A stretch of 62,528 nt of DNA, filler included, from Collodictyon triciliatum (taxonomy: Eukaryota), in assembly GCA_043381765.1 (NCBI GenBank). It is 5 parts of 5 records of this genome, joined end to end, with 100 filler letters (N's around TTAATTAATTAA, not from the genome) between each part and the next. Parts side by side here need not be neighbours in the genome. Positions count along the whole stretch, not along the records: positions 1 to 22,705 come from JBHJMP010000215.1; positions 22,806 to 36,883 come from JBHJMP010000218.1; positions 36,984 to 48,907 come from JBHJMP010000219.1; positions 49,008 to 58,652 come from JBHJMP010000222.1; 1 more part is not named here. One strand, given 5' to 3'. The notes under the pieces were generated by a model. The model searched no databases, was not told where the DNA came from, and worked only from the letters and a program-made list of their open reading frames with translations. Within the stretch, counting starts at the first letter, position 1; every line of letters begins with the position of its first letter. The translations under genes were made by a program, and so were the position numbers. Below, one piece after another: positions 1 through 62,528 of this stretch.

Positions 1-116
1 TATGTTTTTATGTTTTTATGTTTTTATGTTTTTATGTTTTTATGTTTTTATGTTTTTATGTTTTTATGTTTTTATGTTTTTATGTTTTTATGTTTTTTTA
101 TGTTTTTTTATGTTTT
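1..116. repeat. (ATGTTTTT)n microsatellite at scaffold start
   Basis: 8-bp unit repeated in tandem, read directly from the sequence. Confidence 0.95.
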
Positions 117-957
117 GAATAAAATCCATCTTTATTGATTATCTGATAACCTCAACATATTTGAATAATCAATAATGAACCAAATAAAAAGAAAACCTGA
201 CTTCATGGTATTAAAACTAATGATATGAGATAATGGCCTATTCTCGATTCATATTTTTTAGATTTTTGAAGTTAATGAGACATTTTTTCTATTAGTGTGT
301 TTGTTGATGAAATCATTTTATGTTACTTAATCACAACATTATCAAAATAAGAGATAATATATGTCTTCAAAATTTATTCGCCCTTAGCTGTTCGTTTGCC
401 AGAAAACAATTCAAAAAAAAAAGGTGAAATTAAAAAAAATCATGAAAAAACAAAACAAAAATAATGCAACCAATGAAGTCGAATTTTCACAGAATCTCCA
501 CTTTTCTTTCGCTTCGTGCACTGAAGTCTTAGAATTATCCGAATTATACTGATTTTGAAAATCGAACACGCCTAAAATCCATTTTTTTACAGGCTTTTAT
601 ATACAGAACTTTTAAGCGACCCACAATGCAAACGAAATGTCAATCTCAAGCAATCTTGTGGCTGTCATAACGATTGATTTGTGGCGGCGGTGTATCGCAT
701 GAAAGGTAAAAAAAGTTTCAAAATATCTGTAGGAAATGTACATAGAATTGAAGCAACATATGAAGATATATAAAATCTAGATTCATGCATTCCTAAATAA
801 ATATTTAAAATTATATGCGCAAAAATCCGTAAATTTCTCGGTATGAACTAATTGTTATGCTTTCCACTTTCAGATTTTGCAGCGTCTTGCCTTCAGTTGG
901 GTTCTATAAACTTGAAGGAATAATTTAGAACAAGACTAAGACGTAAAAGATTTTGGT

Positions 958-2028
958 TCACAAAGGCAACGCGGCCACCATCAGAGAAATCTCATTCAAA
1001 TAAGACGGCTCGTACATCGCAACGCCAGGCTCCACCGCATTCCGCACACACGATGCACAGCCAACCACAGCCGTCCTGAATAACAAAGGAAAATGGCGCT
1101 CACGCAGACCAATCTCAGACGACATCCCGCCGCCATTCTTTTTACGCCTCAAGAACGAACGCTCGTCTAACGGTGCGCAGTCTATTCAGTTCTCGATGGC
1201 TATGGCCTACTCCAAATTCTTTCGATACAAAATATCGCCGCCGACACCCTACAAAAAGTCAAAACATCAACGATGGGGAGAAACACTGGGCATCACCCAC
1301 ACCCCGCTCACCGCGAGCTGGAGANNNNNNNNNNNNNNNNNNNNNNNNNNNNNNNNNNNNNNNNNNNNNNNNNNNNNNNNNNNNNNNNNNNNNNNNNNNN
1401 NNNNNNNNNNNNNNNNNNNNNNNNNNNNNNNNNNNNNNNNNNNNNNNNNNNNNNNNNNNNNNNNNNNNNNNNNNNNNNNNNNNNNNNNNNNNNNNNNNNN
1501 NNNNNNNNNNNNNNNNNNNNNNNNNNNNNNNNNNNNNNNNNNNNNNNNNNNNNNNNNNNNNNNNNNNNNNNNNNNNNNNNNNNNNNNNNNNNNNNNNNNN
1601 NNNNNNNNNNNNNNNNNNNNNNNNNNNNNNNNNNNNNNNNNNNNNNNNNNNNNNNNNNNNNNNNNNNNNNNNNNNNNNNNNNNNNNNNNNNNNNNNNNNN
1701 NNNNNNNNNNNNNNNNNNNNNNNNNNNNNNNNNNNNNNNNNNNNNNNNNNNNNNTCAACAGCTTTCTTCGCCACCTGCACATTCTCTACTACTCCGACCC
1801 CGTGAGAAGAGATATGTGGAAAAGGCTGAGGAAAGATATTAAACCTCGCCTTGTATCTCTCATGCAAGCACAAGGCCCAGGCTACAGGCCAAATCGCAGG
1901 ATGCAATTCCTGATTACCGACAACTTCTCCGCCACCTGCCACCAAGTAGCGTTCATGCAAACGAAACCTAGCGAACCAAAGCCAATTCTCCACCATTTTG
2001 CACAAAATTGAAAGGAAGAATAAAAAAA
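958..2028 (+). mobile_element. Putative 3' remnant of a non-LTR retrotransposon (LINE ORF2 C-terminus plus short A tail), interrupted by an N gap
   Basis: Intronless C/A-rich reading frame with one internal stop near 1001 (..YSKFFRYKISPPTPYKKSKHQRWGETLG..W..HHFAQN*), followed by GAAAGGAAGAATAAAAAAA. Its last ~85 bp are homologous to the TSD-flanked inverted copy at 2531-2625. No RT domain is visible, so the class is inferred. Confidence 0.6.
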
Positions 2029-2513
2029 TGAGGTCATTCCCACTAGGCAGATCACATTGATGAAATACGATGGGAAGTGTGGTATCTTCAAGAAAATAAA
2101 CTTCGAAAAAAAAGCATAGGAATTCAACTTGCCTATATTCATCAGAGACAGCCCCTCTTGATACCAGGCTTGAAAACTTTGCGCATCTGAATCACATCTT
2201 TGGAGACCTTTGAGCAGGGCATATCAGTCGACTCTCAAACCCAAACTCACCTGCAAACCACATCGTTGTTATGGCCAAGGTCATTACCAGCACCTGGGAG
2301 ATTTCCCAAATACAACAAACATACTCTAAAGACCGCTCCGCGGTATGATTGGAAGACCGTAAACTATCCAGAGAAGATATTTTTGCACTCGACCTAGTGC
2401 CATTCTAACTCAATACAAACTTCGCCTGTCCACCATCCTTTCTACAACTTGCGCCAAAGTAGTATTCCGATACCCTTCCGCTGCCCTCTAAACCTAACCA
2501 AGCCCGCTAACTT

Positions 2514-2642
2514 TCCCCTCTCAAGGACTTTTTTTTATTCTTCCTTTCAATTCTGTGCAGGACCGTGGGGATGTTGGCTTTGGCTCGCTAGCCATCGTTT
2601 GTATGGGCGCTACTTGTCAGCCGGCTCCCCTCTCAAGGACTT
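2514..2642 (-). mobile_element. 5'-truncated retroposed copy (~95 bp) with 17-bp target-site duplication
   Basis: Direct repeats TCCCCTCTCAAGGACTT at 2514-2530 and 2626-2642. The reverse complement of the insert (CAAGTAGCG..CAAACGA..CTAGCGA.CCAAAGCCAA..TGCACA.AATTGAAAGGAAGAATAAAAAAA) aligns to 1943-2028 and ends in an A tail. Confidence 0.85.
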
Positions 2643-3802
2643 GTAAAGAATCCTATCCTGAAGGGAATCCCTGGTCTCTTATCAAGCCCCAGGGCCATTC
2701 CCTCCTTTTCTCTTCCTCTTCATCCTTCATTTCCTTTCTCTATCCTATACTATCCTGATGGGACATCCGCCATCACTTCCCCTTTTACCTCGGAATATTT
2801 GCTGGGTGGTTGGAAAAAAGGTTGTTGGCACAGGCGCCAACAGCTGAGTCTATCATGAATAAAAAGAATCCTCGATGCGGTGATATGTGGTGCTTAGACA
2901 ACCAATGACAGCCAATTAGTTACCACGTCTGGAAATTATAGATTGTAAGATTGTTACTCTTTCAGTATCATACATTTTATACTTGCATAATGTTTTTAGT
3001 AGCAGAATGAAATACATTAGCTTAATTATACCCTGCACAACATTCCAGACACTCATCCATGACATCACAGACTCCATCACTCGCCAAAGTGCACATTCGC
3101 GGTGTCTGCAATCTCCTCATTTGGAGACGGCATGTGGCGCTGACTGTGTTCGACACGCACACACCTGGAAAATGCAGGGGTTATGAAACACGAGATAAAA
3201 CTACCAAAACACTCGCTCGCACTCGGCTCATCCAACAAAACAAAAAACAAAAAACAAAAAACGAATAACAAAAAACAAAAAACAAAAAACAAAAAACAAA
3301 AAACAAAAAACAAAAAACAAAAAAACAAAAAAACAANNNNNNNNNNNNNNNNNNNNNNNNNNNNNNNNNNNNNNNNNNNNNNNNNNNNNNNNNNNNNNNN
3401 NNNNNNNNNNNNNNNNNNNNNNNNNNNNNNNNNNNNNNNNNNNNNNNNNNNNNNNNNNNNNNNNNNNNNNNNNNNNNNNNNNNNNNNNNNNNNNNNNNNN
3501 NNNNNNNNNNNNNNNNNNNNNNNNNNNNNNNNNNNNNNNNNNNNNNNNNNNNNNNNNNNNNNNNNNNNNNNNNNNNNNNNNNNNNNNNNNNNNNNNNNNN
3601 NNNNNNNNNNNNNNNNNNNNNNNNNNNNNNNNNNNNNNNNNNNNNNNNNNNNNNNNNNNNNNNNNNNNNNNNNNNNNNNNNNNNNNNNNNNNNNNNNNNN
3701 NNNNNNNNNNNNNNNNNNNNNNNNNNNNNNNNNNNNNNNNNNNNNNNNNNNNNNNNNNNNNNNNNNNNNNNNNNNNNNNNNNNNNNNNNNNNNNNNNNNN
3801 NN

Positions 3803-3901
<99 letters not shown>

Positions 3902-3909
3902 CCATAGAC

Positions 3910-6432
<2,523 letters not shown>

Positions 6433-6959
6433 TTGCTTTGTTATGATTGAGTTGAGCTGGACACACACAAAAGTTAATAGATTTTGATGATGTCTGAGTG
6501 ACCGCAAAAAAATTGAAGTGCTTTGCATAATGTTAGATGCATTTTTTTTATTTTACTGTTTATTGTTCATATTCGGTGCGGGTTGTTTAGAATAAGCATT
6601 TTGAATCATTTTAGCCCATATAATCGTTTCTATTATGTACACAATAGCGGCAACAAATGGCGACAGTTAAGAAGACGCCGAGCCATAGCGAGATATTATT
6701 CAAACGCATCATAGGAATAAAAAGAAGAAAAATTTAAAACCATCATTTCTGCGTTACTAGCTCCAGAAAACTGCAGCGATGAAGCCCAACTTGCTGGGAA
6801 TCTTCCTCATCAATCTTTGTGATGCAAGCGCACGAACAAAACTTACATACAAAACACATTTTAATATCTGGACGGAATTGCGCAATGAATGAAGGGTATG
6901 TGAGCTTTTGCAAAGACTAGGGATGCATTTCGTGTGGTGATGCGAGACACATCTTTGGG

Positions 6960-7495
6960 CTAGGAGGGTTTTGTAGGGGCCAACCCCCAAAGACTGAAGG
7001 GCTGCTGCGAGCTGTCAGCCGCGCCTGGGGTTGGTTGGAAGGGCGAGTGCATCGGACGGACGTTTTGCTGGGCAGTGAGGAACTGCTGAGGAAGCGACTG
7101 CATAGAGAAGGCGGAAGGTGGCAGCTGGCCTTGCATCTGCTGAGGAAGCGACTGCATCGGTAGCAGCAGCGGCAGGGAATGCGGCATCTGTGCGGACGGG
7201 GCCATCTGCATGTGCCACATCGTGCTTTGGGACTGCGGCCATCCCATCTGCCCGGCGCTCTGGTCGAGGAGGCTCGGGTACATTGTGTGTGCATCAAACA
7301 TGGACGGCACTGCTGCATTAACCGACGGGGCGGGTGGGTTGCTTGCTGGGGGAATCGGGGCGGAGGCAGGTCGCGAGGTGCCGGGATTGCTGGGCGGCGA
7401 GACAGTCTGCGGCGGAGCGGGTTTGGCCACAGGGCTGAGCACATGGGCTGGAGATGATGTGGGTGCCGGGGCGGTGAAGGCCGAGGAATGCGGGC
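6960..7495 (-). CDS. Terminal exon of an unidentified Pro/Gln/Ser/Met-rich protein; upstream exons lost at the gap
   Basis: GC-rich open frame from acceptor GACAG| at 7495 to a stop at 6960. No recognisable domain. Confidence 0.55.
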
Positions 7496-8036
7496 CTGTC
7501 ATCGTGGGATGTGCGGTTAAGTGTGTATGTGTGTGTATGTATGTATGTATGTATGTATGTATGTATGTATGTATGTATGTATGTATGTATGTATGTATGT
7601 ATGTATGTATGTATGTATGTATGTATGTNNNNNNNNNNNNNNNNNNNNNNNNNNNNNNNNNNNNNNNNNNNNNNNNNNNNNNNNNNNNNNNNNNNNNNNN
7701 NNNNNNNNNNNNNNNNNNNNNNNNNNNNAAAAAGAAAAAGAAAAAGAAAAAGAAAAAGAAAAAGAAAAAGAAAAAGAAAAGAAAAAGAAAAGAAAAAGAA
7801 GAAAAGAAAAAAAAAAGAAAGAATAAAAATAAAAAAAGAGAGAAAAAGAAAAAGAAATGAAAAAGAAAAGGAAAAAAAAGAGAAAACGTATGATCAAGAA
7901 AAAAAAGAGAAAAATAAAGAAAGAAAGAGAAAAAGAAAAAGTAAAGAAAAGAGAGATGGTATTGTGAAGCAGGCAGCATTTCCGACTTTTTATAAAGGGG
8001 CGTATTATAATGCATATTCGTATGGTTGGCCCGAGT

Positions 8037-11000
8037 CTAAACGGAGCCAGCCCTCTTATCCAAAAGCTCAATAATCTGGCGGAAAGATGGACGAAGGCCT
8101 GGGTCTAAATGACTGCAGCTTTTCATCGCGTCGAAATACCGAGGTGAAAGCTTGTACATAATGTAGTCCATGTGCGGAATAGGGCCGGGTGGGTTGCCCC
8201 TCTCCACAGCGTGCATTATCTGAGGTGGACTCATTCCTACGGGTTCATTTCAGATGGATGAAAAAGAAAGGAAAAGGGAGGATACGGATACGAAAAAATA
8301 AAATAAAAAAAGGAAGAAAAAAAAAAGGCTGGGCAATTACCAGCGTAAGGTGGTCGGCAGGTAAGTAACTCCCACATGATGACACCAAATGAATACACAT
8401 CTGCCTTCTCAGAATACCTGAAAGCTACGAATTAGTTGGGGGACAATAAACGCTTCCAGACCTTTCACCAAGCGCCGGGTATGCTGTCTTTGTTGCTACA
8501 GTTGTGATGGTCATAAGAGAAAAGAACCGAGACCTTCCCTGCAGTACTTCTGGAGCCATCCATGCAGGGGTGCCACATCTTGTTTGATAGTTTGTTGTAT
8601 ATGCGTGTTGGCGAACTTTGGCCATCCCAAAATCTGTCACTTTTGCATTCCACGCTTGGTCAACCTTGACAAATGAACATTTCGTAGTAGCCCGGAGTTT
8701 ACGTATTGGTATATTCAGAAAGAAAGAACATAATCAATTCGTGTCTTTAAGAAAAGCGGAAAGGAATGATAAACTATGGTATAAAAGGAACTTACAAGTA
8801 CATTTAGACTCTTCAAGTCCCGATGGCAGATTTGCGGTTTGTTTTCATGGAGGTAGCATATGGCTCTCGCGATGTGGATTGAAAATGCTATCCTCAATTG
8901 GGGATTTTGTTTGACGTCAACTGTCCTAAGCAATTCAAACAAGTTCCCTCTTTCACAGAATTCAGAGACCATGCAAAGGTTTGGGGCCTTGAGACAGGCA
9001 CCAATAAATCGACAAATGTTTTCATGACTCACTCTCCTGTTTAATAAATCAAAGTGAGCTAGTTTTGAAGTAGTTTTGAATATATATATAAATAGATCAA
9101 CAAATATAAATGTATTATCCAAATAACAAAACATGGAACAACACCATCACCACTATCACACATTTCTGACACTCAGAGATAAACAGGGGATAATTAGCGT
9201 TTTACATATTTAAAATCTTGTATTTTTCATCTGTTATGTCATGATATAAAATGAACCGACAATCATATTAGTTTCCAGACCTCAATATCTCGACTTCGTT
9301 GAAAAAGTCCCTTTGCACGCTTTCTGCATTTGCCAAAACTTTCAATTTCTTGATTGCGACAGTTTGATCCCTGTATCTGCCTTTGAAGACTTCGCCAAAC
9401 TCTCCACTACCAATGAGTGGACCTAACCAAAGCTCGCTAGATGTATTATTTTTTTTAAGAAAAAAAAAAACTAATGTTCATCTGTCCAACACACGATAAT
9501 GATAGGGTCATGTTTTGTTAAAGCTATTGCGATAATACGAAGAAAAAGGCTTGAATATTCGAGGGTGATATGACTAGGATATGCGTGTGTACAACTCTTG
9601 TGAGATATATGGATATAACATATATAATAATCTTCTAACAATCAATAGGACTTAAGTATATCGGAATTCACCTAAATTCTATATTTGTTGAAACAGGAGC
9701 AGAGCTACTTGTTGCTCGGACAATATCTTGAGATAGAGACTACGCGTATAAAAAAAATGCGCAGGCTTTGTTTTACAACTTGTTTAAATATTCATCAAAG
9801 AAATTTTTTGTGATAGAGTGTGCTATCGATATCATGTTTAGACTAGAAATGCTTGATGCCATTTTGGTAGAAAAGCAATTATTTTTCAATCTCACCCGAG
9901 CTCTGCGTTCGTCTGGTTTAAGAGCTGGGTTGAGATTCAGTTTTTGTCCCAGAGATTCATCTACAACTTGGTACACGTGATTGGCCGCTTACATGTGAAA
10001 GGCACCATTATAAAGTAGAAAATATATGCAGAAGTAAGCAACATAGGGTGGCTAATTTGACTATTCGTAAACATCAGCTCAATAATTTAATATATTAGGC
10101 TGCAAAACCCAACGAAAACAACAGTGATAATCATAATCATCATCACCATAATAATAACAATAATATATGTTGAAAAATGTCATTGAGTAGTAATTTTACG
10201 GGGCCGGCTTGGGGATGGAACAGCTTTGAAGTCAAGAGGCACTGAGGGTCGGTTGGGGAAGTAGTCTTGCAAAGAAACTTGTATGGGTTGTGCTTGTGAT
10301 GTAGCAGGCGATGACATTTGGGTAGGATTCAACCCGGATATTTGAATAAAATTTGCATGTTGTGGAGATTGTGGTGTTTGATTGAATCCTGTGTTTTGAA
10401 ACCCGGGTGTAGAAGTGGGTGCATATGTTACTGGTGCGGCTGGATTTTGTGGTGATACTCGTGTGGTTGGGGTATAATCCTTCTGTCCGACTCTGATCTG
10501 AGTTTCACTCGGAGTGGCTCGAGGGACATTAACCCGAGGATTCATATTTGTGATCCCTTGAGTGATGTGCTCCACCTGGGGTGAAACGCTGAGAATTAGC
10601 TGTTATCAACGATAAGAAATATAAATAAATAAAAAAGAACACTAATTAATTTATCAATTTTTAATTACAACTTTAGCGAATGAAATTTTTTATTTTTACT
10701 TGCTGGGGAGTAGGTTGAGGTAAACGAGGCGATGGCTGACTAAAATCTTGCAGCGGTCGTGTGAATCGAGACGTCGAAATGGGTTGAGCAGGGCTCGACG
10801 GGACCTGTGTCGAAACCACTTGCAAGGAAGGCCTTGGAGGCTGTGTTGCTGCGTAAGGAGTGGTTTGCGAAGGTGTTTGTATCGTTGGTTGGCTTGCAGA
10901 AGCAGAAACGGGAGTAGCCATGACATTTCCTTGTGATGGATTTCGAGTGAAAGTTGGTGACTGTAGTTGACTCTGTGCGATATTGGTTGGCTTTGACGCG

Positions 11001-12734
11001 TCTGCTGAAGCTTGAAAACGGTCGTAAAATAAGGGCAAGATGTCTGTATGCTGCTTTTCTTTTGCAACCTGGAATGCTGTCTTATTCTTTTTAGAAAACA
11101 CATGCACATCTGCTGAGGCACGTAAAAGTGAAGAAACGACAGAGTATCTCCCGTTGTGGCATGCACGATGAAGTGGCGTTTCTCCATCAAGATCCTGAAG
11201 ATTTGGATCGGCCCCAGCAGTAAGTAGGAATTCGACCACTTTCTGATGACCTTGTGCAGCTGCCAGATGTAGAGCAGATTGTCCACTAAAATCTGTTGCG
11301 GAGAGGACCGCATTATTGGAGTGAAGTTTCCTGACAGCAAGCAAATTTCCATTATCAGCAGCAAAATGAAAGGGGGTTTGCCCTTGGTGGTCGCTCTGCT
11401 GCACGATAGCACCCATGTCCAAAAACGTTTCCAGCAAGTCCACATCATTATTAGGCCACAAAGTCACGAGATGGAGTGGAGAGACGCCTTCATCGTTGCT
11501 AATGTCCAGTCGAGCGTGCGATTCTAGAAGCGCAATCACGACGACATAATGCTGACCGTGCTGCGGAGAGATGGGGTTTAGATCAATCTTTCCTTTCAAT
11601 GAATATATCAAAGGTGTGTTGCCACGCGCACACTTGGCATGAACATTTGCCTTTTTCTGAAGTAGATAACCAACAATGTCGGGATTTGCGTAGTAGGCGG
11701 ATATGTGGAGTAATGTGAGTCCGTCTGTATTGGTCGAGTCTACATGGATGCTTAGTCCTTGGAAATGCTTCTTAAAAGTCTCAAGGTCTCCGTTTGCCGC
11801 ATCATCCCAGAGATCAATATCCTTGAATACCCAAGCATTTGAGGATGTAACCTGGATAGGTCCCTCGGGGACTTCAATCGGCCGGTTTAGTCCCGGTGCA
11901 CCTTCAGTCTGATCTGACTCGATAGATGCTGGCCGCACCGTGTTTGCTCTCGTAGCATTTGGTAGTTGTGGTTGTGACTGTCCTTGAGGTTGTAGAAACT
12001 GAGATACTTCAGAAACAGAGTCGGGCGGTGCAATGACGGGTAGTAATTGGTCGGGTCGAGGCTCTGGTTTCATCGGTATGCGACTAGTTTCGGACGGATG
12101 TGAAGATTCTGAGTCTGCTGTAGGAGATATCGCAGAAATTCCCTGGCTGAATAGCGGGTGAATGTAGGTGTTTGCCTGTAAGGAGGATTGTGAACTTGAC
12201 TGAACCGATGAGATTGGAGGGGATGGTTCTTGCTTCCTAGCCCTGTCTATTGGAGCTATGAGCACAAAGGAGAAAGTTTATTCTTTTAGACGTATATGAT
12301 GGGTGTGTGATATAAAAGAGGCACGGATGGGTGAAAAAAAAGGTTAAAAAATCTTGTCAAATATAACAAATTATCTGAATCGCGTAATAACATAATATAA
12401 TATAGTACAATGTAATATACTATAATATAGTACAATGTAATATACTATAATATAAACCAGGATTTGACGGAGGATGTATCGTGGTAATAGCAGCAGGGCG
12501 AATGGGAAATCCAGGGTCGTGAAGCAGACTGACCGACTCGCCAAGGCCACGGGCAGAAGCCTGCTTAGGGATGTCTTCCTCCTGGATGGGCAGAATCTGC
12601 ATCAGATATTCCACTGCATGGTCTGGGTCGTTTCCGCCCGTGACTTCGAGGCCGACAATCGCATTTTCACGGGAGAAGCCGATCTCCATGATCCGGCGGA
12701 TCATTTCCTCAGAGTCCACACGCTCCTCCTCCAT
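8037..12734 (-). CDS. UBA domain + ankyrin repeats + TKL (Raf/MLK-like) protein kinase, 10 exons
   Basis: UBA-like MIRRIMEIGFSRENAIVGLEVTGGNDPDHAVEYLM; several ankyrin repeats (GQSALHLAA, GETPLHRAC); kinase motifs IGSGEFGEVFKG, VAIK, HENICRFIG, HRDLKSLNVLV, VTDFG, CGTPAWMAPEVL, YSEKADVYSFG, RPSF. Nine GT-AG introns join these in frame. Confidence 0.88.
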
Positions 12735-12932
12735 TCTATGGAGGTGAATACAAGAGTTGGAAGTAGCCGATGTTTAGACTTCTGTGTTTTGGGGGCGGAA
12801 TTGCGGGGCTCTGCAGAGAGCGTCAAGGCTGCGTTTCTGTCCGAGATTTCCCGCTGTGATATGGTGTTTTTTTCCTCTTCTTTGGAAGCTATGTACTTAA
12901 AGGGACCCACGGCTATGGCTGTGTGAGCCAAA

Positions 12933-13010
<78 letters not shown>

Positions 13011-13981
13011 TAAAAATAATAATAATAAAAATAAAAATGATCATTGCATATCGATAAAGCCTGGGGTTGTCGGGCTTGCTACAGCATTACCATGGCGGAC
13101 TCTTGAATACTGCGAATCTCAAAGACAAAAGCTGCTTTGCCAGCTCTGCATTCTTCGCTTGAGTCTGGTTGCTTTCCCACGACTGCTTCCAGGGTGATCT
13201 GAACGAGGCCATTGCCCGAAGGGGTCTTTCATATTCCACAATTAGAATATTTGTTGATCTAAAGTGCTGTTTACACAACTGGAGCTTGCAATTCGAAATT
13301 AGGGCGGAAAACTACCATGTGCGATTCTATACATCAACAAGTATACTTTCTTGCTATTATTTCAAGGAAGCAAAGGTAATCAATTGGAGTATCATCCTCT
13401 AACTGATTCAAAAATATAATTGTATGTATATTCCACAAATAATAAAACCATGAGTTAGTACAACTTCCATTCCCATATTTCGTCATTTACTATCCATTCT
13501 TGGAGCAGCCATTAACCTTCTCTTTCCCTTTTTCGTCAGCTGTTCGATTCCCACAACCCACAGACATTCGCTCAAAGTCGTCACGTTTTTTGTTTCCTGC
13601 TCGATAACTTTCTTCTCCAACACGGCACACTTGTTTGTTTTTTTTTTTTTTTTTTTTATGTATATGTATAACTTATTATCTTTCTTGACTTACTCACATC
13701 GATAAGCAACAGACTTTCGTGCCTTTGCCTGTGCGCTTCTCCTAGGGCGCTTTTCTGGACATGGAAAATATGAATCTTTACACTGTTTACTTTAGTCACT
13801 GTATTATTATTTCATCGAATTATCTTCCTCTGATATTTTTTTTTTATGCATACATATACATCAGGTAACTAACAAAAGTGTAAGATATTCTTTGCGCAGG
13901 GAGAGGCAAAAGGCTGCACAAAAGCTTCTGAGAAAGACCGACAAAGTTGCAGTTACTGCCGCAGTTGCCAACAGGATTCCC

Positions 13982-16898
13982 ATGCTGCAAATGTCTCGCA
14001 GAAGCAAAGATTCCAGAGGCACCGACGAGACAAGCACGCCGCTTCTTGACGTCTCGAAAAAATACAGTCTTTACACAGAGGACAAAGACAAAGACGTTCA
14101 GCCTCGGTCTGGACTAGCAACTCCGGAAGATTTGGATCGTTCCCGACGGGGTCGACAGGATGGCTCGGCCCTGAACTCCGCAGAGAGTTTCAGATCTTTG
14201 TTTCGCTCTGCTCGCAGCATGAATCAATCGGTAATATATGTGCATGGATATTGAATGCTTTTCTTTTTCTTTCTATTTCCTTGTATCCTTTTCATTCTTT
14301 TCTTTTTCCTCCACTATTTCTTTCTTTATTCAGCCGCTGCAGTTTTTTCAGACTGGTTCATTTCGCACAATTTTATTATTACGTTCATTACATTTGAAAA
14401 ATCTTGCCAACAGTTGTGACGTGTGATATGTTTTTGTATGACCTTTATGTCCATTTATTTATTTATTTATTTTAAAGTATTTCTATATGTCCCTTGATTT
14501 TTTTCTTCCCTCTACTTTATTCTATTTCAATTTATGGACATATTGTATTTCATTTAATCATCACACTCAACTTAATCGACACTTGTACCCTTTCAGTGAG
14601 GCTGAATTATAACAATATGTGTTGGTTTTGATGTTCAACATTTCCAATTCACTTGCGCAAATCAAAAACATGAGCTTTTTTTTTTTTTAAAGAAGAGCAC
14701 AGCTAGTCCAGATTTAATCAATCTAGACTCACTTTTCTTTCTCTATTTCGGTTTCCACATTATCTCTTCCGGTTATGCTTTGAATCAGGAGTTTTCTGGT
14801 GATCCCATCGCGGCTGGAGCATTTCCAGTCACGGCCCAAGAACTATCTCGGCTGCATTCAGAAAGAGATCTGACAGAGTTGGAACGCTGGGGCGGTATCA
14901 ACGGAGTGTTGAAATCCGTTTACTCTGATATGAAGAAGGGAATCGCTCTACATACACTCGATCGCCGATTCGATGCGTGAGTGATTCTTGCTCCTCGCAG
15001 CTCTTTTATGTCCTTACTTGATACCAACTGTTTCTTTATTTGTTGAAACAATTCCTTAAGTGCATGCTAGTACCTTCTACAAAGAAAAAAAAGAAAAGAA
15101 CGCTTGTCCTCTGTAACTTCCTTAATAACCCCTCTATCCTTTTACTTGCAACCATGCCAATCTTTTAATGGTTTGTAGATTTGGCCGGAATCAGTATCCT
15201 GAGCCGCCCTTGCATACTTTCTGGGAGCATTTCAAAGATGGGCTCGATGATACAACTATTCGTATTCTTATAGTTGCCGGAATATTTTCGGTTATCATCG
15301 AAGTAGCCACTGCAGATGATGAGGACGAACGTAGCAAATCATGGGTTGAAGGCTTTGGTATTCTCCTGGCAGTCATTTGTGTCGGCCTGGTCACTGCATG
15401 GAACAATTATTCAAAGGAGCTTCAATTCCGCTCCCTGAATACAATTAAAAATAATCGAGCGGCTCGTGTCATTCGAGATGGGGTTCAACAGCAGGCCTTT
15501 TCGTTCGATATTGCTGTTGGCGACGTTATTTGTTTGGATGCTGGAGATATGATACCAGCGGATGGGTTTCTAATAAATGGATTTGGTACGTATGGATAAA
15601 TGGTTTCCTAAATATAGTTCTGTTTTTAATTGCCAAGTCAGTCCTTCGTCTCTTTTTCTTTTTCTTTTTCTTTTTCTTCTTCTTTTTCTTTTATCTCTGT
15701 TTCTGTTTCTGTTTTAATCTTCCTTCTTCTTTACGAGCACATCTTGACTATATCCAGCAAGAACATAGCGATTTTTTTAATTCGTTTGATATCCTCCGCA
15801 CGCCCGTAGACATTGAGGTTGATGAATCAGCAATGACAGGAGAGTCGTATACATTGAAGAAAGGAAAAGAAGATCCGTTTATGCTTTCAGGCTGCCAAGT
15901 AAGACTATAATTTATGTGGACCATCTATTACACGCTTTTAAATATTACACACGGCCTCGAAACTAGAATTACCCTGCATATGTACAAGCCCTCCTCAAAC
16001 ACTTGGCTGTATTTGAATCATGAACTAGCCATTATTTGCTTTATGTTCATAAGATTACGCAAGGGACTGGATCAATGGTTGCAACATGTGTTGGGATTAA
16101 CTCAGAATGGGGTCGACTTCTCTCTACTTTGGCTGAAGAGCGTGAAGAGACTCCCCTTCAATCAAAACTAAATGTTTTGGCTGAGCGTAATGCTTTTATA
16201 CATTTCAATACTTTGAATTCTTCAGATAATATAGTCATATCTCTTCCTATTTTCTTACTCACCTCTTCAATTTTTTTCTTAGAGATTGGTAAATTTGGTG
16301 TTGCTGCAGCGTTGCTGACGTTCTCAGTTCTTATGATCCGATGGATTGTGGATGCAAATATCCTTTTTCTTTTCTTTTCTTTCCCTTTTTTTAAAATTCA
16401 ACAAAACAAGAGTACTAGAGCAGATACTCCAATGCAGTTGGCCTTTATCTCCATTCTCAAATATTTCAACGATTCCTTTTAATTTTCGATATTTCTTTTA
16501 TTGTTTGAGACTTTTTTTCTTATTTTTCCTATGCTTTTTCTTTTTTTATTAGATTATTCATTATACGTTTTATATATTACCATTCAATATTATTTTCATC
16601 ATATCTCGAAAATTTCCCCACCTGTGATCTTTAATTTTGGCTACTTCAAGATTTCGAAACTGGCGACCTAACAGACATCCTCGACTACTTTATAATCGGA
16701 GTTACAATCGTTGTCATTGCTGTCCCAGAAGGTCTGCCGCTGGCTATCACTATATCCCTTGCGTACTCGATGAAGAGAATGTACAAAGAAAATAACCTTG
16801 TCCGTCACCTTGAAGCGTGTGAAATTATGGGTGGAGTGACAAATATTTGCTCGGATAAAACTGGGACTCTGACAATGAATAGAATGACAGTAGTTCAG
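13982..16898 (+). CDS. Plasma-membrane-type Ca2+-ATPase (P2B/PMCA), N-terminal half only
   Basis: Motifs [74 protein letters not shown] and CSDKTGTLT. The gene stops at a microsatellite/N gap. Start codon approximate. Confidence 0.93.
16358..16644 (+). other. U12-type intron (AT-AC; an AT-AG end at 16650 is also in frame) in the PMCA gene
   Basis: Donor ATATCCTTTT, branch-like ATCTTTAAT at 16627-16635, acceptor CTAC|. Splicing gives [24 protein letters not shown]. Confidence 0.75.
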
Positions 16899-17072
16899 GT
16901 TCATAATATGGATATTGCTTATTCATATAATCTTCAACTATGCTATACCATATGAAATCAAAAGATTCTATCATTATTTGAGCCACAGTCAATTGACCTA
17001 ACGATATGAACCATTGTTTTCTTGGTGCTGTCATTTAAAAGTTTGAGCATATCATCACCTAATACATATGTA

Positions 17073-17169
<97 letters not shown>

Positions 17170-17347
17170 GTATGTATGTNNNNNNNNNNNNNNNNNNNNN
17201 NNNNNNNNNNNNNNNNNNNNNNNNNNNNNNNNNNNNNNNNNNNNNNNNNNNNNNNNNNTATGTATGTATGTATGTATGTATGTATGTATGTATGTATGTA
17301 TGTTCCTTCTTGGCGAAATGGATGCATGCGGTGTTGCTACCGCGCTT

Positions 17348-20300
17348 TCATCGATACTCACCAAACACTGGCGCCGAGCCGGAAAACAGCCCTGCCGGAG
17401 AAATGATGTCCCCGACTTGAGTCTTGTGGAAGGCGGGCATCGCGTGCAAATGCGCAGCCGCCAGGTTGGGACCGATGCCGCTTGGGTGGAATCCGAGTCC
17501 GTATGGCATCGCTGGTTCCATGAGGTCGTCTCCGAGAATCTCTTCGGGACACATGGCCATGTTGAGCAAGTCCTGGATTTCTGCATCCTCGTCCAGCATA
17601 TCGTAGTATTCAGGCGTCTGACTTGCGTTCATGCCGAACGGCGCCTGCTCCAGGAAGTTGCTGGGGACCGAGGGACCGGCACCAACTGGGGGGATGTGCG
17701 GTGGGAGATACCCGTTCATGGGCGCCGCACTGGTCCGATCCAAGCGTGCACCGGGGCCATGGCGCAATCCAAGAATGGACGGAACTGAAAACAAGGATGG
17801 CGTGTTTGCATAGACAGGCTGCCTCTGCGCGGGAGGCTGTCTGCCGGGCGCGTTCCCTTGAGAAAAGACCGACTCGACGTTGAGCGGTATGACTGTTGGA
17901 TTGAGTGGGATGTGGCTGATGGAGCCCGGGAAGCCTATGTTTGAGCTGTCGGCTGCGAAGCCGGGTATTTGCGTTGTCTGTTCTGACTTTGCGCTCAGAA
18001 TAGAGCCTGGCTTTCCGTGAGACGGGTTGCCTGATGGCATGCCGAGAATCGGCTGGCTTTGCTGCAGTGGAAGAGATTTTGCTGTGCTCCATGAAGATAA
18101 AGAGGAGGAGTTTGACGATGACGACGACGAAGCTGGGTTCTGCATGGATTTTGAGGCATTTGAGGTGCTAGCGCGGTCGATGTCGGACGGGTTTGTCCCG
18201 AGCGGCGGGAAATCGTGTGGAGACAACAAAATGGATTTTGATGCTGCCGATGTATTGTCCAGAGGATAATTAGACGCAAGTCTGTCCAACTCCGTGCTTT
18301 TTTCGTAGTTAATGACTCGTGGAGTGACGGAAGGGACTGTCCTATCCGAAACTGTGTTTGGAGGCTCCGCAAAAACCGAGGTTGTTGGTGGGCGATTCGG
18401 AACTATGGCGGGGGTATAGGGACTACCACTGGCTTCGTTTGCAGCTTTTTCCTTGGGGGTTGAGGTTTTCGTCTGCGACGCGCTCGTGTTACTGGGTTGT
18501 TTGCTTTGTGATTCGTTGTCAATACGCTCTTTTCGGTTCACAGAAGGACTTGGCTGGATTGTGGTGGCTCCAACTGCTGCCGGCCTTTGGTCGGGTGCCT
18601 GCTTGCCTGAAGAATGGGTATCCTCGTTTGGAGAGGGTTTTTGTGGTTGAGACGCATTGGATGGTGGCTTTCCTTGTTTTTCTTGGGAGTTTGTCAGAGA
18701 CTTTTGTGTTGAAGGCGAATTTGTCTGAGGCTTGCTTGATGAAGCTTTGGTTTTTGATTCTGGTGTCTATTCAAAGAATTTATAATTACATACAAGCATG
18801 ATTGTATTTCACTTATATTCAGTTACTCGTCTTAAAAGAGATACACATATTGATTATTATTCCTATTATTATCTTTTTTTTTTAAAAAAAAAAAGAGAGA
18901 AGTGCAAACACACAAATTCGAATAAGAAAAAGATAGATACTTTTTGCTGCGTCTGGTTCCCTGCTTTGGCCTCCTTAGCTGTTGGCGGGGTTTGCGAGTT
19001 TGATTGAGCCTGCTTTTCGTTGGGTGGATTTGAGGTTGTCTGACTGGATTCGACTCTTTTGTCGGCCTTCTGTTTGGTCTTATTGAGAAGAGGGGTTGTT
19101 TCGTTCGGCTTTTCAGCTGTCTCTGGGGCTTCAAGATTACCCTGTACCTCCTTTGTGGGTGTCTTTGTTTCTGATGGTTTTGTTTCTGGCTGCTTCTCGT
19201 GTGTACCGCTCTTTGGGGCACCATCTGACTCGGGTGGTTGCTGCTCTTGTTGTTCTTTTTGTTGCTCCTGTTGTTGCTCCAAACGAGCAGCCTTTTCCTG
19301 CTGCTTCTTTGCCTTTTTCTCCTGATGCTTACGAATTTTTTCCTCTTGTTTCTTTTTGAGTGCTTCTTCTCGAAGTTTTCGCTCCTGTTCTTCCTTCTCT
19401 TTTCTTCTGAGCTCCTCTTGCTGCCTTTTCTGCTCCTCAAGAAGCTTCTTTCGACGCTCTTCCTCGAGCTTGACCTCGCGGAGTTTTTGTTGACGAAGCC
19501 GCTCTTCCTCTTCTTTCTGCTGCTTCTCTTTGAGTCTCTTTTCCTTGTCTTCCTCAGCCTTTTGTTTTAACAGCTTCTTTTTGTCCTTCTTTTCCTTGCG
19601 CCTACGCTTCTCTTCATCCTTGCGGCGCATTTCAGCCTCCATCTCCTGTAGAAGCTTCTGTTGCTTCAAGTAAGCATTTTGCTCACGATAAGCTGCGAGG
19701 ATGCGCTGCTGGAACAGGCGCGTGGCAAAGACATAAAACATCCTGCGCCCTTCCTCCTGGTGCTCCTCCTCTGGTGTTGAGTAGCCATCTTCGTCATCCT
19801 CGTCATCCTCGTCGACAAGCGGCTTCGGCAAGTAATTATCGCAGTCCTGCTCAATCGGATGTTCGTACTCCCGACAAGTAGTGTGGAGTGCGTGGTTTAG
19901 GTGTGTCTGGTCCACAGCAAACTGAGGGTCGATGTCTGACAGGCGGAAGGCACCGTTGCCTTCATCGATCATCAGAAAGTCATAATGGCGTGCATTGGAC
20001 GACGGATCCGTCTTGCGGTAGATGTACGACCACGCCCTTTTGTCCTTGCCTTCGATCGGCACCTCAACCTTCTCCCAATATCCACCCTGCGTGTGTTCGA
20101 TGATTTCAGGTGGCTCCTGTCCTTCTTCGTACTCAAACTCGTCATCGTACTCATCGTCTTCTTCGTCATCAAAGTCTGCATCGGCTGCCATGTGGCTGTG
20201 ATGATGGAGATGAGAGTGATGCCGATGGCTGATCTCGTCGACGTAATCCTCGCCTTCGTCTGCGCCGTTCTCTTCATCATCGTCCTCCAGGTCATCATAG

Positions 20301-21427
20301 TCGTCTTCTTCATCGTCGTCCTCATAATCGCCACCATCGTTCTCGTCTTCGTAATCGTCATCATCCTCATCGCCATTGTCGAAGCGATAATCGTCGCGGG
20401 CTTCAGCCGTAGAAACCATGTTGACCTTGTCGATCAGATCGAGGAAGCCACGGCCGTTGTTTTGCAGATACACCTCTGAGACCGTCAGAGTGTTTTCGCG
20501 GAAGAACAGCGCATGAGTTAGATCTGTCCCGTCGAGAAAGATGGAGCAAAGGCCCGAGTGGGCAGGATTTGCAGACGTGTGGTCCCGCTTGAGGGTTGGG
20601 CGAGCATCATAAAGCAGGTCGAGCTCCTTCTCCATGGCGCTGTTCTTGGACCCGCAGACGGAGCACGAGCAGGACTGGCGATGCTGCTCTTTCATCTGCT
20701 GCATCATCGTCTCGCGGTCAAGCTGCGCCAGTCTTCGCCGCTGGTCGTCCCGCAGGGAAAGCCAGAACTGCCGCATGCGGATTTTCTCGTCGCGCTCGGA
20801 CTGGCTCCAGATGTTGTTGCGAATCTTGGATCCTGTCTGCGTGTGGGCGGCCGTGTGGGAGGAGATTGCAGAGGACAGAGACGATGATGGCGGTATGGTG
20901 TGCAGCTCTCTTGATGCACCATCGCTGACTGCTGCCTTTGTAGTGGTAGTAGTTGTTGATGTTGATGTTGATGTTGATGTTGATGTTGATGTTGATGTTG
21001 ATGTTGATGTTGATGTTGATGTTGATGTTGATGTTGATGTTGATGTTGATGTTACTGTTACTGTTGCTGCGAGCTGCGGTGATGTATGATGCGCCTTTGC
21101 GTTTGCGGCCTTTGGCTTTCGTGCGGCTGACTCGCCCGTGGCTGATCCTCGGTTTTGCATTTGTGCCTGTGTTTGGGAAGACTTTGTGCTGGAAGCAACA
21201 GTCTCTGTGCGCATGCGCTTCATGTTTTCATCGCCCGTGTAGTCGCCTTCGTTGACGTATTTGAATAAGGATGCCGGGGCGATCTGGTCTCCCGGTGTGG
21301 CGGTTGATGAGCCGGGCAAAGGCGATGCGGTGGAGTCGGGTTTTGCTGCTTTCTTTTTCTTGTTTTTGTTCTTTGCAGCAGATGTGGTTGTGGCTGTGGC
21401 TGTGGCTGTGTTCGTTGGCTCGGTCAT
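17348..21427 (-). CDS. NST1: Stress response protein NST1-like, 2 exons (intron 18767-18940)
   Basis: IWSQSERDEKIRMRQFWLSLRDDQRRRLAQLDRETMMQQMKEQHRQSCSCSVCG..EKELDLLYDA and EEGRRMFYVFATRLFQQRILAAYREQ..QQKLLQEME match the conserved fungal Nst1 blocks. An acidic tract, a coiled coil and a low-complexity tail follow. The intron joins ORF 18869-21427 to the frame of ORF 17348-18541. Confidence 0.85.
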
Positions 21428-22023
21428 TTCTGGTGTTCTTCTGTTTATGTGTGCCTTCAGGATGAGTGATCGGCTGCTCCTTGACTACTGCCCAAACATA
21501 AGGAGAGAAAGTGGGTGGATTAATATATTTAAGAATAAGAGATAGAAAGAAAGGAAGGAAGGAAGAAAAGGAAAAAGGAGAGAGTAGGCTGCAGGTGTTA
21601 TGTTTGGTGCAGGTTGCTTGCAGTTTCGCCATGTCGAGTGCGCTGGAATTCTGGTATGAACATGAAAGACCTGCCCGTAGAAAGGCGAAGCAGAACAAGC
21701 AGAGAAAGCGGGCGAATCGGGTGTGTGGTTAGTCGCATCAGAGGAATCATCCTTCCCTTCACAACCAGCTTCGTGATCAATCAGCAAACACAAGCCGCTT
21801 CTTGATGGTGCAAATGTGGAAACGATACATTTTTATCTAAAAATCCAACCTTTTGCAGGGAATAATACTTTATCTCCTTTATAAACGTGCATCATGCAAT
21901 TTGTAATAGTTTTAGATGCGCCAGCCCTTGCATAATTTTCCAAGTCTTTCCGCCAAGGGCGGTGTGGTGTGAGGGAATTGTTGCATCTAAGCGGGCTGCA
22001 GCGCACATGAAGAGAGGGACGCT

Positions 22024-22451
22024 TTATGCTGTTGTCTCTGCCGCTTTCTTCCTGGGCCTCTCGGGCCTTGCGGGCCTGCCGAGTCCCTTGTTTGCGGGTG
22101 AGTCCTTCGACCCCGAGGACGCGCTCTTTGGGGCGGCGACAACCGTGCGTTTGGGCTTTGGTGCGGGCGGCTGGTGCGGCGGGATTTCGCCTTCGGTGAA
22201 GAGCTTCACAATGTCCTGGCTGACCCGGTTTGCCACTGGGACGTCTCGCTGGGTGCCATCACCTGCCATGGTTGCGTGGGGCGGGCATCAGGCGCGGGCT
22301 GTTTGTGGGTGGCGGCTTCAGGGTATGGGTGGAAAGGTACCGTATTTCAGGGAGATGGTCGGCTCCTTCAGCTCCAGGGTGCGGGCGACCTTGAACTGGA
22401 CGGTGGGGTTGTGGAACTTGAGCGTGGGCAGGAACTCGCGGATGAAGTGCC
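22024..22451 (-). CDS. Probable mitochondrial ribosomal protein of the L51/S25/CI-B8 fold (mL61/mS25-like), last two exons
   Basis: HFIREFLPTLKFHNPTVQFKV..EPTISLKY|GDGTQRDV resembles the F...LP.LK.HNP motif of this family. The 5' end is unresolved near the scaffold end. Confidence 0.55.
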
Positions 22452-22705
22452 TGGTTGTTGGGGGGAGAGTTTGGTGGTGAGACTTGCGTTGGGGTCTTTT
22501 CTTTTCTCTGCACTTCCAGTGAGGGAATATGGTTCATGGTACGGCATTTTTCGGATTATGCTCGATTTCCTCTTCTTTTTCTCTGCTTTTTGTTTTTTGT
22601 TTTTTGTTTTTTGTTTTTTGTTTTTTGTTTTTTGTTTTTTGTTTTTTGTTTTTTGTTTTTTGTTTTTTGTTTTTTGTTTTCTTTCTGTCCTTTTTTTTTT
22701 TATGT

Positions 22706-22805
22706 NNNNNNNNNNNNNNNNNNNNNNNNNNNNNNNNNNNNNNNNNNNNTTAATTAATTAANNNNNNNNNNNNNNNNNNNNNNNNNNNNNNNNNNNNNNN
22801 NNNNN
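22706..22805. other. Artificial scaffold spacer (N-TTAATTAATTAA-N); same spacer at 36884-36983, 48908-49007 and 58653-58752
   Basis: Identical all-frame stop linker centred in N runs, four times. Confidence 0.97.
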
Positions 22806-22930
22806 TTTTTCTTTTTCTTTTTCTTTTTCTTTTTCTTTTTCTTTTTCTTTTTCTTTTTCTTTTTCTTTTTCTTTTTCTTTTTCTTTTTCTTTTTCTTTTT
22901 CTAGCCCTTTTCCCAGCCTCTTTCTCACAG

Positions 22931-23342
22931 CCAGTCCACACCCACAGGCACCCGGCCTTCCACGCATGTTCCACAGCACACACCTCGTGCGCTCCGTCAT
23001 CCTTATCTTTGGAGGAAAGCGAGAATACGCGGAGGACGGACTCGAATCGATCTACGCCTTTGATACGGGTATGCACTCGCAGGAATAACAACAACAAATG
23101 ATGCATCATGAATAATGAAAAAGAAAGAGAAAGAGAAAAAGAAAGACACAACAGAAAACACAATCTGAATCCCACGGGCAGACTCGTCCGTCTGGCACAA
23201 GATCACGGATCGGCAAAGCCTTTCGCTCAACGCCCGGCACGGCCAGTCGATCGTGACGCACGGACCGCACATGTATGTCTTTGGCGGCTGCCACCTGCGC
23301 ATCTGCTACAACGACATCCACGAAATGTCCCTCACTTTTTAG
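22931..23342 (+). CDS. Kelch-repeat protein, last two exons (not in the ORF track)
   Basis: PRMFHSTHLVRSVILIFGGK..IYAFDT|DSSVWHKI..ARHGQSIVTHGPHMYVFGG..YNDIHEM*, with a GT-AG phase-1 intron at about 23069-23181. Confidence 0.85.
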
Positions 23343-23806
23343 CCCCTCACGAACCCAAGAAATAAACGAATCACAATCACAATCACAATCACAGTCACGA
23401 TACAACTGCAATCAATGTTGTAAGCACAGTCACAGTCATCACAATCACTCGCCAACCCGAATGTTCACTCTCGTTGCTTCTTTTCTTCTTCTTTTTTTTT
23501 TTTTTAAGATGAGATAAAGAAAAGAGAAGAGAAAAACGACAGAAAATATCGAAGGAAAACAGGCATTATCGCACGATTCGTTCTGTAACAATGCGGAAGG
23601 GGAGGTGGGTGAACAGAGATAAGACTATGGCGTCTGTAAAAGAAAGAAAGAGAGAGAGGAGGAGGAGGAGGAGGAGGAGGTTAGTTGAGAAGCACAAAGG
23701 TTTTCTTCTGCTGTGTTGTTGTGGTTGTCTGTCTGCGATGATGAATCACGATGCTGTTCTTTATGAACGGGTGGACACCCGGTAATCCGCGACGGCTGAT
23801 TTCTGT

Positions 23807-23887
<81 letters not shown>

Positions 23888-24178
23888 TGATTGCGTCTGT
23901 GCTTGGTCGAATGATTGTGAACTCCCTCTCCTTTTTTTTTCTCTTACTCTTTTCTCTCATCCTTGAGTCTTCTTCTTCTTATCTTATACTTCCTTCCTGG
24001 ACAAAAGAGACAGACACTCGTGCATGCAAAGAGAGCAATAACAGAAACAAAAGAGAAAGAAACTTAAAACATAAAATAAAAACAGATAAAAAAAAAAAAG
24101 GAAGGTTAAAAACAAGAAGCGGAGGGCAACAGGAAGAGACAAAGTCGCGCCTTTGCTTGCTTTTGAAGTCTGAGCGAC

Positions 24179-27100
24179 TCAGGCCAGTTTGTTGAAATAA
24201 GTCATGCACGGACGCAGTTTTTGCGGCTGTTTTGTGCGTGTGGAGCGTCGTGTGTATTGGGAGTCGAGGGTTGATTCGACGTCGTGGATTCTTTTGCGCA
24301 TGGCTTTGGAGTGGAAACAGTCCGTGAATCAATTGATGATGGTATGAATGATAATGATATTGATGATGATATTGATGATGATATTGATGATGATATTGAT
24401 GATGATATTGATGATGATATTGATGATGATATTGATGATGGTATTGATGATGATATTGATGATAGCAATAGGAACGAGGAGATATATATGAATTGGGATT
24501 CACAACGCGATATGTATGTATATTCTTGTTTGTTAGTTTCTTACCGGCAACGATTTTTTCTTCGTCTTGTGTGATGATGCGCTTCAATTTTTGCTCGCGG
24601 ATGCCTTTGTCATTCAGGTAGAGTTTGAGCTGCTGGATCTGCACATATGCGGTGGTCAGCTTGGTCATGTGATGTGGTTTGCTGCATCTGATTTATGTGC
24701 GCTTTGCATATTCGAATATGTGCATATCTATCTCTTTGTGTTGGTGTTTGAAAGTATGTTCGACACACAAAAAATTGATAGCTGGGCAGGTGAATGATGA
24801 AACAAAATCAAAATAAAAGGTTCTCTTATTTTTGTTGTGATGGAAAACAGAAAAACCTCCTCAGGGTGCTCGTAAAACCCCCACGATGGACTATTGGGCT
24901 CGTTGTCAACGAAAATGCGGCCATCTCCAAAGTTCCAGTACCTTCGATATGATAGTATTTTATGAATCAATGCTACCCCAGAATATTTAACAAAAGTTAA
25001 AACATAACAAAGGAATAGAGACTAAAAGTGAACGAAAATAATATTATATGTCTTTTGTGCTGGGCCTGAATATATATGTGTTTTAGCGGTATCGAAGGAA
25101 AGAATGACTGAGTGAAGACATAAAAAAACTTCTTTTTTTTTTTAATACCTTTGGTGCTCCCTGTCGTGTCCAATGGGTGTATGACGCACAGCAAACTTGG
25201 CCAAATCTTTTTTCATTTGCTCTTCCTTGAGGAGAAAAAAAAAAGCAAAAAGTCTCGAAGGTTTTCTTGTTGACTCTTGAAGCGGGGGGAAACCCAGCGA
25301 GAGAGTTGCGATGAAATATTTGCGTACTAATATTCGGAATGCAAATAACTCACTCTTATATTGCTTCTCCGCTCATATTCCTCTGTGTCATACTGCTCTT
25401 TCTCCTATATTGAGCATCATTGTTACATCTTCTATGCAACACACCAGCTTTATGAATGACAAATATTTCTGCTGGTATTATTATTTATTATTCTTATTAT
25501 TATTATTATTATTATTTATTATTTATTATTTATTATTTATTATTTATTATTTATTATTTATTATTTATTATTTATTATTTATTATTTATTATTTATTATT
25601 TATTATTTATTATTTTCAACCCAAGAGGGAGAAAAATTAATAATAATAGAAAGGTACGTAAGCTTTGAGTGACTTTGGCTTCCCTCGCGGTTTCCATTCT
25701 CTTCAGTGTTTAAAGTATATTTGAGTAACTTATTATTTATCTTATATGACCGTGTTTTATTTTTTTTTTTAAAAAAAAAAGGGATAAAAATTGGATAATG
25801 TTTTTTTTTTGTTTACATTGGCTTCTTCTGTTCCAAAGATTCGTCATTTTCACTCGCATTCCCTTTATCCTGATTTGGTTTTAATTAATTACTTTTTTTT
25901 TTTTTGTTAAAAGAATAACACTCAAATATGCTCTCTTTATTTCTTTGTATCTTTGTATATTTATTTCCGAGACTTGTAGATAAAAAACCAGCAAATTTAA
26001 GCGTGACGGGACGTATTAATTATATTTATCTATAGGAGCTTACCTCTAAGAGTTCTCTCCTATCACTCAAGTCATGTTCTCGCGCTTCTTGCTTCAACTC
26101 GGCTATCTTTTCGATATTTGAATCCATAACCGACCTTTTAATGATTTTTTATTGTTGTATTATAAATCACAAATAATAGCGAGAGAAAAACTTACACTCG
26201 CGAATAATTTACGAAACACTATCGCCACAATACTGCAATTTTTTTTCAAAAAAAAAAGAAAAACCTTATTTCGTTTGTTTCTAGTACTTTTTGAATAAGG
26301 AATTCCAACAAGCAAATTTTTTCCTTTATTGAAGGTATGAAATATTTAATAAATAAAAAAGAACTCTTCGCCAGAAATGCTCAGTAGATTTTTTTTTCAA
26401 ATTTTTGTAAATAATGCAATCATAAAAAATTTTTAAGTAACCCTGTCTGATTAGGGCGAATGGGAAATTGAATTTTCTAAAACGAAGGCTCTAAACTTTA
26501 TCCACACGATATTTCAGGAACACAAAATATTTTCATTCCAATTGTAAATCAAATCGCACCTGCGTTTTGAGATGCGCATACCCAAATTTGAGATTTGGAA
26601 CGAAGCGATAATCGGGTTTTATCTTATAGAATTCGTCCTGTTTGACACTGCATTAATACCTCAAAAAAAATTTGCTCGAAAAATCATTCCAGCAGGCGTG
26701 GTTTTATTAAAATATACATATTCGCTGTGGCTACTCTGTATGTATTTGGCCAGTTTAGATTCCCAGTTGTCGACTAAATCCAGAAAAAAAAAAACATCCT
26801 TCGTTATTAGGAGAAAAAAATATAAAATGTGTGTGATTTTAAGCAAACCTCACTCTTTTTCAAAAGACAAAAAACGTACCTGTTACGGATTTTTCGCTTT
26901 CGTTGTGTACGTCACTTAGAATGGACTTCAACAGTTGAGAATATAGAGAAGATATCAAAGGGCTTTTCTGAACGGTGGACATGTATTTGTGTAAAAAGTA
27001 CAGGGTTTAGTGCCAACAGATGAAGTAAATTGTTGGGACAGGCCATATAAACGCACGTCAAGGTAGTGAGGAGATGTTGATGATAATGATAATGATAATG

Positions 27101-30100
27101 ATAATGATAATGATAATGATAATGATAATGATAATGATAATGATAATGATAATGATAATGATAATGATAATGATANNNNNNNNNNNNNNNNNNNNNNNNN
27201 NNNNNNNNNNNNNNNNNNNNNNNNNNNNNNNNNNNNNNNNNNNNNNNNNNNNNNNNNNNNNNNNNNNNNNNNNNNAATGATAATGATAATGATAATGATA
27301 ATGATAATGATAATGATAATGATAATGATAATGATAATGATAATGATAATGATAATGATAATGATAATGATAATGATAATGATAATGATAATGATATGGT
27401 AAACCTCTTTCATCGAAATTGCTTCTGCCAAGTCATCCAAGGCAAAGGGTGTGATTTTGCATGTTCGACTAAAACATATAAAGTAAACAATCACATATTA
27501 GTGGTGAGTATAATTTGTCGTAAAGGGTATCGTTTTGACCATCTCTGGTGGGAAAATGGCTACATGTAAATGTAAAACTACCCAAATGTTTGGACAAAGC
27601 TCCAGACCATCATCAAGGGACTTTGCGAGAAGATGAAAAGGTATATAAACAAAGTATGACAATAAAAAGTTAATAGTATAGAATTAAGAATAATCCAGTA
27701 TATATATATATGAATATTGAATCGAGTCCTAGTAAAAGGAAGCAGTACATAAGAAAGACTTTATACTAATCGGTACCCAATTTCTTTTGAATCCACACCA
27801 AAATCGCGTGATAGCGTTGGATATGGGCCTTCATTTTTCCGCTCTGCCAAAGGAACTAGGCTATCTGTGCGAGCATTTTCAAAAAAGAGAGAGAAATTGA
27901 AACCAACCTTACAAAGAAATTTGAAATGTGATAATTGACTGAGATAACAACCAATCAATCCCATAAATTATCTCAATATATACACTGTGGTGGTTATAAA
28001 ACAGGCTGAACCTTCCATCGGGTATTTTATCGTCTTGAGCGCGTCTCTCTTCTCTAAATTAAAATATAAGATTGAGTTTTGAAAAGAAAAGTGCAAGTGG
28101 ATTAACCACTAACTTTTCCTCTCTTCAAATTTTTGGACCCTTTTTTCTTCTGCGAGTTGTATACGCTGGGCCAAGATTTCTTCTTTCTTTATCCTTCTTC
28201 TTTCATGGGCCTCGGACTAATATGTCGTATTAATATAAGTTTTTCTATATTGGGTTTGTTTTTAAAAATAATGGAATATTATAGATGAACGGTTTCAACA
28301 AAACTGGTTAATAAAAATATACAAATCCAATATCAAATATGAGTATAAACCTTCAGAATTTCTCGTTTTTGCTCTTTAGTTAGTTCCTCAGTGGCCTGGT
28401 GTATATTTTAATCGATATTTGTGTGCAAAGATCGAAAAAGAAGATAAAGCAAAATACAAATACAAATACAAAAGATAATGGTTAGTTTGTGTCAAGGACT
28501 TTCACAAATAGTTTTCTACCAAAGGTCGGAATTGGCAAAGAATTTATTTACTTCGATGTCTGTCACCTCTGCGCCTTCAGATGATAGCTACAGAGAAAAG
28601 AAAGAACCCATTTTAGAAAGCGAAGAATTTATCGGTTGGTAAGAGCCAATATTTATAAAAGGATCATATTATATGGCATCAAAGCCTACTTTTCCTTTCT
28701 TTCCGCAGGATTCATTTACACCAGTTAACTCATACGTCTCAACGCCAGACTCCTGCACATCCATCGATTAAGTATCAGATTATATTAAAAAAAAAAAAAA
28801 GCTAACTCTTTTGCAATTCCCAATTTGGGCTGGGCATGCGAAGCACAGCCAAACAAACCCTCATGAATTCGTCCTGGACAATCCAGCGACCATACATCGG
28901 CTGTGTTCTCTGCGAGATTTGGCGAATCTTGAGACGTATCAACACTTTATCGATTGCAGGGCGTTTGCGGCTATATAATCAGCAAATAATAAATCAGAGG
29001 GATATTTCCCATTCGCGATATTTCTTAGGTACTGGTATTTTCTTTCATCGAGACATATTTTTATAATACAATCGATTCATGTGAATATGAAGAAAAGGCC
29101 CGCTCTTACCTTAATGAAGCACCCGTCACAGTGATGACAGCGGTGTGGTCTGCACTGCTTAAATTTACAGAAAGTGACTTGGCTTCGACTTTGTACACGA
29201 ATTTCGATAAAAGCGCTGAGGTTGATGTGGAGATTGACTGGACTTCGGATGTTGGTTTGTCATTTGAATCAAACGGTTCCATCGCATCTAATTGAAGGTT
29301 TGGAAAAGGGAGATTCTCTATCTCAGAATCAGGTGGGCGCTTTTCCATCGAGATAACTTTCACGTGGATGCTATAATTTATCAATTTAAGTGTCAAAAAT
29401 GATTCGCGATATGAGCCGAAATGACTGACGACTATATGAGGCGAATGAATGAGTGACGAGAAATAATTTAATGCAACATATTTTTATACAAATGATGAGA
29501 TTGTCAATAATATATCCAAACGTGTTGAACACATGTGTATTAAGCTGTAACTCCCGAATCATAAAAGATTAAAAGTGTAGAAATAGATGTGTTGCAGTTT
29601 TGTATACATGTCACCACGCCTCACGGCAAACCCCTCTTCTCCAGGCATAAACTCCCAACTGAAGCGTCTATATGCTGTTTCAGTCAACTCTTCCAATGTA
29701 GCTGAAGCTAGGCAGAAATCAAGTGTGCATATTGTAAGGACCGAGCAGAGTGGGTTGGAATTAAATTGATAAATGTGAATAATCAAATGTGAGTGTCGGT
29801 GTACAGTTGTGAACGACTTCAATCAAGGCTCTCAAATGCGTCTGTGGGAATTTCTTCAAAGTCTTGATAACGTCACATTCACATTGATATGCCTTTTTTT
29901 TTTTAAAAAAAAAAAAAGAAGGGAGAAAATGGTAAGAAAAAGTACGCTCATGAATATTTCTTCCGGTGGCTGGTATACATATTCTTTTAAATTGCGAATG
30001 TGTATGTATGATAGGAATGCGCGCAAAAAAATAATAATAATCATAATCATGGTCATAGTCATAAAGAGGAGCCTAGCACATTAATTGAAAGAAAAACCTC

Positions 30101-30438
30101 TGCATAAGATAAATTAGATTTCCCGGTATATTTGCAGCTCCATATCTTTTCTTTGTAGAAAAACAGCTTCTTTCTGTACTCTCTGATCCCATTTATCAAA
30201 AGAATGAGTATAGGTCTACATAGTTTAAAGAAACAAAAAAAAAAACAAGCATTGTAAAAGTATTCACTTGAAAGTCTTTAGTATAAGCCACAAGGCAACA
30301 ATGGTATGTTTCCATAGAATCTTACTCGTAGGTATCGAATACCTCTCCGGTGTAAGGAAATAGGAACATAGGCTCATCCTTGGAATCGGCATTTAAAGTC
30401 CCTGTGATTTCATACGACCGTTTTCGAAGCAGAGGCAT
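24179..30438 (-). CDS. WAC-DDT-WHIM1-WSD domain ISWI-complex subunit (Itc1/ACF1-like, no PHD or bromodomain), about 25 exons
   Basis: WAC: MPLLRKR..TGEVFDTYEEYRKKLFFYKEKIWSCKYTGKSNLSYAEA. KYPMED. DDT: LMMVWSFVQTFG..ITPFALDDLAEAI. WHIM1: YAHLKTQEKICLLEFL. WSD: PIGHDREHQRYW..WGFY..LNDKGIREQKL. All splices are in phase. Confidence 0.9.
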
Positions 30439-31645
30439 TCCCCACTACTTTTGGCTATTGTCTTTGTTTTTCGACATCAGAATATTGGTCTTTTATCATA
30501 ATGAGATGGAACCCAAAATAAAAAAAAACAGAGAAGGGAGGAGGAGGTCTCTTGTTATAGAACATCTCTTGATATTATTATTTTTTGTAGCTATATCTTG
30601 ACTATCATCTCGTGCCCCATCACAATCACAAGCAAAGATAAAGGCTAACTAGAGGTGTATTTTGATCAAAAGAATGCATGCCTTCCGTGTGAAGAAAAGA
30701 CATTAGTATGTCGGATCTATATATCCATCAAGAAATATGGAAAGCATGTATATATGCACTTAGTGGCACGAGCGGGTTGGTTCGCCTTGCTTCTCTGCGT
30801 GAGAGCGCACAGGAATATCCCAGCCTTCACGTGGACGAATCGGCAAAAAGGATTTGATCATTTTCCAAACAAAAAAAATAAAAAATAAAAAAAATACAGG
30901 GCAATATAACACGTCGTACTTTGAGAGCGCCTGGTTGTATTCTTGCAAGAGATACCGAGTTCACGAGGGGCTGTTGTAATAACGCACGAGCCCAAGCGAC
31001 TGGACAGAGTCATTCTCTTAAGCCAGACAACAGCGGGCATACTGGATATATCACAACAAACCCATCGCAACTCTCGATGCAGTTCCTGATTTCTTTTGAT
31101 TGATTCATTGTGTGGTGAAATGGACATGGAATTGGTTTTTGTAGAGTTTCGAGTTGATTCATAATCTGGTTTTAAAAAAAAAATTGTTATTATTGTTATT
31201 ATTGTTATTATTGTTATTATTATTAGTCATGGTTGATAAACACCAACAAAGTAACAAAACCCAATTTCGCAGTCAACGATTTTTCGGCGCAACAAAACCC
31301 TCGATTTTTTAATATAAAAAAAAGGAAAAAAAAAATTACTATCGTGGTTGGCCTGAATTCTACTATTGGATGTCGCGGCTTTTCGGCCATTTGAATTTTT
31401 GAAAAATATACAGAGCAAAATGTACCGTGGATATATTCCAGTACTTTCGCCTTGGCTTTTGTGTTCTCATTGTTGCTGTTGTGGGCGTGGCAAATGAGGT
31501 TCGGCTGGTTGAGGCCTTTTTAGTTAGTGACCCTACGCCTCTACAATATAATCTTTTTTTATTATGGAAATCGCATACCAATCGGATTTTTTTATTTAAC
31601 TTGTGTCGACAGAGATGCGGTCATTGGATGGGAATAAGCAGCTTC

Positions 31646-33446
31646 CTATGCACGGTTGATATAGATGGAGTTTCTTGCAAGTAGCTCAGGAAGCTCATCC
31701 AGTCTGGAAATGACAATATCTGCCTGCGTTTTCAATTCTGCATTCTTCTCATTCAAAACTAAGCAAGTGGCAGCACCGGCATTTTTTCCGCATAGTATAT
31801 CATCCTATGAAAAGAAGAATTAGAGATGCAATTACCAGAAATACGCAGAGTATGGGAAGTGCGCAGCTCACAATGAAACAATTCTGCTCGGATTCGCTGC
31901 GTATTGATAAGTTGATGCCTTCCTGGTTTATTTTTTTAAAAGCTGTAATATAGCTTCGGTATTTTAAATCAGGTGACGTGTTAAATCTTACAATAGAATC
32001 TCCAATCATTATCGTGGATTCTGGTGCGACTCCGAATCTGTCACAAAGATGAATTAAGGGGGCAGCGTCGGGCTTGTATGGTCGGAATGACCGAGAAAGA
32101 GTGTGCGATAAGACGCCTCCTTCAGTGCCTGATTCATAATAATTGGTAGGGATATTTAATTGCGGCTATTATTTCATGTAATAATCTTGAAATATATGAA
32201 ATATTCGCCTTTGCTGGTAACTCAATCGCTTATACCTGCTCCCTCAATATTCAACAATCCTAAAAAGTGAGTAATTGCCTAAAGAAAGAAATAAAATGGT
32301 TTAATCCTTTGGTTATTACAACATACCACTAATTACATGAAAGGAGTCCAAAAATAACTGTGAAGATTGAAAAGGATCGATTTCTTTCATTCATTTATCC
32401 ACTTTTACTGTAATTCTGCTTTGAAAATCTTTTCATAGGACATGTGATTTTGACTCCTTTTCGAACCTCATCAGAGTTGCGTGTGATAATACCCGTAAGC
32501 GCTTTAGCATCATGGTGAAGCCAGTTAAGAGTTTCGCGAATCCCCGGTTGTAATTGTGTACCCTTGAAATGTGATATTCAAATGGCACATTTTGGAGTGA
32601 ATTTCTTCGTCTCAAATGCTGAAAATTAACACATATTTCCATAGAAATTATGTTTCAATAGTGGTGCTTTGAATCGAATAAAGGGAAAAAAATGCTTCAA
32701 TAGTGGTGAAAAGGTCTTCATTTTCTTTGCGGTTTAATAAAAAAAAAAAAAAGTATAGTTCAAAAGTTGATATTCAACCTTCCTGGCCTCCAATTCGACA
32801 TCCTCGATGATTGCGTTGAGCCTTGCTCTCTCCTCGGGACTTTTTCCCTCCATACATCCAATCAAATCCTCATGCGGCTGAATCCCCATTCTGCGTCTCA
32901 TTTCTTTGAAATCAATGTTGAGCTGTAATTTGAGGACAGGTACAGGTGAATATCATCATCATAGTGGAGGATTCTCGGGTAATAGTGTCCGGTATATTTT
33001 CATGACATTTTGAAAAGGGTATTCGAACAAAAGTCCAATCATATTGTGTATTTACGCAGAGTTTTTTATTTAAACATCATGTGTCTAATCATCCAACCAG
33101 AGATACGTTAATGATGATGGAAAAAATAATTAAGAACGAAACATTTAAGGTAAATACGGCATGAATGCGATACAAATGCGAACAGAATAATACAAGACAC
33201 GCCCTTGCCAGCGCAAGTATAGTGAAGAATAAAAAAGGGTTTATAAACATATATTTGGCATTATGGGTATTGTAAAGAAGCGAAGGATTGGCACAAAGTC
33301 TCAAGAAAATAGCAGACTGAGAGGCCACCGACCAGAGTCAAAGTTCCATCCATGTCGAAGCAGACAAACTTGATGGGCGCATACTTTTCTCCCTGCGGTG
33401 TTTTCCAAAGGAGATTCCCAAGGCTCTTTCCCCAGCGCAAAGCCAT
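31646..33446 (-). CDS. HAD-superfamily hydrolase (YOR131C-like), 6 exons
   Basis: Motif I FDMDGTLT, IDFKEMRRR, LQPG, IITRN, RPYKPDAAPL, MIGDSIDDILCGKNAG. Start codon uncertain. Confidence 0.9.
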
Positions 33447-34389
33447 CCGCACAGTTCTGGTTTCTTGCTTCTAAGACTATGGTATAGCTTCAATCAGTTA
33501 TTCGCCTTTAGAGACCGACAGGAATGGTGGATGAGCCACACAGGAAAACAAACTTGAGTATTAGCGATAGAAAATATATGATAGAAAAAAAATGTATAAT
33601 GGTGACAAGAACAACAAAGCAACGCGAAAAGCGGAAAAGACAAAAGCGATTTCCAAGGGCGGAATGCGTGCTGATTGAACGGTACCATTAGTGCCGCATC
33701 CACAGGCTTTCCTTTTCTCTAAAGACCCTGGGGTCTGTGGTGGCCATTGATTTCATCGGCTGTCGCTGTGATGATGTTCCGGCGAGTAGGAAACGGAAAA
33801 AAAAAGTGTGGGGGATAGAGGGGAAGGAATATGGCATAGATAAAGAATAAATAAATGGTCACGTGTGTGTTTTGTTTTGTGAGTCCCAAACTCTTCCCTT
33901 TTTTTTTTTCTCCTTTATTCGATTGAAGTGGGAAGGAAGGGGTTTTGGATTTTTGTGGGTCCCAAACTTATCACCAGGCAGAAAATCTTTCGGGCTCAAG
34001 TAATTCAGCTCGGTATTCAGTAAATAAAAATTACTTGGGCTCCCTTCTGATTGTGTGCTGTGTTGGTAGGCGATAGTCAAAAAGGGGGTTAATTTTTTTC
34101 CTCCTTTATTCGAGGGGTTAGTTAGTTTTAAATAGAATGTTCATATTGAGATTCATATATCCTCAGTGTTGGTTGGAGTATTTTTACAACAAGTACATTA
34201 GGTTCTCTGAATGCAACCATAAACTCAAGATGAAATTATGAAAGCAGCGGAACAACCGCCTGACTCGCTGTGAAACCAAGGAAATAAATACCTGGTCAAA
34301 AATCTTTCACTGAACGATATTATGTTTTTTTTAATATGTCTATGACGAAACAATATTTGTACGTTTTTTTTATTATTATTATTTTGTTG

Positions 34390-35711
34390 TTATTCGCTCC
34401 GTATCCATATCTTGGATGCATCGACATTGTAATCATACTCCATCCTCTTGATAGCTGCGTCAGCTGATGCCTGACCAACAAGCTTTGTGATCATATACAG
34501 GGACATGTCAATCCCTGCCGATATTCCGCCCGATGATACAATCTTTCCATTGTCAACTATCCGCATGTCTTTATGAATTGTACTTTTGGGAGCATTTTGT
34601 GCGAGTAAATCTAGTGCTCTGCATGACATAGTTAATGCGCCATGGCCATGTTCTCTTAAAAATCGAACCGCATAAATATTTTCAATAGAGTGCTTTCGTC
34701 AGACGCAAATATGAATCGTTTTCTTACATTAGATAAAATGTACTAGCGGTATAAATATTTTAAAAAAATCGGAGAAATGACATGTTTTGAAATGCTCCCT
34801 TGCTCAAAAAGAAAAAGGAGAAAAAACTATTACACCCTCCAAAAAATATAACATAAAATCATGAAGTGGTGAACCAACCCTTGATGCGTTGTGGTTGAGA
34901 GTCCGTCGAGCAGTCCGGCTCTTGCCACCAACAACGACCCGGTGCACACCGTTAACAAATGCCTTACAACTGGTTCTCTATCTCGTATAAATTGTATAAT
35001 TTTCTCATTCAACATTTCCCGGCGAGTTCCCTGTCCACCTTACAAATAAAATCGAAAAGTAAATAAAAAAAAAAGTATTTTGCGAAGGATAAATAGATAC
35101 CAAAATGGTGCGTGTAAATACAAACTGGAGTCGAGAATGGTAATTTACTATGTATGCGGCCCAGATAAATGTTCACAATTTGTCAATAACCTAATAAGTG
35201 CAATCATATATTTATATATCTTTCACTGCTAACTTTTACCTGGCACAATCAAAATCTCGACTGGAGGCATATCTGAGATACTGTGATGTGGCTGGACAAT
35301 CATTCCGCCCCGTGTTTTGATTGGTGCATTCGTTTCAGCGATAAGAATCACCTCAAAGGCAAACCTTTTATCAAATTGAACGGTGAGTTGGAATATAATT
35401 ATTATTAATTTAATTTAATTTAATCATATATCTAAAAGAATTTAAAAAAAGAAAGGGAGAAACATAATATTACGAGTGGTTTTTGTTTTATTTTTTGCTC
35501 CGCAGAGCTACATAGAAGAGTTCGCACTAAATGGTAAATGTAAATGGTTTGCTGGGGCTATAAACCCCATCCATAAGTCTGCTACTTACTCTTGCAATAA
35601 AGTCTGGGTCTCCTGGTCCACTTTTTGGGCTATGGCAAAGACTTCGAAAGGTCCGCAAAAATCCAGCACTTCGACGTCGTCAAAGACAAGGATCCCAACC
35701 TTTCGGCTCAT
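34390..35711 (-). CDS. DJ-1/PfpI family protein (isonitrile hydratase/ThiJ-like), 4 exons
   Basis: VGILVFDDVEVLDFCGPFEVF, ILIVPGGQGTR, catalytic-Cys motif VCTGSLLVARAGLLDG..TTH, VDNGKIVSSGGISAGIDM, MEY. Confidence 0.92.
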
Positions 35712-37244
35712 TTTCTCGGGATCTGCTCTCTAAATAACGCAGCAAAAACATAGGAAAAGAAAAAAATAGAGGGAAAAAAAAAAGACAAGTTTGTGATCAA
35801 ATGGCATGCGCTGTTATTCTGTTATCACAAACGGACGTTGCATTGGGTCCGGTGCAGGGAGGTCCTCGGCGTCTGTTTTTTTCGCGATATCTCGACCCTT
35901 TGCGCCCCGAAGAGAGAAAACTTTTAATGGACTCGCTGGACATGACGCACAAAAACCCTGATCTAAGCCACGAAAATGATATGTTTATTTCTGGAAATTA
36001 TATAATGTAGCTTTATATTACCTTTGTAAACTTTATATTGGCCCGTGTATTATCATAATATATACTCAATTGTATATATAGATGTTTGTAAAAGGATTTT
36101 CTGAGGCGGTAGCTACAGTCACTATTATGGTTATGGGAGCCTCACGCAGGACAATGTTGGCACGCGCCCTTATGATGAACCACAGGAATAGCCCTGCAAG
36201 ATATAATGTCTCCACATCCACTATTCTCTCTATATTTAGACTAAGAGGGTGTTATATTGGCTATTGCTTACTACGCCAGCTGTATACCCACTTGCGTGCA
36301 GAGCAACTACTAGTTATGAATAAATTCCTTTTAAATCCAGAAACGGATGCCCCAAATTGGCCTAATTTTTATGAGACAACGCACATTTATGCCATTTTCA
36401 CCAGAATAATCCGAAGTACAATTCTTGTGTAGAAAATATCCCGTTTTGTCGAGTTTTATTGAATAAAAGGTTCTTGCAATTTTTTTTTTGTAACCAACGA
36501 ACAATGGAGAGCTGGGTGGTTCCAACAGATATATATTAAGCGCTCCTTTCGCAATGCATTTTCTCCTCTAAGCAGTCGATGCCAAAGAAGACTTTGATTA
36601 TATTGCATCCTGAACAGAACACCTGATAATTATCATGTGTCAGTGGCTACTACTGAAACAACATAGTGTTCAATATATTTGCGAGACCAGTGTACTCATC
36701 AACAAGTGTGTCCGAAGACAAAACACACAAAACACACAAAACACACAAAACACACAAAACACACAAAACACACAAAACACACAAAACACACAAAACACAC
36801 AAAACACACAAAACACACAAAACACACAAAACACACAAAACACACAAAACACACAAAACACACAAAACACACAAAACACACAANNNNNNNNNNNNNNNNN
36901 NNNNNNNNNNNNNNNNNNNNNNNNNNNTTAATTAATTAANNNNNNNNNNNNNNNNNNNNNNNNNNNNNNNNNNNNNNNNNNNNAAAAAAAAAAAACAAAA
37001 AAACAAAAAAACAAAAAAACAAAAAAACAAAAAAAAAACAAAAAAACAAAAAAACAAAAAAACAAAAAAACAAAAAACAAAAACAAACAAACAAAAAACA
37101 AAAAACGAATAGGTATTTCATTTGAGCATAAGTCCCACAGAAGCTGTCAGCAAGTATCACAATCCTCCAAAGCCACCAAGAGATTACAACACAAGCATAA
37201 AGAGGAGGAACAAGGAAAGGAAGATACTCTTTCACAGCTCCACC

Positions 37245-40200
37245 ATGTCAGACTACACAGTAAGTTCTTGTATACGTTCCTTCACACAGAGTTGAAACTT
37301 AAGTTTGTATTGTTTCATTCAGCAAAAAAAAAAAAAGGTTGCGATCTATTTGCAATAAAACCCGAGCTTTTCAAGATAAAGTTAGAATGAAGCTAAGAAA
37401 AAATATTAAAAGAGACTTCATTAACATGGCGGAAACCTTTCAACACTAAAAGATCCCCATTAAAACTCTGTACAGTTTGACCTGCGTTCTCAAAAGACCC
37501 GATCGGCCTCGGCCTCGTTGTCTGCTCGTTCTTTACCGGACCGCAAAGACCCGGCCAACTCATCTCTTTTTCAACCTGGTCAGAGCCACATATTTGTTCA
37601 ATAATCATCTACTATGCACACATAGTGCCGTTCGATATCAATAGCCGAATGTTATCGCTTCTTCTTCTTCTTCTTCTTCTTCTTCTTCTTCTTCTTCTTC
37701 TTCTTCTTCTTCTTCTTCTTCTTCTTCTTCTTCTTCTTCTTCTTCTTCTTCTTCTTCTTCTTCTTTATCTATATCCACAATCTTTTCAATATGATATCCG
37801 GTGCATTTCCCTGAATTCAACCCATCTGTTATTAACAAATCCGTACGATTTATTTTTCATTCATTTTTTTTTCGACACAATAATTCCTCAGGCAGGATTC
37901 GGGCCAAAAAGGCGTTTCTGGATGATGGTGATGCCCTTACTGATGGACTGCGTACAACTTCTGCTCGCCAAGGAATCAACCAATCTGCCGAAACTAGCTC
38001 GAGGGTTTATGTTGCATCAAACGACCCAGAGAATCTGAAAGAAGAAAACAAAAGTCTGAAAAAGAAGGTTTCTCATTTTCGAAGCATAATCGCGTATTGA
38101 TTTTCTATTCCCCGATGCATCATGCGGTGTTGACTGTATTTTCTTCCCAAAATAAATTAAAAAAATAGAAGGATTGATGATATATTTATCGGATAGGTCC
38201 TCGAGCTTGAGGATGAAAAGATGAAACTAAGAACAAAAGTAACTGTGGTGGCTGACAAGTTAGACAAGAAGGAAAAGGAGGTTGAAGCAATATTAGACAA
38301 GGTACTGGATGAGACATAATAGTATAAAAAATTTTTCTTTTCCTTCCAAATTGAATGCTGCCAAATACAACACTTAATAAAGATTATCAATAATATCTAT
38401 CAGCTGGGCATATCACCTTCGCTAATATCATATACGTATCGGGGGAAATACCTATTATTTGTATCTTATGTCCTTCATTTTATGTCCAGATTCGATCAAC
38501 AGCAGGCGAAGACGGACTGAAATCGAAAACTGCACAAGCTGTTGGAAATGAAAAATATGCCGAAGTTTGCTGTCTTTTTTTCTTCTTTCTTTTTTGGACC
38601 GCTTCATTCTCTCTCTATGTCCGATTGCAATATCGTCATCCAATACTTTATTATTCTTATACACAGAATTTTGTACTTTGAATAATCTTTCCAGAATAAA
38701 GACATTCTGATATGGAGATTATTCATGGAATCACACATTTGGTTATAGATGGTGAAAAGGCTGAAAGTCAAGGTCAAAACTTTGGAGGATCTTCTGGCAG
38801 CTTCAGAGGACAAGCTAAGCAAGACAGTTGATGTTGAGTTTCACCACCGTCATGAAGAACTCGAAATAATGAACAAAAACTACCAGACAGAGGTTTTAGA
38901 TAAATCTAGCCACTACACCGATGCACTCGAATAATCCCTGGAACTTTCCAAGGTGCCTCAAAAGTCAATTTTTTCCAACCCATCTCTTCTTCCAGATTTT
39001 AAGACTTCAGACACTTGTAAGCAGCCGATATGTAGAAAACACCCGGAGCAAAATCATGGAGCTGGAAAATGATAACGGATTGCTTTCAAGAGAACTTTTT
39101 GAGCTCATTGTAATTACTGTCCTGTTTCAAATCATGATGATCAATTATGTTGGCCCAGAGTGAATCAAATCTATCTCATGCACCAATTACATGTTTAGAC
39201 ATTCCCTTAATTATTACTATTATTTGTGCTTGTACATAAACAACCATACAGAAACAGAAGAGGGATACCGATGAAAGAGTTGTTGACACCAGCAAGAAGG
39301 TAGAAAAACTGCAAGACATCGTAAAAATCATGGAGTTGAAGAATAAAGAGGATACGGATTACATGACAGAAAAATACATAAAGGTTTGAAATCGTGGCAT
39401 CGCACTTAATTTGAATTTTATCTTTATAATATCGTCATAAGATATTAAATAAATGAAGCAAGAGGTCTTCTCCAATCGACTGTGATTAATTAAATGTGGT
39501 CAGGCTTTAAAAAAACTATCCCAAGAAAACCAGTCCATGAAGGAAAAAGTGCTTGAAAGCAAGCAATTCGTCGCTCAGCTGATGCAATCGAAATGGTTTT
39601 GCTGCTTTATATTTGACATTTTCGGTATATTCATTCATTTTTGTATGGTGCTAGAGCAGAATAAGTCTGAGCGATTTTATCTAATCTATCCAAAACCACT
39701 ATTAAATCTTGTGCACTGAAACAGGGATGGGATATCAAGAATTAACGACGAGATTGTACAAGTGAGTAGATACATTTTCCTCTTTTTATTCCCTCTTTTT
39801 CCTTTTTTTTCCGGCTATTTAAATATATGGTTTCCAGAGTTTGGGAATGGTGGAGTGTAATATAATCTCAAAAGAAGAGAATTTGATTAATAATATGCTT
39901 CTAGAAATTCCAAAGTGAAATAGAGGCCAATAAAAGGTATCATGCTCACCAAATTATGGAAATGACGGCTGAATTCACTCGCAAGATGAAAGGTTATACT
40001 TATACACATATCTTGTCAAAAATTTTCATGTTTGTCACTAATGATAGATATGTTCATCTGCTGTTTATGCTCAATTTTATATTGCTATTTTTTTATTCTT
40101 TTGTTTTCTCTATGATTATTCTCAAGTATTTCAAACTGTAGAAATGGAGAGAGAGAAAGAGAGTCTCTTGCAAGAGATAAAATCACGCGACCGAGTTATT

Positions 40201-43200
40201 GAGGACCTCAACACCACCATCAAAGAACTTCGAGCCACCATTTCTGATTTGAAAGGAACCACAAAGACGCTAGAAAACATTATTGAACAGGCACATTCGT
40301 CGATCAGTGAACTCAACACAACAATCCAGCAATTACGAACATCGAACAAGGATAAAGACGACAAGATAAATGAGCTTAATTTGGCTTCGGGTAAGAACCA
40401 TCTATTAGCACTCCATCTGTTCATTTGCGTTGCCCAATACAAAAACCAATCATTCTTTTATTTCTATATTTTTCAAATAGACAAGCAAAAGACAGATATG
40501 GACTCATTAAGAAGCTTTACAATTGAGCTAAAGGTATGGTTACTTTATGAACTATAGTGTGCCTTTAAAAATAAATATAACTTACGATTACTTCCATCGC
40601 ATTAAGTAAATAAAATTCAAAAAAAAAAAAAAAGGGGGATATAGGAAATAAGGAAAATCAAATAACGCGACTTCAGTTGCAGCTTGACGATTCTAATGCT
40701 CAAATCAAAAAGCAAGAACATTATACTAACTTATCACTGCTGACAATGATTATACATTATAAATCATCTGAAAATCTAATTGCATAAAGGTTGTCTTCTA
40801 TCTAACTTTTTTCTTTCTTTCTGTTTTCTCCTTTAAACTAAAGAGGAAAAGATGAGATTGCTACCCTTATTCGGGATGTAGATGGATTGCGAAGCGAATT
40901 AGAGGAAGCCAAGAACAGGTATTACTTTCAAATAATTCAAGTCCACAGCCATCATTTTCTATTGTTGTATGAATGCCTTAATTTTATCCTATCTCCTTTA
41001 AGTACTGCTTCAAAAAAAGTTAACCTGAATTGAATTATAGTGCCTTGGAAGCTCGTTCGGCCCACACAGAAACCAAGAGAGAACTACAGAGCGCAAAAGA
41101 AGACATGGAGAAGCTTAGAGAGACCATCATGGGATTAACTGTTGAAAAGAATGAATACTTTGAGGTTTTTTTTTATATATTTTGAATAATAAATAGATAT
41201 TTTCATACCTTGAGAATCTTCAAAAGAAAAAAATACACACCGAAGGAACTGCAGTTCAATACTTTTTAATTGTCTAGAAATTATCTGACATGAAGAATAA
41301 ACTTGAAGAGTCTGAGTCTCAAATTCGAAGTATCACAATCGAAAGAGATAGCTTCAAGGAAGAATTGCAACGCCAACGTCGAAAACAAGATGAGTTGGAA
41401 GGCACAATCAAGCATATGCTTGTGGAATTAGATGATTATAAGATTCAACACAAGCAGAAAGAAGACGAAGTGAATGCTCTTTTCTCTCTCTTTTCTCTCT
41501 CTTTTCTCTCTCTTTTCTCTCTCTTTTCTCTCTCTTTTCTCTCTCTTTTCTCTCTCTTTTCTCTCTCTTTTCTCTNNNNNNNNNNNNNNNNNNNNNNNNN
41601 NNNNNNNNNNNNNNNNNNNNNNNNNNNNNNNNNNNNNNNNNNNNNNNNNNNNNNNNNNNNNNNNNNNNNNNNNNNTCTTTTCTCTCTCTCTTTTCTCTCT
41701 CTCTTTTCTCTCTCTCTTTTCTCTCTCTCTTTTCTCTCTCTCTTTTCTCTCTCTCTTTTCTCTCTCTTTTCTCTCTCTTTCTTCATAGATATTTTGGTCG
41801 TAGATTTGTTTAAGTGTGTAGATGATATGCCATTTGAGATTATACTTTTGATTCCATTTATGGTTCCACCATTAACTTAAAAAATATGTTTTTTTTTATT
41901 ATAGCTTCAGGGAAGACTCGGCGACATAACAAGAATCCAAGCTTACTTAGAATACTGCAACGTAAATATCTACGTCCCATCCTTATTTCCTATAAGACCA
42001 TGTAATTATTGATATTTTTTGTCCTATACACATAAGAAGCCTAACTTTTCTTCGCTCTGGATTTTTAGTCAGCCAAGAATGAGGGTGAAACAGATAACCA
42101 ATCGAGTAATGCTTGTTTCCCACAACTTTAATCGTACATGTCAAACTTTTGCGCGAGAATATCATTTTTTTTAAAAAAAAAAAACACGTAAATGTTATAT
42201 CCACGCAAGTCACAAGACTGAATCGTAATTGTTATAGCGATGTCTTTCTCTGAATTCTCGAAAAGAAACAAAGGCAAAATCCAAACATCAGGTGCTCAAA
42301 AATTCGACTATGATTTCCTTGCATATTCAGTCAAATCAGGCCATGGTGGTTCCATTGAAGTAAGAAACGCAAGTATATTCTACTGGTGAATATGCAAATA
42401 TTTGGTCATAATTCCACCAATTTTAAGTCATTTGTAGAGCATTCTCAAGATAATCGCTCATTTCTCACATTTCTCATTCTCTTTGTTTATTGCAAAGGGC
42501 TATGTTTCTGATGACGAATTTGGAGATATTCAATCACACGTGTCTGGTTCTACGGCTGTGACGGGACTGATGGGAGATAAGCGAATTGCTGAATCCAGCC
42601 TCAGCATCGACACGGTTCCTGTTGATGGAAAATTACTGCAGCACGCCTACGAAGACTTTAAAAAGAAAGAGGCACAAGAGGTGTACAGCCCCTCTGAAAA
42701 TGGGGAGATAATCGAAAACAAGATTGTGGAGACCCAGAAAGATATAATGTCTATTGTATGTTTTTTTTTTATTATCATCATCATTATAATTAAATTATCA
42801 ATATTGGTATAATTATTGGTATTATCCAATGATTCATCCTGATAATTCCTCTTCTATCACACAATAATTCAGTGTTAGAGATTTTATCCTCTTTGTTGAC
42901 TAGGGAACTATATGGATTTTTTTCATCACAATTTGTGTGTGTTTTTCTTTAACTCCCACAGGACAGAGCAGAAAGAATATTAGATGAAGCCAGTGACGCT
43001 TACGACAAGGAGCAATATCATACTTCACTGGACAAGTTAAACGAGCTCGTCTCTGCAATTGATGAGGTGAAATTCTTCTTGTTAGTTTAAAATTGAGGCG
43101 TTGTGTATCTTCAGTTATGTTGCTTGACTTACTTTATGTGTCTCAATTTTTCGTCTATATTCATAGAAGTTGCTTGTTATGACTTTCTGATTCTTTGCTT

Positions 43201-45714
43201 TGTTACCCACTACAAGAAAATTCTCGATGACCGTCTTCGATTCCGCCTCTTTAATCTTCTCGGACACGCAAACCGTGCAAACAATCACATGAAACAGAGT
43301 GTTGATAATTTTTTGAAATGGTTTTTATTCGTTCTAAATATTGCCTCTCTAAATGATTCATCTATTTTATTTGTCTTGCTTTACCTTTCTTATTTTTATT
43401 TGGCTGTCTTTTGCTTCATCGCCTTTTGGACTTATTAAGAAAGGAAAACTAGTCTTTCTACTTTTGTTAAAAAAAAAAACGTAATGATCCACCCTTTCTT
43501 CCCTTCTTCTCAATATTCGATGCAGTATCAGAGTTCCAAATGCTATCGACCACGCATTCGTTGAGCTTAGGTTTTACCATAATCAAAAAGAAAAAAAGAA
43601 AAAAAGAAAAAAAAGAGAGAGAAATAAAAGAAAGAAAAAAAAGGGACAGAGATAAGTTTTTATTCACACGCGCACGACTTATTTTCGCACATGATCATTG
43701 CCTAGCCCTCATCGCACAGAAATAGAGAGGAAACTGGGCAAGAATGAGTTGTCTGCATTGAAAGAACTGGCGTGCACCTTAATCTTGCAAGGTGACATAG
43801 TCGATGCCATTTCATCATAACTGCACATGCAATGTGAATGAGATTTTCTTCCTTTTGTTAGTATTGCCTGATGTACAAATCAGTGTTCTGCCTTTGGGTA
43901 TGAAACAAACAGATGGAAAAAATACTTACCGAGTTGTTTATATATATTAACTTTCCTTAGATGAGGACAATCTAGGCATTCCGTTCATAGAAAAATGGGC
44001 CAAGTTTTTCGCTAGCTCCCGAGATGAACGATTCATGCAGACTCGTAAAGACTTAGAATTACTCCCAACAAAGAAACTGCATATGGCTCTGCACTTGAAT
44101 CTCAAGAACCTTACTCTTCAATTACTGCAACAAAACGACCCGAACGAACCCGTGAGTATCAAAAAAAAAAAAAACAATTTTCGGATGGTTGTCTGAGTAA
44201 TTAGCATTCCTCTTTTTTCTTAAACAAACAAACAAACAAACAAACAAACAAACAAACAAACAAACAAACAAACAAACAAACAAACAAACAAACAAACAAA
44301 CAAACAAACAAACAAACAAACAAACAAACAAGATATAAAAGACAAAAAAAAAGAAAAAAGAAAAAAGAAAAAAACAGAAAGTAGAAACCTACGTTGATAC
44401 CTTTTCTTTCTTTTTTATGGTATGCAGGATGCCTTAGGTTGCACCCCACTTCACTACGCTGTAATGACTAGTAACATAGTAAGGACGTTTTATCATACCG
44501 ATGAAAAAGAATGGCAAATATTTTGAACGTAATCTTTCGCTGCGTTGAGATTCAACGCTTCATCTTGTTCCTCTTCGTACAGGAGCACGTACAGCTATTG
44601 TTGGAAAAAAGAGCAGACCCTAACATCGCTGCCAATATCCGCCGCAACAAAAAAACCTGTCTGCATTATGTCTCTGATGCTCTAATTCTCGAAAAGCTCA
44701 TACAAGCTGGTTAGTGGTGATGGCCAAAAAAAAAACTCACAGAGAAGAATTCTAAAACAGCTTTGCACTCTTACTTACATCATGTATATCCTATTTCGTA
44801 AAGAACTCAAAACGTGCCGTAAGCTCACCAAAACATCTTTGTCACTCTTTTAATGCCATAAACGAATCATCCAAAGGAGCCAACACCAAGGCCGAAGATG
44901 AAAATCTAGACACTCCGCTCCATAATGCAGCCTTTCAGGTTCGATGCGACACTTGCTGATATATATAAGTACAAGTATACATCTTTATTCGGCATGTGAT
45001 GTTGCATTATAGGATTCTCTCATGATTTTTTTATTTTTATGATTATTTCAAATAATATTCGTCTTTTTCTTTTCTTTTCTTTTCTTTCTTTTTTTTTTTT
45101 TGTACCTCAAACCTAGTCGAAAATCAGATCAAAAATCAAAAATCAAATACAACAATGTATATACGCAGGGCTACAACGAAATCGCACGGCTGCTCATCGA
45201 GAACGGAGCCGACGCAAACGCAGCAAACAGCCGCCGACAAACGCCGCTCCACAACGCATGCATGAACGGACACGAGCCCGTGGCGGATTTGCTGCTCACA
45301 AAGCAGGCAGACATCGACGCGTGCGACGACGCGTGCGACACGCCGCTTCTGCTGGCCATCAAGCACGAGTCCGAGGACCTTGCGTCGCTTCTGCTGGAGC
45401 GGCAGGCAAGCATCCGCGCCCGCGACAAGGACGGCAACACTGCTTTGCATCACGCCGTGATTGCCGGCTTCGACGACATTGTGGAGCAGATCATGGGCGT
45501 GTCGGGCGCGTCCGATATCATCAACATGCAGAACTCTGCCGGGCAGACGGCGCTGCACATCGCCCTGGAAAACGACTCCGAGTACGTCGCAACCGTCCTT
45601 GTTGGAAAGGGCGCGAGTCTGGACATTGCAGACGGCAACGGGAAGAGGCCGCTGGACTTAACCAGCGATGCCGAAATCACAGAGAAAATCATGAGCATGA
45701 GAAATGCTCAGTGA
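37245..45714 (+). CDS. Large protein with a long coiled coil, a TPR-like helical segment and C-terminal ankyrin repeats, about 30 exons
   Basis: Continuous in-phase exon chain from ATG 37245. E/K/L heptad-rich exons at 38200-41960, TPR-like exons at 42962-43320, ankyrin motifs GCTPLHYAV, DTPLHNAA, QTPLHNAC, GNTALHHAV and GQTALHIAL. One N gap lies in an intron, so a two-gene model cannot be fully excluded. Confidence 0.72.
40712..40843 (+). other. GC-AG intron
   Basis: AA|GCAAGA donor. The flanking exons join in frame (AQIKKGKDEIATL), and no phase-2 GT donor is available before the exon frame stops. Confidence 0.7.
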
Positions 45715-46110
45715 TTGATTGATTGATTGATTGCGTTGTGAATAAGTTGGGAGTTATTTTGCTTTGTTTTTGTTCAGTTTTTTTTCTTCCTCTTTTGTTG
45801 GGAAAGCTGCGGTTATGTGCGAGCTAATTGCGCTGATGAAGGAAAGAGACATCTTGTGAGAGCCGGCTGAAATTGATGATGAAAAGAAGGGAATCCCACA
45901 GAATAAAATGAAATGAAAAAAAGAAAGAAAAGAAACCATCCAACTACATCGTATAGGGCAGAGGAAAGAGAATTGTGTATTTGTACCGCAGGGTTTACGT
46001 GGGATTGGAGAGGAGGAAAAAGTGCGTATACACCAGTGGTTGAGGATTAAGATTCAGTTTTGTTGGATGGCGTTGTGTGGGATTCATACATGAATGGATG
46101 TTCTGTTTTG

Positions 46111-46151
<41 letters not shown>

Positions 46152-46299
46152 AAGGTTGATGCTGCTATGAAATCCATTGGTTTTACTAATCTATTGGATC
46201 ATAAGGAAATGCATTCAGTCACATTCTTTATTCTGATTCCTTCCTCTTTATTTTTTTTTTTATTCTCTTGATTCTGATGAGCAGAAAATGGCAAACCCG

Positions 46300-48670
46300 C
46301 TACTGCTGGTGGACTTTGTTGAGGTACTCCATATACTCGTCCAGTTGCAGCTTCGTCTGCTGCTGGTTGATTGCTTGCTGGCCAAAGCCACCATCCGATA
46401 CATACAGAATGCGGTCAGCATAGCACTCAAGGTCAGGGTTGTGTGTTACCTGTGAAGTTGTGCAAGGGAAAAGGGGATATAGAAACGATGGTCATAGTCA
46501 AAAGGATGAACAGGCAGAAAATTGGGGAAGTGAATGTCCGGCGCCTTGTGCCAAATATATATATATATATAAACAGAAATGATAGTAGAGACAGAGTATT
46601 GTACCATAATACACGTTGTTTTACGGTGGCGGTTTATGTCGAGGAGGAGGTTCATGACTTCCACAGTGTTTTTTGTATCCAAGTCTCCAGTGGGCTCATC
46701 AAGAAGAAGAATCTTTGGGTCGTTGGCCAAGGCTCGTGCAATGGTTCTGTGCGGGAGTGGCCAATGAATGGGCAATGACTTTGGTATGTAAGTGACATAT
46801 AATAGCTCGGTATTTAGAGATAGAGACAGGAGGAAATATCATAGTATGGTTCGCTTCTAAAAAAAAATAATTAGATGTATATATTCTTCACCCGTGCTAT
46901 AGTGAAAAATATATTGATAAGAAATAAAGAAAATAATAGACAATGCATCGGCGTGATATTAGAGTAAATTTGCTGGATGGATATATATACACTCTCTGTT
47001 GTTCTCCGCCTGACAGTTCGGACGGCTATTATATTCAAAGAAATAAAGAAAGTATAAAGTATGTCAAGGTGCAAATATACATGGTAATTTTTCTGGGTAT
47101 TAACGTAGAAAAATATATAAATATATATAAGCATTTCAATGGAAGTTGGATGTATTACGAGATGGCCAACTCTGTCACGCAAACCAACCACTGTTAATCG
47201 ATGTAGATTTATTTAAGTGAAAATAAAAATGGGAATATTCTTCCCCTTTACTGTAAATATTAAAAAAAAACCTTTTAAAAAGTATGAACTGACTTAGTAA
47301 TGTTTCCATTTTTTTTAAGTAAGCAGGCATATAAATTATGTGTCGATTAATATTTGATAATTGTAATTTATATTTATTCATATTTATACTATTTAGAAGC
47401 TGCAATGCACGCTTTCTTCTCTCATCTGCACTCAGCTTGCCCAGAATGGTCATTGGCAACTCAACATTTTCAAATGCAGACATAGTCGCCAAAAGATTGA
47501 AACTTTGAAACACAAAACCTACAGCGCATAGGTCACCAAGGCACTATCATTACTAATGTTTCAATATACGGAGGATAAATAAAGTGTTGCATATTATTAA
47601 ATATATAGGTAGAAAGGGCGGCTTTTGAAGGCTGCCGATGCTCAAACGACACCACAACAAACCAATTTGAGAGAGCCTTAAATCAGATAGCATCGAGTCG
47701 GGTGATTTCTCATCGATTCGGATACCCATTAAATCTGAAGCATTGAAGTTAAAGAACAATATCATGTTATGTGAATATTGTTATTTTGAACTTGGAATAA
47801 TTTAGATCAAGTAAAGGAGAAAAAAAGAACTTTTAATATTATTACAAAATGATATTACTACAAAAAAAAAGGATAAGAAAGGCGATCCGAAGGGCCACAT
47901 CAGAAAGAAATAGAATATAAAAGACAAACTACTTTCAATCACCTATTGTCCCGGATGAAACTTTGTCGATTGTCCCTACGATGTTAAGCAAAGTTGTTTT
48001 TCCACCTCCACTTGGACCCAGAATCATGACGAATTCCCCACTAAGTTTTTTTTCGAGCTTTACATGGTATCTTTAATGGCAATGTGGAAAATGAAATCCA
48101 AGAGGATTGAAAATATAACAATTTGTCGTTTTTTACATGTGTAATGATTGGTACTCATTAGAAAGGGAAACCGTATTCTATTTTACAGAAAGTGAACCTT
48201 CTTATTGGCTCAAATTCACTCCCATCACAGAGATTAATATCTCTCAAGGCACTGACATCCTCTGCTCGTCCAGGGATTTTATATGCTGCGATATTGTTAT
48301 TTAAGCGAAATGTCTCGTTTTTTATTTTTATTTTTTTAATACGACCCGTTTCTTTAACATCGATTCTAATGAATAAATCGATTGTAAAATAATAGAATAT
48401 CGTGATTGCACATGTAATAGTAAATTTCTTATATTCTAATTAGTACAAACATTGGTCATTCTGATTTTAAAAAATAATTAAAAATGATTAAAATATAAGT
48501 AAAAGGATAGCACGCTATTGGTCAAGGATATAGTAAATAAGGTTAATTTTTATTATAATAATAAAATAAATAATAACTATGTCACCTTTAAATACGTTGC
48601 GCAACACAACAACCGGCGGGCCAAGCTGTTTAGGCTCGCTCATATCACCGTCCAATGGCTGAAAATCCGC
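46300..48670 (-). CDS. Stand-alone ABC ATPase of LolD/MacB type (Dictyostelium AbcH-like), 5' truncated
   Basis: Walker [13 protein letters not shown]-loop [10 protein letters not shown], signature [12 protein letters not shown], Walker [14 protein letters not shown]-loop MVTHN. The stop follows directly and no TM domain is visible. Confidence 0.92.
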
Positions 48671-48773
48671 CTACGAGGATTGCCGTATAGTTTCTTTTCA
48701 AATGAAAACAGCATATACAGAGAAAGGGCAAAAAGAAAGATTAATGAACAGAAAGTATACATAAAAATTAATC

Positions 48774-48847
<74 letters not shown>

Positions 48848-48848
48848 C

Positions 48849-48889
<41 letters not shown>

Positions 48890-49206
48890 AATAATCATAA
48901 TAATAATNNNNNNNNNNNNNNNNNNNNNNNNNNNNNNNNNNNNNNNNNNNNTTAATTAATTAANNNNNNNNNNNNNNNNNNNNNNNNNNNNNNNNNNNNN
49001 NNNNNNNTTTTTCTTTTTCTTTTTCTTTTTCTTTTTCTTTTTCTTTTTCTTTTTCTTTTTCTTTTTCTTTTTCTTTTTCTTTTTCTTTTTCTTTTCTTTT
49101 CTTTTTTATTCTTGTAAAGGACAGGAAAAGAAAATACATAATCACTTATTACATAAAATAGAAAATAAAACAGCTTATAAATGTCTGTCTATTGTATTAT
49201 AATTAG

Positions 49207-49973
49207 AGTGTCCCCCACCGAGGTTCGGCTGCTCCTTAGATTAGTCAAAGAACCTGAGTGTTCAATGCATTTGAAAAGAGAGCTGCTGGTAGCATTGGAA
49301 AAGAGTCACAACACAGCTCCTTTTATAGACTTTGACCCCAGAGAGATGTAATATATTTGCCTTTATGTTATTTAGTTTCTTTTTTATTTTACTACATTTT
49401 ATTTGTATTTTCTATTCTCAAAAGTTGACTTGAAGGAAAAGTTTATATTTCATTTCTTTTTAGTGGTCACTGTGCTCTGAAGTATCAAGGCTTAAGTGAG
49501 CGTTCATGGCCACCAAAAAATGGATACACATTTTCATTTTGGATTCATATTTCACATATGGAAGGGAAATTAGACCCATGTGATTTTTCAATTTTTTTTT
49601 TTTTTTTTTTTACTTTTGTTCTGTGATTCAACCGAGATCATGTAATAATAATAACAGCGGCACCTTCGTTAAATGCTCATTTTTCTTGCACTTGATTTTA
49701 ATTTTGCTTCAATGTAGGCAAATTTCAACTTTTTTCAATTACCAGCGAAGATGGGCGCTCCAACATGCAGATTTTAATTGACGACAAGAGGCTTACATTT
49801 ATAACTAACAATAAAAACTTGCATACCTTTAAGCTACCTATTCAAGAGAAAATGTGGTACCATGTTACTTTCGTTCACCTCCGAGCTAGGATTCAGGTTT
49901 CATAATCACAAAAATTTTGCTACATGATATATTTATTCGATGTTTGCTCAAAGTATTCGACTATTTTGTTTTT

Positions 49974-50026
<53 letters not shown>

Positions 50027-50126
50027 NNNNNNNNNNNNNNNNNNNNNNNNNNNNNNNNNNNNNNNNNNNNNNNNNNNNNNNNNNNNNNNNNNNNNNNNNN
50101 NNNNNNNNNNNNNNNNNNNNNNNNNN

Positions 50127-50163
<37 letters not shown>

Positions 50164-53100
50164 TTTTTTTTGTTTTTTTGTTTTTTTGTTTTTTTGTTTT
50201 TTTTGTTTTGTTTTGTTTTTTGCAGTCGAGTACACTCACCTTGTTTGTGGATGGCCAAACCTACGAGTCCGTGAAATTGGCCTATCCGAACACTTCAAAC
50301 GTCGCATTTAACTTCACAATGGGTAAGTTAAAAAAATAAGCGGCACTATGTAAAATTATTCTTGCTTATTTAACTCATTGCCATTTTTTTTTAAAAAAAA
50401 AAAAAATAATCCCAATAGGCATCCCACAGACTTCCAAAGAAGTTTCGTCCCAATCTCTTATGTTGCCTCTCCAGCAAAAAATTCACTGGCAACTTGGGAC
50501 GATGTACTTGTTCAACTATGAGTTGAAGTAGCTTTTTATTTGGTTTATTATCTCAGTCTTTCGCTGTAATTTAGGAAATAGACTATCGATAAATAAAATA
50601 AAAAAAATACCTCTTTGAGATGTTATGTTACTCATCATAAAAAGACACTAATGTTATTTTAAAAAAAAACCTTCTTAGCTCGTCTGCCATACAATTACTC
50701 TTTTTGCTTGGAAAGAATTACTTTGGGCATTTTCTGGGGGATTTAAGAATGTTCCACGTCTACGAGAACACAAATTTTGATTTGCAATCGATCGAACAGT
50801 TTTCTTCGAAACATGGAATAACTTCAGATAATATTATTATGTGTGTATCTGCCGTGCACAGTGGAACTGTGATTTCTGAAGATGGCTGTCAAGGTATGCT
50901 CCGTTATGCATGGCTAAACCATCAAGATAGAGAAGAATGACATTGAATTATATGGGTTGCTGTCTTAATATAGTTAGATTTGTCTAATCTCTGATACAAA
51001 CATATAACAGAGACAAGGTACATTAAAAATATAATGGATCCAGCGGGTAACTATCACCAAAGAGCAATATTTTCCGGGAGGGCATATGCATATCATCCCT
51101 GTAGTATAGCAGACGGAGTCAGAAGAGTTGGAGGCATATCAATTTTTCTGTATCTTATATCAGCCGCTCAGGTTTGCATCATGCAAGATTGAAATTATTG
51201 TGTTCTACTTCAACATGAAGCGTAATGTGTTGGTGAGTTTATTTATTCATTCTTTCATTTAGAAAACGGAAGATCTTAATCTAGCTCTCAGTCTGTTAGT
51301 ATCATCAATCAAGTACAAATCTCTTTGCATCATAGAATTTGAAATATTATTGGAATCTAGAAGAATAATTTTATTGTTTTTTTTTTTTTTTATTAATTCT
51401 CAAAAAAAAATCTGAAGAATAATATTGAATGATTTTTAATATTGGTACTATTATATTGCAATTCGTACCATCAGGTACAATCCAAAGAATACGAGTGAAA
51501 TGCAAAGAACACGTGGATACGAAATCGTTGCTAATTTCTTGAAACAAAAAGCTGCTTTTGCCGACCCAGCAACCCTGGATATTCTTCTTATGCTTGTTGG
51601 TTTCAATGACGAGCTTAATCCCATCGCAGGTATATACTCTGCCATAGTATCCTAGAACAAAAAGAAAGAAAAATAGTATATTTCATTTTGTATTTTAAAA
51701 AAAACAATTCAATTACCTTACCGATCTTTCTTTTAACCATTTATTTATCATCCAGCTAACATTCTGGCTTTGAAACATCTCATATTGAACTTTGATATTT
51801 GGATACACACACAAAGTGGTATACAAATGCTTCTTTTGGATAAGATAATATTGTTCTCGTCTGCCAGCGAGAACGTGGATTACAACCTGAAAAGGATTAG
51901 AAAGTTGCGTATCCTTGTAAAATAACTCGCTTTTTACTTATTATGCTCTGTCGTTACAAAAGTAATTGCTGTCGTCTTAAAGGTTTCAACAAAGTAAGTT
52001 TAATCTTGACAGCGTCTCTTTAAGATATCGTCGAATTACTTTTGGATCTGCTTCAAAACGAGAGTCTCCAAGAAATTCTTCTTCCAAAAGTCTGCAATAT
52101 ATTACTGCTCCCCAAATTGCGCTTTATCTGCAATCATTTACTAATTTTTCGCCCAGTGGTTCCATACTATTGTATTTAGAAAATTTTTTTGATTAATGTG
52201 TCCTGTCTTCTCCATTTCCATTAAAATAATCAAGTACTTTATTTTAAGAGTAATATTTTTTTTTCATAAAAAGGTGGTGAAGTTGCTGAAAATCATTGTC
52301 TCACATAGTCTTCAAAAAGATGACATGCAAGTGAGTAGTCGAAATTGAGCACAGCTATATCATTTGCCTGGATTTTTGTCTCATGGTTGTACTATTAACG
52401 TGTAGTGTAAAAAAAAAAATTGGGCTATCTCCTTAATTTTCATGTTATTTGTTAGATATTTATCAACTTTCTGTTGAATACACTCCCACCTGTTGCGTAT
52501 GCACCCTACCAGGGTGTTGGGAATTATACCCCTGGAAGAAAAATTACTATTACAGCGCGAGGCTCTGAAACCCGCGGAAGAAAAAATTCAGGTAACTTCG
52601 TGTCTGGAACAACAGCAAATATTTAGCATCCTAATTATTAACACTGATTTATGTTTAACTTTACAAGTATTACCAAGTTTCACAAAGACCTCCGACTTGG
52701 GGCAAAGGGGTATCATCATCAGAAATATGGTACTAGATATGCTCTGGGATATATTAAAAATTGATAAGGAAGCCCGAAATTTGCAACTTTTTACAAAGGT
52801 TTGATCACAAATGATTTCATAGATGGATTTCGATGGCATATTACTCAAAATGTATATTACCGGTGCCAATTCCATTTAGCTTTCGATCAATTTTCTCTCC
52901 TTTTTTAACTTAATATTTAACTAACCCTCAAATATTTTATTTTTTTCTTACCCCATTCTCTTAATTTGCATCTTTTTTTTGCCAAACCAGTTCCTTGGTT
53001 TCCAAAATTTGCTTTGCTTGATGGAGTACTTCCCAATTTTGAAATCAGTGGCGTCCACAAGAACCGAGCATATATACTATATTCGTCCTGAGACTACTGT

Positions 53101-54491
53101 GATTTTATCGTTGAAAATTCTTATTTTTATGCTTTTGAACAAGTCAAATTTCTTGACTAAATTCCGAAATGAAAAAGGGTATGTTTATTTGCTCCCTTGC
53201 TTAAGCAGGAATCTTTTCTTTTTTTTTTCAAGATCAAAATATATAATTATTAACGATATAGATCTTTTTAAGATCCATGCCACCAATCATGTCTTTTTTT
53301 TTTTAAAAAAAAAAAAAAAGGTTTATATCTCTGGGTCATCTGCTGGCCCCTTATCATTCTCACCCCGAGATATATTACCTTGTAATGTGCTTGGCTTTAA
53401 ACAAACCTATGCAAGAGTCCTTTCCAGCTCAACTATCGATTCAAGGACTATCATCCACAACTCCCAATAAGGTTGCCACTAACAATTAATTCAGTATATA
53501 ATTATATATGTTGTAAATTTAAAATAATACAATATCTTTTCTATTATTACAAGATAATTAACCTCGAAAGAACTTTGTTAACGTGTTTTCTATCGCATTC
53601 GCCAGCTTGATCAGCCAAGTGCAAGACCTATGGAATTTAATTTGCACATCATCGAGGCTCTTGACGTATGTCTAACGATGCTGAAGTATCGACTCAGACA
53701 CCCACGAGAGTCTGGACGTCGGGGAAATCCCGTAACTGGAGCAGCAAATCATGTGAATATTTTCAGTCCTCGTTCGTATGCCTTCGGCGGCGAAGAACGG
53801 CCCAGATCCGTGACAAAGACTATGTACGCAATTATCTTGCATGTAGCATGCTTTTACACTGCTTACTTATTTGTTCTTCCGTTTTAATTGACGAATTATC
53901 TTGCTGTGTTAGGGATATTACATCAGTTGTGAGTGACGAGCCAGTTTTTGAAGATTTATCAAGCTCATTCGTCCAGATGGTCAATGATATATTGAATTGC
54001 TCCCCAGACTTCTTTGAAACAATCAAAAGACCCGAGTTCATGGAACCTTTTGTGGAAGTATTATTCACTCATGTAGACGAAGCTTTTTCTCATCCAGTAC
54101 GAAATCCCGTAACAGCGGACCAGACAATATTTTCTCAACAGTTCACCCCGATTGGGTCTAATCCTGCCCGTGAATGGGAAACTCCCACTCAATTAGCAAA
54201 GCGTCAAGATTTTGGTACATAGATTTACAACGTTATCATAACCGTTAAAAAAACTATTTTGTGCATAGCCTATCTTCCTGTGTATTTTTATAGTTTAGTC
54301 ATTTAAATTTTATGATACCCTTTTTATTTTTATTATTATTATTATCATTATTATTATTATCATTATTATTATCATTATTATTATCATTATTATTATCATT
54401 ATTATTATCATTATTATTATCATTATTATTATCATTATTATTATCATTATTATTATCATTATTATTATCATTATTATTATCATTATTATTA

Positions 54492-54576
<85 letters not shown>

Positions 54577-57500
54577 AATAAAGGAACAGAAGCAAAAAAA
54601 CTGAAGGATGCACAATTTTTGGAAGAGACAGAGTCTATCGATAAATTCTCAGACAGTCAGTATTTTAATTTGTATTTTTTTTTTCCATCATACATATGGT
54701 TATATTAACCAATAATGAAATGTTATCAATTTAATTAATTTGACCGGGTTGGTAAATAGCGAGTTCTTCTGGGCCGCCAACTCCTCGAAGAATGTCGATT
54801 CCATCGCCTTTCCCAACTACGTATAACGAGCACTCATTCCTCGCAAAGGCATATAAATTACTCAATTGCTTAATTGCAAAGAGTATGGCCGCTAATCCCA
54901 AGGCCATGTCAGTTCTTGAATGTGCACTGGAGGTACTTTATTTCCCCTTTTTCATGGGTTTATGAGAATTATATATTTTTGCTAAATTTTATATGTCCAA
55001 GAAAAAGGGAAGTTTTTAATATGCATAACATATAGGCATCCCCAAATAATTGTGCTCGTGACTATATTCAAACGTATCAGAGTCGCGTACTTCGAGATTT
55101 AATGATTACAATAGAAGAGACGTTATCAAGCTCCAGTCTGAATAGTGAGATGAGTCGGACATTCGGTAACATTGTGCTAATCATACAGTGTTGTTTATTT
55201 CGAATAGGAACGTACAAAAATTGATATTTCACTGGATGATCATTCATATGAAATCATCTAAATTTAAAAATTAATTATATCAGTTTCGAATACAGCGAAG
55301 GCTACATTGCTTCTTGTGGATAAATTCGTACAGGGAGTCGCTATATTGGATCTAGATGTTGTTCTAAAATTTGTAGTTTATGTTGTCAAAGTTGTAGAGA
55401 ATGATGGCACAATTCGTATCCTTGAAGCTATTAGCTGATGTATGCATATGTGTTGACTTGAATTATGCACATGTTGAAATAATATAAAAATGTCCCGTTA
55501 TTTTTTTTGAAAATAATAATGTCGTATCCAGCATTTTATTTTGTGTAGATGCTTACAACCTTCTATTAAATCTGAGCAGACTATTAATTTATCCTTAACT
55601 GACGGGAAAAAAAAAAAAAGAGCGGTCATCCTTCCCTCCAGCCTTCAAGGCCGATCCTAATTTAACAATTGCAATCAAATCACTAAATAGATTGGTACTC
55701 AATCGACTTTATGATATTTCCTTAACAGCTGAAAATGAGGCAAAAATTTTTTTGAAGGTAAGGATATACGGTTCACTAAAGTTATGATAATTGTTAGACT
55801 TTTAGAGGTATATAATTTTGACGGTTTTGTACCTTATCCTAGTAGATTTCTTTCTTACATGAAGATCATTTATGAATAATAGAAACTTGAGCCACATTCA
55901 AGAATCATTTTCGGAACAAACAACACAGACCCAGAATTTTACCTGTGTGTATGCTCAACTTTGATTCGCTTGTGGAAGGACGCTACACCTGATTTGCAAT
56001 CAGCGATAAATCATGTTTGGATATATGGGATACATGTTTTAAAATAAATCATATTTTGACATATTGCATGCGAGCTGTGCAATTTATTTATGTGAAACTA
56101 TTGCTAATATTTCAATAATAAATAAACCCTAGTTCTTTAAAGAAATATTAAAGTACAAAAAGCCTGCCATCATGTCCCTATTTTCTAGGAGCTCATCGTA
56201 TATTCTTTATTCAATGTATAAAGGATATAGTATCAATAGTCTCATATTTGTATCATGCATAGGAGAAACGAACAACAAAATGTCTTTGTTACTGCACTTC
56301 ACTTTATAGAGAAGGATGTATACATTATCTCACTTGAAATTTGAGCAGTATTACATGTCCTGCAGTGTGTTAAATTATGTTGCTAGCTTTTTGTTTTATT
56401 TTTGATTAAGCGTCAATTCTTTATCTCAGATGGCAGATGACTTTATGAGATGGTGTCACGAAACAAACGAACACGTGAAAGCTGCCCTGGATGAATGCAT
56501 GACCAAACCGAGCAAAAGTGCGAAAGACAGAGAGAAGAAATATCAGTCTGACTCCCAAGAGCAATTCAGGAGCAAGAAAGAAACCAAAAATGCCGTATTA
56601 ATCTGATTTGAAACTCTTTACTCTTATTTTGTGGTTTTATGATGCAGATTAATGGATATTCATATTTATCCATTGTATCTTTCTTTTTCTCTTTATTTAA
56701 TTCAAGGGACTTATCCATAGTAACATACATTAGAGGCTGGATAAGAAACAAAGGGCAGAGGCAAAAGTGGGAAGTCTTCAGAAAAGAGAGAGATCTGCCC
56801 TTATCACTAACGTCCAAGTAATCTAATTTATTTTATTTTATTTTTGCGTCGAGAGGGAGAGGAGGCTCACTCTTTAATCAACTAAACATTTTTCAAAACC
56901 CAAGAATCAAGAGGCTATGAAGGCGAAAAAGAAGAAACTCGATATCCGAGACAGTGACTCTTTTGCTGCAACGGCTTGGGAGAAGGTTTAGGATTTGTAC
57001 TTGTATTTTTTTTTTTCAATACTTAAGCTTTGAGTGACTCACATTTAACAATTTGTTATAAAGCTACGAAACAACCTTATTCGCGACCGAGCTGTGTGGG
57101 GTAACGTAGATTCGTCTCATAGCTCAATCTGGGTCCTTGACTCTGCCGAAGGTACTCAGTTTTTCTATTGTGCACCGAAATCGCTTGGTTCCTTTCATTT
57201 TTTTTACCTGGGTCTGAAAGTCAATTCATGTGTTACTTGAAATATATCAAACTGTTATTTTGCTCCTACATTTTGTTTGTGCGTTTATTTATATGTGTAT
57301 TTTGATTTTGATTTTGATTTTGATTTTGATTTTGATTTTGATTTTGATTTTGATTTTGATTTTGATTTTGATTTTGATTTTGATTTTGATTTTGATTTTG
57401 ATTTTGATTTTGATTTTGATTTGATTTTGATTTTAATCTATCTAAAAAAAAAAAAAAAGGACCCTCGAGGATACGGAAGAAACTTATACCAACTACTGGG

Positions 57501-58522
57501 GATGATATCTCCTCCTCCAATAAATTCGTGCGTCCGGATGTTTGTATTTTGATTGCATATTTGTTGAAACTATTTCAATAGAATTTTAATTTTAATTTCA
57601 CATAATATTTGGTTGGCCTAATTAGAAGTCCTCCGATCAAGAGAATGAGAGAAGTAATCTATTGGTTTTAAATTATTTTCTATCATGAACAGTTGCCTCA
57701 CAATCACAAATTCTGACTCATGAAGATATGTTATTTATTTGCCAATAGTATAATTTTGATGTCCCAACCTATCTGATAAGATTTTGCTGTTGCTTGTAGA
57801 ATCTACCATAGTCCAAATGTCTAATTTTTCGTTAGAAAATGAGGAATACTCTATTATTGATCGCAGTGAGTAGATCTCAATTTTCTGTTTTATTTGTGTA
57901 TGAACAAACTTATGTGTATTCACTCAGCAAATAGTGGAAATTAAACTTGTATTGCTTAAATCATATCCAGCTCTTCTAAACGAACCATCGAGTGATATAA
58001 CTACAGAGGATGAAGATGGGTTCTTCCCCGATAGTAAATATCATAACCAATATGCTATTATCATCTTTTTAGACCTTTATTTTATATCTTTTAAAAAAAA
58101 ATATGACATAGTAACTGCTGAATATACTATACGGTATCCCTTATTAGGTCCAACTGGGGTAACAGACGACGGGGATTTGGATGAAGAGCCTCCCAATGAG
58201 AATGATGACGAGGAAAATATTGAAGAATCCGGAGTGTGGAGGATGATAGAAAGTGGTGATTCAATACTCGTAAAATACAATTGTGAGCGGGTTTCTATGA
58301 TGGACACATGTCGTGAGTTAGAAGTTGCCTAATATCCCAAATAAATTTACCAATCAAGATGTATTAGATGAAACGATTTTAATCTAGAATGAAAATTTAC
58401 TGGAAACCTCTCGTAAATTATTTATAGGCGGTATACTAGTGCTAGGGGATAGGAATATCTACTTTGTTGAGAACTATCAAATTTTACAGGGTGGCGATAT
58501 CGCAGAAGTTGCCGTAGAAACG
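49207..58522 (+). CDS. BEACH-family protein (LvsA/WDFY3/Bph1-like), internal fragment: ConA-like domain, helical repeats and start of the PH domain
   Basis: WPPKNGYTFSFW, WYHVTFVH, LFVDG, VGGI, LNFDIW, RAVWG..WVLDSAEGPSRIRKKL, YNCERV..GILVLGDRNIYFVENY. About 36 in-phase exons. The BEACH domain itself lies beyond the scaffold end. Confidence 0.88.
51909..52024 (+). other. U12-type GT-AG intron
   Basis: Donor GTATCCTTG, branch-like AATCTTGAC at 52002-52010, phase 1. Splicing gives RIRKLHIVELLL. Confidence 0.75.
55416..55620 (+). other. U12-type GT-AG intron
   Basis: Donor GTATCCTTG, consensus branch site TTTATCCTTAAC at 55588-55599, no pyrimidine tract (A run) before the AG, phase 1. Confidence 0.88.
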
Positions 58523-58561
58523 GTGCGAGATTTTCAAAATTTAATGGACCCATATTATGCT

Positions 58562-58652
<91 letters not shown>

Positions 58653-59008
58653 NNNNNNNNNNNNNNNNNNNNNNNNNNNNNNNNNNNNNNNNNNNNTTAA
58701 TTAATTAANNNNNNNNNNNNNNNNNNNNNNNNNNNNNNNNNNNNNNNNNNNNTTGTTGTTTTTTGTTGTTGTTTTTTGTTGTTGTTTTGTTGTTGTTTTT
58801 GTTGTTGTTTTTTGTTGTTGTTTTTGTTGTTGTTTTTGTTGTTGTTTTGTTGTTGTTTTGTTGTTGTTTTGTTGTTGTTTTGTTGTTGTTGTTTTTGTTT
58901 TTGTTTTTGTTTTTGTTGTTGTTGTTGTTTTTTGTTGTTGTTGTTTTGTTTATCTAACTGATGGTGTGATGGATGCTTTGAGTATACAAATGTTCTTATT
59001 TCAATTAC

Positions 59009-61096
59009 CTTAGTCAGCAATGTTACCACTCGAGCCTGTGCTTGCGACAATTGCAGTGTTTGATCCACAATACTGATCAAAAGGGCTGTGGTAATCACAC
59101 CAAAAACGCTGCCTAATCCCAGAAACCCAGCAACCCAGAAACCCAGAAGAAGAAAAGTATAAAAACGTTCCATGGAGTGAGTTGTTGCGAGGCAAGGACA
59201 ACAGAGTTTGATATCATGGTATGAGGTTCATATCATTAACAAGTAGAGCGGAAAGCGCCACTTACCAATCATCACAAAAGTTCGGGCACAATAGGTTCGG
59301 GCAATCACGTCCCCGTAACCGATTGTGGCAATAGTCACAAACATGAACCAAATAGACTCCAGATAGTTTTCTTGTGCGGTGTCTGGAACAACACGCTCGC
59401 AAATGTGGACAGCATAGGCTGAAACAAAGAGATTGATAAACAGCGCAGACATCAGGAACGTATACGGCCTCTTGTGCAATATTGTCTTCAGTGCGAATGA
59501 TGGGTTAATCTCCACTTTGTTTAATGTCCCGATCACTTGAGCTGTTCTTTGGTGCAGCCCACTGACATATTTTAACATGCGCGCTTTTGTCCGGAATGGG
59601 TAAAAATAATAATAATAATTGATGAGTATATTCATGAATGTGTTATTATGCGTGTATTGATTGATTGTGTAATCTTTTCATATTTAACTCAATCATGTCG
59701 AAGAATTTTACCCAACATATAGAGCCGAGATAACATCATCAACCCAAATATGGTATCAAAGGTGTATTCCAGCTCCCGACCAGTCACTTTGATAAATAAA
59801 TTAAAAAAAAAAAAAAGGGGGGGGGGGGGGGNNNNNNNNNNNNNNNNNNNNNNNNNNNNNNNNNNNNNNNNNNNNNNNNNNNNNNNNNNNNNNNNNNNNN
59901 NNNNNNNNNNNNNNNNNNNNNNNNNNNNNNNTATTATCATTATTATTATCAGTATTATTATCAGTATTATTATCAGTATTATTATCAGTATTATTATCAG
60001 TATTATTATCAGTATTATTATCAGTATTATTATCAGTATTATTATCAGTATCATCAATTATAATCATTTTTAATTGTTTTTTGTTGTTGTTTTGGGGGGA
60101 TAGTAACATGTCGAAACTGAACGAATCTATTCATAGTATATAATTGAAAATTTACCAGCAATTATTGTGCTGAGTGATATCATCGACTTCAATACTGTTG
60201 TAGTTGCATCCCATTTATTGTCGTTTGCATGTAAAACCTCATTCTGTGGGACAAAATTTTTCAGAATGAATTCAAGAGGATCAATTAAAATAAGCTATCA
60301 TGCGAATCATCTGATTCTACGATATAATATGTGGATTGTAAATCTAGGACAGTTCAATTGGGGAAAAAATGAGGAGGGAAAGTGATAATAAAACAAAGAT
60401 ATCAGAAACAAAGACGAACCTCTACAACCATGAATAGTATACCGACCATCGATGTTGTGAACATGATAGTCAATATGCGTTGAATTTCTTCATTGATGGC
60501 ACTCGCTTGCCAATATGTTTGTTCAATATCATCATTCTTTTTTCTGTTGAGAATTACGGTTTTGTTATGGTTATAATTAATAAATAACGAAATAAAAATT
60601 TCAATTTGCCGATTTGCTGATATAATGAATATTACAGATTATTTTACACAGCCATACTTTGAGCCAGAAAATTGTATGAAAGGGTATATACCCGACTTCT
60701 CTTGCCATTGTGATGACTTCTGAAGCTACAATAGCCAAAGAAGCGCGAGCATTTTGTAAATGAGAACTAATTGCATCATAAAAGACATTAACTCGATGAA
60801 TATGGTTTCTATTCGTGAAATAAGACCCCTCCCCCTGAAGAGTGGGCAATTACTCGATATTGATGTGAGAACTTCAGGCAAACCCGAGTGCAAAACTCAT
60901 GCGCATATTTTCCCGGGTGGACAAGAGCGGTGGCTGTGAAGGTGATTGGGACCGAGGCTCGGGTGGGTGAGTAAGCCCATGATTATCGGATGCCACTGAT
61001 ATTAATAGGATTTGAATCTCAAGGTATGTTAAGACAGTTCACTGTCATAAGTATAACAATTCGTCAAATATATTTGGCGGAAAAAAATTGCACTTA

Positions 61097-61182
<86 letters not shown>

Positions 61183-61528
61183 CTCATAGTTAGAGATACC
61201 TGTAAAAGGCTATGAGTCACAAATATATATATATATATATATATAAAGATAACATACGTAATTGAGCGAGCAAACGGAAGAATTTATTTCAAAAAGACAT
61301 AAACAAACCATCGACAGGATTAATCGAATCATGGTAGAATATTCAAGAGATATGTTGAAGCTGTAGGGCAAACGAATAATGATTGGCGGTACCTGTGATG
61401 AGGTTCGGTTGGGAGACAGACCGCATTTCATGAGAATTTGGCTCCAGCTGAGACGCTCGAGCTGGACTGGTAAAGAGTGTGGGGGAACTCTGGTTGACCT
61501 CACGAGAGAACGACGGGAATTTGCTCAT
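59009..61528 (-). CDS. Small-conductance Ca2+-activated K+ channel (SK/KCNN-like), 3' truncated; the S3-region exon is probably in the N gap
   Basis: S1 MVGILFMVVENE, S2 LKSMISLSTII, S4 MMLSRLYMLARML, linker IGTLNKVEINPSFALKTI, pore TIATIGYGDVIARTYCAR, S6 GVITTALLISIV..LQLSQAQARV. These parallel KCNN motifs. Confidence 0.88.
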
Positions 61529-62392
61529 ATCAAAATGGTCCAGATGTTCCTCTCCGAGATGGCTCGTCTCTCTGACAGAGTCTGCCCAGCATCCGAAGAC
61601 ACGGCCGAGTCAAGAACATGAATGGAAAAAAAAAAACAAGATAAATAAAGAAAATACAACGTCAAGAAAAGGGGCGTAGTCACAGGATTTGTATATGTTA
61701 AAATATGTAGAAGGCGCATTTGTATTGTTGGGAGCCAGATTAACTAAATTATGGAATTGTATTTCGACTCGAAGGACAGGCGTTGCGTGGAAATATGGGT
61801 ATGAATATAGGATAACAGACTGATTGATGTTTACGAAGTTGAGTAAAAAAAAAAAAATAATAATTTCAGATATTTATTGTAACATATTGATAATGTATTT
61901 ACCCATGACAGCAGTACGGCTTATGAGAGATAGAAGGAAAAGAAAGAAGGAAAAGAAAGAAAACTAGCGATATCAAGCAATAAGTGAAAATGATGATCAG
62001 TTGGTTTTTACGCATGGGTAGAGTTAAGACCTGTGTGTTCATTCATTCGTTGATCCGTCCCGCAACTACTGAAGCGATCGATGAGCTACGAGGCTGCTTC
62101 TGAAAAGAGTCATCGTGAATTCAATCATTAGTGCCGCAAAAGAAGCAAAGCAAGGGAAGCAGAGAAAGCCGGCTGGAGAGGTTTAAAAAAGGTGTCATTA
62201 TAATATATATTAAAATAACAAGATATTAAGAGGAACAAAATAGCGTGCAGTATGAGACGAAAAAGGCCCCTAGGAAATTAAAAAAAAAAACAGAATATAG
62301 GCTCCGATTGTAAGAGCTAGCTTCATGGCTGTTGAGAAGTATTGTTATGTTGGAATAGATAAGTGTAGTTATTGGTTTCTTTCTTTTTTTTT

Positions 62393-62528
62393 CTTTTGGT
62401 TTTTTGGTTATTTCTTGGTTTTTTGGTTTTTTGGTTTTTTGGTTTTTTGGTTTTTTGGTTTTTTGGTTTTTTGGTTTTTTGGTTTTTTGGTTTTTTGGTT
62501 TTTTGGTTTTTTGGTTTTTTGGTTTTTT
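62393..62528. repeat. (TTTTTTGG)n microsatellite at scaffold end. Many others occur, e.g. (GTAT)n 7535-7628, (GTATGT)n 17070-17170, (GATAAT)n 27082-27395, (AAAACACAC)n 36720-36883, (CTT)n 37658-37763, (AAAC)n 44222-44330, (GATTTT)n 57300-57430
   Basis: Tandem units read directly; most are intronic or adjacent to assembly gaps. Confidence 0.95.

Follow-up and report, generated by a model that had tools for sequence, protein, structure and literature searches.

Three U12-type introns in two conserved genes of a collodictyonid-like protist

Three introns bearing the signals of the minor (U12-type) splicing pathway were found in the analyzed window, the whole 62,528-nucleotide stretch of DNA, which joins five scaffolds of one eukaryote with N spacers between them and represents a sample of about 60 kb. 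We consider it probable that these are three genuine minor introns, most likely old and located in old conserved genes, and that minor introns occur genome-wide at an ordinary to moderately high density (approximately 0.3–1%). The donor RTATCCTT is perfect at all three sites (16358, 51909, and 55416), with AT-AC termini at site 1 and GT-AG termini at sites 2 and 3; mixed AT-AG or GT-AC termini are disfavored in minor introns. The introns, their donors, the branch-like sites near the acceptor, and phase 1 were all found where the original prediction had placed them, and two different scaffolds carry the three introns, as it had also claimed.

By sequence comparison, the host is a collodictyonid-like protist of the CRuMs supergroup, a little-studied relative of Diphylleia. 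The best matches of the exons for both a PMCA-type Ca2+-ATPase and a DAHP synthase were EukProt transcripts of Diphylleia rotans (Collodictyonidae, CRuMs), such that these two genes of scaffold 1 agree on the lineage. Per-exon identity to D. rotans was 69–81% over the conserved PMCA exons and 54–89% over the DAHP synthase exons; the N-terminal PMCA exons and one HSP running through an intron had 33–45% identity. The assembly is fragmented and contains many gaps and microsatellites.

The first intron is located in the PMCA-type gene and has the following features:

16358..16644, + strand: U12-type AT-AC intron, 287 nt, phase 1; the flanking exons end at 16357 and start at 16645
16358..16365, + strand: ATATCCTT, the donor of intron 1; the upstream exon has AA, not AG, at −2/−1
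16628..16635, + strand: TCTTTAAT, resembling a branch site; its branch A lies 10 nt from the end of intron 1

The predicted borders of intron 1 are supported by a gapless homologue alignment. In a tblastn comparison with the D. rotans PMCA transcript, the HSPs stop at 16353 (residue 363) and resume at 16650 (residue 367); the 4 and 5 nt beside the intron supply exactly the three missing codons, and the fit to the transcript is thus gapless. An alternative AG acceptor at 16650 is in frame but would lose two residues, including an aligned conserved Asp. The intron was picked by our exon-chaining predictor in all five settings, and this DP predictor, which permitted ATATCC..AC introns, returned site 1 alone as an AT-AC candidate in the window. 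The donor of this AT-AC intron is not known to fit the major spliceosome. The branch motif has two mismatches to TCCTTAAC and is a weak discriminator when taken alone. Elsewhere in this gene, GTATCCTT occurs at 14283 inside the first intron, which is U2-type, and was discarded as a candidate. The gene is interrupted near a gap at 17180.

The second and third introns are located in a single gene, which may belong to the BEACH family:

51755..51907, + strand: exon directly upstream of intron 2, with a Pfam PF15787 match (DUF4704, neurobeachin/BEACH-protein alpha-solenoid region)
51909..52024, + strand: U12-type GT-AG intron, 116 nt, phase 1; donor GTATCCTT at 51909, ends AG at 52024
52003..52010, + strand: ATCTTGAC, resembling a branch site; its branch A lies 15 nt from the end of intron 2
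55416..55620, + strand: U12-type GT-AG intron of 205 nt in the gene of site 2, phase 1; donor GTATCCTT at 55416, ends AG at 55620
55592..55599, + strand: branch motif of intron 3, an exact match to TCCTTAAC; the branch A lies 22 nt from the intron end, and 13 consecutive A, not a pyrimidine tract, come next

The family assignment derives from one exon, whose PF15787 match (E = 3.6e-5; profile positions 134–177) is barely above the cut-off (23.2 against 22.9 bits). No PH-BEACH or BEACH domain was matched by the 3′ exons, and the scaffold stops short of the position expected for the BEACH domain. A word-index search with the frame at 57904–58332 gave nothing on the identity of the gene, and HMMER matches of the 3′ exons to two repeat proteins with fn3, PAAR, and DUF5707 were judged spurious. 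A repeat is present at 57299–57422.

For these two introns, evidence from cDNA contigs is available, with alignments covering the part of the scaffold that carries sites 2 and 3. The runs come from one study, their RNA label is only guessed, and contig depth is low (2.5–7). The contigs are at least 99% identical to the window, and because the same contigs skip at least 14 other GT..AG introns, they represent spliced RNA. At site 3, a contig of run X2 joins 55415 to 55621, skipping 205 nt with GT..AG borders (shorter side 48 letters, depth 7.1), and the frame is continuous over the joint; intron 3 was also picked by the exon-chaining predictor in all five settings. At site 2, record 1 of contig X1 covers 51753–51908 and stops exactly at the donor. 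A further 26 letters of this contig remain beyond 51908, with no loose end listed, and the bin depths of 1.29 and 0.65 equal the expectation if these letters sit on 52025–52050. The donor of site 2 is thus given by a contig end and the acceptor by depth arithmetic; with the intron removed, the frame stays open into the next RNA-supported exon. No contig of run X3 aligned to this part of the scaffold.

On the basis of about 140 introns counted in the window, the original prediction had suggested a possibly elevated minor-intron density for this lineage. That denominator is plausible, in that the exon-chaining predictor gave 141 introns in the union of its five settings, and soft, in that single settings gave 74–92 strand-resolved introns. 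A first version of the predictor, which fused each scaffold into one gene (156–193 introns), was replaced by exon-level strand resolution; both versions are rough, and some of their training introns were the same ones used to test them. The local minor fraction is therefore 2–4% (three of 80–140 introns), with a Clopper-Pearson 95% interval of 0.44–6.1% for n = 140 and 0.78–10.6% for n = 80. For reference, minor introns account for 0.276% of introns genome-wide in humans and 0.828% in conserved aligned human genes, as given in parts of a large survey (PMC10639083). The probability of three or more minor introns in such a sample is 0.007 at the human genome-wide rate (n = 140; 0.0015–0.007 over 80–140), 0.044 at the Basidiobolus rate of 0.554%, the highest among fungi (0.010–0.044 over the same range), and 0.11 at the rate of conserved human genes (0.03–0.11).

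A genome-wide density of 1% or more, arising from unusually complete ancestral retention or from new gain as in Physarum, is favored by the local 2–4%, by the low probabilities at the first two of these rates, by the presence of both AT-AC and GT-AG subtypes on two scaffolds, and by one gene having two such introns; we regard it as possible, and clearly less likely than an ordinary to moderately high density. Two of the three introns reside in one gene, so that only two independent genes were sampled, both ancient and conserved, and in conserved aligned human genes the rate is already 0.828%, at which the probability is 0.03–0.11. The sample is also post hoc, reported because three introns were noticed. 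Furthermore, the degenerate or non-canonical U12-like donors reported in Physarum are absent here (no predicted intron has exactly one mismatch), and the three introns resemble canonical minor introns of the old type. With so wide an interval, and with the probability reaching 0.11 at 0.828%, an elevated density or a gain of U12 introns is not established. Three introns are too few to call the lineage unusually minor-intron-rich, and the local 2–4% is a small-sample value that fits a genome-wide density of about 0.3–1% and provides no evidence of a Physarum-like expansion. The more specific proposition that minor introns with canonical signals make up 1–3% of all introns genome-wide, the highest density known outside Physarum, seems unlikely. 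If true, it might reflect near-complete retention of a minor-rich ancestral state near the proposed region of the eukaryote root, or a second independent expansion.

The number of motifs in the window does not exceed chance: RTATCCTT was observed eight times against 4.9 expected, a number reached by 13 of 100 shuffles, so that the count alone is not above chance, and TCCTTAAC was observed twice against 1.8 expected. The other five RTATCCTT matches are antisense to genes or within U2-type introns. The above-chance feature is the placement of the motifs at exon borders, not their number. Given the donor composition of the 14 RNA-supported U2-type introns, ATCCTT at +3 to +8 is expected about 0.13 times per 140 introns. 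Among the 141 predicted introns, sites 1 and 3 have no mismatch to ATCCTT, none has one mismatch, and the other 139 have at least two; site 2, which lies outside this set, also has none. Among the 14 U2-type introns with RNA support, the donors are degenerate, and none comes within one mismatch. The upstream exons at the three sites have AA, GC, and TC at −2/−1, and none has AG.

These patterns bear on a second alternative, in which the two GT-AG introns are U2-type with chance GTATCCTT donors and the AT-AC intron alone is minor-type. U2-type donors do start with GTAT in three of the 14 RNA-supported cases, RTATCCTT shows no enrichment across the window, and the branch signals are partly ambiguous: the site 2 motif differs from TCCTTGAC at two positions and is also consistent with the U2-type yUnAy, and hence does not discriminate alone, and two-mismatch branch matches are common in ordinary introns (four of the 14 with RNA support and 17 of the 139 predicted ones, or 12–29%). 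Against this, a single gene carries two ATCCTT extensions, where about 0.13 per 140 introns would arise by chance, the exons upstream of both introns lack a final AG, and the AT-AC intron indicates that minor-type signals are used in the same genome. In addition, site 3 lacks a pyrimidine tract and has an exact TCCTTAAC in the branch-site window (8–24 nt from the 3′ end), which was found in none of the 14 other RNA-supported and none of the 139 other predicted introns (0 of 153). Pyrimidines make up a fraction of 0.15 of the final 20 nt at site 3, against 0.65 at each of sites 1 and 2; the range in ordinary introns is 0.40–0.75, and their tracts are also weak. At 22 nt, the branch site of intron 3 lies farther from the acceptor than the optimum of 11–13 nt described in passages of Turunen et al., 2013 (PMC3584512). 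On balance, it is improbable that both GT-AG introns are U2-type with chance donors.

Some further matches were set aside. A fourth candidate seemed to be present at 48531 on the minus strand, where ATATCCTT is accompanied by TGCTTAAC 12 nt before an AC; it was ruled out, as an ABC-ATPase gene contains both motifs, the "branch site" in one of its coding exons and the donor in its first intron. A relaxed scan of both strands (donor with up to one mismatch and branch with up to two) returned mostly noise and was unusable without gene models. That the introns were mis-called through assembly error, contamination, or wrong gene models, as a fragmented assembly rich in gaps and microsatellites and the break in the PMCA gene might suggest, is hardly credible given that nearly identical contigs skip site 3 exactly and stop at the site 2 donor, taking out site 1 leaves a gapless alignment with the transcript of a related species, and the scaffold 1 genes indicate the same lineage.

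Taking the three introns as genuine, we infer that the minor spliceosome removes them and that they are ancestral. In the pathway envisaged, U11 would pair with the extended RTATCCTT donor, U12 would pair with the TCCTTAAC-like branch site near the acceptor, and catalysis would be performed by U4atac/U6atac-U5; if these components do remove the introns, a functional minor spliceosome must have been kept by the organism. Such retention, also proposed originally, is well supported, though indirectly, by three full sets of U12-type signals, one of them in an AT-AC intron, together with the cDNA support for two introns and the gapless homologue fit of the third. The suggested Rfam check, applied to the window, gave no snRNA match, either above the gathering score or down to E ≤ 1; the matches in the window at E ≤ 1 were four sub-threshold miRNA/sRNA hits, three of them on simple or low-complexity sequence.

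The U12-type introns of animals and plants are catalogued in U12DB/MIDB. According to parts of Turunen et al., 2013 (PMC3584512), they have the same extended donor RTATCCTT, a TCCTTAAC-like branch near the acceptor, the same AT-AC or GT-AG termini, upstream exons that do not end in AG, a phase bias away from 0, and a location in old conserved genes. The introns described here differ in that they reside in a collodictyonid-like CRuMs protist and are short (116–287 nt), in that the branch at site 3 lies 22 nt from the acceptor with an A-run between, and in that dependence on U11/U12 is predicted from sequence signals. A literature search for U12-type introns in PMCA and BEACH genes turned up nothing useful. 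The minor-like or hybrid introns defined in sections of a taxonomy of introns (PMC11347168) also have donors that resemble the minor consensus; these introns have AG at −2/−1, whereas AA, GC, and TC place the present sites on the minor side.

The main texts of two large surveys (PMC11347168; PMC10639083) do not mention CRuMs, and their supplementary species tables may include a CRuMs species; one survey states that six of seven supergroups were covered, namely, TSAR, Haptista, Cryptista, Archaeplastida, Amorphea, and Excavata. Canonical minor introns of both subtypes in a Diphylleia relative, two of them backed by cDNA, would therefore fill in a supergroup absent from the map of minor introns. 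No paper joining "CRuMs" and "U12" was found in the library searched. In Physarum polycephalum, Larue et al. reportedly found minor introns in the tens of thousands, with altered signals and borders that depart from the canonical ones. This expansion (bioRxiv 10.1101/2020.10.12.336362), as covered in part of PMC10639083, resembles the present case in concerning a protist outside animals, plants, and fungi, and the local minor fraction here exceeds 1%; in contrast, the motifs here are canonical, degenerate look-alikes are absent, and three introns are known. If the density were 1% or more, this lineage would join Physarum as the second natural system in which to study why most genomes have so few minor introns; at an ordinary density, the finding would be routine and would confirm an ancestral trait that was to be expected. 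Canonical minor introns survive in the hundreds in Basidiobolus meristosporus (0.554%, n = 249), Rhizophagus irregularis (0.272%, n = 205), and Protostelium aurantium (n = 265), according to excerpts of the same survey (PMC10639083); those are genome-wide figures, whereas the value here is a 60-kb point estimate of 2–4% with a very wide interval. An outcome similar to that in these three species is the most likely one for this genome.

Three introns in the window carry U12-type signals and all three lie in phase 1, as the original prediction had claimed; both points were confirmed. Each intron has a perfect match to ATCCTT (the +3 to +8 part of the U12-type donor motif RTATCCTT). The introns, together with a gene that was used to identify relatives of the host, are as follows:

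16358-16644 (+), site 1: AT-AC intron, phase 1, PMCA-type Ca-ATPase gene, donor ATATCCTT
51909-52024 (+), site 2: GT-AG intron, phase 1, scaffold 4 gene with many exons
55416-55620 (+), site 3: GT-AG intron, phase 1, same scaffold 4 gene as site 2
3900-6350 (+), DAHP-synthase gene: at least seven introns, Diphylleia rotans transcript match

The window contains five scaffolds (1-22705, 22806-36883, 36984-48907, 49008-58652, and 58753-62528) and is not a single locus; its spacers (22706-22805, 36884-36983, 48908-49007, and 58653-58752) each consist of 44 N, a 12-base stop-codon linker, and 44 N, and other N runs within scaffolds, 100 N and longer, are assembly gaps. The composition is AT-rich (32-43% G+C) and eukaryotic, with many microsatellites and a high intron content. 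Rfam mir-297 matches at 7561-7633 and 17062-17132 (+), below threshold (42.7 and 30.9 bits, where the gathering score is 90), lie on TATG/GT microsatellites, and we take them as simple-sequence artefacts.

Two genes, both on scaffold 1, point to a host related to D. rotans (Collodictyonidae, CRuMs; NCBI taxonomy), whose EukProt accessions are on both top matches; the host need not be D. rotans itself. The PMCA exon at 15129-15599 best matched a 704-residue transcript-derived protein (69% identity; runner-up 39%), and the DAHP-synthase exon at 5597-5881 best matched a 392-residue protein (75%; runner-up 60%). Per-exon tblastn identity to D. rotans was 54-89% in DAHP synthase and 69-81% in the conserved exons of PMCA, dropping to only 33-45% in PMCA exons at the N-terminus and in a single PMCA HSP extending through an intron.

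At site 1, the tblastn alignment to D. rotans PMCA ends at 16353 (residue 363) and restarts at 16650 (residue 367). Together, 4 nt upstream and 5 nt downstream of the intron supply exactly the three missing codons, so the alignment closes without a gap, in phase 1, once the intron is removed, and this fit recurs with a longer D. rotans isoform. Moving both borders by one base left no recognised termini. An alternative acceptor AG at 16650 would keep the frame but lose two residues, one of them an aligned conserved Asp, and would also give AT-AG, a terminal pair disfavoured for minor introns according to excerpts of PMC3584512. Within site 1, TCTTTAAT puts the branch A 10 nt before the AC end. 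The PMCA alignment stops after 16901. Beyond it, up to 17350, come a GT microsatellite, a gap of 79 N (17180-17258), and the start of long opposite-strand ORFs; the gene looks truncated by the assembly.

The host gene of sites 2 and 3 is tentatively assigned to the BEACH family: the exon that immediately precedes site 2 has a match to Pfam DUF4704 (neurobeachin/BEACH-protein solenoid) at E 3.6e-5, barely past the cut-off, and the assignment stays tentative because the gene gave no BEACH or PH-BEACH domain match. Two sequencing runs, X1 and X2, contain 21% and 15% of scaffold 4 words, respectively, and their contigs align to the window at 99% identity or more while skipping GT..AG intervals (at least 15, among 17 joints). 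Their loose ends are presumably template-switch cDNA adaptor sequence. For these reasons the contigs were treated as spliced cDNA, though the recorded type is a guess ("RNA?"). One X2 joint (55415 to 55621) corresponds exactly to site 3. For site 2, X1 record 1 (305 letters, depth 2.5) places letters 124-279 on 51753-51908, with 26 letters remaining and no loose end listed at 51908. Placed on 52025-52050, these 26 letters predict a depth of (109+14) x 2.5/239 = 1.29 in bin 51800-52038 and (12 x 2.5 + 32 x 3.9)/239 = 0.65 in bin 52039-52277. The recorded depths equal both predictions, so the acceptor at 52024 is supported, by depth arithmetic rather than a listed joint. Removal of sites 2 and 3 leaves a single open frame that continues across adjacent RNA-supported junctions, with both introns in phase 1.

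This BEACH-family gene has at least 17 introns within ~5 kb, and its ordinary introns (52090-57063, +) are 65-192 nt long, with hardly any donor signal past GT and weak pyrimidine tracts. In site 3, a 13-A run lies between the branch motif and the acceptor (55600-55620, +), where an ordinary intron would have its pyrimidine tract; homopolymer lengths in the assembly, and hence this run, may be unreliable. Both X1 and X2 contigs read C for T at 53737, and X1 reads A for G at 54891; differences between strains or alleles, or errors in the contigs, may account for this. A trinucleotide microsatellite of ~300 nt (54294-54604), between an exon frame closing at 54222 and an exon ending at 54655, has no contig cover and is presumably intronic.

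The donors set the three sites apart from ordinary introns. In the remaining 14 introns with RNA support, the donors are loose and pyrimidines make up 40-75% of the sequence ahead of the acceptor; from their composition, the probability of ATCCTT at +3 to +8 is 9e-4, or ~0.13 per 140 introns. Among 141 introns predicted by our exon-chaining script (the union of five settings, from which site 2, itself with zero mismatches, was lost at strand resolution), sites 1 and 3 had zero mismatches to ATCCTT, none had one, and the rest had two to six. The last two bases of the upstream exons are AA, GC, and TC, never the AG that marks "minor-like" introns (excerpts of PMC11347168). The branch motif TCCTTAAC is a weaker criterion: 8-24 nt from the 3' end, it occurs with two or fewer mismatches in 4/14 RNA-supported and 17/139 predicted ordinary introns, and exactly in site 3 only. 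Such look-alikes arise by chance, since the RNA-supported ordinary intron 52331-52455 (+; donor GTGAGT) has TCCTTAAT 19 nt before its acceptor. The site 3 branch distance, 22 nt, is beyond the 11-13 nt optimum (PMC3584512, in part). Phase 1 in 3/3 agrees with the known 1 > 2 > 0 bias, with little weight at n=3; in excerpts of PMC10639083, phase 0 averages 22% of minor introns, and major introns are 44/31/24% in phases 0/1/2. That the organism retains a minor spliceosome is a sound but indirect conclusion.

RTATCCTT occurs eight times in the window, not significantly more than the 4.9 expected. The other matches were rejected: 11817 is antisense to an ankyrin-repeat ORF, 14283 is within the PMCA gene's first intron, an ordinary one, 48531 (minus) falls in an ABC-ATPase gene's first intron and has its apparent branch site in coding sequence, and 55767 and 56228 (minus) are antisense to the BEACH-family gene. 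None of the DAHP-synthase gene's introns (at least seven, 3900-6350) has a U12-like donor.

Density depends on the denominator. Introns with RNA or homology support number ~30 (17 joints in the BEACH-family gene, six in the PMCA gene, and at least seven in the DAHP-synthase gene) and are skewed to the genes in question. The script, which in its chosen setting found 15 of 16 known introns among 18 predictions in the RNA-covered stretch but was trained on the same introns, predicted 74-92 per setting across the window after strand resolution, and 141 over all settings combined; an earlier gene-merging version gave 156-193. The ~140 introns counted in the original prediction are therefore fair as an upper-middle estimate. 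Three in 80-140 introns amounts to 2.1-3.8%; the 95% interval is 0.44-6.1% for 140 introns and 0.78-10.6% for 80. Excerpts of PMC10639083 give genome-wide minor fractions of 0.276% in human, 0.272% in Rhizophagus, and 0.554% in Basidiobolus ("one of the highest outside the Amoebozoa"), and 0.828% in aligned conserved human genes. The probability of three or more in 140 is 0.007 at 0.276%, 0.044 at 0.554%, and 0.11 at 0.828%. The data point to a density higher than the human genome-wide value, but 1% or more is not established from them because two of the three introns share one gene and the finding was made post hoc, on seeing three. A density of 1% or more, whether through gain or through retention, seems rather unlikely.

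Among the papers searched, none mentions U12 together with CRuMs, and none mentions minor introns together with Diphylleia. The main texts of two large surveys (PMC10639083; PMC11347168) do not mention CRuMs, Diphylleia, Collodictyon, or Mantamonas, and their supplementary species tables could list CRuMs species. According to the Mantamonas sphyraenae genome paper, which says nothing of spliceosomes, no CRuMs assembly had been described before its own (PMC10492846). Compared with the six of seven supergroups listed in excerpts of one survey, CRuMs not among them (PMC11347168), sites 1-3 would represent minor introns in an unsampled deep lineage.
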